DNA of 62,940 nt from Ginglymostoma cirratum (lineage: Eukaryota). Made by a program: the position numbers and the translations under genes. This document shows, one piece after another, positions 1 to 62,940 of this stretch. Position 1 is the first letter of the stretch. Each line of letters opens with the position of its first letter. The DNA is taken from positions 42,520,305 to 42,583,244 of the forward strand of contig JAHRHZ010000021.1 of the NCBI GenBank assembly GCA_024137785.1, written 5' to 3'. The notes beneath the pieces were generated by a model, which was given only the letters and a program-made list of their open reading frames with translations, did no database searches and was not told the DNA's origin.

Positions 1-1920
1 AGGGAAAACCTGGAGGCATAGGGGATACAGGAGTTTACCTAAGAAGGGAATCAGGAGGGTGAAAAGGGGGCACAAGATAGCTTTGGCTGAGAAGATTAGG
101 GTGAATCCAAAGAGATTCTTCAAGTACGTTAAAGGAAAAAGAATAACTAGAGAGAGAGTAGGACCTCTCAAGGACCAAAGTGGAGATGTCTGTGTGGAAC
201 TGCAGGAGATGGGCAAAGTCCTCAATGAATAGTTCTCCTCTAGATTTGCCATGGGGAAAGACATGAAGACTTGGGAACATGGGGAAGTTAGTGGCGATAT
301 CTTGGGAACAGTCCCTATCACAGTAGAGGAGGTGTTGGAAGTATAAGAATGTATAAAGATGGATAAGTCTCCTGGTCCTGATCAGATATATCCTGCAAGA
401 GGCTAGGGAAGAAATTGCAGTGGCCCTGACTGATATATTTGAGTAATTGTTAGCGACGGGTGAGGTCCTAGAAGTCTGGAGGATAGGGAATGTTGTGCCT
501 TTATTCAAGAAGGGCTGCAAAGAAAAACCTCGGAACTATAGACCAGTAAGCCTAACATCTGTGGTATGTAAGTTACATGAAAAAATTCTGAGGGATAAGA
601 TATACATGCATTTAGAAAGACAAGGTTTGGTTAGGAGTAGTCAGCATGGCTTCATGCATGGGAGATCATGCCTCACAAATTTGTTAAGAGTTCTTTGAAG
701 TGACAAGGAAGGCTGATGAGGGTAGGATGGTAGATGTAGTCTATGTGGATTTCTGTAAGGCCTTTGATAAGGTTCCACATGGTAGCTGCTCTGGAAGGTT
801 AGATCACATGGAATCCACGGAGAGCTGGCAAATTGGATACACAGTTGGGAAGGATGAGGAAATTAGTAGGAAGTAGACAGTAATTGTGTAGGTTGTTTAT
901 CGGACTGGAGGCCTATGACAAGTGGTGTGCCTTGGGGTCGGTGCTGGACCCATTGCTGTTTGTTATCTATATCAATGATTTGGATGAGAATGTACAAGGT
1001 ATGATTAGTAAGTTTGCAGATGACACTAAAATAGGTGGTATCGTGGACATTGAGGAAGGTTATCAGAAATTGCAGCAGGATCTTGATCAGCTGGGGAAGT
1101 GGGCTGAGAAATGGCAAATGGAGTTTAAGTGTGAGGTGTTGCATTTTGGAAAGTCAAATCAAGGTAGGGGTTTCATAGTGAATGGTAGAGCCTTAAGGAG
1201 TGTAGTGGAACAGAGGGGCCTTGGAGTTCAGGTGCTGGTACTCTGAAAGTGGAGTCACAAGTAGACAGGCCAGTGAAGAAGACTTTTGGCGCACTGCCCT
1301 TTATTAGTCAGGATATTGAATATAGAAGTTGGGACGTTATGTTACAGTTGTACAGGAAATTGATGAGGCTGCACTTACAGTATTGTGTTCAGTTTTGGTC
1401 ACCTTGCTACAGGATGGAAGTTATTAAACTGGAAAGAGTACAGAGGAAATTTACATGGATGTCGCCGGGATTCAAGGAGCTGAGTTATAGGGAGAGGCTG
1501 GACAAGCTAGGATTTTTATCTTTAGAGTGTAGGAGACTGATTGGGATCTTATAGAAGTTGATAAGATCATGAGAGGCATGGAATAAGGGCGAATGCACCA
1601 AATCTTTTTCCCAGGATTGGGGAATTGAGGACTACAGGGCATCAGTTAAAGGTAAGAGGGGAAAGAATACATGGGAACCTGAGACGCAACTATTTTACAC
1701 AGAGGGTGGTACACATATGGAATGAGCTGCCAGCAGAAGTGGTTGAGGTGGGTACATTAACAACATTTAAAAGGGATTTGGATGAGTACAAGGACAGGAA
1801 AAGTTTAAAAGGATATAGGCCGAGTGCAGGGAAATGGGGTTAGTAGTGCATAACATTTTGGTCAGCATGGACCCGTTTGGATCGAAGGGCCTGTCTCCAT
1901 GCTGTAGGCCTCTGACACTA
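1..1920 (+). mobile_element. CR1-clade LINE, 3' part of ORF2 (reverse transcriptase) plus 3' end, disrupted by frameshifts and stops
   Basis: Broken ORFs give [74 protein letters not shown]. Ends in a CR1-like tail (gaagggcctgtctccatgctgt). Confidence 0.93.
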
Positions 1921-1924
1921 ATAG

Positions 1925-2250
1925 CTTTCCTACCATCATGGTTAGACTGACTGGCCTATAATTTCCTCATCTGTCCCTTCCTCTCTTTTTTTTAAATGTT
2001 GGGACAATGTTAGCAGTCCTCTGGCACCTCACCTGTGGCCATGGGTTTTGAACATTCATGTCAGGACCCCTGATATCTTCTCGCTTATATCACCCAGCAG
2101 CCTGGAGTAAATCTGCACCCACTGATACATCCAGTTTTAAAGCTGTAAAACCCACTAATACCTCCCCTCTTAATTTCCCCTAATATTTCACAGTCCTCTA
2201 TCTTGATGACAATACGTGCATAGTCCTTCTATGCACACATATTGAGTGAA
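1925..2250 (-). mobile_element. Old CR1 ORF2 fragment
   Basis: Reverse complement of ggttagactgactggcctataatttcc reads as NYRPVSLT. The flanks are degenerate. Confidence 0.6.
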
Positions 2251-2361
2251 CATTGTGCCCATAGGACCACAAGATATAAAAGCAGAATTCAGCCATTCGG
2301 GCCCATCAAGTCTGCCCCACCATATGATCATGGCTGAATGTTTCTCAACTCCATTTTCTTG

Positions 2362-2618
2362 ACATTCTCCCTGAGTCTACGTGGGTTTCCTCTGGGTGCT
2401 CCAGTTTCCTCCCACAGTCCAAAGATGTGCAGGTGAGGTGGATAGGCCATGCTAAATTGCCCTGTAGTGTCCAGGGATGTGCAAGCCAGGCACATTAGCC
2501 ATGGGAAATGTGAGAATACAGGGATAGGGTAGGGGGGATGGGTCTGAATGGGATGCTTTTTGGACAGTCCGTGTAGACTCCGGCCAAATGGCCTGCTTCC
2601 ACCCTTTAGGGATTCTGT
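2362..2618 (+). mobile_element. 5'-truncated V-SINE (HE1-like) between minus-strand CR1 3'-end fragments (about 2260-2360 and 2640-2890)
   Basis: V-domain gtgggtttcctctgggtgctccagtttcctcccacagtccaaagatgtgc and tail ggccaaatggcctgcttcc..gggattct, as in the copies at 5840, 9586 and 19381. Confidence 0.8.
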
Positions 2619-5600
2619 AAACACGGAAGGAAAACAAATGTGCCACTCGGCCCTTTCATCCTGCTTCACCATTCAATAAGATCATGGCTGATCTGATTTC
2701 AACCTCCACTCTACATTCCTACATAACCCCAATAATCTTTCACTCCCTTGCTAATCATGAATCTGTTTAACTTTGTTGTAAAAAAAAATTTAAGAGGTTT
2801 TGCATCCGCTGCCATTTGAGGTAGAGATTGCCAAAAACTCTCAACCCTCTAAGAGCGGGGGAAAGCAAACATTTCCTCATCTGCCTGAAGTGGGACTGCA
2901 GGAAGATTCTGTGGGAGAGGGTGGAGAAGTTTCATTGTGTGGCCAAGTAAGATGACCAAATGATTCAGGAAAGCACCATGTGACCTTTCTGTTTATTATT
3001 ATGTGAATATAATATTGATTGATTTATGCAAATGGTTACTAAGTATAATTCACCTTAGTATTAGTGTGAGCCTTTAGAAACAAGTTAAAACCAAATTGGG
3101 CTAATCTAGTAATAACTTCTGCCTTTTGAATCTAGTATAGATGGTAAAGGTAGTTTCACTGTTGCAGTTGTGGGTCTGATGATTGTAAAAGTAGATATAG
3201 AGCACTGTGAAGCAAGTAGTTTGCTCAAACTAACATTATAAATAATCTGTCTCTTGCAGCAGTATTGCATTTTAATCCATCATTTTTGTGATTTTCTTTT
3301 TGTCCTTTTAAAGATAGTAGATGACTCACATCCCATTTTATAATCGCCAAATAAATAGCTTTGTATCTTTACGTGTTTGTATTGAAATAAAATGCAAAGT
3401 AAAATTATTGTAATTATCCCCTAGGATGTGGGCGTTGCTCAGCTTAGCATGATTACTCGTTCTTCTCTATAAGGTGTGCATTTTACTGGCTGGCGATTTG
3501 ACGTTTATGTTGCAGTGCAAAAACCCACTTATTAAACAGTGATTTGGGAGAGTATGATGTAACCGAGTTGAGCTACCACAGAAATATAGAATACTGGGTA
3601 GGAAGTCAATTATATCAGAGATATATTTTGTTTGCCTTGTTTCCCTATTTTCATGTTGTAACTGGAAGTCCACAATTTGTGACAGGAAGATCTGTTTGCT
3701 GCTATGAATTTAGTTACTCTAATCCAATCTATTAAGACGAAGGATTCATCTTGGTACTTTTTTCACATAAAATGCAATGTGATTGAACAACATACACTTG
3801 AGACTTTAATTCATTTTCTCTTCTTCTTCATGAGTGCAGTATTACAAAAATAATGTTAAGATTTATGTGTAGTTAAATCAGAAGGCGGTTCCTCCACTTT
3901 GGTCAATCTCATTCTAACTGTTCCAATTTCTAGTCTACACAATAGATGGCAAACCACCTTCTCTGTGTTTTACACTGAAATGGAGACCAGCTACAACTGG
4001 GTGTTAGTGCACGTTTGCACTTTGCTGCTTTGTTGGTAACCAGGATTGTCAACAGGAGGAGTATTAGAATTAGTTTTACTAAGTAAAACACTAGTTTAGC
4101 AGAGTCATATGTAATCAAGGCTTTCAAGAGGGAATTGGATGAACACCTGAAGGGAAAGAGAATCTGTAGGGCTTCAGGAAAAGATGGAGGAGTGAGACTA
4201 GTTGATTTGCTCTTGCAGAGAGCCAACATGGACATGACAGGTCAACAGGCCTCCTTTGATCCTGTAACTATTCAATCATTGCAGCATTTATACAACTTCA
4301 CTGGTAATTTAGAAAAAGTGTCTTCAAAAATGTATTTTTTTATGCTATATGAATAATGGTAAAGTTACTTCATTCATGTGGCCACCTTTTTTTATGATTT
4401 CCAGCCTTTTCTCAAAACATATACTTGCTACTAGAAGCATATCACAGGCAAATCCTTAAATTCTAGGAACTTGCATACTATCTACACTTAGTGACTGGAT
4501 ATAGTCTGCTCTTGGGTAATAGGTACTAGCATCCAATCTATGATAATTACTTGCTACAAGTAAAAGAACACCACTTTCAGAAACCACATAACTCCAGTTT
4601 AAAATTCTTAAATCTCATCTCTTCTCCAATGTTAATTTTTGCAAATTTTCTGGGACCAAAATAATGAGTTTCAGAATTCTCATTGAGCTCTTTGGGAAAG
4701 TTCTTATAACTGTCATGGAAGTCTGTAACGTGGGCAATTTCAGCTCTACAGGTTTTTACCTGAATGAAATTATTTGGTTAAAATAAATGAATTAAAGGAA
4801 TGAGGTTTTACTGCTGAGATATGTTTACTTCAGTTAGCTTCTTAAACAAGGGAACCAGAGTATGTAGCTTTCTAACGAGATTCTTCGAATAAACCGCAAT
4901 CTTTGCTGCTAAACAGGTTTCTTTAAAAAAAAATTCTATCCTGTAGGTAGAAAAATAAACATGAACTATTACTAGCCTATAATTTGCTTAATTGCTGAAC
5001 AGATTTGATCTGTCTTGTTTTCTGAACACAGCCTGAGTTGGTGTATCAAATAGTTTGTAGTTTTCGAAAAGTTTGCTGGCACATGTGTGGGACAACACCA
5101 ATACCTGTATTGATTATTTCCCAGCAGTAACTGTCTGTAAGTGCAGGTAACTGATCATTTACTCGGATGCTGCATCATCACTACCTAACTCTGGGTAGAA
5201 TTTGATTTACCTATTGGTTCTCATTCCAGATCAAAGCAAAACTTTTTTTTAAAAAAAGCAGCAGTTAAATCTTCTGTTTGAAATATATTGCTACTGTGGC
5301 CTCGTTGAATGTCTGGAATTTGACTCCATGCTATGCACGCCGCAATATGTACTCAAGGCAATGCAGCCAGGAACTTGTGAAATAAAATAGGAAATGCTGA
5401 GTTTGTTAAAAGTTTACATCTGACCCTGTTTGTTCCTCCCTTATTTTCCAATACAGATTGAGCTGTTGTGCATTACCTGCACTTTCTGCTTTTTATTTCA
5501 GATTTGCAGTATTCGACATTTTTCTCTTGACAATCCTTATCACTGTGCTGTATTACAAATGTCACTTTCTGTCAGTATTCCTTAATCTCTCAAGATTGGT

Positions 5601-5839
5601 AATCTAAGGAAAAGATTAAAAATCAGGGTTCAGTGTGGTTGCCATCTTTATATGGTATTGGAGGAGGGTTTACATAGTGATGCCACATGGATATGAAGTA
5701 CTCTACATCCAAGTATACTGTGCCTAACTTTTACTAAAAGGACTATATTTGCTTTATAAGTATCTATCAGTCTTTTTTAAAATTAACAGTTGATCTAGCA
5801 TCAATTCATCTTTGTGAAAAAAAAAAATCCAGACTCAGA

Positions 5840-6172
5840 GGGCAGCACAGTGGCTCAGTGGTTAGCACTGCTGCCTCACAGCGTTGGGGACCCGGGTTCG
5901 ATTCCACCCTCAGCTGACTGTCTTGCGTGAAATTTGCACATTCTCTCTGTGTCTGCATAGGTTTCTGCCAGGTGCTCTGGTTTCCTCCCACAGTTCAAAT
6001 ATGTGCAGGTTAGGTGGATTGGCCATGTTAAATTGCCCATAGTATCTAGGGGTGTGTAGGTTAGGGGCATTAGCCATGGGAAATGCAGGTTTACAAGGGT
6101 AAGGGGATGGGCCCAGGTGGGATATTCTTTGGAGGATTGGTGTGTACTTCTTACCACACTGTAGGGATTCTA
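5840..6172 (+). mobile_element. tRNA-derived V-SINE (HE1-like), full length
   Basis: A box TGGCTCAGTGG at 5851, B box GGTTCGATTCC at 5895, V-domain, 3' end gtagggattcta. Confidence 0.88.
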
Positions 6173-6587
6173 ATAAACCATCTTTGATATATTTTAGGCT
6201 GATCTTGAGCCCCATGGCCTAAGTGATGGAAACTGTATGCCAATCCACTTTGTTTTGTCTTTTTGAAGTGCCAGAATTTGAAAAGCAGGAAAGCTAATCT
6301 TGGGTCACATAATCAAGACGCTGAAAGATAGTTATTTACAGTGTGCATTCCTTGTGCCTGAACTAATAACAACTCACATATAAACAAGTACCCAACCATG
6401 GGACACAGTTTTGTATTTCATATAACTGCAAATCTATCCACAACACCATTAGCCCTGCAATTTAGAAAGAAAGAGCAGACTATTTCAGAGATCATAGGTA
6501 CTGCAGATGCTGGAGAATCCGAGATAACAAGGCGTAGAGCTGGATGAACACAGCAGGCCAAGCAGCATCATAGGAGCAGGAAAGCTT

Positions 6588-6615
6588 GACGTTTCGGACC
6601 TAGACCCTTCATCAG
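6588..6615 (-). ncRNA. Minimal type I hammerhead ribozyme motif (PLE-borne)
   Basis: Minus strand reads CTGATGA-agggtctaggtcc-GAAAC-GTC: hammerhead core, short stem II, palindromic ACGT stem III, GUC cleavage triplet. Confidence 0.7.
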
Positions 6616-7105
6616 AAATGGGGGAGGGGAAGAGGGTTCTGAAATAAATGGGGAGGGGGGGGGAGGTGGATAGAAGATGGATAGAGGAGAGGATAGGTGG
6701 AGAGGAGGCAGACAAGTCAAAGAGGCGTGGATGGAGCCAGTAAAGGTGAGTGTAGGTGGGGAGGAGATAGGTCAGTCCAGGGAGGACTGTATCCACATCC
6801 CAAAACCAGCCCAGCTCATCCCCACCTCCCTAACCTATTCTTCCTCTCACCTATCCCCTTCTCCCACCTCAAGCCGCACCCCCATTTCCTCCCTACTAAC
6901 CTCATCCCGTCCCCTTGACCTGTCCGTCCTCGCTGGACTGACCTATCTCCTCCCTACCTCCCCACCTACACTCACCTTTACTGGCTCCATCCCCGCCTCT
7001 TTGACCTGTCTATCTCCTCTCCACCTATCCTCTCCTCTATCCATCTTCTATCCACCTCCCCCTCTCTCCCTGTTTATTTCAGAACCCTCTTCCCCTCCCC
7101 CATTT

Positions 7106-7133
7106 CTGATGAAGGGTCTAGGCCTGAAACGTC
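7106..7133 (+). ncRNA. Minimal type I hammerhead ribozyme motif (PLE-borne), sense to the PTPRZ1 pre-mRNA
   Basis: CTGATGA-agggtctaggcct-GAAAC-GTC. Stem I is weak (ttt/aag). Confidence 0.7.
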
Positions 7134-7682
7134 AAGCTTTCCTGCTCCTATGATGCTGCTTGGCCTGCTTGTGTTCATCCAGCTCTACACCTTGTCATAG
7201 CAGACTATTTCAGTTGTGTCATGGGCACTCCAGTGTAGTTAACCAACTATTTATTTTCCCTAGAATGATATAAAAATTTATTGTGACAATACTAGCTTTG
7301 TATTCTCCATCTGAACATCATTCCATTGAACACCTGATAGTAATCTCACTCAGTTGTGTAGGGGGCTATTACAATTGTTCTTTCCAACATTCATTGCCAA
7401 GGGTTGTTGTGCGTCTTTGTGCCACCTCCAACCAAGCCCAGAGTGCTGATGTAGCCACGTGTTTCATATATACCCCCAGGTAAACAACAAGAAAATCCAA
7501 CCTTGTAACTAGCCTTAAGTTGTGACTGATATATTGTTTCTATTTCATTATAGATTCTAGCATATCTCTATCTGTCTGCCTTTCAAGCTGTAGCAGAGTT
7601 TGACCCTATAAGCATAATCATACCAATTAGCAATGGTAGACTGAACCCAGATTTGCCAGGTTTGATGCATGTAAAACTCGGA

Positions 7683-7855
7683 ACAAAATCCTGGAACTCT
7701 GTCCCTACCAGCGCTGTGTGTGGTTGTGTCTACATCAAATGGACTACAGTGGTTCAGGAAAGTGGCTCACCACCACTATCTCACGGGCAATTAGGGATGG
7801 ACAATAAATACTGACTTTGCCAGCGATGACCATATCTTGTGAATGATTCGAAAGA
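7683..7855 (+). mobile_element. 3' end of a second CR1-group LINE family
   Basis: tcctggaactc..ggttcaggaaagtggctcaccacca..gggcaattagggatggacaataaatac matches the tails at 28576 (-) and 31650 (+). Confidence 0.7.
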
Positions 7856-8439
7856 AGTATTGTCTAGATCTTTGTCCTTACCTTTAATCAAAATCTCCAC
7901 TACTGCAGTAGTTCTACACAGTAGCAATAGGCTTCATTCACACTCCAGACTTAATCAACTTTCCCTCACAAGCTGAGGTACGTAAAGTGTTATAATGCAC
8001 CATTCGGTATCAAAAACACAATAATCTACAAGCAGAGGTCATTTTGATCTAGCCCACTCGCCAAGTAATTTATCCGTGGAAAGTTATATCTAATGGGTTG
8101 TAAAAGAAGTGTCTAATCCAATTTTCACGTCTTCTAAATTTGATGACCTTAGTTTCAAGATTACTTAAAGGAAACAATGCCTGGGGTAGTTGTTGTGATT
8201 CTGAGTCGTGGATAAGTACCTGGTACCTGAAGTAATTAGAATGCTTTGATTGTATTATAACCTCATTAATTAGCACTTAATACCATCTACATTTATTGTG
8301 GGTTATCTTTCTGTAACTAGGTAATGTTTTAGAACCTTCAAAACAGGGTCAGCGCTTTGAAATTACAATAACAGTATTTTACATTAGCTTTACCAAAATC
8401 ACTCAGCAATGTTGTTGATATTTTGATGCTTTTCTTCAG

Positions 8440-8619
8440 GTCACTTAAATCAGAATAACTGGGTGAAGAAATATCCAATTTGCTCCGGTCCTAAACAATC
8501 CCCCATCAATATAGAAGATGGTTTTACTCAAGTCAACATGAATTTCCGAAAACTACTCTTTGAAGGCTGGGAACGTAAATCCAGTGGAAATACAGTCATT
8601 CACAACAATGGGAAAACAG
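8440..8619 (+). CDS. PTPRZ1: PTPRZ1 exon (mammalian exon 3 equivalent), start of carbonic-anhydrase-like domain
   Basis: tttcttcag| ... |gtattc; 180 nt, phase 1/1; (G)[59 protein letters not shown] with the alpha-CA QSPINI motif. Confidence 0.95.
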
Positions 8620-8870
8620 GTATTCTCTCATTGTCTTATTTCCATATAAGATATCATAGCTACATTTCAAGATATATTTGGGACTGGTCTGTTACATATT
8701 AAATAGAATTAAGGTGCCTTTACTGCTTTCTTTCTCTCCGCTTACTTTGGATGCCTTATTGCTGAAATTCATTCTACAAACATTATTCCTCTGATGTCTG
8801 TTTTAGTAACACGTCCAATATATTTACAACAGGATAACTAACGTCAAAACCTTTTATTCTCCATCTTCAG

Positions 8871-9019
8871 TGGAAATGAATTTGACAGATGAATATTACA
8901 TCAGTGGTGGTGGCATGAAGTCCAGGTATAAAGCAGGCAAGATAATGTTCCACTGGGGCAAGTGTAATGCAACAGATGGATCAGAACATAAAATAGATGG
9001 ACAAAAATTTCCATTGGAG
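8871..9019 (+). CDS. PTPRZ1: PTPRZ1 exon 4 equivalent (CA-like domain); absent from the ORF track
   Basis: catcttcag| ... |gtgatt; 149 nt, phase 1/0; (V)[49 protein letters not shown] with FHWG and GSEH motifs. Confidence 0.96.
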
Positions 9020-9225
9020 GTGATTTGCTTTTTTTAATATTTAACCTGAATTTATATATTTAATATACAAACGTACCAACACATTGATTTTATGATGAAA
9101 ACTGCTCTAGACTCTACTTGAGGCTTGAAAGCTCACGACTCAACAGATCCACATAGCACTTTTTTGAAAGCAAAGAAAGAAGGAAACTTCAAACTGTGTA
9201 TGATCAGAGGTAAAAGCAGACATGA

Positions 9226-9360
9226 AAATAAAACAAAGAACTGTGGATGCTGAGGATCTGAAGCAAAAACAGAAATTGTTGGAGAAACGCAGCAGGTCTG
9301 GCAGTATCAGTGGAGGGAAAGCAGAGTTGACATTTCAGGTCCAGTGACCCTTCTTCAGAA
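9226..9360 (-). mobile_element. Short PLE-type element, family 2, with degenerate hammerhead motif at its 5' end
   Basis: Homologous to 10012-10174 and 38954-39198. Minus strand begins ttCTGAAGAagggtcactggacctGAAAtgtcaactc. Confidence 0.7.
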
Positions 9361-9585
9361 AAAGTAGAAACTCAAGTTGGGATTTTTTCCAGGGTATGGA
9401 AATTCCGTTGCTAGGTATGTAGGATATGAGGGGCCATGTGGCATGGTGAAAGAATGTACTTTTGCACTGTAAGCATGCATAATACCTATAGAACTTAACT
9501 ATCAAAAGGCTCCATGATCTAAACTATGGTACACAACTTTTGATAGACTGTAAACCACAACTTTTTGAAAAGCTGGCTTGACTTG

Positions 9586-9937
9586 ATGGCGGCTGAGTGG
9601 TAAGCACTGCTGCCTCACAGCACCATGGGCCTGGGTTTGATCCCAGCCTCAGGTTACTGTGTCTGTGTGGAGTTTGCACTTTCTCCCTGTCTCTGCGTGG
9701 GTTTCCTCCGGGTGCTCCAGTTTCCTCCTACGATCCAAAGAGTGCAGTTTAGGTGGATTGGCCATGCTAAATTGTCCATAGTGTCCAGGGATGTGCAGTC
9801 TAGGTGGTCTCGCCATGGGAAATGCAATGTTACAGGGATAGGGTAGGGAGAGGAGGTGGGTCTGGGTGGGATGCTCTTCAGACAGGCAGTATGGACTCAA
9901 TGGGTCAAATAGCCTGTTTCTACACTGTAGAAATTGT
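9586..9937 (+). mobile_element. V-SINE (HE1-like)
   Basis: ggctgagtggtaagcactgctgcctcacagc..gggtttgatccc head, V-domain tgtgtggagtttgcac..ggtttcctccgggtgctcc, CR1-like tail. Confidence 0.88.
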
Positions 9938-10011
9938 AGGACTTCATGAAAATTACAAAAAACTAAGAGATGCTTATCCCTGCAGTGTAGGGTTGAGAGT
10001 GCAGAGTGCAT

Positions 10012-10174
10012 TAAAAACCAAAAGAACTGCGGATGCTGTAAATCAGGAACAAAAACAAAGTTGCTGGAAAAGCTCAGCAGGTCTGGCAGCATCTGTGGAG
10101 GAGAAAACAGAGTTAATGTTTCGGGTCCAGTGACCCTTCCTCAGAACTCGATTCATCCTCCACAGATGCTGCCG
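10012..10174 (-). mobile_element. Short PLE-type element, family 2, with a small inverted segment and 13-bp TSD
   Basis: TSD gtgcagagtgcat at 9999-10011 and 10175-10187. The terminal cctccacagatgctgcc is an inverted copy of internal ggcagcatctgtggagg. Confidence 0.8.
10110..10149 (-). ncRNA. Minimal hammerhead ribozyme motif, family 2
   Basis: Minus strand gagtt-CTGAGGA-a-gggtc-actg-gaccc-GAAAC-att-aactc: 5-bp stem I and 5-bp stem II. Stem III is altered by apparent CpG decay (cg>ca). Confidence 0.75.
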
Positions 10175-11769
10175 GTGCAGAGTGCATGCCTGCAACTCCC
10201 ACCCTATCCTGATAAAACAGGGGCATCATGAATGGGGCTGGGAGTTCTGGGATAAGGTCATGGACTCCATTCTAATAGATCCATAAAGCTTCCAATCTCC
10301 AAAAATCTATTTCATCATTCCCTAGGTAAGGAGACTGTACCAAACCCTTTGGGCTAGCCCGAAGTGCATTATAGCCAATGGGCAAATTTAACTTCAGTCA
10401 ACTGCTGGTATGCCAGTCTATTTGGGATAGTTTACTTTCTATTTATTGAAAACAAATTTTCTACTCTTAGTCAGGTAGCTTTATTTCTTCCTGTGTTTCC
10501 TCCTTTCTCATTTTTAAATTTGACCTAATAATGTCCTGAATCCTAGACCATCCCCTGCTATTACATTGTGTCCTTGCTCAAAGTAATTGCCCGGAACTAA
10601 GTGTACCATTTCCCCATTCTTTTTTGGCTTGTAAATATTTTCAAACATTTTTTATTTGAAGAACCATTTTTCAAACGGATTATTAATCAAAGATCCACTC
10701 CTATTTAAACTATACTGCATAACACAAACTATATGAAATTGCTGCAAGTAAAGGGTGTTTTTCTGGTCACGTCTCCAGCCACCACTCACAGGCTTACTCT
10801 TAATTATGGCAACTTAAATTGTTGGCTTGTCATTCTCACATGGCTGGCCAATCATTACAAGGGGGTTCATGGATCACAATGATCTAGAAAGCAATCCTAT
10901 GAATGCAGAAAGTACTACCTTCTTTGCTACATATTTTAGACAATTAAAATATGAACTAATATGACTTTTTACTTTTACTCCCTTCCTAATTTGCCCGCTT
11001 ATCCTTTCTGCTATCTTCCTTCCACTGTCAGGTTGTCTGTAATACATTGCTAATGCTCCCGGTCTCATTTGTCACTTTGGACAAATAAATTCAACTTTTG
11101 CACCATCCCCGTGCCTTCTCTGTTTCTAATAGTGTAATGAAATCTTTTATTGAAATGAAATGAGATGCAATGAAATCTATTGCTAGCCCTTTCTACTCCA
11201 TTTCTGCTTTATATTTTGTAGCCATTCAGTTTCACTTTACTGTCTAAACTTAGATTAGGACATGTTAGTCAGTGGTATTCCATAGTTGCCTCTCTAGAAT
11301 TTTAATCCTGCAACTTACCAGTTTTAATTGCACTACAAGAAGCCAAACTAATCTCTGGTTTTGGCAAATATACACATTTCCTGAAATTTTTTTTCTTTCC
11401 CCTTTTCTAAAGTTCCAACCTTGTTGAGTTGCTTTCCCTTTGCCTCATCTTGTTTCTCTGTTCCCCTTAATACCATCTCCATAAAAACCTCTCAGCAAGC
11501 ACATAGATCCCAGTTTTATTTCGATAAAGGTTAAAATCTTAACTGGATCATAACTGTTATAGAACTCGCCCCAGGTCCTAAGGAATCTTGAGCCTTGAGC
11601 TATTGCCCTTACTTGCTTTTCTAATTGCTGCAGTTTCCTTTTTAGCAGATCTCCAAATATATATCTTTGTACGATATCGGTTCCCTAGTAGACTGCACTT
11701 CCAAGCTACTTCCTGTCCTACTCCATAATATCCATTCCCTGATAACTAGCTGGCAAGGCTAACAAAATA

Positions 11770-12480
11770 GATATGAATGTAGGAGTTATGGTCAGTCAGT
11801 TTGCAGATGGCATGGAAATTGGTGGTGTGGTTAGTAGCAAGGTGTAAAGCTTACGATACCAGAACGAAATGAACAAAGGAAATTTAATCATGAAAAGTTT
11901 GAGGTGATGCATTTTTGGAGGTTTAACCTGGTGAGGGAGTACACATTAGTTGGTAGGACTCTAGGAAGTATAATGTTCAGAGGAACCTTGATGCACGTGT
12001 CCATAGATCCTTGAAAGACTCAACTCTAAATGAATGTGAGCTCCTTTTTAAGACATTGGAACATTAGAAAACAGGAGCAAAGGTGGGCCATTCAGCCTTT
12101 GAGCCTGCTCCACCATTCAATATGATCATGACTGATTGTCCAATTCAGTCCCCTATTCCAATTTTCTCCCTGTACCCGTCAATCCTTTTAGTCCTAGGAG
12201 CTATATCTAACATTAATTGTTTTGGCTTCAACCACTTTCTGTGGTAGTGAATTACACCGGCTCTCCTCTCTGAGTGAAGACATTTCTCCTCCCCTCACTT
12301 TTAAAAGGTTTACCCCTTATCTTTAAACAATGATCCATGGTCTGGATTCCCCCACCGTCAGGAACACCCTTTCTGCATCTAATCTGTCTACTTCTGATAG
12401 AATTTTATAGGTTTCTATGAGAGTTCTCTTCATTGTTCTAAACTTCAGTGAATATAATCCTAACCAATCCAGTCACTGGC
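11770..12480. mobile_element. Two old CR1 fragments: plus-strand RT piece (about 11770-12020) and minus-strand 3' end (about 12055-12480)
   Basis: cagtttgcagatg..aaattggtggtgtgg and gaggtgatgcatttt on the plus strand; aacattagaaaacaggagcaaaggtgggccattcagcc is a typical reverse CR1 terminus. Confidence 0.7.
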
Positions 12481-12499
12481 AGTCACAGGTAGAATGAAC

Positions 12500-14280
12500 C
12501 TTTGCCTCTAGAGAGGTGTGTACTTGCGAATGATCATGTAGTGTCACATGCAGGGTGGCCATAAGAATGGAACAGGAGTGGAGGCAAGGAGCTATTAAAA
12601 AGCATTCATGTTAACTTTGGATTTGATGATCTCCTCACTAAGGTGGTAAGACCTGGCTATACTCATCAACACTTAAGGGTTGAAGAATGCCAGAAATCAG
12701 CTGCTATACAGGATGCTTCTCTGAGATGATCAATACTTACCACTGTAAGGTCTGTAGTCCTTGAGATGCATGAAGAGGCTGCTCAGCTCTGACATTGTAG
12801 TGTGTAACATGACTGTACAGCTAAAACGTCAGTTAGACATGTGATGGTTTAAAGTGTGTATGTGAGATTGGTTTTAACAATGAAGTATGTCATCTGTGCC
12901 ACCTATGTACCATGCCCTCACACAATGTCTCAGGTTTGCATCTGGATAGGAGTGGAGACTGCTCTGTAGTGAGGTCTGTTTGTCTGGGCGATTTGGGTAC
13001 ATGATACCAGGGCCTTTTGTGGCTGGAGCGTTCAGAGAGAGTGTTTGGAGAGTGTGCTGCCCACAGGCAGGCTCAGCCTCTTCACCTACACGTTCCACAA
13101 GGTTTGAAATTCACAAGCAGAAGGGAGGTAGAGGGCCTAGTATCTCTGGGCTATTTCATCCTTGCCCAGTTGTGGAGAAGTGCCAGTGATGTATTCACCA
13201 GAATGCATTCCCACATCTAATCTAGAAAGAGCACCTATTGAGGTGAGAGTCTGTGAGCTGATGGAGGGGGGAGGTAAAAGCCTTGCTTCTTCCTCTCAGC
13301 AGGAGCTGAGGGGCTGGCTGTTTGGGGTGGAGGCAGTGTGGGTGCCGCTGGTAGATGCTTGAGAGGCTATTAGTTCTGCAACAGTGTTGAAGTTAAGCAT
13401 CGTTAGTATACATTCAGTGGTGGTAATGAAAGTGCAGAATGACACAGCGCAACAAAGCTTACTTGGTGGTCCCGACCTGCAGGTCTCAGATCTCCATGTG
13501 AGTATTTCAATCCTCTCCAACCAGTTTGAGGATTGTCTCCTTACTTAGGGTGAGGACACAAATGTCATCCACCTTTCCCAACCCATCCTTGCTATCACCA
13601 CCCTGTCATGTGATACTTTCTCCTGCAATGAGACAAAAGGACGAAATAGTGAGATGGAAGTGGCTTGAAGGGCTGTTCGTGATGATGCAGGGTCAGAGAT
13701 GATGGTGGTGAACTGCTGCCAGCCGTGGATAGGAAGACAGAGGGCAGGGGTTAGCAGATTGTGAGGATGAGTTGGGTGAGAGCCATTGAGTGAAGATGCT
13801 ACACACAACAGATTGGTAGACCATTAATCTTGATGGGAGGTGTGTGTGCAATGGCAGAGTTAGTGATCATGGGAACGCAGGAAGTCATTGACCTTCTTTC
13901 AACATTGTTGGCTGCTTCTTATTGCCAGGACACTGCACAGACCCGGCTGGCTATCTCTGTCCAGATTAGGAGTATCTAATGCCACAATTTCCCTTCCCCA
14001 CCACTCCATTCACCTCCTCTGTTGGGTGAAGCAGTGTGCTGGCTTGACTTTCTTGGCCAGGTCCCTCTGTGATGAAATCGACGAACCGAGTTCCTGATTT
14101 GCAACATTTGAAGCGGATGCTGGGATATAAACATGGACCTGCAGTCTAAATGCCTCTGCTGTCACACAATTGAAGGAGAATAGTGCGGTGGAGCCCGGAT
14201 CCATAATTAATCAGTTGAGCAATAGAAGATTGCAAGAGGAAAGTTGCCACGAGGCATGGTGGAAAATCTTTCATGGAACT
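12500..14280 (-). mobile_element. Probable PIF/Harbinger DNA-transposon relic (Myb/SANT-like gene remnant)
   Basis: Minus strand 13967-13872 reads, with one frameshift and stops, IWTEIASRVCAVSW..RSSQQC*KKVNDFLRS, a Myb/SANT-like helix pattern. A later ttgcag|EKVSHDRVV piece lies near 13622. The region is richer in GC than the flanking intron. Confidence 0.5.
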
Positions 14281-15016
14281 CTCCATAAATGACACCTAGT
14301 CCAAAAAAATGGAAAAATTCAGACCTACATTTTACAGTTTTTGTGCTCACTTCAGTTCAGCAACATAGATTTGTTCAGTTTATTAATTGTGGTAGCCTTC
14401 CTATTTCTGTATTCCAGTCTTGTATCTACATTTCTTATGATTCACATAGGCTGCCTCTGGTGTATTTAAAAGCCCTTCGTCCTGATCAATCTTTTTCTGA
14501 TGGGAAAATTGATTTCAATGGACAACAGATAGTTCTGGTCTCGATCTAAAACGTAAAGTCTGCAGAAAGTTCATTCCTTTTTTATCTGCAAAACTAAATA
14601 CAATCCTCATCGCCAGTGTGTGAGAAAGACATTTTGCTGATTCAACAAAAATGGAATACAGTTTCATTGGGCTCAATTTATTAGCAATAGGGAACATTCA
14701 GAAGGCAATGAATTGAATGTCTTTTTTTTTATTGAACACATGCAAATTTGTTCTGATTTCGGACAAAATTAATTTTTCTAAACTCCATTTTGATAATCTC
14801 AATTCCAAAAGAGATTTGAGACTCAATCTTTCTTTATATATGAGCTGGAATGATTCTCCTGATTTCTCAAAGCCAAATGTTGAAACAAATTTTATGATGT
14901 TATTTAATTAGCATTTTTAGGGAATATCTTCACAACACCATCATTTAGATTTCAGGCTTTCATTATTGTGTTATATAGCCAATTTGGTGGCACAAATAGA
15001 GCTATTTATCTACTGT

Positions 15017-15137
15017 TGAAGGGTAATACCTGAAACGTTAACTGCTCCTTTCCTCCAGATGCTGCCTGGCCTGCTGTGTTCTTCCAGCCTCCTGTTTGCC
15101 TACCTTGGATTCTAGCATCTGCAATTTTTTTTGTTTC
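15017..15137 (+). mobile_element. Short PLE-type element truncated inside the hammerhead core, 10-bp TSD
   Basis: Begins tgaagggtaatacctGAAACGTTaactg, continues gatgctgcctggcctgctgtgttc..ggattctagcatctgca. TSD tatctactgt at 15007-15016 and 15138-15147. Confidence 0.75.
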
Positions 15138-15537
15138 TATCTACTGTAGGCTGGTGCTTTCTGAGAATCTGTTTTGAATTTCCCATTTCCATGTTATTTT
15201 GGAGGCCTGGAGCCTTGCAGCCAGCAGAGCGAAAAGAAAATTTCACATTATTGTTCTGATGTGAGCTAAATTCTAATCCAGGTCCCCAATTCAGTAAGAT
15301 AGTCTTTCGATTCAGTGCGTCTGATATGCACGCAATGTTTTAGTTTGTATCGTAATTTAAATTTCTGTAAATATCAGAAAGGTGTTTGTGTGGGAATGAT
15401 GGGGATGTTGCATAATTGTACATAAATTGAAACAAAATAAATGTGTCTTATATCTTCTACACCATGAAAGTGTAACTAACATTTATTCTACACACATAAA
15501 GATGAGAATAGTAATTGTTTTGTCAAAATGTTTTCAG

Positions 15538-15633
15538 ATGCAAATCTTCTGCTTTGAGTCAAATCTTTTTGAAAGCTTTGAGGAGGCGGTGCAAGGACAA
15601 GGCAGTCTCAAAGTTCTGTCTGTCTTATTTGAG
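15538..15633 (+). CDS. PTPRZ1: PTPRZ1 exon 5 equivalent
   Basis: ttttcag| ... |gtaatt; 96 nt, phase 0/0; MQIFCFESNLFESFEEAVQGQGSLKVLSVLFE. Confidence 0.95.
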
Positions 15634-15708
15634 GTAATTGAGTTTTAATGCATTTGTGTAAAGCCATTGATCCTTCTTTGGAAAGCTGTAAACTATGCAA
15701 AAGATTAA

Positions 15709-16035
15709 TTTTTTCCATTTATTCATGGGATCTGGGCATCATTGGCTCATCCCTAATTACCCAGATGGCAGTTAAGAGCCGACCACGTCGCTGTGGGTCT
15801 GGTGTCACAGGTAGGCCAGACCAGGTAAGGATGGCAGATTTCCTTCCCCCACAGGACATTAGTGAACCAGATGGATGTTTTCCAGACAATCAGCAATGGT
15901 TTCATGGTCTTAATTCCAGATTATCATTGAAGTCAAATTCCACCATCTGCCGTCGCGGTATTCGAACCCAGATCCCCAGAACATTACCTGAGTCTCTGGA
16001 TTAATAGTCGAGGATTAATACCACTAGCCGTCTCC
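15709..16035 (-). mobile_element. Second tRNA-derived SINE family
   Basis: Minus strand head ggctagtggta..gggttcgaatacc (B box at 15957-15969). Tail gggtaattagggatgag..cccatgaataaat is shared with the LINE at 28576-29512. Second copy at 47890-48215. Confidence 0.75.
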
Positions 16036-16639
16036 AATATTTTTCATTTTTTTCAGACCAGCCCCGCGTTTCTATTTCTTCTTTCAAATCTGTAATTGGG
16101 TGCAAGAGAGTAAATTTTACAAATGTGTACTTCCTTTCCCATTGGGAGCACAGATCAGATGACAAACTGGGAGGAAAATTTTCAATTGCCCTATGTATGC
16201 ATGGCTCCTTACTAAAACATAAATTGATAGAATATGACCGGACTTATTCCTTGTCCAAGGAAAGGAATGTTTGTTTATGGGCATTAATTCCTTACATTTG
16301 CAATGACTTCACGCCCTATCTTGGAGCTGGCAATTGCTAAATTTGTCTCTTTTAGCATTCCATACTTTGAGAAGAAACACACTAATTTTATTGTCACGCG
16401 TGCTAGCTCACTCTTTGTTAGGATTTCAACACTGTTCAATTCCCTACCTCTACAATCGGCAGGCTTCTCAAATGCAAGATCATTATTTGATGCTTCGCTT
16501 CCTTGCCCTTTTGGAAGTTTTCAATCATGCACTTTAGAACTTTCTCAGTTGGAAATCTGCAATGAAAGAGCATTTTTTTTTTTGGAGAAATTGAAATACG
16601 ATTGAACCTTCAGAGTTCCAGAATGCAAATTGCAGTATC

Positions 16640-17445
16640 TACCAATTGTGGTAGATGTCAATAAATGGTCCAAACATATTTGTCTCCTCCCTGCATGATA
16701 GGTTGTAAGGTTTTTCTGTGAAGCACTGAAATTTGTCTATGGGCCAGCAGCTCAAACACAAAAGCCTCTTAAAGAGTGCCAGTGGCAAGACACAGCATAT
16801 CAAAAAGGTGCCAGTCCTAAATCACTGGTCAGAGCAATTTGAAACACTTGGCATTGCCAAGTGCACAATGCATGAAACTGCCATCCGCCAACTGACAGCA
16901 GCTTGTCAAAGAAGAACTGAATAAAAGCCCAATTGTGTGACTCACATTAATTAGATGAACAGAATAAAGCCCCAGGGTTTAAGGAATTTCATCTGAAGCC
17001 TTGAAGCATGGTGACTCTATCCTACACACCAAGTTCTTGAGCTTTTCATGGCTTGTGAGAACCTGTGTGATGCTGTTATCATCACGTTTTACAAAAAGAA
17101 AGGAGAAAAGTTAGATTGCTCCTCCTACTGTGGGATCACCCTCCTTTCTATTGCTGAGAAGATCCTGACTGGAATGCTACTTAACAGGCTGGTCTCTGTC
17201 GTTGCAAAATAAATTCTTCAAGAAAGCCATTGCGGTTTCAGACTAAACAGAGCTTTCACAGACACTTATTTGGCTAAGTACAAATACCAAGAAAAATGCG
17301 GTAAGCAAAGCCAAGGCCTGAATGTCACCTTTCTAGACATCACAGCAGTTGGCACAGTGAGCAGAGATGGACTTTGGAAAGTCCTAAAAAACATTGAAGT
17401 CCACCAACATCATTGCCGTAGTAAAGCAACTTCATGCTGACATAA
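16640..17445 (+). mobile_element. Degenerate RTE-clade LINE RT fragment
   Basis: Translates in pieces to DAVIITFYKKKGEKLDCSSYCGITLLSIAEKILTGMLLNRL..ESHCGFR..QEKC, typical of the RTE RT N-terminal region. Confidence 0.75.
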
Positions 17446-18496
17446 AACAGCCACCAGATTGCAGTTTTTAGTTAAATCCCAATATTACAGTCTACCAAAG
17501 TGCAGTTAAACATTTGTTGCTGAGTTAACTTTTGTGAAACTTTTTTGTTTTTTTGCTTTCACCTCTCTGCTGAGGACACTTTTTAACAAGGATTCTATAA
17601 CTGCATTGTTTAGTATGTCTTTGGAATTGGAACAATGGACTTCCCACGTGCCTTCTCCTCTTTTTTTTTTCGAAGCACTAAGCGGGTAAAATGGACAAGT
17701 GCCAAAACTCATACTGAGCCAGAATCAGATTGTACCTACTGGATGTTACCCTCTAATCCACATTTATAAGCTGAGGCATACCTGTTTGCCAGTGTTTTGC
17801 TGCCTACGTGGAGTATGATTCATTGAACAACCACCTACTGAAATGTACTATCTGGTGACATTTACAATTGGTGTCACATACAGCAGCTTGGGACCGGCAG
17901 TGTCAGTAATAGGAAGAATCCTCAGTCACCTCCGTGCATTACTGTCTGGAGTGGATTCCTGGAGTGAGAGGCAGACTCCCCTTATTGCCAACACTGTTTG
18001 CTGTTTCACCTCGACTTTTCCAGTGTTCAAAGAGCTACACGGAATTCCTGATCTTTACTCTGCCTCACAAGGCTCACCACAACTTGTAAACTCTTCCCAT
18101 TGTTTAAATGAAAGATCAATTTATCTAGGATCTTGTAAATATTTCCATGTCAAAATAAACAGAGACTTCAGTGTGTTTTCATAACATTTTGATTCCTGCT
18201 GAGATTCTTTTATTACATATAAAGTAAGACATTTGGTTATTTGCAAAGTATTACAAATAATGACTTGTGAATAGAAGAGGTACTGTGAGAAGAGTAATCG
18301 TTTTCTTACAGTACACTAACATGGATTTTACATGTGATTTGTCACTGGTGCGTGCTTTAAACAAATCACGAACAATATGTCAAGGAGATAAGACCCTTTT
18401 AACATACATCATATCTAAACTTAATCTCCAATGTGCTATTAATGTGTCTGTGTTGAAGCATACGATTAGTTTTTAAAATTGTCTCCAATTTTACAG

Positions 18497-18563
18497 ATTG
18501 GTCCAGAGGATAATATGGATTATGAAAATGTCATACGTGGTGTGGAAACAGTTAGTCGATGTG
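18497..18563 (+). CDS. PTPRZ1: PTPRZ1 exon 6 equivalent; absent from the ORF track
   Basis: ttttacag| ... |gtaagt; 67 nt, phase 0/1; IGPEDNMDYENVIRGVETVSRC(G). Confidence 0.93.
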
Positions 18564-19380
18564 GTAAGTTCTGTGAATAGTAGTCAAGGAGCGAACCACA
18601 CCAATGTATCTAGATTGAAAGAAATGAAAAGGCCTCAGAATTCTGACTGAGCAAAATGATTTATTTCATGTTATTATAATAGGATTGTGAAATAATATAA
18701 GAACAGGAAAATAAGTTTTCGTTGCATATATTGTGCAAATGTTAACTAAAACCTCTTCTTAAAAAATTGGTAAAGATACTGGAAATAAAAATCAAGTAAA
18801 TCAGCAATCTCAAAAATGATTTGGATACTGAAATCAATGGGACACAATCCAGGCAGACACTCTGGGATTGGGGCCGACAATGGCATCCAGTTTTATCTTT
18901 GTCGGAGTTGGCAGGGTTATTTAGAGTCACTCTTCAGGCAGTAGTCAGGTGCAAACACTGCAAGCACAGCTCCAGCAATCAACAGAATGGGGCCCTCCTG
19001 TGTAACGGCTCGGGTTCAAGTTCGAGTTCCACCTCTTCCAGAGTGATACAACATCTCAGAACAGGTTGATTAGAAATATAGGTCAAATAAAAGAAAAATC
19101 AACAGAAAGCGCCCAGTTGTGATGCAGTGCTAGTGTCCCTAACTTTGATCCAGGATAACAATGTTTTAAGTCCCACCAGCTCCAGAAGGGCATAACAACA
19201 CCTTTGAGGTTGATTGGGGTGAGAAACATTTTACAATCAACAGATAATCCAAACCTCACTCGCACTCAAGGGAGAGTGCACAGGAGTTTTAATATTTTAA
19301 AATAATAAAGCTCCCTTTTCTTCAAGTCTAGAAAACATACTTTTGCACTACCTGTGCATTTTGTTTTATTGTTGGTCTAT

Positions 19381-19745
19381 GGGCAGCATGGCGGTTCAGT
19401 GGTTTGCACTGCTGCCTCACAGCTCCAGGGACCCAGCTTCGATTCTGTCTTCAGGTAACTGTCTGTGTAGAGTTTCCACATTCTCCCCATCTCTGCTTGG
19501 GCTTCCTCCAGGTGCTCTGGTTTCCTCCCACAGCCCAAAGATGTGTAGGTTAGTCAATTTACTGTGCTAAATTGCCCATAGCGTCCAGGGATTTGCAAGC
19601 TAAGTGGATTAGCTATGGGAAATGCAGGTTTAGAGGGATAGGGTAGGGGATTTGGGTCTGGGTGGGATGCTGTTCAGAGGATTGGTGTGACCTCGATGGG
19701 TTGAATGACCTGCTTCACACGGTAGGGATTTGATTCTATGATTCC
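19381..19745 (+). mobile_element. V-SINE (HE1-like), full length
   Basis: gggcagcatggcggttcagtgg A box, ttcgattc B box, V-domain, tail gtagggatttgattctatgattcc. Confidence 0.88.
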
Positions 19746-19872
19746 ACAGTTTATTTTTCAGCTCGGAAATATTTGCCAACATTTTCAGGCATTGCAGGGA
19801 ACCCTTTCAGAGATACAAGACTCAAAGCTCCCCAAAGGTGTTCTTGAAGCTGCATGTAACCCAAGCCAACTT

Positions 19873-20383
19873 CCAACACCTTCCAGTCGCGAACCATTTC
19901 ACTACACCCACCACCACCCCCCCACCTCTCCCTGGGCAACATGTCCATCCTGGGCCTCCTTCAGTGTCACAATGATGCCACCTGGAAACTGGAGGAGTAG
20001 CACCTCATATTCCGCCTCGGGAGCCTACAACCCAATGCTCTCAACGTGGACTTTACCAGTTTCAAAATCTCCCCACCCCCGGCTTCATCCCATGACCAAC
20101 CTTCCCTCTCATCCCTGCCTCCTTGACCTGACACATCCTGTCCACCTTCTCTCCCACCTATCCGCTCCTCCCGCCTCACTGACCAATCCCCACCACTGCC
20201 TACCTGCCCTCACATATCACCATCCCAACTACCTTCTCCACCCCATCCCTCCTCTCTCTATTTATTTCGGAGCTCCCTTCCCCATCCCCATTTCTGAAGA
20301 AGGATCCTGACGCGAAACGTCAACTTTCCTGCTCCTCTGATGCTGCCTGGCCTGCTATGCGCTTCCAGCTCCACACTGTGTTA
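19873..20383 (+). mobile_element. 5'-truncated Penelope-like element (GIY-YIG C-terminus plus 3' region, hammerhead at 20294-20321)
   Basis: Encodes NMSILGLLQCHNDATWKLEE*HLIFRLGSLQPNALNVDFTSFK, followed by CTGAAGA-aggatcctgacgc-GAAACGTC. Confidence 0.85.
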
Positions 20384-20621
20384 TAAATAACTTTCCCATT
20401 TCTGATTTCTAGAATGCTATGCCACAAATTAATAAATTCACTGGATATATAAATTCATACTGAGATAATGAATTTAAACTTTGAATGAACACACCTTAAA
20501 TTCCCCTTTCTGTTACTATGGGGTAGCTATTCTTCCAGCTTATTTTAAGCACTTCCAAAACAATAGGGATTGGGTGAGCACATTGAGTACTTGCACATAT
20601 TCAACCAAATCCAGTGAGGGA

Positions 20622-20724
20622 ATAGAGCATAGAGCATAGAGCATAGAGCATAGAGCATAGAGCATAGANNNNNNNNNNATAGAGCATAGAGCATAGAGCA
20701 TAGAGCATAGAGCATAGAGCATAG
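20622..20724 (-). repeat. (CTCTATG)n tandem 3' tail of the adjacent CR1; contains a 10-N gap at 20669-20678
   Basis: Perfect catagag heptamer array abutting the CR1 3' end. Confidence 0.92.
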
Positions 20725-22160
20725 AACAGTACAGGCTCTTCGGCCCACTATGTTGTGCCGAACTTTTACCCTGAGCCTAATGTCTATCTAATCTCCACCG
20801 CTACCTTATACTATCATCCATATGCCTATCTAATAGCTGCTTAAATGCCCCTAATGAGGCCGACTCCACTACCCTCTCCGGCAATGCATTCCACACCCCG
20901 ACCACTCTCTGAGTAAAGAACCTACCCCTGACGTCTCCCTGATATCTACCTCCTTTCACTTTAAAACTATGTCCCCTCTTAAAAGCTACCTCCACCCTAG
21001 GAAAAAGTCTCTGGCTGTCCACTCTATCTATACCTCTGATCATTTTGTACACCTCTATCAAGTCACCTCTCATCCTTCATAGTTCTAAAGAGAAAAGCCC
21101 TAGCGCTGTCAACCTTTCCTCGTAAGACCTTCCCTCCATTCCAGGCAACATCCTGGTAAATCTCTTCTGCACCTTTTCTAATGCTTCCACATCTTTCCTG
21201 TAATGAGGTGACCAGAACTGGACACAATACTCCAGATGTGCCGAACCAGGCTTTTGTATAGCTGGAGCATAACATCACGGCTCTTGAGCTCAATCCCTCT
21301 AATAATGAAAGCTAACACACCATACGCCTTCTTAACAACTCTATCCACCTGGGTGGCAGCTCTCAAGGAACTGTGAACATGAACCTCAAGATCCCTCTGC
21401 TCCTCCACACTGCCAAGAATCTTACCATTAACCCTGTATTCTGCTTTCAAGTTTGTCCTTCCAAAATGAATCACCTCACACGTTTCAGGGTTAAACTCCA
21501 CCTGCCACTTCTCAGCCCAGCTCTGCATCCTATCATTGTCCCTTAGCAACCTTGAACAGCCCTCCGCACTGACCACAACGTGACCCACCTTCGTATCGTC
21601 CGCGAACTTGCTAATCCACCCTTCCACTCTTTCATCTAAATCATTTACAAAAATCACAAATAGAAGAGGACCCAGAACAGATCCTTGTGGTACACCACTT
21701 GTAACTGAGCACCATGTTGAATATTTTCCGTCCTCTACCACCCTTTGTCTTCTAAGGGTCAGCCAATTCTGAATCCAATCTGCCACATTTTCCCCCTATC
21801 CAATGCCTCCTTACCTTCTGCATGAGCCTACCATGGGGAACCTTATCAAACGCCTTACTTAAATCCATGTATACCACATCAACTGCTCTACCATCATCCA
21901 CGTGTTTGGTCACCTCTTCAAAGAATTCAATAAGGTTTGTGAGGCATGATCTACCCCTCACAAATCCATGCTGACTATCACAAATCAAACTGTGCCTTTC
22001 CAAGTGATCATAAATCCTGTCTCTCAGAGCCCTTTCCAATAATTTGTTCACCATTGATGTAAGACTAACTGGCCTGTAATTTCCAGGGTTATCCCTGTTC
22101 CCTTTTTTGAACAAGGGAATGACGTTTGCCTCTTTCCAATCTTCCAGCACTATAGCTGTG
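20622..22160 (-). mobile_element. Relatively young 5'-truncated CR1 LINE (ORF2 RT, few frameshifts)
   Basis: Minus ORFs: DWKEANVIPLFKKG..NYRPVSLTS..QHGFVRGRSCLTNLIEFF..KAFDKVPH; SGVPQGSVLGPLLF..SKFADDTK; RGDLIEVYK..FFTQRVVGVWNALP. Confidence 0.95.
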
Positions 22161-22493
22161 GAATAAGCAATTAAATCTACTTGTAATCTCAGCAATAGGG
22201 CTCACCGGGTTGCCAATTTATAAAACTGTGCAAGTAATTATGACTTTGTGTGGTGTGAGTGCTAGCGAATTAATTTGAGTTAAAAATTGGGAAAGAGATC
22301 TTTTAAAAAGGGCTGCTTCTAGCTTGCAAAAAATGCCATTTAGCTCAAAGCTACCCCTTGTATTCTTTGATAATTTTGCTGCATGAACCTCTATTTATAT
22401 AGCATGCCAGCATTAATATTGATATTTGGTAGTTAAAACAATGATTTATTCTCTTTACAACGAATCTGCATCCAAGATTTTGTATTGCTTTAG

Positions 22494-22651
22494 GAAAACA
22501 GGCTCTGGTGGAACCATTCATTTTACTGAATCTTCTTCCAAACTCCACGGATAAATATTACAGTTATAACGGCTCCCTTACTACACCTCCCTGTACGGAA
22601 ACTGTCCAATGGATTGTTTTTAAAGAAACTGTTCCCATTTCTGAAACTCAG
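22494..22651 (+). CDS. PTPRZ1: PTPRZ1 exon 7 equivalent
   Basis: ttgctttag| ... |gtaaat; 158 nt, phase 1/0; (G)[52 protein letters not shown] with the CA motif [10 protein letters not shown]. Confidence 0.97.
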
Positions 22652-23640
22652 GTAAATTTAACTATTTTACAGTGTTTAAGTTGTGCAGTAGTTTGTAAAT
22701 TGTGTAGCTTAAGGTACCATTTAGAAAAGTCAGAGGATGTGACGGAAATATAATCTACTGTGTCAGCAATAACTGCAGAGCCGCGCTCCCTATTCCCAAT
22801 CCACAAGATACCATTCAAGCCAATTCCAAAAGACTGTGTGGTACATAATCTTCTGCAAAATAATTGCTGAGTGAGTACAGTGTGCAGCCCCAGAAATGTT
22901 TAACTTTTCACATTATAGTGCATTATTTTTACAAGGAACTTAGTATGTATGTGTGTGTTTATGAAGATTGTAATTCTCAGAGTAAGGTACATAATGAGCC
23001 TCATTTGATTCTTCCTATTGGGTTTCTATTATCCCTTCTTAGTGCTGTCCTTGAAACATTGTCAGAACATTAGATTTCTCGAGTATATATTTCCATTTCA
23101 GGAATTATGCTGCATGGTAGAAGGAAGTATCAGAAAATCTTCAGCTCCAGCCCATGACTTTTCCTTTTCCACTATCACCTCCCTTGCCCCCATTCCTCAC
23201 CTACAAAATTGTACTTAATTGATGGCCACTTACAAACATTTTGTGCATCGTTTCCCAACATGCATTTATAGTCAGCCCCGAGAGAACTAAAGTGGAAAAT
23301 CCTAGAAATCAGAAATATATTGAATTAGCTACAGGTTTAAAAATATAAATAAATAGACTTTCACAGTCATCAGAGGTATGTTTATTTTCTGAGCAAATTA
23401 ACATTAATTAAGATACGGTTATTTATGGGCCCAATCTTCACCACTGGCCAGAGAAATGGGAGTCCGGCTTGTTCCAAATTCTGAAACCCAAGTTCACCTC
23501 TGAATATGTTTATCTCCTACAGAAGTGGATGGGGAGGGATTGAGTTTTGAAAAGTAGTGTGGGTGCATATCAGTCTGGTTAGAACACCTCTCTCTGTTCT
23601 TAGGGATAGCAGCCCAGGATCCAATGTTTTCTTATCCTCC

Positions 23641-26600
23641 ACAAACATAACACAAGAAATAGGAGCAGGAGTGAACCATACAGTCTGTTGAGCCTTTTTC
23701 ATTGTTAAATATAATTCTGGCTGATTTCACACTTCAACAGCACTTTTACGCTCTCTCCTGATAATCCTTGAATCTTTGAGAGACTAAAAATTGTCTAAAC
23801 TGGAAAATAGTAGCTGAAGAAAAAGCATTTGCAACCCATTTGGATAGAGCATTCCAAAACATCACAACAATTTAGGTGAAGAAGTCTTCCTTATCCCAGG
23901 CCTAAGTAACCATGGTGCCTGAGTGTTCTGGATTCCCAACCAGTGGAAATAGCCCTCCAGTGTCTACCATGTCAAGATCTTTCAAAATTTTATGTATTTC
24001 AGTGATGGCAGCCCCAGATCATGAATATATGCTCCATATAGCTTCTTTGTATAGAACAATCCTTTCATCACTAATACCATCTAGCTAACCTTCATTATAC
24101 TGACTTCAATACAAACATGGTGATGAAAACTGCGTATAGTATTCCAGGTGTAGTCTTAAAGATTTGTACAATTGTAGCAAGACTTGCTCCTTAACTCTAA
24201 TCCCCTCGAGGTAATCGTCAACTCACCATTTGCCATGTTAATTACTTATTGTACCTGTGTGCTAACTTTGTGAGATGAATGTTAGTTCTGAATGTTACCA
24301 TTTATGAATTTCATACCCCTTAAAAATAGTTTACTGTTCTATTCTTATGACCAAAATGAATAAACTCTCACTTCCTCACATCATACTCCAACCAACATTC
24401 TGTCGCCTTTTCACTTAGCAAGTCCATATCTCCTGGCAGTCTCTGTATCCTCCTCATAACTAACTTTTCCACATAGCTTTGTATTATCAGCAAGCCTAGG
24501 TTGTGATTTGAATCTTTTTCTAAATCATTAATATAGATTGTAAATAGGTGAGGGTCCAGCACCATGCTTGTGGCATTCCATTAGTTACAACATACTGTTG
24601 GGTCTCATATTTTCCAATGAGAGTCTGAGTCTGGTGGTAGATTCAGGTATAACTTCATTACTGATTCAGCTTTTCTTTGCAGTAAGGAGCACAAAAACTT
24701 CAGATTGTATACAGTTAAAACTTAGAGTGCACATCTCCTCTTCCCCCCTCCCCCTTGATACTATTAGTCAGCAACGTTGAGATTTCCCTCTGTAATTGGC
24801 TCCCTGGTACAGCAGCTTAAAGAGATGGACAGGCTGGTGGTCCACCAACAGTCATGATGTTTTCACAGACTTTAATGATAAAGGGACCACTTCTATTGCC
24901 TGAAACTGGTTTGAAATTTTTCTTTTGTTGATTTTTTTGGATATATGTGGATTCATAACTCCCTCAGAATCTATATCTATAATTATCTGAACGATCTGAA
25001 CTAAAACCTACTCTTAATATTGTAACAGATTGATTAAATAATTCAAGAGAAACAATTACTTAGAGTATCTATGTAAGCTATTGCAGCTACTCACTCTGTT
25101 CAGCCTATAACCTTGATTAAACAGTCTTGCTATTGTTCGACTTACTGAGACTACATTAAGCAAATATTTTCCTAAGGCTTGCTCTCTTTGGTTGGCCATG
25201 GTCTGCTGCAGTCTGTCAGCTATTTTCTGTTCAGTTATGGGCAGCCAATGGCCATTTTGTGCTACTTAATTACAGGCATCCCTAACACATACCAACTTGA
25301 GAATTTCTCATTTATGTCTATTCTTTGCTTCTTGATCTTCAACCAATCCTCTCTTCATGTTAATATTATTACTACTAACTCAACGAGCCCATGTTGTGCA
25401 TATTAAATTTTCATGTGACACTTTTTATTGAATGCCTTTCAGAAATCCAGATACACTACATATTCTAATTCTCCTTTATCTACTATTTTTGTATCTTCAA
25501 AAAATCAATGTCAAAATAACGAGTTTTGTAAAACCATGTTGACTTTATCTAATGATACAGTGAGTTTCAAGATACACTGTTAAGAATTCCTTTAATAATA
25601 GATTCCAGCATCATTTTTTGATAACTAAACTAATTAACCTGCAGTTCTTGTTTACCTTCTCATTCCTTTCTTGAGTAGCATTGTCACATTTGCTAACTTC
25701 CAAGCTGCTGGAACAATTCCTCAATCTAGTGAATTTTAGAAAATCATTATCTCTGCGGCTTTAAATATTTATTATGCACCCGAGGATGTAGGCCATCAGG
25801 TCCTGAGAATTTGTCAGATTTTGATCCTTTAACTTCCTCCGGTATGCTTTTTTTTCCCTCTGTGGATATCGATTACATTAATTTTCTCATTCTTCCTTAG
25901 TGCCCATGTTTACATTTATTTCTGGTATGCAATTTGTGTCTTCCACTGTGAGGGCAGACACAAAATATTTACTTAATGTCTCTATCATTTCCTCATTTTC
26001 TCTTTTGCCTGATTTTGCTTCTGAGACACCAATGTTTACTTACTTGTAATTACTCTTACAATTTTCTATTATATATTTATAAATCATTTACTTTTAGATT
26101 CTATTTCCTGTCTTATTATCAATTTTTTTGGTTGACCTTTGCTGGTTTCTAAAACATTCCTGAGACAACTTTTTTCCAAATTTCTAAGTCATCTTCTGAT
26201 GTAATACTATGCTTACATTCCTGAGTAAGCTGCAGGTGAACCTTTAGTGCTGAGTGGTTGTTTTTCAGTGGAATGCATTTTGTTGAGCCTGCTGAGTGTT
26301 TCTTAAAATGTTTTCCACTCTTTATCAACAGCCATATCTATTGGCCTATTTGGCCGTTTCTCTCCTGATGACTACAGTGAAGTACTTGTGTTTGGAGTCA
26401 ATTTCCTTCAATCTTTAGCATGAAACCCATAATGTAATTGATCACTAATTCCAGTGGATCTTTTACAATGAATTTAGTCCTGCGTAATGAGACAATGTTA
26501 ATTGATAGATGTAAAGGTGCTTTCTTCAACTTGGTTCCACACCGTATCGTGCCACAAAACCGTTATAAAATTCTACAAACATCTTCTTTGCCACCCTTTC

Positions 26601-26830
26601 CAATTTGATTGGTCTCTTCTATATGAAGGTTTAAAGTTCCCCATAATTATACACCGCCTTTGTTCCACAAATATTTTGTTTAATGTTCTATCAATAACAT
26701 TTACAACTGTTAGGATGGCCTAGAAACTATCCAACCAGCATTTTCTGACTCTTGCTATTCCTAATGTCCAACTGTTACTTTTCTAATTTGTGATTTTCTT
26801 AGCCAAGATCCTTTCTCATTAATGGTGTTA
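23641..26830 (-). mobile_element. Ancient, fragmented CR1 LINE (interrupted about 24600-25370)
   Basis: Reverse CR1 terminus at 23641 (cataacacaagaaataggagcaggagt). Minus ORF LDPHLFTIYINDLEK. Remnants resembling DF.KAFNKV and QHGF lie near 25430-25545. Confidence 0.65.
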
Positions 26831-28575
26831 TGTTTACTGTTAGGGTATCCTTCCTCCTTCATATTCTGTCAATATTTTCTCAATGTGTCCCTGGAACATT
26901 TATTTTCTCATCTTGGTCACCATTCTCAACCTTATCCTTCATTCCCCTACAGGCCTGTCCAAGCTGTTTCATATTCTCTGCATCTCTCTATTCCCCACAT
27001 TCACCATGCCTCATCCATGACCCCTCAAACTCCCAAAGCCACCCCCTACTCCCACCATGACCCTGCATGTCTCGCTGCCACTCTATGTCCCCCATGTTTC
27101 CTCCATAACCACTCACCCAGTGCCCAATGTGGGCAGACTACAGGATGTCTTTGAATCGTAATGGCAACAGTTATCAAAACAAACCATGATGACTCATGAG
27201 AAATGAAACTGAAAGAACGTATGGTGTTACTTTTCAATTTCAAATACAATTGCCTGTCAATAAGGGAGTGGTATAGGTAGTTAGATTTTCCAACTTCTAA
27301 TAGCAGGGCAATTTTGTTCAAAGTTAAGGACTACCTGACATTCAAATCAAAGTTCAGAACATGATAGAACCTCTTAAGGGCAATGAGGGATGGGGAATAA
27401 ATACTGGCCAGCCAGTGACACCTACATCTAACGAGTGAATTTCAAAAATTATATATCTATAGTTGCGCAACACTTAAACAATCCTGTTCAATGCAATGGT
27501 CAACTTGCTTTGGCAGATCAGAGCCTAATGATAAATTATTTTCAGTTGAAGAACATCTATGTTATGATACATATCTAATAGTGAAATTTGATGTCACTCT
27601 GGCAGGTCTCAAAATGTTCTCAACTTCTTCCCAACAACTTTGAAATCTACGGGCAGGGATTTTTAGAGATTCTAACACCTGCGCCAACATGCACACAAAT
27701 AGCAAGGAGGCGAAAATTCAGATTTTCCATAGATCACGTAATGGTGACACCCAGTTCCCCCCCACAGCCTCAAAAGGTATATCCAATGTTATGAGTTCCT
27801 GTCCCACAAAAGAAAAGTCACAAGAATAGCACAGGTATGAGGAGGCACTGTGAATTTGACAATTGTCAAAAAGTTCATTGAGATGTTGATTGATATTCTT
27901 AAAAGGCTATTAAAGTTATCTGTCTTTGATATGGTAAGTGATTAAGTGTTGAGTTGTTTCATTGGACAAAACTTGAGTATCACTGATATTTAGTCTGTGC
28001 ATATTTTGTCGAAGCTATTCATCTTGTACATTAGAGATTTCCAGTATTATTTGAATGATAGCCCCATTAGATTGTTAGTTTATTTTTAATGTCAGTTTAA
28101 AAGATATGGATATTGGGTCAGTGGTTGTGGAGGATCCATGAGAGACATAGAGTGGCATGCCAGCATTGCATTCTTGTGTACCTATACAATACCTATTTTA
28201 TTCTAAATCAGGCCTGATAGCAGCTTGACATAGCAGACATGCTGAATTGTGGTGAGCTCTGTGCTGAAGGAAATATCACCAGTCACAGAGACAAAGAGAT
28301 GGCTGGTGGTGAATTTAACCTGAGGGCCAACATGCCTTGGGTGAGGGGCAACTTTGAGAAGGAAGGACCTTCAGTGGTGCCATCAGCTCATGTTGGCATT
28401 GAACTCATTACTCTGCATCACAAAACAGCCAACTAACCAAGCTAGCTGACCCATCCGCAACAGTTCCCAGACAACTGTGCAAAATAGAGTTTAGTTTGTA
28501 CATGCTCAAATCATGAACAAGACCTGGAGACATGAAAAGTTACAGTAAATGCTCGTTAATAAACCATTTTTGGTG

Positions 28576-29512
28576 ATTTTTATTATTCATTCATGGGACG
28601 TGGGCATCACTGGCTGGTCAGCACTTATTGTCTATTCCTAGTTGCCCTTGAGAAGGTGAAGGTTAGTTGCCTTCTTGAACTGCTGCAGGCCATGTTCTGT
28701 AGGTTGACCCACAATGACCAATGGAGGGAATTCTATGATTTTGACCCAACAACAGTGAAGGAATGGTGATATATTTCCAAGTCAGGATGGTGAGTGGTTG
28801 GAGGGGAACCTGAAGGCGATGATGTTCCTGTGTATCTGCTGCCCTTGTCCTTCCAGATGGAAGTGGTCATGGGTTTGGAAGGTGCTGTCTAAGGATCTTT
28901 GAATTTCTGCAGTGCATCTTGTAGAACGCACACACTGCTGCTACTGAGCATCAGTGGTGGAAGGAGTGGATGCTTGTGGATGTAACGCATATCAAGCAGG
29001 CTGCTTTGCCTTGGATTGTGTCAAGTTTTTTGCGTGTTGGAGCTGCACTCATCTGGGCAAGTAAGCAGTGCTTCACCACACTCCTGACTCATGCCTTGTA
29101 GATGGTAGACAGGCTTTGGAAAGTCAGGAGGTGAGTTACTCCCCGTCGTATTCCTAACATCTAACTAGCTCTTGTAGCCACTGTATTTATGTGGCGAGCT
29201 CAGTTGAGTTTCTGGTCAATGATAATCCTACGGATGTTGATAGCAGGGGATTTAGTGATGGTAACACCATTGAATGTCAAGGGATGGTGGTTAGATTGTC
29301 TCTTATTGGAGATGGTCATTACCTGGCATTGTATGGCATGTATGTTACTTGCCACTTGTCAGCCCATGCTTGGACATTGTCCAGATCTTGTCGCATTAAA
29401 CATGAACTGCTTCAACACCTGAGGAGTCACAATTGGTACTAAACATTGTGCAATCATTGGCAAACATCCCACTTTTGACCTTTATAATAGAGGGAAGATC
29501 ATTGATGAACGT
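28576..29512 (-). mobile_element. CR1-group LINE family 2, 3' part
   Basis: Minus strand reads RSKVGMFANDCTMF..QDLDNVQAWADKWQVT; ends in ..gatgcccacgtcccatgaatgaataataaaaa. Confidence 0.82.
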
Positions 29513-30281
29513 TTTTTCAGTAATAAGCTGCCAACTGTCTTAGATAACTTACAATAACAGGTACACCTTTGTTTGAAATTCTGTGACTTTAACAGCACAG
29601 ATTAAATTAGTTGTCAGAATGCAAGTTATACCTGTATTCCAAAGGGATTTTGAGTTTGTTGTCTGATTTGAGCATTCTACTGTCTATAATTTTATCTTTA
29701 GTTTCATAGCAATATCTGAATTTCTCGAATAAATTAATATATTTTCATATTCCCAGAGCTCTGTGTAACTAACCTACTGTAATGAATATTGCTTTGACTT
29801 TAAAACAATTAACAAAATATACTGGAAATTTCACCACACAAATCCTCAATGAATGTGTTTTTATAGGCGTTTCCTGGTATCGTAACTGGACAATAACCCA
29901 TTCATTCAAAATTAAACTATTAAAACAAGCTGCCCTATCCTTATAAATGTATTTTAATTAAATTTTAACTTGGTGCCATACAGAGCAGAAAGTCTCATTC
30001 AATTTCCAGTTCCTATTAAATTGGATATAACAATTGACTTGAGTGCCCTTGGGTCAAGGATGTGAAATGAGTCAATATTTCCTGATTTTAATTCATATAT
30101 AATTGCCCAGATAAAAGTTACAAGTGTGCAGATGCCAAGTGGGGATCAGTTTAGGCTTAATGTTTTTTTTAAACAATTTTACCTTTCTTCCTTATTATGA
30201 AGAAGCTGCCTTTTGACAGTTCTGTGAAAAAGTCTGTCCATGCATTGGAAGGGTTTTTGAAATATTTGTGCTTTGATCCAG

Positions 30282-30432
30282 CTGGCGGTTTTCTGTGAGG
30301 TGCTGACCATGCAAAAGTCTGGCTACGCTATGTTAATCGATTACCTCCAGAACAACTACAGGGAGCAGCAGTACCAATTCATTGGACAGGTCTTCTCCTC
30401 CTATTCAGGCACAGAAGAGATTCATGAGCCAG
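30282..30432 (+). CDS. PTPRZ1: PTPRZ1 exon 8 equivalent (end of CA-like domain)
   Basis: tgatccag| ... |gtaggt; 151 nt, phase 0/1; [50 protein letters not shown]. This sequence favours PTPRZ1 over PTPRG. Confidence 0.97.
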
Positions 30433-30789
30433 GTAGGTTCAAAACAGTTTGCCATTGTAAATCTCTAAATGTTGCATTGGATATTTTCTGATGATAGACC
30501 TTTTGCAGAAGAAATAATGTGCGTTTATATAAACTACCATGACTTCAGGTAATCCAAAAACACTTTATAGCTCGTGAACTGCTGTCATGTGGGAATCCGT
30601 AATGAAACTACAGCTTGTTTGAATCTTAGAGTGTTTATCATCAGAAAGTAACTATAATTTTAACTGCTGTATGGGTTAGGCTCAATGAATCTTGTGCAGC
30701 AGTTAACTGTTGCCCACTTGATTGAAAGGAAAGAAAGAAATTGTACCTGTGTAATATCTTTTATCTTCTAGAGTATTAACACAGATCTT

Positions 30790-31650
30790 TTGCTCATACA
30801 TTCTGGATCATTCATGACTACTCAGATACTAAAGCAGACGAGGTCTACATGCAGCAAGGCCTGGACAACATCCAGTCCTGAGCTAATAAGTGGCAAGTCC
30901 ATTCATGACACACAAATGCCAGACAATGACCAATTCCCACAAAAGAATCTTACCATTTCTCATTGATGTCAATGGCATAATCATGACTTAAATCCCTACT
31001 TTCAACATCCTGAGGGCTACCATTGACCAGGAACTGGACCAATATAGAAATACTAGGTCTACAAGAGCAGGTCAGAGGCTGGGAATTCTTTGATGAGTAA
31101 CTTACCTCCTGTCTTCCCCAAGCCTGTCTACTATTTACCTGACGGAGGTCAGGAGTGCGATAGAAAACTCCCCCCTTGGCTGGATGGGTTCAACTCCAAC
31201 GATATTGTCAAAGCTTGACACCATTAAGAATATAGAATCCTACTTGACTGACACCCCATCCACCTCCTTCAACATTCAGTCTCTTCATCGCTGATGCATT
31301 ATCAAGCAGTGTGTTCCATCTATAAGATGCATTACAGTAACTCATCAAGATTCCTTTGACAGCAGCTTCCATGACATCTGCTATATAGAAGGACAAGAGT
31401 AACATATCCATGGGAACCCCACCACCTGCAAGTTCACCTCTGAACCATACTCCAGCCTGACTTGAAACAGTATCACTATCACTATTCCTTCACTGTCACT
31501 TGGTCAAAATCTTGGAACTCCTCCCCACCAGTACTGTGGGTGAACTTTCACCCTACGGACTGCAATGCTTCAAGAAGGTAGTTCATCACCAGCTTCTCGG
31601 GCAATTAGGGATGGCTTAGCCAGCAACAACCACATCTCCTGAAAAATTTT
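30790..31650 (+). mobile_element. CR1-group LINE family 2, 3' part (inverted relative to 28576-29512)
   Basis: atgcagcaaggcctggacaacatccag..aagtggcaag = MQQGLDNIQ..KWQ; ends gggcaattagggatggcttagccagc..cacatctcctgaaaaa. Confidence 0.8.
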
Positions 31651-33819
31651 TTTTAAAAAAAATCCTTGGAATGGGTTTTGAAACCACATGCTTCTGATTC
31701 AGAAGGGAGAGAGCCATGGTATACAATTTTATTCAATTCATTATAAGCACTAAGAGAAGAGGAGCCATAACACAGTGTGAAGTTGACTGGAACGCAGGAG
31801 GCTGATGATATGATCTTGGCTGTTCTGTGTAAAGATCCTGGCCTGACACACTGCATACACTTGCATCTCAATGAACTGGTCTTGCCCATATTGTAAGGTC
31901 AACTCATCTGAATAATTTGGTGTTTTCTGAACTAAGCATCTGTGGGAATGTCACGCGTCAGGGGATGCTATAATCAGTACTATGTCATATCTCAGTCTTC
32001 AGGAATATTCAAGTATACAGGGTGGTAAGTTCAAATAAAAAGCAAGTTGCGCTTGGCTTGTTCATACCTAATAGATATGAATTGCAAACACAGAAACCTG
32101 AAGGATGGTATTTTTGGCATCCGAAGAGTACAGAAATTAATAAATTGCTATGCAATATTTGGAGATCAGATTAAGGATAAATTCACCTAAAAAGCTGAAA
32201 GCATATCTGTTGTTTGTATCTTGGTGAAGTTTAAGTTATACGACAGTGCAGTTAGCATGATTATAACATAATTGAGGACGGCAGAACAAGTCTCTATGGA
32301 GAAGATAATGGTTTCCTTCAACTTGGAATTTGTTAGACTTGGCCCTTCTTGACTGGTTTGAAATTTTATTCCTTCCAACACAACATTTTAATGTAATTTG
32401 ATTCTATTCTAAGCTCTGACAATCTGCTACACTTTTCTTTGACAGTCACTGTCATCTAATTTGGCTCTATTGCATTCCTCATCTCTTATTCTGCATCTTA
32501 ATACTCTCTCCCAGTTCTGTCCTTGTCTGCCTCATTCTGTCTGAAGCTTCCTATCCCCCTCTAGAATTCAGCCGAATGTACAAAATTCACCCCATGTATA
32601 ACCTTATTCACAAAAATACATTGAACATAAATTAAAATGAAAAACGCTTTCTTAAGCCTATAAGCGCCCTCTTGTGTTAAGAAATAGATAAATGTCAGAA
32701 AATCTGCAATGTCATTTAGTGCCCCGCTGGAGTGGGGTGGGGAGTGGTGCTAATAATCAGCTGGGATGTCATAGGGTGGTGAGCCCGTCTTTTTCCCAAC
32801 TCCCCCAAGTGAACAGAAGACATGGAAGATCGAGGAGCTCCTGCCACTCATTCTCCTCTGCCTTCAGCTTTGAGGCCTGCTGTAGTTCCAGGGGTGCCCA
32901 TCTCTCTGGGTGGTATTGCTGTGGCTGAAGAGTTGCTGGGCCTCTGACCAGTAGGACTTGGAAATGGGATCCTGGTATAGGCGGCCCAGGGAAACCTGAC
33001 CACAGGTGACAGGCCACGGACAGAAAGTTGGCTTCATTGAGCTTCCCTGAAATGGCCACACCAGCTTCCTAGCTAGCGAACCAGGCCACTGACACAGACA
33101 TTAAGCTCAACCCAAAACGTTGCTCAAATTTACTGTGAGCAGTTGTGTTGTAAATCAAAGAAGCAGGTGAGGTGAGGACCCTGAGGCAGAGAGTCAGCTC
33201 TGCCGTACCATGGTAACACTGAGGCTTGAGTAGAAGAAGAGGTAAGAGCAACATTTCCTCTAATTTTTCTAGCCACTGAACTCACGGTCAGTGCATGGCA
33301 GCAATGGAATATATGTTGACACATTGATATGAGTGAAGTGTGGCTGATCAGTTTAGAGGAAACGTTGGGAGACAGCATTTAATTTTAAAGGCTAATCTTG
33401 CTTAAAACCAAGGGCTACTTTCCTGCAATTTAGCATTTTGCTTAAAGCTGCTGTTTTAAATTAATTATCTCCTGGGGGGCCAGCAGAGTTGGTTCTGTGA
33501 GGGAGCACTGTCCTGAGATGCTTGGCTGACTTTCAAATACTATGGGAGTAATATGACAGGGAAGTTGTGAGCTGATTAGTTTTTGACCGAAAAACTGTTT
33601 GGGATTATGTTTCAACCTTAGTAGTGTTAAAAAACAAATTTCTGAACAAGCCACAGGGAAAGAAAGCATTCGTGGGCAGAGGCTAGCAAGCTGATTTGTC
33701 GGTAAGGAATACAAATTTCTACTCTCTACCTGGCTACCGTTTACAGTTAATAGTTCAAGAAACTTAAATAATTTTTTCTACTTGGCTTAAGTTTTGGTTA
33801 TGAGTAATTTAATTTCAGG

Positions 33820-35757
33820 TATGGCAGGGGAACCCTGTCCCTTGTGTTGCGAACTCTTAGATGCTCCTGCCAGTCTGAATGGCCACGTCTGTAGGAGGTG
33901 CCACTAGTTGGAATAGTTTGAGCACTGGCTTTTGTAGCTTGAGTGTTGGCTGTCATCGCCACATTATGCAGTTGCGAGGCAGAGTTATGTGGATAGCATG
34001 TTTATTGAACTGGTCACACCACAGTTCAAAGAAGAGCAGCCAACAAAGGAGTGGGAGACCACCAGTCAGAATAGTGAGGCAGACAGGTCGTCAGGAAAGG
34101 TCTGGAGTGCATCTCACCCAGGAACAGATTTTCTGTGTTGGTAAATGATTGGAGTGATGGTTGCTCTGGGAGGGTGTAGCCACAGTCCAGTTGCACCAGG
34201 TGGAGAGGAGAAAGCAAGAAAGAGCAATAGTGAGAAGACACTCAATAGCAAGGGCTACAAGTGGGTGTTTCTGCTGCCACAGATGTGACTCCAGGACGGT
34301 GCGTTGGCTTGCTAAGGCCAAAATCAAGGATGTCACTGCAGGGTTTTGAAAAGAGTGAACAGTCAGATGTCACAGTTCACATTGGTGAACCTAGGTTTAA
34401 AAAGAGCGATGAATTCCTGCAACAAGAATTTAGGGAGCCAGGTAGCAGATTGAAAAGCAGGACCTTAAGGGGTGTACTTGCATTATTCCTAGTGCCACAT
34501 GCTGCTGAGTATCAAAATAGACAGGGAGAACAGATGAATATATAGTTAATGAGTTAGTGGAGGAGGGAGGGCTTCAGATTCTAGTAAAGGTAGGAATTGT
34601 ACAAATCTGGATTGCATCTGAACCAAAACAGGATCACATCCTTGTTGGGGGAAGGGCTAGCTTGTGCTGTTGGTGGAAGCTTAAACTAATTCAGCAGGGG
34701 TATGGGGTATGAAGAGTAAGTGCAATAGGGAGTGACACGCAGGCAAATATAAAAGAAAACAAACGAGTCAGTTTGAAAGGCAAAGCATATATAGCCAAGT
34801 TAAGGCACAAGGGCACATGGCAAGGCTGGATAGCATTCATTCTATTACAAGCAGTCTAGCAAGTAAGGCAACTGGGTTGCAGATTAACTCATGGGGATGT
34901 GATATCATTGCTATTACGTTAGACATCTTTAAGAACTGGCAGCTCAATATTCAGGCAAGGCAGGGAGACCGTGTAGAGGAGGAGGTGGTTTCACAATATT
35001 GATCAAGGAATCAATAACTGTGATAAGGAGGGATGCTGTTGCAGATGATTCCTTGATTTAGGTCATTTGGTAGAATGTAAAAACAAAAAAAAAAGCGATG
35101 ACTTTAAGATTGTTCTATAGATCCCCAGGCAGTCAGGGAGAGGTAAAAAGACAGATACGTAGGCAAATCTCAGAGAGGTGTAAAAATAATAGGGTAATAA
35201 TAGTAGTGGGATTTCAACTTCCCCAATACGAACTGGGATTAAAATTGTGAAAGGTTTGAAGGAAATTCTTAAAATGTATCTAGGAGAAGTTTTAAGAAAC
35301 GGGGTGGTGCTGGACCTAATTTTAAAGAACAAAGCCAAGCAAGTGGCAGAACCGTCAGTGGAGAAGCATTTCAGTGACAATGCGCATAACTGTGTAGGGT
35401 CTAAGGTAGCCATGGAAAAGGACAAAGATTGACTGGAAGTATAGGTTCTGAATTGGGGTGGGCTGATTTTAATATGATAAGACAGGGTTTAGCCAAAGTG
35501 ACCTTCAAGCAGCTATCTGTAGGAATATCCATATTGGAGCAGTGTGAGTCTTTCACAAAAGAAATGGTAAAAGCGTAGAACAAAAAAAATGGTGAAAGTG
35601 AGAACAACAAGCCCAGAAAATCCTGGCTGTTGAGGAATATACGGAATTGGATAAGGATAGAAGGCATGTTTAATGGGCACTGAGGTCTCAAATCAGAGGG
35701 AGCCCCTACAGTCATGTAGAAAGCGAAGGGGATAGTTAAAAAAAGAAATTAGGAAAA
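33820..35757 (+). mobile_element. 5' half of an old CR1 LINE (ORF1 esterase-like region and APE endonuclease remnants)
   Basis: RAIVRRHSIARATSGCFCCHRCDSRTVRWLAKAKIKDV resembles the CR1 ORF1 GDSIVRG..CCLPGARVxDV region. Later pieces: CDIIAIT, GDFNFP-like, VLDLIL, HFSDNAHN. Confidence 0.7.
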
Positions 35758-36125
35758 CAGTCATAGAGTCATACAGCACGGAAACAGACCCTTTGGTCGA
35801 ACTCATCCATGCCAACCAAGTTTCCCAAACTAAACTAGTCCCATTTGCCTGCATTTGGTCCATATCCCTCTAAACCTTTCCTATTCATTTATCTGTCCAA
35901 ACGCCTTTTAATTGTTGTAATTGTACCTGCAATCGCCACTTCCTCTGGCAGTTCATTCCACATACAAATGACCCGCTGTGTGAAAACATTGCCGTTCAGG
36001 TCCCTTTTTATGTCTTTCTCCTCTCACCTTAAAAAATGCCCTCTTGTTTTGAACTCGCCTACTGTAGGGAAAAGACCTTTCGATTCATTTTATCTATGCC
36101 CCTCATGATTTTATAAATGTGCATA
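35758..36125 (-). mobile_element. CR1 3' end
   Basis: agtcatagagtcatacagcacggaaacagacccttt reverse tail; ttcctctggcagttcattcca is the reverse of WNELPEE. Confidence 0.82.
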
Positions 36126-36140
36126 AGAAGATAGAAGATA

Positions 36141-36310
36141 TCTTCTCCTTTATCCATCTTCTATCCGTCTCCCCCCTCTCTCCCTATTTATTTCAGAACC
36201 CCCCTCCCCTCCCCTATTTCTGATAAAGGTCTAGGCCCGAAATGTCAGCTTTCCTGCTCCTCTGATGCTGCTTGGCCTGCTGTGTTCATCTAGCTCTACA
36301 CCTTCTTATC
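36141..36310 (+). mobile_element. PLE 3'-end fragment with decayed hammerhead
   Basis: tttatttcagaacc..ttCTGATAaaggtctaggcccGAAAtgtcagctttcctgctcc..ctacaccttcttatc. Confidence 0.82.
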
Positions 36311-36475
36311 TTAGAACTATAGCTGTAAGGTTTTTAGAAGAATTTAATTCCAGGTACTGTGTTTTGACAGCGTGCAATCAATCACCTGGCTCACCTTGAT
36401 GATTACACACTAATCTTTGGCCAATCTATAAGTAGTTCAGTATATTCAATATAACTCTGTGCCATGTCTTCCAAG

Positions 36476-36660
36476 TTTGCAGTTCAGAACCTGAAGGTCT
36501 CCAAGCCGACCCAAGGAATAATGCCTCTTTACTTGTTCTGTGGCAAAGACCGAGAGTGGTTTATAGTGCTGTCCTGGAGAGATATGCAGTATTCCATCAG
36601 CAATTGGATGGAGAAGACCAGACCAAACACCAGTTCCTGACAGATGGGGATCAAGACATG
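36476..36660 (+). CDS. PTPRZ1: PTPRZ1 exon 9 equivalent (fibronectin type III, first half); absent from the ORF track
   Basis: gtcttccaag| ... |gtaaag; 185 nt, phase 1/0; (V)[61 protein letters not shown]. Confidence 0.95.
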
Positions 36661-36809
36661 GTAAAGTACAGCTCAGAATGTCAGACATCGCAATAACTTT
36701 TGTAGACTCTTATCAATGGTCAATAAAAAGAGCAACATTGGGAAATGAAGCTAAAATATCAACCTCAAACCCTATCATTCTAACCCGATATTTATCTCTC
36801 TTGTTTCAG

Positions 36810-36942
36810 GGAGCCATTCTCAGAAATTTATTGCCAAACACAAGTTATGTTGTCCAAGTGGTTGCTATATGCTCCGATGGTTTGCGCGGAAAGTACAGTG
36901 ACCGACTAATTGTGGACATGCCTATGGAATTTGAAGACCCAG
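36810..36942 (+). CDS. PTPRZ1: PTPRZ1 exon 10 equivalent (FN3, second half)
   Basis: ttgtttcag| ... |gtaagc; 133 nt, phase 0/1; [44 protein letters not shown]. Confidence 0.96.
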
Positions 36943-38289
36943 GTAAGCAAGAATCTTAGTCTACACTCTTTCACCCAATTGCTTGGAATGCCCATGCTGC
37001 TGCGCTCTTTAGAAATAGACTTAAAATAACTCCACAGACCTCTGAAATCAGTGCAATCCTGACTGAGGAGAATTAATCTTCTTTCTTCACGAACTCTGAA
37101 GTCAGTGTTTATTTCAAATATTTTTGCTATAATTGAAAAGATTTGTTTGATGCTAACGCACAGATATCCAAATATCTGGGTTGTGCTGAGATTCACAAAG
37201 AGCTTTAGATGTGACATGCCAGTTGAATGTTGTATTTTCTTAATGGTGGTGGGATTCCCTCATTTCGTTGTAGCTGGTGTAATGTGCCTGTGGCATTTTT
37301 TTGTCTTTTCAAAAGCAATGAACAATATAACTGATGTCTGCTCATTGTACTCATGCTCGCAATCTCGTGTAGTGCGTGGATTATCTTTCAGACAAAACTG
37401 CTCTGTTTCTTTGCTATCTGTTTGCTCTCTGTACAGGATTTAAAGTTAGCCTTTATAGAGAAAGTATCAGTCGGTTTCTTATTTCAGAAAACCATTCATT
37501 CAAAATACTACAGCAAATGTAATTAATGTGTTTTATGCTTCCAAAAAGATTTAGGGCTCAGTGTGAAATATTTGTCCTGTATGCGTTTTTCCAACCACTA
37601 CCCATTGACATCCCAAAGAATGCTTATTTCCCAAATTGTACTATCACCCAGTTCTTCCTGTGCCTTAGCGCATCTGCTACTGAAACCCTCGGCTATCCAT
37701 TAATTAATTCATAAAGAATTAAGAGCAGGATTAGAAGACGGAGACTTCTGAAGCCTGTTCCACTATTTAACAAGATCATGGCTGATCCGATTGTGGCCTT
37801 AACTCACAGAAACACAGAATTGTTACAATGCAGAAGGTCATTCAGCCCACTGTGTCTGCACCAGCTAACTTTATCAACATTAAACGATAATCTAAGGATG
37901 AAACATAATTATATTTTATTTTACATGGCATTTCAGACTCTTCCTTGTTCCCTGACTGATTTAAGCTTTTCTGGGAAAAATATAAATTCAAAATATGAAC
38001 ACATGAAATAACTTCAATTACCAGCCTGAGCCCCAACCCCTCCACCCTGCTATCCAGCACCACTTACCCTCCCAATAACTCTTCAGTCCCTTGTTGATCC
38101 ATAATCTGTCTGACTCTGCTTGAGCATATTTAATGACTCAGCCTCCACTGGTCTTGGTGAATTTCTGGGAGAAAAAAAATCCCTCCACATCACTGTCTTA
38201 ATTCGGAGAATCTTTATTTTCAAATTCAACACTTGACTTGACTCTTCCAACACATTCCTTCCTTGCCTCCCATTTTCTACCCTTTATTA

Positions 38290-38740
38290 ACCTGAGGTGA
38301 TCCAAACCTCTGCTGTCTATGTTCTAACTCACTCCCAGTTCCATTCATCCAGTTAAGCAATGCCTCTTTAATCAAGCAATTCTCATGCTTGTTTTCAAAT
38401 CCCACCAGAGTCTTGCCCCTGCATAATCTGTAAATCCCTCCAGCCCTGCAATGCTCATAAATTGGTGAATTTTTAATTCTTAATCCTAAATACCCAATTT
38501 TTATAACACTACCATTGATCATTGAGCCGTCAGCTGCTTAGGCAGAACTCTTGAAATACCCTCATGTTTCTGCCTTTTTCTTATTCATTTTTTGAGATGT
38601 TCCTTAAAATCTACTGCTTTAGCCAAACTTTAAGTTATTTGACCATACATAACCATATTTGGAATTAAGGTTGCATCATAATGCTCCTGCAAAACACCTT
38701 GGGGGCATTTACTGTGCTATATAAAAAGAGGTTGCTGTAT
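38290..38740 (+). mobile_element. Old L2-type LINE 3' fragment
   Basis: attctcatgcttgttttcaaatcc..ccctccagccctgcaa..ccttaaaatctactgctttagccaa..gctatataaa, similar to the fragment at 48280-48490. Confidence 0.55.
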
Positions 38741-38953
38741 TAACGTACAAGGTACAGAGACCAGTTGTGAGCACTTTTAGTTGAAAATATAACTCGATAA
38801 TACTAAGATTTAAAATGCCAAGAGGGACTAAGGAGAACCAAGCCAAACCATGATTACAGTAGCTCCATAGAATACCATTTCCCTTTTCTTCTGATCCCAA
38901 AAAACTGTAATAAATGCAGACTTCTTTTTAAAATCAAACTCAGTATTGTTGTA

Positions 38954-39198
38954 CAAAAACAAAGTTGCTGGAAAAGCTCAGCAGGTCTGGCAGCATCTGT
39001 GACAAAGAGATCAGAGTTAACGTTTCGGGTCTGGCAACCTCTCCTCAGAACTATTCCTCAGTTCTGAGGAAGGGTCACCGGACCCAAAACATTAACTCTG
39101 ATCTTTTCGTCACAGATGCTGCCGGACCTGCTGAGCTTTTCCAGCAACTTCTGTTTTTGTTCCTGAGTTACAGCATCCGCAGTTCTTTTAGTTTTCAT
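38954..39198. mobile_element. Family-2 PLE-type palindrome with two hammerhead motifs back to back (minus 39015-39052, plus 39060-39097) and 14-bp TSD
   Basis: TSD tcagtattgttgta at 38940-38953 and 39199-39212. Minus motif agtt-CTGAGGA..ccc-GAAACGTT-aact. The plus motif has GAAA>AAAA. Confidence 0.85.
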
Positions 39199-40043
39199 TC
39201 AGTATTGTTGTAAATTGGAACTATTATATTAACTAATTTATATAGTTAGGAGTGACCAACATTTTCTCCTTGCTCTAAATCTGACGAATATTATTTGCAG
39301 AATTTGGAAAAGAATTATCTTTTAATGCTTCCCAAATGTATTATGAGTGAAAATGTGCAGTTAGCTCATCCACACCCATCAGAATAGTGCTAAATTAATT
39401 ATGGACCAGTATTGTTCAAGAACCTCTCACCACTGTACCTTAATATTTATCCAAGTGCTGGAAATAATTTAGAGAAAACCAGCTGCTTCAAGTTCCAGTG
39501 TGAATCTATTTCAGCCAGAATACTTAAATTTGATAGGTAGGATTGCAAATGAAATGTTTCAATCCCAAATAACACTGCAACATGGAATATTGCAAAAATC
39601 TGGAGCAGGAAATGTTTGACACTATTTTAAGTAACTAAAAACCTAACTTGATTGATTATTTCTCTGAAACATTATTAATTAAGTGGGAAGTCTAATTATG
39701 GCTGAAATAATAAATGATATGCACTCATCAAAATCAAATTCTTTAAGTGAAATCAAAATACTGCAGATTCTGGAAAACTGAAATAAAGAAAACAAAATCT
39801 CATACTGAGACTAAGAGTTAATGCTTATGACTCTATTATCATAATTCCTTTGCATTACGAAGAAGAATTATAGTGGACTTGAAGCGTTAACTCTGTTTCT
39901 CTGTCAATGGGTGCCGCCAGACCTACAGAGTTTCTCAGGTATAAGAGATAAAAGGTACTGCAGATGCTGGAGAATCCGAGATAACAAGCATGGGGCTGGA
40001 TGAACACAGCAGGTCAAGCAGCATCATAGGAGCAGGAAAACTT

Positions 40044-40071
40044 GACGTTTCGGGCCTAAACCCTTCATCAG
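40044..40071 (-). ncRNA. Minimal hammerhead ribozyme motif
   Basis: Minus strand CTGATGA-agggtttaggccc-GAAAC-GTC-aagt. Confidence 0.72.
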
Positions 40072-40698
40072 AAATGGGGGAGGGGAAGAGGGTTCTGAAA
40101 TAAATAGGGAGAGGGGGGAGGAGGATAGAGGATGGATAGAGGAGAGGATAGGTGGAGAGGAGGCAGACAAGTCGAAGAGGCGGGGATGGAGCCAGTAAAG
40201 GTGAGTGTAGGTAGCGGGGTAGGGAGGAGATAGGTCAGTCCAGGGAGGATGGACAGGTCAAGGGGGTGGGATGATGTTAGTAGATAGGAGATGGGGGTGG
40301 GGCTTGAGGTGGGAGGAGGGGATAGGTAGGAAGAAGGACAGGCTAGGGAGGCAGAGATGAGCTGGGCTGGTTTTGGGATGCGGTTGGGGGAGGGGAGATT
40401 TTGAAGCTTGCAAAACCAGCCCAGCTCATCTCCACCTCCCTAACCTGTTTTTCCTCTCACCCCAAGCCACACCCCCATCTCCTATCTACTAACATCATCC
40501 CGCCCCCTTGACCTGTCCGTCCTCCCTGGACTGACCTATCTCCTCCCTACCCCCCTACCTACACTCACCTTTACTGGCTCCATCCCCGCCTCTTCGACTT
40601 GTCTGCCTCCTCTCCACCTATCCTCTCCTCTATCCATCCTCTATCCGCCTCCCCCTCTCTCCCTATTTATTTCAGAACCCTCTTCCCCTCTCCCATTT

Positions 40699-40726
40699 CT
40701 GATGAAGGGTTAAGGCCCGAAACGTC
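40699..40726 (+). ncRNA. Minimal hammerhead ribozyme motif, sense to the pre-mRNA
   Basis: attt-CTGATGA-agggttaaggccc-GAAAC-GTC-aagt: intact core, 4-bp stem I with one G-U pair. Confidence 0.72.
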
Positions 40727-43700
40727 AAGTTTTCCTGCTCCTATGATGCTGCTTGACCTGTTGAGTTTCTCAGGTGCCTTCTGCTCTCATTTCAATTTCT
40801 GTATGCTTTGCCCCTTCCTCCTATCCATCACTTGAGCCCAGAGGAATGAGCCTATATATATATGACAAACAATTAACAAAGTTTTTAATTCTATTCTTGC
40901 AATATTGATTTTGTTTGGTTCACTTTATGTAATTAATTATCATAGCAATCAATAATGCATAGGAAATATAATTTACAGTTCAATTGCTTGTTATATTTTA
41001 GTTCTTTGCCCTTTCTTCTGATCAACTAGGTAATAAACCTGCAAATATACAGCTGAGGGTTTGTGACTTGTGCATTGAATGATATGCTTCATTTCATTTA
41101 TTGATTCTCACTCAGCCTTAGGATTTTCCCTTCTCTACTTCATTTGGCATCAGTTTATTTTGGAAGATTGACAATCAGATATGCTACTTGCCTTTGCATT
41201 GATTCTCGTTCAGTAATGATGCATTTTTCAGCTTCACCAGTTAACCTCATTGCATTTGGAAACTTACAAGTCATGTTATAGAGAAAATATTTTAAAATTA
41301 ACACAAATCCCCATTCTAAATCAAATCAGTTGTAAATATTTGCTTTTATAACCTAATGTAACAGATACCTTATATGTACATGAGAACCATTTGTTAAATG
41401 CCTGAATGATTCCTTTTAAAGTAACCTCTTGAAAGAAGGAGGAAAATACAAATTGAGCTGGATATTTGACCCAAATAGTGCAAAATAGCTCAGCATAAAG
41501 GACCAGAATCCATGTCAGGAATGTTACTGCAGAAAGATCCTGCGATCGACTCCTTGATTGATTTTTCACACTCTTTCTGTGGAAATAGGCAGATTACTAG
41601 CCATAAGGGCTATCATTCATTTGGAACCAAACCCACGAATGATATTTTTCTTTTTACTCACATCCAATTTTTTCTAATGAAACTTACAGAAATTCTCTAA
41701 GATTGATTTTGGCTGCATCATTTCATCTTTTGTTTAAATTTCAGCATATGCTGGATCTTTGATTCTACTACTCTTTTACTCTATGCATTTAACATTATCC
41801 ACATTTTCACTCCTTGAATGTGTGCTTATCCAAAAATATAGGCAGATTTGTGTTTTAATTTGAATGTCAGAAATCAGCTTTATATATTTAATGAAATACA
41901 GAATAACAAATGAGCACACAACTTCTGATAGAATTAATAAGTTCTACCAAATTCTTTAAGTAGGTGACTGAATGACTCAAAGTTGTTCATTCCAGATGCA
42001 CACAAGCTTCTGTTACAGCCTCTCAGCTCTCCTTTAGTTTTGAGTTTTCTGTTATTTAGGGCTATCCTTCTTTATTAAAAAGAAATTATGCCGAATATTC
42101 TCTATATTGTCTGTGTTTTGGTAATGCAGTGTTTACTTGTACATTCAATTCAAACTTATGACAGGATGTAGTCAAGATTGGCTGTCCAGCAGTAGTGAAA
42201 AACATACTTAGTTTGATCAGTGATTATCTTCCTTAAAATGTTTGTTCCATTTTGCATAATAATTGTGAAGCAAAATTTGCATTTTTCAATAATTGGTTGT
42301 ATGTTTGCTTCTAATATATTTTATACTTTTATTCATCAACTTGGCTTAGAGCTCCCAAACTTGGAAGCAGATTTGAGGGTTGGTCTAGGTTATACTTAGA
42401 CTTGATGTATGTGACAATTTGGTAGATCCATGACAGCTTTGTTTCATCGATAACATTTAAGCAGTTCCTGATGAGTGTGTCAGATAGAAGGCACAGGGCT
42501 TACATGCCTAGAACTTAAAACAAACTTGTACTTTGTGTGCTGAATCATATATAAAGGTCTGCCTCTCATTGCTGAAAGCAGAAATTCATCAGATCTCTGG
42601 TGTATAAACACTTAAGCTTCTTATGACTACTCTTGGTGACATAAGTTCTGGAATCAGACTTCTAGTTGGATTTCTATATCCAAGGTTCAATTTCCATGTT
42701 GCAGAAGGACAAAGACCTTATGTTGATCACTCTGCCTCCAATTGATGGAACATTATTTGAATGAGTCAACATGTGTATCTGTGCTCTAATCTGGAAAACC
42801 TTGCAATGATCTCACGTACTTCAGTGAGTGGTACAGCTCACCACCCATTCAGGAGATCTGTTTGATCCTGCAATAATCCTGAAAAGATCAAATGTAAAAG
42901 TGTCAGTTCTCTGATTGACTAGTGATGATCATCCTTGGGAGAAGGAATTTCTTTGGTATTGAGTTGGTTTCAAGATGATATGAGTTGGCATTGGGAAGGG
43001 TGGAATCCAGTTCGTCCCCTTTGTAGACTCTACTGATGCAATATCTGAGCCAGGACAGTGTGCTCTAATCCTGGGCTAATTATTGACTGCCCAACTTGGC
43101 TCAGAGATAGGAGCCAAGAAAGCCATAGGATGCAGTATGGTTCATCAGTCCCTGGAGGTTAAGTTCTTCATACTCAATTGTTAAAAAAAAGTGCCAGGGA
43201 TCTACAGTGAAATAGCCAATTTTTTTTTACATTCTTTGGGCCTACAGGTCAAATTTCATTTGTACCTCAGTCTAACTTTGAGAGGTTGGGTATATTGAGT
43301 ATGTCTCTACAAGAAGAACCCAGGCTTTTTTTTTTAATATGCCAGTTGAGATGCTACTTATGTAGATGTAGTTTGTATTGAGAACTCGAACTCCAAAGCA
43401 TGGTGGTGGGCTAGTGTTCAATTGTTCTGTGTTTGATTATGAGAGTTCGTTCACAATGGAAGTTCACTGTGCTTGACTTGTTAAGCCTTGGTGTGAACTC
43501 AGAGAAAGATAATCAAAGCCAGAAGTTAGTTACTAGATGAATGCCAGTGCATATTTTTTTAGAAAAGTAAATTATCCTCTTGCTACAGACAACCTAGTGC
43601 ATTATGCCTGCATAGCTCCATAATGTGAAACGTACAACAAATGACCTGTATGTTCCAGGAAGGAAAATGGTTAATAGAATCAATGCAATAGAATTGGAGT

Positions 43701-44464
43701 CAGTAGCAAAATAAATTATGGATCTCCAGAATGTTTAACAGCTTGACACTTTATTGAAATTGTTCACGCCACACAGGGAAATATTAAAGTCAAAAAAATT
43801 ATTTTTTGCCGTTAGAATTACATGGTACTTCTAATGAGTATCTCATATTAGCAGCTGCTGAACCACATTATATCAGTGTATATTTCAGTAAAAAGTATAT
43901 TGTTTGGGTAATCAAAGCTATGTTTTAATTGAATTGAATTGAATTGTGAAAAATGCCTGATAAGCTACTGAGAATGTTTTGCAATTGGATAATACTTCAC
44001 AAAATAGTGTCATTGAACTACAGGGAAATTGGGAATCTCATCACCATTTCTTTTCAGCATTGCACTGGGAAATCAAAGGTAAGATGATCCGGTCTTTTTT
44101 TTAAAAAAGAAATTGAGTTTTATGCTATTTCCTGTAGTCATTTTTAAAGACCAAAATAAAGAAAATCCTTTACAAAGATACCTATTTTCAGTGGAATAAA
44201 TGTGTAATGAAATTTGTACATTATAGCACTTGATTTTGATTTGAATGTTTGTAAACAATAGACATTGTTGTTTGCATTGTAAAAGGTGTAAAAGGTGTAA
44301 AAGGCATTCATTTTCAGAGGGCTGTGTGTAGTTGGTTTAATTTTGGCAAAAGTGAGTACTGTGAAGGAAATTTTCTTGAAAATAAGTGAAACCAATTCAT
44401 TGCATATCCTTTCAGAATCCAAAAGTATACTCTTCGTGCCTGGGTGAATCTATTTAACTGTGGT

Positions 44465-44561
44465 AGAGAGGGAAGAAGGGTCCAGACCTGAAACGTCAGC
44501 TTTCCTGCTCCTCTGATGCTACTTGGCTTGCTGTGATCATCCAGCTCTACACCTTGTTATC
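44465..44561 (+). mobile_element. Short PLE 3' end starting inside the hammerhead core; 16-bp TSD with one mismatch
   Basis: gaagaagggtccagacctGAAACGTCagctttcc..ccttgttatc. TSD tctatttaa(c/t)tgtggt at 44449-44464 and 44562-44577. Confidence 0.82.
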
Positions 44562-44891
44562 TCTATTTAATTGTGGTGTTTTTATTATGACAGGAACTAT
44601 TTTGAAGATAGAATTTATACAAAAATTGCCTTTAGACAAAGAATGTTGAAAATGGAAGGTGAAAATTCAGTGATTTGCCAGACACACTCATCCTACACAA
44701 AAACTGTGGTTTTAAAAATGTATTGTTTTACTTAAAGGAAAATCTATTCCTGCATGATGCCAATAGGGCCCTCAACAATCTTTGGTTACAGAGGTGAAAA
44801 ACTCAGCAAAGGTTCCATCCACAGCAGATTGCTACACATATAGATATGTGAGCATACAAATTAGAAGCAGAAACAGGCTACTCAGCCCCTT

Positions 44892-44974
44892 TTTTCTGAA
44901 GAAATGTCTAGGCCTGAAAAGTCAGCCTTCCTGCTCCTCGGCCTGCTGTGTTCATCCAGCTCTACACCTTGTTA
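44892..44974 (+). mobile_element. Short PLE 3' end starting just before the hammerhead core, inserted in a minus-strand CR1 3' end; 12-bp TSD
   Basis: tttCTGAAGAaatgtctaggcctGAAAaGTC. TSD actcagcccctt at 44880-44891 and 44975-44986. Confidence 0.8.
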
Positions 44975-45317
44975 ACTCAGCCCCTTGAGCCAGCTCTGCT
45001 ATATAATAAGCTCATGACTGAGCTTTTTCTCATCTGATTGCAACTTTAGATCCACATTCCCTCCTGCCCCTGATAAATTTTCACCCTTTTCCTTACCCAG
45101 GCAGTACCTGCCACTGCCTCATGAATATTAGAAGACTCTTTAAGGAAACCATCTTTAAGGAAAAGAACTCCAAAGATTCATGACTCTCTGAGACAAAAGA
45201 TAGACCTTGTACAAAATTCCTCAATCCTTTCAAATAAATCACAAAAATTAACATTTTTGTAATGTGTACAATTCATTTGTTACCATATTGAATTAAAAAG
45301 GTCGCAGTGGAAAAATA

Positions 45318-46770
45318 GAGATACCAAGGTGTAGAGCTGGATGAACACTGCAGGCCAGGCAGCACCAGAGGAGCAGGAAAGCAGATGTTTCGGGCCTAGA
45401 CCCTTCTTCAGAAATGGGGGAGGGGAAGGCGATTCTGAAATAAATAGGGAGAGAGGGGGAGGTGGATAGAAAATGGATAAAGGAGAAGATAGGTGGAGAG
45501 GAGACAGATAGGTCAAAGAGGTGGGGGTGGAGCCAGTAAAGGTGAATGTAGGTGAGGAGTTAGGGAGGGGATAGGTCAGTCCAGGGAGGACGGACAGGTC
45601 AAGGAGGCGGGATGAGACTAGTAGGTAGAAGATGGTGGTGGGGCCTGAGGTAGGAGGAGGGGATAGGTGGGAGTAAGGACAGGTTAGGGAGGCGGGGACA
45701 AGCTGGGCTGGTTTTGGGATGCGGTTGGGGGAGGGGAGATTTTGAAGCTTGTGAAGTCCACATTGAGAACATTGGGCTGCAGGGTTCCCAAGTGAAATAC
45801 GAGGTGCTGTTCCTGTAACCTTCGGATGGCATCATTGTGGCACTGCAGGAGGCCCATGATGGACATGTCGGATACAGTATACCACATTAGCAGATATGTA
45901 GGAGAACATCTGCTTGATGTGGAAAGTCTTCTTGGGGCCTGGGATGGGGGTGAGGTGGGAGGTGGGAAGTGTAGGGGCAGGTGTAGCGCTTCCTGAGGTT
46001 GCAGGGAAAAGTGCTGGGTGTGGTGGGGCTGGAGGGGAGTTTGAAGTGGACAAGGGAGTCATGGAGAGAGTGGTCCCCCTGGAAAGCAGTTAAGGGTGGG
46101 GAAGGAAAAATGTCTTTGGTGGTGGGGTTGGATTGCAGGTGGCGGAAGTATCGGAGGATGATGCGTTGGACCCAGAGGTTGGTTGGGTGGTACGTGAGGA
46201 CGAGGGGGATTCTGTTTTGGTTGTTATTGCGGGGAGGGGGTGTGAGGGATGAGTTGCAGGAAATGCGGGAGACACGGTCGAAGGCGTTCTGGACCACTGA
46301 GGGGGGGAAGTTGCAGTCCTTGAAAAGCGAGGTCATCTGAGTTGTTCGGGAGTGGAATGCATCATTCTGGGAGCAGGTGCAGCGGAGGCGAAGGAATTGG
46401 GAATAGGGGATGGCATTTTTTGCAGGAATCTGGGTGGGAGGAGGTATATTCTAGGTAGCTGTGGGAGTCGGTGGGCTTGAAATGGATATCGGTTTCCAGG
46501 TGGTTGCCAGAGATGGAAACAGGTAGGCCCAGGAAGGGGAGAGACGTGTCAGAGATGGTCCAGGTGAACTTAAGATTGGGGTGGAAAGTGAAGTGGATGA
46601 ACTGTTCGAGCTCCTCGTGGGAGCACGAGGCGGTGCCAATACAGTCCTCGATGTAACGGAGGAAGAGGTGGGGTTTAGGGCCAGTGTAGCTCCGGAATAG
46701 GGATTGTTCCACGTACCCTACAAAAAGGCAAGCATAGCTTGGGCCCATGCGGGTACCCATGGCCACCCCC
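45318..46770 (-). mobile_element. 5'-truncated Penelope-like retroelement (probably Neptune type): RT C-terminal half, Cys-rich linker, GIY-YIG endonuclease with internal deletion, 3' region with hammerhead at 45384-45411
   Basis: GVAMGTRMGPSYACLF..FLRYIEDC..LKFT..LPFL..FKPTDSHSYL..SSHP (RT; YIDD>YIED); PLVLTYHP..FPCNLRKRYTCPY; SANVVYCIR; GLLQCHND..EQHLVFHLGTLQPN. Confidence 0.92.
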
Positions 46771-47324
46771 AAGTTCATGATGGCAATTATCGACAAACTT
46801 AAAATGAAGATTGCTCTTTTGTACATCATAGCTGGGCCCACTCATAGGCCTTGGTGCAACTCCTGGCCCCCATCCTGTCCTGAACATAGTGGGTTCCCTA
46901 GAGCCCTGGGCTGTGGTTATTGGGCCCCGATGTAACCCCCTACCCACAGCCCTGCACTATAGTGCATAATGAGGAGAAGTTTCACTTGTACAGCGTTGAC
47001 TTGTGAAAAATGGGGTTAATAGAAAGGGAATTTAATACACAAAAAGGCTACTAGTCGTTGACCACCAGTGCCTATCTGACTTAGGCTTTGATCAAACCAT
47101 AAACCTTTCTGAAAGAGGCAAAAACCTTACTGGAATATTCAAGTTGCAGTGTAATGCAATATTTAGGACCCTAATGAGGTTTTCAGCTAAACAATACTTC
47201 CAGATTTTACAGGGATCTTCTCATTTATGCTAGCTCCTCAGTGTTTTAACTCCCACTGCTCTTTTAAATCTTGAACATCTGATTTATAGTTTGAATCCAC
47301 ACAGATGTTGATAGAATCATTATG

Positions 47325-48494
47325 GTGTCCCAAGGATCTATCATTCGTCTCCTCCTATACTATTTCATATTTACATGCCTTCCCTCAGTCACATCTATGA
47401 ATTATACAATAATTATTTCCACGTATATGCTGACAACTCTCTGCTCTACTTCACCACCACATCTCCATTGCCTCTGAATTGTCAGGGTGGTTTATCCCAT
47501 CAATACTGTTTATGTTCTGGATATGTAACAAATTCTTCCAACTAAATATTGGGAAGATCAAAGTCATTGTGTTATGTTACCTGCCAGAAGAAAATTCTCC
47601 TTCCTAACCATAGACTCCATCCTTCTACCTGGAAGCTGTTTGCTTCTAAACCAAACTCTTTGCAGCTTTTGTGCCATCTTTGATGCCAATCGGGTCTTCT
47701 GACCACATAGCACCATCACCTAAGACCTTCTATTCCTACCTCTGCAACGTTGCCTGACTGTACCCCATCTCAGCTCTTCTGCTTTATCTTCATCTTTACT
47801 ACCTCTAGGTATTGCAATGTCCTATACTCCATAAACGTGAAGTCAATAAAAATGTTGTCAACTATGTCCCAAATCTTCCTCCATGCCTGATTTTTGTTTT
47901 CATACTCATTCATGGGAGGTGGGTGTCACCAGCTAGGCCAGCATTAATTGCCTATCCCCACTTGCCAGGAGGGCAGTTAAGAGTCTGTGGTGTCTGGAGT
48001 CGCATGTAGCCCAGACCAGGTAAAAATGACAAATTTCCATCCCTGAAGAATATTAGTGAACCAGGTGGGTTTTCTTCCGATAATCGACAGTGGTCATCAT
48101 GAGACTCTTATTTCCAAATTACTATTGAATTTGAATCCCACCATCTGCCATGAAGGTATTTGAACCCAGGTACCCAGAACATTACCTGGGCCTCTGGATT
48201 AATTGTCTAGCAACAATCCCAATCATCACTTCCATGCTCAATGTCGTTCATTTTCACCTAGTGTGGTATTGACTGGGATTTTAAGATTCTCCCACTTGTT
48301 CTCAAATCTCTGCAGGGTCTCATCCTTCCTTATTGATTGATCACCTCCAGCAACACAATCCTCCAAGATATCTGTACTCCTCCAATTCTGGCTTCATGAC
48401 AATCCTTGGTTTTAATGACCGACTGCCATTTCAGACTGTTGCTTTGGTTTTCTAAGTCCTAAATGCCTCCCTGAACCTGTCCTCCTCTGGACCT
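47325..48494 (+). mobile_element. Old L2-clade LINE RT fragment, interrupted by later insertions; resumes at about 49476-49560
   Basis: ggtgtcccaaggatctatc (GVPQGSI-like), ttccacgtatatgctgacaac (FHVYADN), ttccaactaaatattgggaagatcaaa (FQLNIGKIK). Confidence 0.75.
47890..48215 (-). mobile_element. Second tRNA-derived SINE family copy
   Basis: Aligns by eye with 15709-16035 (ccagaccaggtaa..attagtgaacca..ccaccatctgcc..gaaccca..ccagaacattacctg). Confidence 0.78.
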
Positions 48495-49385
48495 GGCACA
48501 ACAATGCCTCCATTTCATCAGGAGGCTAAGGAAATTTGGCATGTCCATAAAGGCACTCACCAAATTTTATAGATGCACCATTAAAAGCATTCTATCCGAA
48601 TTCATCACAGCTAGGTACGGCAACTGCTTTGCCAAGGACCGTTAAAAAAGAACTAGAAAGTTGTGAACACAACCCAGTCCATCACACAAGCCAACCTACC
48701 ATCCGTTACATTTCTTGCTGCCTCAGGAAGGCATTCAGCATAATCAAAGACCCCTCCCACCCTGCTTATAATCTCTTCCATTGGGCAGAAGGTGCAAAAG
48801 GTGAAAAAGACGTACCAGCAGATTCAAGAGATAATAGGAACTGCAGATGCTGGAGAATCCGAGATAACAAGGTGTGGAGCTGGATGAACACACCAGGCCA
48901 AGCAGCACCATNNNNNNNNNNNNNNNNNNNNNNNNNNNNNNNNNNNNNNNNNNNNNNNNNNNNNNNNNNNNNNNNNNNNNNNNNNNNNNNNNNNNNNNNN
49001 NNNNNNNNNNNAGGAGCAGGAAAGCTTGACGTTTCGGGGCCTAGACCCTTCATCTACGCCTGAAACGTCAAGCTTTCCTGCTCCTATGGTGCTGCTTGGC
49101 CTGGTGTGTTCATCCAGCTCCACACCTTGTTATCCCAGCAGATTCAAGTCCAGCTTCCTCCCCGCAGTTATTAGATTTCTGAATGAACCTCTCAAGTTTT
49201 AAACTTAATGTTGATCTTGCACTTTGTGCACCTTCTCTGCAGCTGCAACATTGTACTTTTGCTCTTTTCTATTACCTTAGTGGATTTGTACGGTATGATC
49301 TGCCTGTACTGTACTCAAAACAAAACTTTTCATTATACATAGGTACATGTGACACCTCAATAATAAATCAAATCAAAATCAAAAC
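48495..49385 (+). mobile_element. Rex1/Babar-type LINE 3' end, split by a PLE palindrome
   Basis: AQQCLHFIRRLRKFGMSIKALTKFYRCTIKSILSEFITARYGNC; ends aataaatcaaatcaaaatc. Confidence 0.75.
48829..49134. mobile_element. PLE 3'-end palindrome with 14-bp TSD; contains the 100-N gap at 48912-49011
   Basis: TSD ccagcagattcaag at 48815-48828 and 49135-49148. The arms share private variants. Confidence 0.85.
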
Positions 49386-49428
49386 TTGCCTTTTTTGGAG
49401 TCTCATGCATTTTCGATTTATGTTGCAG

Positions 49429-49457
49429 ATTTTGGTGCCTTTTTTATAACGTTAATG
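49429..49457 (+). pseudogene. Partial duplicate of PTPRZ1 exon 11 with its acceptor (pseudo-exon or alternative exon)
   Basis: agtctcatgcattttcgatttatgttgcag|attttggtgcctttttt aligns with agtctaacttattttttgttatatattgcag|attttggtgcctttttc at 51562-51609. Confidence 0.6.
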
Positions 49458-50270
49458 GTACAGTTTGTGACCCTGACACCTCCAAAGCCTACTTTGACCA
49501 AGCTTTTTGTGATCTATTCTACTGTCTCCTTTTGTGAAATTCTCACATTTTGCTTTGTATTGCTTCCTGAAGTGATTAGTGACTTCTCAGCTTTTTCTTT
49601 CACCGATAACAAACTGATTGTTGACATGCAAATGTTTATAGAAAGAAAACTGAAATGGCTAGAATATGCAAATTAAGGTTGATGCAAATTTGTTTGAAGT
49701 GTTTTAATCGTAAGATTCTCTGAGCTGATAAATGCGGAAAAAAACGAGGTATTTGTTGCTTGGCAACAGATGTGAGAAAAACAAGAACATTTTGTATTTA
49801 TGTAACACCTTTAACATACTAGAATTTCCAAGGTGCTTCACAGGAAGCAATCTGACTAAAGCTTATTAGCTCTGTTTCTTTTGTATGATAATTTTATTGG
49901 AGGTATTAAAATGAGCTACTAAAGGCTGCTTTTTGTAATGCTTGCAAAAAATTATGTCCTTTTCTGCACATACCAATGCTTGATTTTTCTCAAATAAAAT
50001 TCGAGGAAAATCAATAAACCATCATCTGCTAATACGGTCAACAGTGATTTCTAGAGTTACAGTGAGGATTCTTATAAACTGAAATCAGAATTCTTCCTCG
50101 GTCTAATTGCCATTTCAAGAGAACATGTCCATTCAGTTCCTTTACATTGTTGGGGTTAGTAAGCATTCCACATTTAACCATGCTTCAGCCAGAGCAGCAA
50201 ATATTTCTGATCAATTTAATTTCTCCAGCCCTGAAGTTGTGGCTTCAAGCAGACTCCTGGTGTCAATGAT

Positions 50271-50457
50271 AAAATGTACTGCAGACGCTGGAGAATCCGA
50301 GACAACAAGCATGGGGCTGGATGAACACAGCAGGTCAAGCAGCATCATAGGAGCAGGAAAACTTACGTCATCCAGCCCCATGCTTGTTGTCTCGGAAGTT
50401 TTCCTGCTCCTATGATGCTGCTTGACCTGCTGTGTTCATCCAGCCCCATGCTTGTTG
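50271..50457. mobile_element. Three-piece PLE 3'-end palindrome with 12-16 bp TSD
   Basis: Minus arm to 50364, short plus piece 50368-50395, plus arm from 50396. Direct repeat tcctggtgtcaatgat at 50255-50270 and 50458-50473. Confidence 0.85.
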
Positions 50458-50659
50458 TCCTGGTGTCAATGATCTTTTTGATTTCATTGAACGACCATAC
50501 TTAAAGCATTCATGTTCTCTACCTGATATTATATACAGCGTTTCCAGTAGATAGCAGCCAAAAGCAGAATAACTGGCTGATTTCTTCATTTCTTCCATTC
50601 ACCTAAGGATGTGGTCCTTCCACTCATGCACTGATTAAAGTAACTTACCTTGGTACATA

Positions 50660-51490
50660 TCATTTCGCATACAATACTCCAGGTGTGGTCTTACCAAGAC
50701 CCTGCGTAACTACAATAAGCCACCCAACTTCTGAATGTAAATCCTTTTGCATTGAAGCCAAACATATCATTTTTCCTTCCGAATCACTTGCTGCACCTGC
50801 CTTTTTCCTTCCATAGACTAGTGTAGAAGAATACCCAGATCACTTTGTGCATCCAAATTTCCCAAACTTTTCCATTTAAATGATACTCTGTCTTTCTTTT
50901 TCTCACCCCAAAGTGTATAGTTTCACATTTATCCATATTACACTGCATGTGCCATGTGTTTTCTCATACTTACAACTTGTCCTGAAGCTTCCTTGCATCC
51001 TGTTCACAACTCTCAATCCCATCTAGTTTTGTGTCATTAGCAAAGTTCGAAATGTTGCATTTGATTATCTCATCCAGGTCATCTGTCATGAATAGCTGGG
51101 GCCTCGCCACAGAAAAATACCCATTTATTCTCACTGTCAATCAAATCTCGACCCATGTCTGAAATTAACCCCAGTCTTGCGTGCTTTACTTTTACCCACT
51201 GGCCTCTTAAGTGAGACCTTATCAAAACCATCCTGAAATCAAAATGTGCAAGATTGCCCTTTTCTATATCCTCAGTTACATCCTCAAAAACAGTCCAGTA
51301 GATTATCTAATCATGATTCCCCTTTCATAAACCTATGCTGACTTTGTCTAATCCCATTAGTGCTTTCCAAATGTTCTGTTATCACCTCTTTTATAATAAA
51401 CTTCAGCATTTTCCCCATGACTGATGTTAGGTTCATTAATATGTAATTCTGTTTTTCTTCGCCTCCCACCTCTTTTTTTTAAATGTGGGG
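50660..51490 (-). mobile_element. Old CR1 ORF2 fragment
   Basis: acaatactccaggtgtggtcttaccaa is the reverse of LVRPHLEYC; tttgtgtcattagcaaa is the reverse of FANDTK; cctttcataaacctatgctgact is the reverse of an SQH.F.KG-like motif. Confidence 0.75.
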
Positions 51491-51592
51491 TGATATGGTG
51501 CCTTACAAGGAATTGCATTTATTCTGGTCAAAATTACAAATATGGAAATGATTTTTTTTCTAGTCTAACTTATTTTTTGTTATATATTGCAG

Positions 51593-51639
51593 ATTTTGGT
51601 GCCTTTTTCAATTTTAATGACACATTTGATGATGCAGAG
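51593..51639 (+). CDS. PTPRZ1: PTPRZ1 exon 11 equivalent (47-nt linker exon)
   Basis: Branch point ctaac at 51565, tatattgcag| ... gag|gtaatg; 47 nt, phase 1/0, which bridges exon 10 (phase 1) and exon 12 (phase 0); (D)FGAFFNFNDTFDDAE. The length equals the mammalian exon as I recall it, but protein similarity is low. Confidence 0.78.
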
Positions 51640-53386
51640 GTAATGCAAATATATATTATCCTTTGGCTGTCTGTTGTTGACTTTAAAGAGTTATTTTATG
51701 TATGAATTCATCTGCAAATAGGAGTGCATTTTCATTTAGTACCTCGTTTAAAAGCTTCAATACATGTCTTTAACTACAAGAACAAATAATTTAAGAATAA
51801 ACAAGAGTTCCAATAAATATTGTTATTATTTTTAACTCTCCCTCTTATCTGCATTACAATACGCAATGTGCATTTTTTTTTGTCAATCTTCTCAACAGTC
51901 GAATGTTTCTCTCCAGATTAAATACCGAGCTTTGACAGATTTTAATCTGGTGGCAAAATAAATAAAACTGTAAGTGAAGGTGAAAACGCAACGTCAATGA
52001 ATGTGACATTAAAAGTGACATGACCAGTTTAAGTTGTTCAAGGTTTCCTTTACTTTCCATGTTATTTAATATGCAATGTTATCAATTATTTGTACATTAT
52101 CCAAACAAGAATAATTAAACCTCCTGAGATTTTAAGCATTTGGAGCAGTACAGTCCAAAAAAAAATGCTCACTTGCATCGCTAGTAGAGAAACTCAGTTG
52201 GTCTGGAAATATCTGTGGAGAGAGAAACAGAGTTAACATTTTAAATCCAACATGACTGTTCTTCAGTACCAACTCTTGCCCCCTATATTGGAGTGGGAGG
52301 CCTTCTGGCTTCTGGAGTGAGTCAGAGTTCAACAAATTACCAGAACCGGGAAATGGAGCAGGATAGATTTAAACCAGCTCAAGCATGTTCTGAGTACATT
52401 GCAGATGACTTATAAGCAAACTGTTGTGGGTAACAGGTGGGGTTGGGAGTTCGAAAATCAGTCCCACTGTCAATTTGGCAACTATTAAACCAATACACTT
52501 TGGAGAAAATAGGAAGCTCATCCCTGATGATTTGAATTAGTGGGTGGAATTTATTGCCATTTGACCATGACACATTTGCTGGACAGATAGGCATTGAATC
52601 AGAAATGAGGGTGGTTTGGGTCTTGGTTAGGGTGGATGGAGATGACATTGTTTTCCCATGTCCAACTTGGTTAAGTCCATGGTGGGGAAGCTTGTAGATG
52701 GCCTTCCTGTCCTGTCAACAATTGAGGCCCTCAAATGGTCAATTGATAATGTGCCTCATCCCAAATACTCATGGCTGGTGGTGGCCTTGTCCTGAAAGGA
52801 GCACAACAAGCAAAACCATGCAGGCTAGCTTGTGGGCTCATTTGAGAGGGGAAAGGAGGGGATAGTCCTGCTGAGTGCAGCGCCTGTACTCTTGTTCACC
52901 TCCAAACCCTCCCCCTTACACGCTGCGACCTCCACTCCTGCCATCAATCAATGTAATCCAGTGATGGCCAAATGTGGGTGTGATACTGGCAGCAACCTTC
53001 CCTGGTGGTACTTCTGTTCAAAAGATGACTTTTGTCATCCCAAAGAAGACCTACCACTGTCACCCATCTGAGTGATGGTGGGCCTCTCGCCTGGATGACA
53101 GCCTTCAGCTAAGACACCCATCACCTCCACTAAATCCAGCACAATATTCTAAGCGCACAGATAAAGGGTATGATTCTTATTTGGTTCTTTCAATGTAACT
53201 TCAGCAGAAACCTTGGAGAAATAGTGTAAGTTGCCATTTTTAGTCACTAAGGCTGTTTCCCAACAGTTCTGCTCGTTTTAAGCTGGCAAAACCCTTGCAG
53301 AAGTTCTATGTCAAGTTTGGTCAATAGAATACATAAAATGAAACATGTTTGCATGTATTTTTTTTAAATCTTACTTTCTCCTTCAG

Positions 53387-55982
53387 CCAACAGAAAGTAA
53401 TCCAGAGCAATCAGGACCAATTTTACTTGAAACTCACACAATGTCAATATTTAATCACAAATGGAATGAGAAGAGTGTGGAAGCTGAAAATGAGAAGTCC
53501 ATATATATCAAAGACAAAGAACAGAGTGCAAATGCTGTTCCTAATGAAAAGTATTTTGTCAAGGGAAATGAGGAAATAACCACAAAGGTTGCCATCCCTG
53601 ATGTTCTTTATACCCCTTCCTTCTCTGCGGTTGAAACAATATCGAAGGAGATACGTACTGCACTGCCCCACGAAACCATGATCCCTTCCATAGCTGAGGA
53701 CTCGGATGATTCTTCAGCGGTGGGACCCCTGGAATTGAATGAAATTTTCACCATCACCCACCAAGCAAGAATTCCAGTCACATCCAAAGAAACCCCACAC
53801 TTCAGTACTGCGACGGAATCTGACAATATATTGAGTGTACCCACCATTGGCACCAGAAATATTCCTCGGGCTGTAACGCCTGAAGATGGCCTCACAAGTA
53901 ATTCAACTCCCAATGTATTGCCTGAAACAATGATTGTCATACCTCGGATGGATTCTAGTAAAGAACAAATGATTTCAACCAGTGAAAGAATTAGTTCCCA
54001 AGAGCTCAACACGGTTCCTGATTCTGTCACTTCTGCAGCAACAGTCCAGCCAGATATGGTAACCTCTTCCACCAGCAATGTACTTGCGTCTCGTGAGATG
54101 TTTTCTGAAACTCTTCTTCCTCCTGACCAAGAGATATACCTCCGTAGTACTCCAGATTCCATTGACAAATTAAATACCTTGCGTAAAGAGAAGGAAATCC
54201 AAGCTACCTCTCCTTACTCTACTGGTGAGATGGTGTTTCAAACTACCACTGTGCCCTCAAACAGCGAAGTGTCCTTTCATGCTACCTCTGCTTATACCCA
54301 TGAGGAAGTACTGCTGCAGCCTACTCCCTCCTTATTCAGTGCATCTTTTTATCAATCTTCTGCTTCTGCTGATAGTGAAGTGTTTTTTCAAATGACAAGT
54401 CCTTTATCGACTGACTCAATGTCTCTGTATGTGACCTTTGATTCCCCTGCTAGTGAGACATTTCCTCCTTCTGCCCATACTTTTTGTAGTAGTCAAATGT
54501 TGCTTCAAGCTACTTCTGTTGCTGCTTATGATGAAGTGGGACCGTCTGGTTCATCTCTACCAGCCAATATTGATGCTCAAGCTACCCTTCCTTTAGCTAG
54601 CAATGTGGTGTCTCTTCATACTACCCCTGCTTCCTCCTCTACTGAGAAACTCCCTTATGACCTTCAGAGCTCCTCTGAAATTCCAGCATTACTCAATGTG
54701 ACTTCTGCTGCATCTAGCAGCGAGCTGGTGCTGCATACCACTGCTGCAACCTCTGTTGGCGACCTGTTGTTTGAATCTGCCCTTCCTTTACCCAGTGGTG
54801 TGATGTCTCTTCAAACTTACCCTAGTTCTAAAAAGAATGAGATATTTCTTCATGTTACTCCTGCTCTTTCCGACAGTCTGATGTTGCCTTTGACTCCACC
54901 TGTTGTTCCCAGTGATGAGACTTTGAATGTTACTTCTGCACCCGTTGTTACAGACACATTGATTCAAGTGATCCCTACTTCCTATGAAAGCAAAATGTCT
55001 TCGTATGCTTCTCCTGTTTTTCCCAACAGTCAAATATCAACTGCAGCTGCTCCTGCTTTATCCACTAATGAATTATCCCTGCAAGCTACTGTTAGTGTCT
55101 TTGATAGTACAAGATCATTGAGTGATACCGAAACTTTGAGGAAGAATGAGACAATGCTTTATGTTTCCCTCATGCCTTCCAGTGATAATGCACTCTCTTA
55201 TGTTTCCTCTACTGTTTCCAATAACCAGTTTTCTGTTCCTACTAGCCTGCCTTTATTGTTTGATGATGCAATGCACATTTCTGTTCCAGCGACAACTCCC
55301 AGCAGTGAGCTAACCATGCAAGGTTCTGCTGCTCCCTTGCCATCTCCTTCAGTGCCTTCTTCTGTCACATTGCTGAGTGAAAGTCAGGATGGTGAACTGT
55401 GGTCTTCTGGTTCAGAAATTGATTTGTCAGAGGCAGATGGTAGTGTTCCAACAACATTTTACCCCAGATCTGAGGAAGAAAGTCACTTAAATGGGCAGAT
55501 ATTCAGCACTACAAAGGAGCAGAATAGTCAGTATCCCCAAATCCTATCAGGATCACCTGCGTCTTCTGAAGAAAACTCATTCATCACTACTTTTAACTTC
55601 AATTTAACAGATTCATATGTGGACAGAAATCATTACATGGCAACAATACTGACACCAAAAGCATCCACTGGAAATCACAAAAGACCAACAATAATAGGAA
55701 GACATAATTGGACCACAACAGTAACTACGAAACCATCCCCATCATACTCTAGGACTAGTACCTTCCTGACTACTGAAGAGGAGAGTGGTTCTGGCCAGAG
55801 TGCATCTGATAGTCTAACTGTTAATGAAACTTCAGTGGTGCTAAGTTCCCTCGAGTATAATTATAGAGCATTAGACAGTACACCAGGCACAGGTAAAGCA
55901 GCAGAACCAAGGACGTCACTGCCTTCAGCTCCATCTGTAACTAGTGGGCTTGAAACAACTTTATTCAACATTTATGAGGCAG
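53387..55982 (+). CDS. PTPRZ1: PTPRZ1 exon 12 equivalent: large Ser/Thr/Pro-rich chondroitin-sulfate attachment region
   Basis: ctttctccttcag| ... gaggcag|gttagt; 2596 nt open, phase 0/1. Motifs DGELWSSG, LTTEEESGSGQSASDSLTVNETS and the C-terminal SVTS..F...EA match mammalian PTPRZ1. Confidence 0.95.
54188..55345 (+). repeat. Degenerate coding tandem repeat, about 30 units of 13 aa (39 nt)
   Basis: Manual parse, e.g. EMVFQTTTVPSNS / EVSFHATSAYTHE / EVLLQPTPSLFSA / QMLLQATSVAAYD / ELVLHTTAATSVG / EIFLHVTPALSDS / ELSLQATVSVFDS. Confidence 0.78.
54222..54230 (+). promoter_or_regulatory. Internal alternative 5' splice site in exon 12 (short receptor isoform)
   Basis: CTG|GTGAGA after 54224, phase 1 like the distal donor. 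Protein context QATSPYSTG|E parallels mammalian QTTQPVYNG|E. Confidence 0.75.
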
Positions 55983-55987
55983 GTTAG
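55983..55987 (+). other. In-frame stop within the exon 12 donor (secreted phosphacan-type C-terminus ..EAG*)
   Basis: GAG GCA G|GT TAG: failure to splice adds Gly and then stops before the transmembrane exon. Confidence 0.75.
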
Positions 55988-58956
55988 TTATGATTGAAAA
56001 CCATTTGCAAAACCAAAGTTGAAATCAATGCAGCTCTGGAGGGGATGGTCAGTGACCTTGGTAGTGGGATTCTTGTTGATGCCAGAAAAGGCTCTGTACT
56101 AAGATGACCTGCTCATTTCTCTACGTGACTGTAATCATGGTTGATGGGGTCTATAGTAGCTGACCTACATCTGTAAAATTCAGTAGAATTTTAGGTTAAC
56201 ATAAAACAAACTTTGAATTTATATTTTTAATCATTCTGATTTGGTAATGATCCAAATTAAGTCAGAATTGCCATCAGAATTGTGTGCTATACTTTACATA
56301 ACTGCATTGTTCTCAATTTATTCAGAAATTGAGCTATCGTGAGACTGTTTGCTGAGTAGCACAAAATGATCTCCTACAGTGTAAACTAATGCTAACTGTG
56401 AATAATTTATATTACAATATCAAGATTCAGAAAGTGTTCGAGCTTTATTATAAATGAGCACTGTGTTAGCATCTTTGGTAATCTGAGAAATGTGCAACAT
56501 TGCAATTGACTAATATAGTGAATCTTGTACAATGAGTACAAATATATTTATACCCTTCTAGGAAATTAACAAAAAGAAAAACTTGATTCATATGGAAGAC
56601 AGTAGGGGCGTATATCAATGCATAGACAAATGATGGTGCCTAAACCACAAGTATTCCCTTATCAATTTTTTTCTTTACATTGTGACAGTAACAAACACAG
56701 AGCACAGGTTTTTCAGATATGTTGTGTCATTTACTTCCCTGACTCATGTAGTTAAAAACATTATGGAAGTCAGTGCTTTTGGGCTAGGGCCGATGTTCGG
56801 TTTACACACAGTAGCATTTAATTTGAAATAAAAAGCCATTACTCCCTTGCAAAATAGCATAGATCAAAAAATGAGTAATATTGCTACAAACTCAGTGTGC
56901 ACAATAATATTTGGTCAAATGAGCGCAATAGTGTTTGAGTTTAAAGAAGGTCTGGTATTTTAATCGAAATAATTTAACTTGGTTCAGTTTGTTGTCATGG
57001 GTGCCTTTCTTAATGTACGGCGTTGTATGAAAATTTACAGAATTTGATTTTAAAAGCACATATATCAACTGGCAGTATCAAACAACTGTTTTATAATTTA
57101 TTTAAAAGTCAATGTGTTTTGGGGAAATAATACTGCTGAGAGTTCCAGCAGTGCTAATATGTTATCGTTAACAATCCTGATATGTCTTTATTGTCAACTG
57201 GATCCTTAGAAGTACAAGACAGTGATACCTGTGTTGTTGTATATTTCTCGCTGAGCTGTCTGGTGTCATTTTCAATTTTGTAGTGGGACTCGGTATAACC
57301 ATTACAACAGTAGATTAGCAATTAATCTTTCTTACAGTCAATGTGTTGATTAATATACCTTCTGTCCCTATTCATATATAATATAAAATTTCCTTTTCCT
57401 ACAAGGGGCATTGCAGTAATATAGTTGATGATTGATGCAAGATTTTGAAGTAAATTCTGAAACAATTAATATGTGCCAAACAAAAATGAGCCAAGTGAAG
57501 CTGCAACCAGACAATACACTGGCTCCATTTTAAACTGACCGTTGGAGGTTTCCAAACATATCTACCACTATTAGGTTTGTGTTGTGTTCTCCAACCCACA
57601 AATGGCAAGTTAACATGTAATTTCATAGCTGGCAAATTTACAATGCGAGTGATTGGACCAAACTCTTTACATAAATGGATGAATTTAGTGTGCACTGTTA
57701 TTATGTTCTTGCAGCAATTCTAAATAAGTGGTAAAAGAAAAGTTAAGCTTTTTTTACGTGACTGAATATTGTATGAAACATAAAGATATTTTGTGTGATA
57801 CCAGGATCCTGTTACTCACCGCAGAAAGTCCATGGTGTATAATAGTTTAGTGAGACCAGGCTCCTCTCCCAGAAGCTCTCAATAAGTCCGAGATTAGGGG
57901 CAGAGTCGTGCATTTGTTCCACAGCACCCTGTGATTTTAGTCAATTATTTACTTGATGCAATAAGCTTAAAGCATTCCCATCTGTATCTCATTCTCTGAT
58001 CTGTGATCCTGGCATGCCAGACTTTAGGACAGGAGATTTGTCAAGCAGACCTACAGCCCTAATGGTAATTCTAACCAATTGGTCAAAAATGACATCAGAT
58101 TTGTGTTCAGCTGTAAAATAGCATGCAGTAGGAAAATGATATTAGGGGACAAACGTGGTCATGTGGCTTCGCAGGAAATACTCAACTATCCAAAGAAAGC
58201 AACTGTCTAGTAATCAAATTTTCTCAGACAAAAGACAGTCTCATCTCATACTGGTAGGTGTACTGGTCAGAATTTTGTTTTAAAGAAAAACATATTGACA
58301 AAACTGAGCATGATCTTATATTAGACCAAATTTTAAAAAAATCAGTAACATTTTGGAAATCGAATGTATTGTAACCCTTGCCCGTGCTTATTCACCTTAC
58401 TTGATGTAGAAACATTGTTAATTCATTGTCATGTGGAGCAACGTTTATGCTCAGCCATTCCTGTAATTGGATGGTTCAAATCAATTGAAAATATTTTCAT
58501 ATCTCCACAGATTTCTTCTACATGAGGTCCATCCAAAAGTCATCAGCTTCTGAAAGTAAAGGAACAAATATTTTTTAAAACAACCACGTAATGTCTATTA
58601 GGGAATGCCCACAATCCTCAAAAACATAGGCTCTGGTCCAGACTTTACTCAGTAATATCTGGTGACTGGGCCTACCATAATCCGCCAAAAATGTATAACA
58701 TTTGATAGGTGTTTGGAATTTTGGTATTCCCACTACAACACGGTGAAGGTAATTTGTCTGCTTCAGAATGTCCACGACCCTGTCATGCCTGGCACAGCAA
58801 TGATACATTACATATAATTTGGTTAAACTTCATTGGTGGGCAAGTGTTCACTTGTTCCGCCCAGTGGTGAAAGCTTAACAGCCAGCCTCCAGCCTCCAGC
58901 CTGGGGTGTTCCTATTCACAGCTCCCGTAAGCACTTTCAGGATCATCCATGTATTT

Positions 58957-59141
58957 GAGATAAAAGGTACTGCAGATGCTGGAGAATCCGAGATAACAAG
59001 CATGGGGCTGGATGAACACAGCAGGTCAAGCAGCATCACAGGAGCAGGAAAACTTGACGTTTCGGGCCTAAACCCTTCAAGTTTTCCTGCTCCTGTGATG
59101 CTGCTTGACCTGCTGTGTTCATCCAGCCCCATGCTTGTTAT
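58957..59141. mobile_element. PLE 3'-end palindrome with imperfect 15-bp TSD
   Basis: Minus arm to about 59079, plus arm from 59079. Flanks atcatccatgtattt (58942-58956) and atcatctatgcatct (59140-59154). Confidence 0.85.
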
Positions 59142-62100
59142 CATCTATGCATCTATTGGGATTAGGTTGTCTAATTGATGTGCCAATGTTCCAAATGGAT
59201 CAGTCTGCAGAGAATCTTTTGTGTGATGGATTCATCCAGAGCTCAACTGATACCTTTTCATGATGAATCTCTGAAAGGAACAAATACGCTTTGCAGTACA
59301 ACACAAGCAATGTTAGAGTTTATTATATTCAATAAGTCTTATGAACCCTTCTCCAAATTTTCACATTTTAAAAAATGTTTCTTGTAATTACCTCGAATTT
59401 TCAACAACATAAATCTAATACATTCTCTGCTTCTAATATTTGATGCTGATTTTTTTTTTTGTTGGTCAGATTGTGCAGTTCAAGGTTAACCTCATTCATG
59501 AAGACATCATTTTTGAAATACATAAGCTCTTACCTGTGATAATTTGCTCTGTATCTTTGACAACATCTACAGTGATCATATTTTTTGTACTTTGCCTTCT
59601 ATATTTTCTACTATAGTCACTTCAAAATGCACTGAAAACATTAAAAGAAATAGATAAGATTGTGTTGATTTATTCCTTCAAAAGAAACTTAGCTGGCTGG
59701 AGATTAGATTGAGAATTATAGAAATAAGTGTGGAGATGTATAACGAAGAGCTTCATGGTGCATGCTCTGCCGTCAGTCAGAGCAGGTCACTCATACAAAT
59801 GAAGTAGATCATATTCAGTGAAGTTGAATAGTAGATATTCAGAAGTGATTGCTGATTTTACTTAAAGCCTTCGATCATTAGGGAAAAATGTTCTTCAGGA
59901 AATTAATTAAATGTAGTGAAACCATGATGTTCGCTATCTGAGTAGGACTGGGTGTGATGGGGCAAAAAAACTGACCCAGTGCCAAAAAACAAAAAAAAAA
60001 ACTTTACATATGTGTTCACCTTTTTGTCAAGTTCTTTAATAAATATTTTATCTATTTAAGATTCTGCCACTGACCTACTCTTGTACTGCCTTTTATCCTG
60101 GCTCAGTATTCTTACCTTGGCTCAGGATCGGGGATTGAATTAAGTGGGAACCCAATAACCCTCCCATCTGTGGTACTTCCTTCAAGCCCTCAAACCTGCT
60201 CTGTCAAAGTGACCTCCTTCACTACCCACAATCCTCCTGATCTCCACACCCTCCTGCTCCAAGTTTAATGAATACATTGAAGTTTCCAGTTGGAGAGAAT
60301 TTTCCATTAGAAAATTCAATTTCATCGAAAAATTCCCACAGAGTCAGCTGTATCATGGCTTCCACAAGGTCTAAACTTGCAACTCCAATGTACCCTGCAC
60401 CAACAGCTCTACATCCATCAGAATATCAGGGCCATTCTTTGTGAACAGTGGTTGCCATTATTATGCACATTGTCCGTGAACTAGTAGTAAGGGAGAGATA
60501 AATTGTAAATCACCGCAAGTGGCTGAATGATTTGTGATGCTGCATCATCAGCATCGCAAAACAGATTCTTGCTCTCAAAACCCTGTGAGTTTCATGGAGT
60601 CTCTGCAATTGCACATGAATTCTCCATTAAACTTAAACTCTCCATAATTAGTCCAGTTGTTGTTTGAATAAGTGACCTTTCATGAGCATGTTAATTGCTG
60701 GCAGTTTCCAATTGGCTTTTGTTCCTTTGGAAATAAATTATAAATATGGACTGTTTTGAATTATTTCAGTCATTTTAAAGATGTAATTTTCTTCTGTACC
60801 ATTTTTCCCTCCCTCAAGTCAATTTTCTTTTCCCTCCCTTTATTTGTCACTCTGCTCCTGACTGGTTAAGGAAGCGCACATTATGCTGCATGTACTGTTT
60901 CAAAATCATGTCACACACCCAGCAACTTAGCTTTTCTTAAAATGAAAACCTTAATGTGTAGTTATACGTATTACCGCTCTAACAGAAATCTGATCCATTT
61001 TTAAGCTGGTATTTGCAAAAGCAAGCTTACACGTTTTACCATGTGACATATTCTTAGTTTCACTGTCATACAACAGGATCATTAAAATCCACATATCTTT
61101 CAGCAGTTATCAAATTTGTTGTCTGAACTAAATTGCAATTGAAGACAGACATCAGTCGGTTTTCCAACATCCCACAATGTCTGTTTGGGGTTATACAGAG
61201 TGGAGATTTCATAGTTAAGTTACATCATCACACTAAGTTACAAAGCAAATTATTTTTCTTTGTTTTGACTATGTATTCATATCTGTAGTTACAGGGATGA
61301 ATGTCGTACCATTTCAGATGTAATTTTCAAAAGTATATGGGTTTTTATATGTTGCTCTTTTGATTTACTGGCTCCAATTTTTTAATGTAACGGAGGTCTG
61401 GGTATTAGCTATTGAGAGGAGGAGAAAGAATAACTAAAGTTCACAAGTTGGATGATTCTCAATATGCATTTCTGTTAAACTGGTCCCACCAGTAACGTTG
61501 TCATTTTGAATTAGATTAGAAGTGATTCATACAAAAACCTTTAGCAAACAACATTATCAATCATTTTTATTTCTTCAACTTTATGATCATTTAGAGGGTT
61601 AGCTAGTTTTGATTGTATTGTTTGATGCTTTTCAGATCTTTATATTGCTGTGTTACAGATTTTGAATACTTTGGTATTTTGTGGCAATATACTGTTACCT
61701 AAGTGCCTCTATGTGAACTGTGCAACCTCCTAGAATCTTTAGTGTCTGCATACTTTGTCTCATTAGTACCACAGTCAAGGGCTAGAGTGGGCAGGGCAGC
61801 TACACATGGCCAGTTTTATTTCAGAATTCACTAGCTAACATTTGGTTCCAGGCTAAATTCAATTGAACTGCTTGGGAAGCTACAGTCTGCACCTCCCAAC
61901 AGGACTGGAAGGGATAAAATAATTGCATCAAGAGGTAACTACTGCAACAAATTGAGCACCATCCCAAATATATACTGAACAGTTCTTTCATTTCACTCTC
62001 AAAGACAGAGGCTCGGTAATTCCTTTAATCTCCTAGACCTTTGCCTCATTCCAGTATCACCTCTTGCACAATTAGAGTCCAATTACATGTGGATAAATCA

Positions 62101-62940
62101 ACATTTTTTAAATCCCACTTCGCATTGAAGTACATTTATTTAAGGATTATTAATTACACTGACAAATTGCAGCCTATAATGAATGGCATCTGGTTAGACT
62201 ATTAAAGATAATTACTGAATTACTTTCACTATTAGATGCCGAAACAGATATTGACAGTTTTATGCGAAAGTGGAGAATTCTCTTCATAAGCCAGGCATTT
62301 TATCTCCATGACATTTCCAAACAGTGCTTAAATACATTATTGCAGCCTATCCTACTCAATGGGGATTTATGGCGAAAAAATTGCTTAATTGGCATAAGTC
62401 ATACAGGTTCAAAAGAGTAACTATGTACAAGGAGAACCTTGCTTTATAGAGATAACTGCTGTTCTGCTGGCTAATTAACTGAGCAATTTACAATCATCCT
62501 CATCCGAATCAGTTATTTGCATCAGTTGTCAGCAGATGGCATCCTAAACAGCAGTTGTAACTCTGGGACTGGGGTTTGGTTATCCTTGTTCATTGCAACT
62601 TGCTGAAGTTGCAGCTCATTTAATTTACATTTTGGAAAACTCCCGCTCATCAGCCACACAATGTTGCTTACCCTTGCCCCCTTCACAAGTGCTATCACAC
62701 TTGCAGTCACAGTCACTCATCTGAATATCTCTATGCACTTATCCCACATGCTAAACCGAGCTGGCTGCTTCCTTTCATTACAGCCACTAGGACCTAATGA
62801 TTCTGTTTCTTCCGTATCACAAGCTGTTAGAGCGCCTATCCCCACACATGAAGTGTACCCACATGCATGTTGGCTGCCCTTTGCAACAAGCTATACAAAG
62901 TGAGACCAGATGTTGAGTCAATTAATAAACAGATAACAAG

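Follow-up and report, generated by a model that had tools for sequence, protein, structure and literature searches.

The minimal hammerhead ribozymes of Penelope-like elements (PLEs) were already described in 2014, and the copies within the shark PTPRZ1 gene are of this known kind. The same ribozymes are also treated by Lunse et al. 2017, in so far as that work is cited in PMC6765202. Only Neptune and Poseidon have been found in vertebrates, and non-LTR retrozymes are reported in one chondrichthyan genome (bioRxiv 10.64898/2026.07.22.740005). An inverted truncated copy with a one-sided tail of 30-40 bp is the signature of EN+ PLEs, for which the same source calls the hammerhead's role unclear (PMC8557442), and two starts of reverse transcription with extension on two strands have been described (PMC11167929).

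The window, a stretch of 62,940 nucleotides from Ginglymostoma cirratum, holds 23 arms that make up 16 intronic insertions of Penelope-type 3' tail pieces, most of them with a small hammerhead motif that is usually damaged. These motifs are very probably minimal hammerheads carried in the 3' tails of Penelope retroelements of Neptune-like type, likely acting as dimers for the element RNA and likely inert passengers in the PTPRZ1 pre-mRNA. The arms were collected with nhmmer from a profile seeded by 11 copies, with 24 of 34 matches at E<0.01 corresponding to the 23 arms, and the reversed window gave no matches to this profile. The host gene is a carpet-shark PTPRZ1 ortholog on the + strand (8440..55982), scoring 79.7 bits for PTPRZ vs 30.9 for PTPRG. 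As the initial annotation had it, the copies lie within PTPRZ1 introns; none of the 16 insertions overlaps the 10 mapped exons. Expression of PTPRZ1 is expected to be neural. Orientation of the arms is unbiased (13 of 23 on +, p=0.68). The features are as follows, the descriptor being a core with helix II of at least 4 bp, a palindromic minimal helix III, UH and a stem I of at least 3 bp.

Starts at about 8440, 8871, 15559, 18497, 22494, 30282, 36476, 36810, 51593 and 53387 (+): the 10 mapped PTPRZ1 coding exons, edges approximate.
6474..7213 (both): insertion A, inverted, family 1; tailed - arm 6489-6787 and tail-less + arm 6793-7198; target duplication of 15 bp, 6474-6488 / 7199-7213.
6588..6615 (-): minimal hammerhead of insertion A, full descriptor passed, antisense to PTPRZ1.
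7106..7133 (+): minimal hammerhead of insertion A, descriptor passed with G-U in place of G10.1-C11.1; predicted to be paired to 6588-6615 in the pre-mRNA.
9230..9360 (-): single family-2-like arm with a tail; intact core, stem I of 2 bp, U15.2 and G-U at 10.1:11.1.
9999..10187 (both): insertion B, inverted, family 2; 13-bp duplication; hammerhead 10115-10144 (-) with A at 16.2; short + arm that begins at roughly the predicted cut site.
15013..15137 (+): single tailed arm, diverged; U in place of A6; a 12-bp duplication is possible but borderline.
19939..20384 (+): PLE 3' fragment; endonuclease C-terminus 19938-20099; hammerhead 20294-20321 with helix II broken.
36139..36311 (+): family-1 arm; G8 deleted, U15.2.
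38940..39214 (both): insertion C, inverted, family 2; 16-bp duplication with 1 mismatch.
39019-39048 (-): hammerhead of insertion C, A-C at 10.1:11.1.
39064-39093 (+): hammerhead of insertion C, lacking G12 and G16.2.
39859..39939 (+): old decayed family-2-like arm, the target of insertion D.
39928..40775 (both): insertion D, inverted, family 1; 13-bp duplication 39928-39940 / 40763-40775.
40044..40071 (-): minimal hammerhead of insertion D, full descriptor passed, antisense to PTPRZ1.
40699..40726 (+): minimal hammerhead of insertion D, the best sense copy; predicted cut after 40726; predicted to be paired to 40044-40071.
44449..44577 (+): single arm, 5'-truncated within the core; 16-bp duplication with 1 mismatch.
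44880..44986 (+): single arm with a broken helix II and a duplication of 12 bp.
45313..46775 (-): 5'-truncated Neptune-like PLE with RT, thumb, Zn-finger linker, parts of the GIY-YIG endonuclease and 3' region; hammerhead 45384-45411 (-) with A at 16.2 and stem I lost.
48815..49148 (both): insertion E, inverted, family 1; 14-bp duplication; contains a 100-N gap; each arm truncated within the hammerhead.
50255..50473 (both): insertion F, inverted, family 1; 16-bp duplication; + arm starting exactly at the predicted cut site, - arm likewise or lacking exactly C17.
52185..52268 (-): old decayed family-2-like arm.
58942..59152 (both): insertion G, inverted, family 1; degenerate 13-bp duplication, not above the null; - arm starting within the core, + arm no more than 2 nt from the predicted cut site.

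Against 200 dinucleotide block shuffles, with the levels of the descriptor added stepwise, core boxes alone are observed 17 times (shuffle mean 5.8), core boxes with helix II of at least 4 bp 9 times (0.25), these with palindromic minimal helix III and UH 5 times (0.025), and the full descriptor in 4 copies (0 in 200 shuffles). At no level did any of the 200 shuffles match the observed count, and a chance origin of the motifs is excluded. Family sequence is present at all 16 positions originally listed, with 6588 and 40044 being exactly the H17 bases of minus-strand copies; the arms at 10146+, 39859+, 49053+, the 50268-50459 pair, 52267- and 59077+ are additions to that list, as is the recognition that each pair is a single insertion with target duplications. 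Six copies had been called complete, and four of them pass (C3 at 6615-, 7106+, 40071- and 40699+), whereas in 20294+ helix II is broken after 1 pair and 39015(-), with C3 at 39048, carries the A-C mismatch. Families 1 and 2 are homologous in their tails, at about 70-75% identity, and the full descriptor is passed by none of the family-2 copies in the window, the defects being those listed for 10144-, 39064+ and 9358-.

The assignment to minimal type I hammerheads of PLEs stands, on the architecture given in PMC4209133 and on an ORF remnant upstream of the copy at 45411. The core boxes CUGANGA and GAAA...UH are intact in the four passing copies and in 20294, 39048, 9358, 10144 and 45411, and the extra base between A9 and 10.1 is present. 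At G10.1-C11.1, 30 of 33 rows are G-C, 2 are G-U and 1 is unpaired, with 23 of the 33 fixed by the search pattern and 7 of the 10 window rows being G-C. The palindromic ACGU without loop 3 is found in 6615, 7106, 20294, 39048, 40071 and 40699 and is altered in the other copies. In family 1 the hammerhead lies downstream of a PLE ORF remnant at 45411- and 20294+; for family 2, of which no ORF was found in the window, this placement comes through tail homology only. The remnant directly upstream of the 45411 hammerhead runs from RT through the linker to a C-terminal GIY-YIG endonuclease and is 76-89% identical to P0001, with the endonuclease frameshifted, its central part missing and the middle linker Cys lost. 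P0001 passes the Pfam GIY-YIG cut-off (23.2 vs 22.6), and the window remnant pieces alone matched no relevant Pfam family. Both a CX2-5CxxC linker Zn finger and a Cys pair inside GIY-YIG are present in P0001, P0041 and P0087. All PLE copies in the window are 5'-truncated, with no tandem full-length PLE among them. An Rfam scan of the window returned 18 matches at E<=5, none of them a hammerhead family, and its miRNA matches were set aside as merely reflecting the long hairpin near 40.3-40.5 kb. Patterns from the shark tails gave 0 matches in viral contigs and genome contigs, and the tail did not match the ORF start of 120 PLE proteins, few of which are full length.

It had been proposed that the family-2 stems reflect structural conservation, and it is apparent that such conservation exists in stem I across PLE families, not in the stems then quoted. 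The pairing gggtc/gaccc is real, but the 5-bp gagtt/aactc occurs in one of the three family-2 copies only (10144-), all three having a 4-bp AGTT/AACT; it was rejected as covariation. The copy 10144- lies at a fold-back junction, and the stem there is complementary to the beginning of the inverted arm. Of 120 metagenome loci 32 bear an ORF, and in 26 of these 32 the motif recurs at 72-167 nt downstream of where a PLE endonuclease ends. A stem I of at least 3 bp is found in 20 of 31 tail clusters vs 20% when permuted (0 of 10000 permutations), and the three inner stem I pairs show two-sided changes among 23 of the 31 cluster representatives and 10 window copies. This second set omits L004, L018, L033, L035, L039, L084, L086 and L114, and because these 8 representatives include two without stem I the count over all 31 clusters is the fair one. 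As stem I covaries across PLE families, the ribozyme is likely, judging from sequence, to be selected for the benefit of the PLE.

Within the cores of 9 family-1 copies, private substitutions are 0 of 85 (plus one deletion) vs 31 of 766 in the flanks, a difference of p=0.064, or 0.24 counting the deletion, in copies chosen for having a core. There may thus be some constraint on the core after insertion, which counts against the passenger reading. In favour of the passenger reading, CpG sites are mutated in helix II (3 of 9) and helix III (3 of 18). None of the six unpaired sense copies has an intact ribozyme, all six being defective, and this lack could reflect selection against active ones.

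Seven of the insertions are head-to-head pairs, each of one tailed and one tail-less arm, with arms 87-100% complementary over 66-218 bp. Six of the seven are bounded by target duplications of 13-16 bp (score at least 13 vs a null maximum of 9 in 1000), and in all seven the arms have different ends, q125-137 for one and q60-97 for the other. The EN+ PLE insertion signature is found in 7 of 7 pairs, and the arm ends match both the signature in PMC8557442 and the RT starts in PMC11167929. Probably the endonuclease would cut the target DNA with a stagger of 13-16 nt, both DNA ends would prime reverse transcription from two internal start sites, and the two truncated cDNAs would be joined head-to-head. 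The element RNA itself, going by the PLE literature, may have a weak self-cleaving activity as a dimer that pairs through the ACGU palindrome, probably with help from protein.

That the pairs are artefacts of assembly is barely credible, even though there is a 100-N gap inside one of them and such structures are said to trouble short-read assemblies (PMC8557442), as the arms differ (87-97% in most pairs), their 3' ends are unlike and target duplications bound the pairs. A rather more serious alternative, tentative and somewhat on the doubtful side, is that family 2, together with the shortest family-1 copies, represents a non-autonomous element about 135 nt long, or else copies made from the transcript's upstream pseudo-LTR, and not random truncations of long PLEs. 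The clear family-2-like arms have no ORF and start within 3 nt upstream of C3 (10144-, 39048-, 39064+, 9358-, with 15013+ at q1), and of 64 complete copies in the metagenome loci, where starts were scored against ORF-linked references, 29 begin no more than 24 nt upstream of C3 and only 4 from there to 61 nt upstream; such clustering would be expected if the RNA had a fixed 5' end immediately ahead of the ribozyme. However, the family-2 starts were judged copy against copy, fold-back joining near the self-complementary ribozyme could yield the same clustering, and the window has no retrozyme-like tandem arrays. The 5' break falls at the predicted cut site in three insertions, F (both arms), G and B (one arm each), with the - arm of F broken at the scissile bond or lacking exactly C17 and the + arm of G at most 2 nt off. 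It is improbable that these breakpoints record in vivo cleavage of PLE RNA by the ribozyme, and among partial copies from other animals 0 of 17 break there. If they did, hammerhead-cut PLE RNA would be reverse transcribed in the germ line, the ribozyme would aid the formation of head-to-head insertions, and the copies of a shark genome could decide the question of in vivo cutting by animal PLE hammerheads. Breaks at the cut site are confounded by fold-back microhomology.

The remaining question is what the copies do to their host. The initial annotation envisaged sense copies cleaving the PTPRZ1 pre-mRNA by pairing with one another, a proposal that fares badly, with only two of them intact (7106 and 40699) and each predicted to be paired to its own antisense arm. 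Cutting of the introns by sense copies that dimerise in cis or trans, altering splicing or transcript level, is highly improbable. In its favour are the two sense copies that pass the descriptor, the slight and non-significant excess of core conservation, and the domesticated intronic hammerheads known in amniotes (from the part of PMC6155905 covered here). Against it, the two are 33.6 kb and 8 exons apart, there is no strand bias, and each follows its own antisense arm, 92-97% complementary, with which full pairing is predicted; freeing their cores in context would cost 46.9 and 43.9 kcal/mol, from equilibrium folding, which takes no account of RNA editing, helicases or proteins. For the 41-nt pieces the predicted energy of the active dimer scaffold is +1.7 to -3.5 kcal/mol, vs -24 to -30 for their inactive co-folds. 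Published minimal hammerheads have no activity as monomers and low activity as dimers (PMC4209133), PLE hammerhead activity needed the PLE protein (PMC11167929), and 8 of 9 frog dimers tested gave no cleavage (bioRxiv 10.64898/2026.07.22.740005). Monomer folds of 6 copies gave no full hammerhead and none clearly stabler than shuffles (z -2.1 to +1.1), which is uninformative as it is expected for dimer-type motifs. With the intact sense copies predicted to be locked and all six unpaired ones defective, intron cleavage by these hammerheads is unlikely. In a tail-out pair the antisense arm would always be transcribed first, and the sense ribozyme would therefore be trapped in a long hairpin as it emerges. 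Whatever the host transcript, a head-to-head insertion would in this way keep its own ribozyme silent, and this would account for the tolerance of genes towards such insertions. Long intronic hairpins are edited in vertebrates. A host effect through such hairpins rather than catalysis, by double-stranded RNA, A-to-I editing or changed splicing, is quite improbable; the hairpins are predicted to be very stable, given the arm complementarity above, but the insertions lie deep in introns and bear no mark of conservation.

Compared with known systems, the shark copies share with the metazoan PLE ribozymes of PMC4209133 the type I form, CUGANGA with an extra base, G10.1-C11.1, GAAA, a palindromic C-G at 15.2/16.2, no loop 3, UH and a helix I of 3-4 bp. 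Also in common are the place 3' of the ORF, the frequent solo copies and the pairs on opposite strands at distances of 100-700 bp. The short helix II of the shark, 4-5 bp, is closest to the Acropora Neptune example there. Among the species in the part of its Fig. S3/Table S1 covered here no cartilaginous fish is named, and in this the shark copies differ. With the Neptune clade of C-terminal EN+ PLEs (PMC8557442) they share RT followed by C-terminal GIY-YIG, inverted truncated copies, a one-sided tail and, in close relatives of the window copy, the CX4CxxC linker. Unlike in that clade, there are clear target duplications of 12-16 bp, lying in unique sequence without any sign of (TA)n targeting, and no tandem full-length copy in the window; the placement with Neptune rather than Nematis is provisional. 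The Poseidon element PAc of Anolis (Frangieh et al. 2024, PMC11167929) likewise has a hammerhead in its pLTR and two 3' ends about 35-40 nt apart, but it belongs to another clade, Poseidon has no linker Zn finger, and PAc yielded no RNA ends at the cut site, where three insertions break here, a weak lead.

Non-LTR retrozymes (bioRxiv 10.64898/2026.07.22.740005) are also short non-coding PLE-derived units with type I hammerheads, but they are defined by at least two head-to-tail units in a row with complete ribozymes, whereas the shark copies are solo or head-to-head. Membership among them was rejected, the nearest same-strand copies (44472 and 44896) being both defective and having separate duplications. 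The domesticated amniote hammerheads of RECK, CTCL and DTNB are, in the part of PMC6155905 covered here, also of type I and inside an intron, yet each is conserved at one locus across species, whereas the shark copies are multicopy, minimal, duplication-flanked and decaying.

A minimal-hammerhead (min-HHR) descriptor was run on the window with 200 shuffles as control, and the core boxes were matched 17 times against a shuffle mean of 5.8, falling to nine matches (mean 0.25) once helix II had to reach 4 bp, five (0.025) once a palindromic minimal helix III with UH was also required, and four (0) once stem I had to span 3 bp or more; none of the 200 shuffles equalled the observed count at any level. 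The copies satisfying the full descriptor, all from family 1 of the two Penelope-like element (PLE) families, are, by position of C3:

6615, minus strand, family-1 hammerhead
7106, plus strand, family-1 hammerhead
40071, minus strand, family-1 hammerhead
40699, plus strand, family-1 hammerhead

No family-2 copy in the window satisfies it. The initial annotation had listed six complete copies, of which these four stand, but helix II is broken in 20294(+) and the 10.1:11.1 pair is missing from 39015(-); family sequence is present at all 16 repeat positions it gave. A profile search seeded by 11 copies gave 34 matches at E<=10, 24 of them at E<0.01 and representing 23 arms (an arm being one copy of the PLE 3' region), with none in the reversed window used as control, and an Rfam scan of the window gave no hammerhead match. 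The set is a real feature and an ordinary one, adding further members, mostly decayed, to a known class.

An ORF at 46769-45708(-) is 5'-truncated and frameshifted, with main pieces 76-89% identical to the PLE protein P0001, which is above the Pfam GIY-YIG cut-off and carries the CX4CxxC linker, in the available text of PMC8557442 a mark of Neptune and Nematis that is missing in Poseidon. Searched by themselves against Pfam, the window ORF pieces gave no relevant family. Hammerhead 45411 sits downstream of this truncated ORF on the same strand and hammerhead 20294 downstream of an endonuclease C-terminus, and family 2, the tail of which is about 70-75% identical to that of family 1, has no ORF in the window. 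The C-terminus of the zebra-shark gene model P0002 runs on into a homologue of the hammerhead region, thus the tail is also present in zebra shark, and three ray and skate models named as host-gene isoforms (P0023, P0028, P0031) include PLE ORF sequence and are probably mis-annotated or exonised PLE insertions. The reverse transcriptase (RT) piece shares 57-72% identity with unnamed proteins and 50-55% with mollusc proteins (P0033-P0063), and the core and helix II of the shark hammerhead are nearly identical to those in many metagenome contigs among the matches listed (L001-L120); horizontal transfer is possible.

Other repeats are also found. Pfam RVT_1 matches mark LINE-type reverse transcriptase fragments, presumably CR1/L2-like, at 884-1843(+) and 20801-22201(-), and a second dispersed repeat whose head resembles a tRNA (families D9, D12, D15, D17; 2362-2560, 5840-6121, 19381-19674) we take to be probably a shark SINE. 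A tandem repeat of 7-nt period surrounds a 10-N gap (20608-20739), with a PLE fragment on one side and a LINE fragment on the other.

The exons of the host gene fit PTPRZ better than PTPRG (79.7 and 91.2 bits vs 30.9 and 62.1, PDB comparison), with 10 PTPRZ1 exons placed on the plus strand in the window, the large one sharing 95% identity with a protein labelled whale shark and 94% with one labelled zebra shark, which identifies the animal as a carpet shark. This Ser/Thr-rich exon contains imperfect 39-nt repeats at 54201-54867 (repeat family D16). The 16 insertions total 5,300 nt (8.4% of the window), all 16 are clear of the mapped exons, and 13 of the 23 arms lie on the plus strand (p=0.68). 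It had been proposed that sense copies could cleave introns, possibly by pairing with one another, a proposal that the analysis does not support. The antisense arm of a tail-out pair always precedes the sense arm in transcription, and in-context folding, under an equilibrium model that leaves editing and proteins out of account, predicts the 7106 core to be fully paired to 6615 and the 40699 core to 40071; releasing them is predicted to cost 46.9 and 43.9 kcal/mol, a figure that drops to about 9 when the partner arm is left out. These two intact sense copies are separated by 33.6 kb and 8 exons, all six sense copies without a paired antisense arm are defective, and folding predicts +1.7 to -3.5 kcal/mol for an active dimer scaffold, with inactive co-folds at -24 to -30. 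In the available parts of the sources, published min-HHRs show no cleavage as monomers and low cleavage as dimers (PMC4209133), cleavage in an Anolis PLE depends on the element's protein (PMC11167929), and 8 of 9 frog hammerhead dimers do not cleave (bioRxiv 10.64898/2026.07.22.740005). Because of the predicted core pairing to the antisense arm, the distance, the defects, the predicted inactive co-folds and the low published activity, action on PTPRZ1 pre-mRNA is unlikely, and there is no sign of a host role for these hammerheads.

At the level of the element, sequence comparison indicates that hammerhead structure is likely to be under selection. A metagenome search requiring the core, helix II and ACGT, with stem I left free, matched at least 120 loci. 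Among the matches listed, a PLE ORF was detected in 32 loci (40 loci had short flanks), with the endonuclease end 72-167 nt upstream of the motif on the same strand in 26 of the 32, and 20 of 31 tail clusters (65%) have a stem I of 3 bp or more, against 20% when permuted (0/10000). The three inner stem I pairs show two-sided changes in pair counts over 33 rows, a count that omits 8 of the 31 cluster representatives, of which two lack stem I; helix II is fixed by the pattern. The family-2 gagtt/aactc pairing, earlier read as structural conservation, is full in only one of three family-2 copies, at a fold-back junction, although stem I pairing is kept across PLE families. Nine copies, chosen for having the core, carry private substitutions at 0 of 85 core bases (plus one deletion) against 31 of 766 in the flank (p=0.064, or 0.24 with the deletion counted), a non-significant difference that, if real, would speak against the reading that the hammerheads have no part in the host transcript.

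Seven of the insertions are head-to-head pairs. Direct repeats of 13-16 bp flank six of them (score >=13, where 1000 null trials reached at most 9), and the edge repeat of the seventh is degenerate and not above the null; in eight single copies tested, edge repeats are clear in two, borderline in one and absent in five. In all seven pairs one arm reaches q125-137 and its partner ends at q60-97, counting C3 as q1. Such pairs could arise if both DNA ends at the target prime cDNA synthesis and the two products are then joined head-to-head. Insertion D (39928-40775) went into the tail region of a family-2-like copy that was already there (39859-39939), the two together covering 39859-40775, and its 13-bp target duplication consists of that earlier tail. 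Short head-to-head insertions are also common among the listed metagenome loci, being centred just upstream of the hammerhead in L006, L010, L033, L037, L045, L069, L080, L088 and L117.

Nine arms start within q1-60, and four of these, from three insertions, start at or beside the predicted cut, which follows C17. The plus arm of insertion F (50255-50473) starts at q29, the first base past C17, and its minus arm at the predicted cut or missing C17 alone, whilst the plus arm of insertion G (58942-59152) starts at q27-30 and that of insertion B (9999-10187) at q31, the family-2 predicted cut site. A count of three out of seven at the cut site gives a rough, post-hoc and uncorrected binomial p of 0.004-0.016. 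It is rather doubtful that these breaks derive from ribozyme-cut RNA templates; microhomology inside the self-complementary ribozyme can explain those of G and B, and 0 of 17 metagenome partial copies start at the cut site (drawn from 81 non-redundant copies with matches to a set of 21 ORF-linked references, among the matches listed, all loci being pre-selected for a complete motif). The sequence of insertion F suggests one template copied repeatedly, the copying having jumped at the predicted cut site. Its arms enclose a third piece (tail positions q69-97), and all three pieces carry one common base change relative to sister copies. Among the matches listed, 29 of 64 complete metagenome copies begin no more than 24 nt upstream of C3 and the 3' ends are bimodal, as in the window; a fixed 5' end of the PLE RNA just before the ribozyme is suggested. 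The breakpoints are the aspect judged worth a genome-wide count.

No literature on shark Penelope hammerhead ribozymes was found within a coverage that excludes most subscription journals, the one paper matched using "shark" only as the origin of a name, and in the same coverage no title addressed PLE breakpoints or twin priming. The available main text and supplement of PMC4209133 name no shark species, and the available part of bioRxiv 10.64898/2026.07.22.740005 reports hammerhead tandem repeats in one chondrichthyan, with supplementary tables that may list shark families. As far as the available texts go, PMC4209133 defines this min-HHR motif and records solo and opposite-strand copies like those of the window, PMC8557442 describes PLEs with an inverted truncated copy and a one-sided 30-40 bp tail, matched by the unequal arm ends of the window pairs, and the Anolis element of PMC11167929, in which RT starts at two internal sites and both DNA strands are extended, fits the two end positions of these pairs.

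Follow-up and report, generated by a model that had tools for sequence, protein, structure and literature searches.

The window analysed here, a stretch of 62,940 nucleotides of the Ginglymostoma cirratum genome, contains two repeat insertions in which an arm begins at the predicted cleavage site of a minimal hammerhead ribozyme. The first-pass annotation read these arms as possible fossils of reverse transcription that had run off an RNA 5' end made by self-cleavage, which raises the question of whether genomic copies record the cutting of such ribozymes in living cells. Throughout, element +1 denotes the first A after GTC, that is, after the predicted cut site.

Structure of the two insertions

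At each locus, the hammerhead-bearing end of a Penelope-like retrotransposon has been inserted head to head (Table 1). The plus arm of locus 1 (50255-50473) reads AAGTTTTCC from 50396, and the A at this position is common to the end of the filler and to the arm, so that the arm starts at +1 or +2, in agreement with the annotated start at the cleavage site with a one-nucleotide ambiguity. The minus arm ending at 50364 had been described as stopping at or within about 5 nt of the same site, and this also held, the next four bases being element -2 to -5 with C(-1) missing. No complete ribozyme is present within locus 1. The plus arm of locus 2 (58957-59142) reads AAGTTTTCC from 59079; as annotated, it begins at the site with the TCA microhomology spanning the junction, which leaves its start ambiguous between -2 and +2. 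The target duplication of locus 2 is imperfect, and a private G(+17) is common to its two arms.

Table 1. Positions in the window of the features of both loci and of the copies used for comparison
Feature	Position	Strand	Remarks
Comparison head-to-head pair	39945..40770	.	13-bp duplication; both arms >300 bases past cut site
CCATTTC in intact copy	40693..40699	+	A at 40695 is element -32, main genome-wide 5' stop
Intact minimal type I hammerhead motif (predicted)	40695..40730	+	4-bp stem I, CUGAUGA, stem II, GAAAC-GUC; predicted cut before 40727
Left target-site duplication, locus 1	50255..50270	+	16 bp; final 3 bases common to end of minus arm
Minus arm, locus 1	50268..50364	-	element +1..+97, long 3' end class; from BLAST against locus 2 arm
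Four element bases, locus 1	50365..50368	-	element -5..-2 (ACGT), C(-1) absent; from alignment
Sense filler, locus 1	50368..50396	+	element +41..+69, 29 nt; same private variant as both arms
Plus arm, locus 1	50396..50459	+	element +1(+2)..+64, short 3' end class
Right target-site duplication, locus 1	50458..50473	+	
Minus arm, locus 2	58957..59079	-	element -24..+99; continues through predicted cut site
Microhomology TCA, locus 2	59077..59079	.	3 bases; fits both arms; spans element -2..+1 of plus arm
Plus arm, locus 2	59079..59142	+	element (-2 to +2)..+64

The two insertions were confirmed to be independent, as had been proposed, since their flanks, junctions and private variants all differ; derivation of both from one palindromic master was ruled out by the differing junctions and variants. 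It is very improbable that the two junctions, or the scarred copies described below, are assembly artefacts at hairpins. In favour of artefacts, 23 of the 166 arms sampled genome-wide abut N gaps, and the inner junctions of locus 1 were bridged by none of the public contigs listed. However, both loci are gap-free, and the exact duplication of locus 1 agrees with an empty site, in which 50254 is joined to 50458, in contigs of related organism B (one from each of two runs); the left junction is also crossed by about 26 letters in a contig of organism A. In addition, the cut-site inserts are not alike among the scarred copies, and N is absent from 8 of the first 12 listed loci with such inserts.

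Three more head-to-head pairs, at 6488-7200, 48828-49134 and the comparison pair of Table 1, have both arms extending past the site. At 48912-49011 and at many other loci, assembly gaps lie within head-to-head insertions and sometimes duplicate an arm, and hairpin insertions are likely to be miscounted through such gaps. More diverged relatives of the hammerhead-bearing repeat, in which the sequence after the cut differs, occur at 15016-15123, 10020-10125 and 9280-9339. An 881-codon open frame (53342-55984, plus strand) between the two loci resembles a large host-gene exon, and Pfam and atlas searches with it gave no usable match.

Identity of the element and of its predicted ribozyme

The 32-base core of the repeat has 51,040 exact matches in the 4.36-Gb genome. 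An open reading frame with reverse transcriptase (RT) and C-terminal GIY-YIG domains, as in EN+ Penelope-like elements, was linked to the repeat across related loci: GIY-YIG was detected in L106 (E=3.6e-5, above the cut-off) and RVT_1 in L189 and L083 (E about 1e-6, just under the cut-off), and ORF pieces were found upstream of the motif in L017, L005 and L087, with no single intact ORF recovered from these loci. An NCBIfam search gave zero matches. Tandem units (pseudo-LTRs) are present in L096, L098, L171 and L194, the gap-free set contains 74 head-to-head pairs with inverted 5'-truncated copies, and the 3' ends fall into two classes, clustering at +60..+71 and +97..+99, as expected of an optional 30-40 bp tail. 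Penelope-like anatomy is described as including inverted and truncated copies together with tails and minimal hammerheads (PMC8557442; PMC4209133, as far as the accessible text goes). The linker in L106 is CX4CxxC, and a CX2-5CxxC linker between RT and EN defines Neptune/Nematis in the available part of PMC8557442; by this motif, the element would probably be placed in the Neptune/Nematis type.

Paired arms share 20 variants over the 74 gap-free pairs (103 are unshared), compared with a mean of 6.5 and a maximum of 17 in 1,000 shuffles, which is consistent with a common template or with later conversion. Two tandem loci have noteworthy starts. In L096:1503-1920, a copy that has a target duplication, the sequence begins at +1 and spans a unit with an internal shortening; a second ribozyme, uncut, follows, and the copy terminates in the tail beyond it. 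The start of L098 is likewise at +1, and this copy continues into the element body.

The intact motif in the window has the sequence features of a minimal type I hammerhead (CUGANGA, stem II, GAAA(C)-(G)UH and a short stem I). A scan of the window with Rfam at the gathering score gave 0 matches, and minimum-energy folding did not single out the hammerhead (z about 0), although stem II does form; the constrained hammerhead fold has an energy of -4.0 kcal/mol. Two subfamilies, represented in the window at 36247 and 7134, differ by one A at the cut, GTC^AGC versus GTC^AAGC (97 of 100 among the matches listed), a difference that may have begun as a scar and become fixed in a source lineage.

Distribution of 5' breakpoints

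Arms were sampled in the window and at loci around the core matches listed first (166 arms, from which the 23 abutting N gaps were dropped). In the 98 young arms, the break lay beyond -44 in 35, at -34..-30 in 33, at -23..-19 in 15 and at -2..+2 in 4, and two of these four are the arms flagged in the window. The cluster at -23..-19, in which microhomology to the partner arm is often seen, could be a second start site.

Breaks were also counted genome-wide with exact anchors of 30-32 bases preceded by three mismatches. The counts were 4,179 at -31, 130 at -7, 44 at -2, 87 at -1, 328 at +1, 252 at +2, 100 at +3, 125 at +5, 260 at +8, 121 at +13 and 274 at +17, which corresponds per anchor to 14.8% at -31 (denominator 28,161) versus 0.64% at +1, where the denominator for anchors other than -31 was assumed to be close to 51,040. 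A single-nucleotide spike directly after GUC had been put forward as the test of cleavage, and for the most part it failed: the 328 breaks at +1 stand against 260 at +8, 274 at +17 and 4,179 at -31, and a single dominant spike at +1 was ruled out by these counts together with the classed junctions. For the classing, 12-70 loci per position were used, the first ones among the matches listed. Corrected for base composition, all junctions together gave 669 at +1, 758 at +8, 612 at +17 and 579 at +2.

When only arms joined to host DNA were considered, +1 was the highest of ten nearby positions, with a corrected count of 377 (interval 292-460) versus 47-253, the interval for +8 (153-371) overlapping that for +1. 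The host-joined share was 36/70 at +1 versus 72/233 elsewhere (p=0.003). In the older subfamily, for which A at -1 was excluded from the count to avoid a subfamily one base longer, there were 107 breaks at +1, 95 at +2 and 72 at -1 (denominator 21,982). By eye, leaving aside read-through and element-derived loci, 8/29, 3/20 and 1/17 of these, respectively, were host-joined, and hand estimates of about 105, 36 and 9, from very small samples, again placed +1 highest. The position +1 is thus a minor, context-confounded peak comprising about 1% of arms.

Among the breaks at +3, 12 of 100 among the matches listed read GTC|GTTTT, with both A's after the cut lost, and two of three that were inspected proved to be read-through copies. 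Loss of both A's after the cut was as frequent as loss of one A.

With regard to the two loci, roughly half of the +1 breaks exceed background, and the chances are therefore about equal that the plus arm of locus 1 may or may not be a run-off from a cut RNA end. Run-off followed by a jump fits this locus because the plus arm adjoins the filler, which likely arose through a template jump after the plus-arm cDNA had reached +1. At locus 2, joining by microhomology on an uncut template appears more likely than run-off from cut RNA, because the microhomology needs two bases 5' of the cut and the partner arm, which carries the same private variant, crosses the site. Approximately 3% of young arms break at -2..+2 after correction (the sum of the four corrected counts over 51,040). 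The presence at the site of two of the six young arms of the window would have a chance near 1% by a hand estimate, which many windows of a 4.36-Gb genome would meet. Taken alone, the two flagged arms are weak evidence for cleavage, because the microhomology of locus 2 reaches 5' of the cut and its partner arm crosses it.

The dominant 5' stop at -32/-31

The commonest 5' stop, found in about a third of the sampled arms, is located at -32/-31, and the A at -32 is the first base of ribozyme stem I. The CCATTTC sequence around it presumably fits an initiator consensus. In arms starting at -32 after two non-C bases, the base directly before -32 was G in 1,247 of 1,985 (63%, about 25% being expected); a hand count in the second subfamily gave G in 62 of 100 among the matches listed. 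Of 13 host-joined loci starting at -32, nine had the G and the other four had microhomology. In arms stopping at -31, most were preceded by extra T's, many as G-A-T, among the matches listed, which suggests stutter on UUU beside a capped end. An extra G marks reverse transcription of the cap in LINE-1 (PMC11702581, available text), and Drosophila Penelope is described as having an internal TATA-less promoter (PMC2377424, available text). From the base composition of these junctions, -32 is likely to be the capped start of the RNA. Splicing onto -32 was ruled out, the preceding bases being CC rather than AG and the upstream sequence being variable.

An alternative to a capped start, to which we attach little probability, is that reverse transcription stalls ahead of the C-rich tract, or that AT microhomology to targets or partner arms produces the stop. 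ATTT is the last AT-rich stretch before the run of C's, some of the G's derive from the partner arm (L313, L323), and arms of the -31 class with extra T's are more numerous than those of the -32 class. Against this alternative stand the excess of G and the single untemplated G that lies between the duplication and the element in L325 and, in L317 and L324, after partner arms that would continue otherwise. The templates stopping at the probable capped start held the whole ribozyme uncut, in line with findings in vitro for an anole element in the accessible part of PMC11167929.

Inserts at the predicted cut site

A search for gaps between GTC and AAG identified 25 copies with 2-10 extra bases, which were classed by hand as 18 untemplated T/A-rich inserts and seven tandem duplications. 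The 18 comprise seven of pure A, nine starting with T, one starting with C and one A-rich insert with G, and they represent approximately 16-17 events, because one insertion contributes both of its arms and another two copies are separated by 7.7 kb; against tens of thousands of copies in all, 18 is a small number. When the search was repeated at -4/-3 and +11/+12, control positions that lack the adjacent A run of the cut site, it yielded eight and three inserts, all tandem duplications and none untemplated. All but one of the scarred copies (17/18) reach past -35 and none begins at -34..-30, where about half of the arms getting there stop. In both L106 and L373, an A run links +1 to sequence lying farther upstream; L567 contains the same tail twice. 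At L562/L563 (G000:C24:28100487-28101469), both arms carry the same 8-base cut-site insert while their 3' parts belong to different subfamilies, either because two RNAs jumped to one tailed upstream product or through gene conversion.

The simplest reading of the inserts would be a cut at GUC followed by a jump of the run-off cDNA to the upstream product, and the 18 (T)nAn inserts are likely scars of occasional ribozyme cutting in living cells. It is thus likely, judging from these genomic junctions, that the ribozyme cuts long transcripts in vivo, at a low or hidden frequency. The rarity of the scarred copies, the stem I of just 4 bp, the lack of a hammerhead in the minimum-energy folds and the overlap of the +8 and +1 intervals weigh against this view. 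The proposal that arms are fossils of run-off from self-cleaved RNA could not be sustained on the two arms of the window, which are insufficient, and it gained support from the host-joined excess at +1 and from the 18 cut-site inserts versus none at the controls.

It is possible, if unlikely, that no cleavage occurs in vivo. In that case, reverse transcriptase would pause at the base of the folded ribozyme and stutter over the AA at +1/+2, after which it would either dissociate or continue along the same uncut RNA, giving rise to both the small +1 excess and the inserts. Position +1 lies directly against the structured core, junction rates differ 5-fold depending on the local sequence, similar T runs are found before the TTT at -31, and the seven pure-A inserts could be slippage on AA. 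Pausing accounts poorly, however, for the 10 of 18 inserts that start with T or C right after GTC with no template base lost. The longer AAA run at -7..-5 gave one 2-A expansion and no T-first insert in the 50 of 130 loci inspected, and the absence of scarred copies starting at -34..-30 would be left unexplained.

Alternatively, cleavage might be frequent and most read-through copies might hide it, the cut RNAs having been re-ligated into circles or joined by scarless jumps. This possibility, proposed in the available text of PMC4209133, seems improbable to us, even though RtcB circularises retrozyme RNAs (PMC7229834, available text), 35 of the 98 young arms read far past the site, and L096 spans its whole shortened unit from +1. 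Against it, a third of arms end 32 bases upstream, at the point marked by G, and such an end requires a linear RNA whose ribozyme is intact; in scarless copies, moreover, uncut and re-ligated templates are indistinguishable.

Proposed mechanism

We consider it fairly probable that these head-to-head insertions arose mostly from cDNAs copied from uncut RNA, with a minority copied from RNA cut at GUC. Both ends of a staggered DNA break would be extended by reverse transcription and the two cDNAs then joined. Transcription would begin at -32 and yield a capped RNA, on which reverse transcription would begin internally, near +99 or +65, and would often reach the cap and add an extra G. Long read-through RNAs, able to hold two ribozymes, would sometimes be cut at GUC. 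A cDNA running off the cut end (ending TT) could then join target DNA, which would produce the +1 excess, or it could jump to the upstream product at its tailed 3' end and leave GTC-(T)nAn-AAG. The extra letters may stem from U/A tailing of the RNA or from bases that the reverse transcriptase added, and either would require an end at that bond.

More tentatively, and with rather less confidence than an even chance would allow, the genome may record both ends of the RNA: the 5' end as a capped start at base 1 of stem I, and the 3' end as one made by the downstream hammerhead and bearing a U/A tail. The minimal hammerhead would then be a switch that is silent in the short capped RNA and cuts only in long two-ribozyme transcripts to make the 3' end of the mRNA, and the scars would be fossil proof, at single-bond resolution, of cutting by Penelope minimal hammerheads in vivo.

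Comparison with known systems

The element is of a known kind, and junctions mirroring a ribozyme cut are already known for R2 (PMC3774820, as far as its accessible text goes). It resembles the Penelope-like elements with minimal hammerheads (PMC4209133; PMC8557442) in its RT with C-terminal GIY-YIG, partial tandems, inverted 5'-truncated copies, optional 30-40 bp tail and minimal type I hammerhead in the pseudo-LTR; unlike the present analysis, the available parts of those papers contain no 5' breakpoint map, no cap G at the ribozyme edge and no cut-site inserts. The same parts report that in vivo evidence is absent for minimal hammerheads and that their role is unclear. A search of the literature on Penelope-like elements, which covered mostly the main text of freely accessible papers, found no description of cap G's or cut-site inserts.

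The available text on the anole Poseidon element PAc (PMC11167929) describes two internal RT start sites about 85-100 bases 3' of the cut, extension of both DNA strands and uncut RNA as the main template, as proposed here. Cleavage of PAc was dispensable in vitro, and none of the RNA reads had an end at the site. The present element differs from PAc in its CX4CxxC linker and in its long ORF, the start of which seems to lie 3' of the tail.

For the HDV-like ribozyme of R2, genomic 5' junctions likewise mirror the site of self-cleavage, and untemplated additions as well as template jumps occur; there the cut sets the 5' end of full-length copies, whereas here it accounts for about 1% of arms (PMC3774820). 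Full-length and 5'-inverted LINE-1 insertions share the cap-derived G, duplications of 12-18 bp, second priming from the other DNA end and joining by microhomology, but the inverted parts of LINE-1 barely overlap, whereas both arms copy the same stretch here (PMC11702581, available text). Non-LTR retrozymes have type I hammerheads related to those of pseudo-LTRs and dimer-dependent in vertebrates (PMC7229834; bioRxiv 10.64898/2026.07.22.740005, available text); they form tandem arrays of full-hammerhead units, unlike the two loci of the window, which are inverted pairs.

Implications

The accessible text of PMC4209133, PMC8557442 and PMC11167929 describes it as an open question whether Penelope-like minimal hammerheads cut in cells. 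Untemplated cut-site inserts and 5' cap G's can be counted, with no need for RNA data, wherever a genome is rich in such elements, and -32 and +1 are exact positions to be targeted by RACE. The role suggested for the ribozyme is in forming the 3' ends of RNAs, rather than the 5' ends of new copies.
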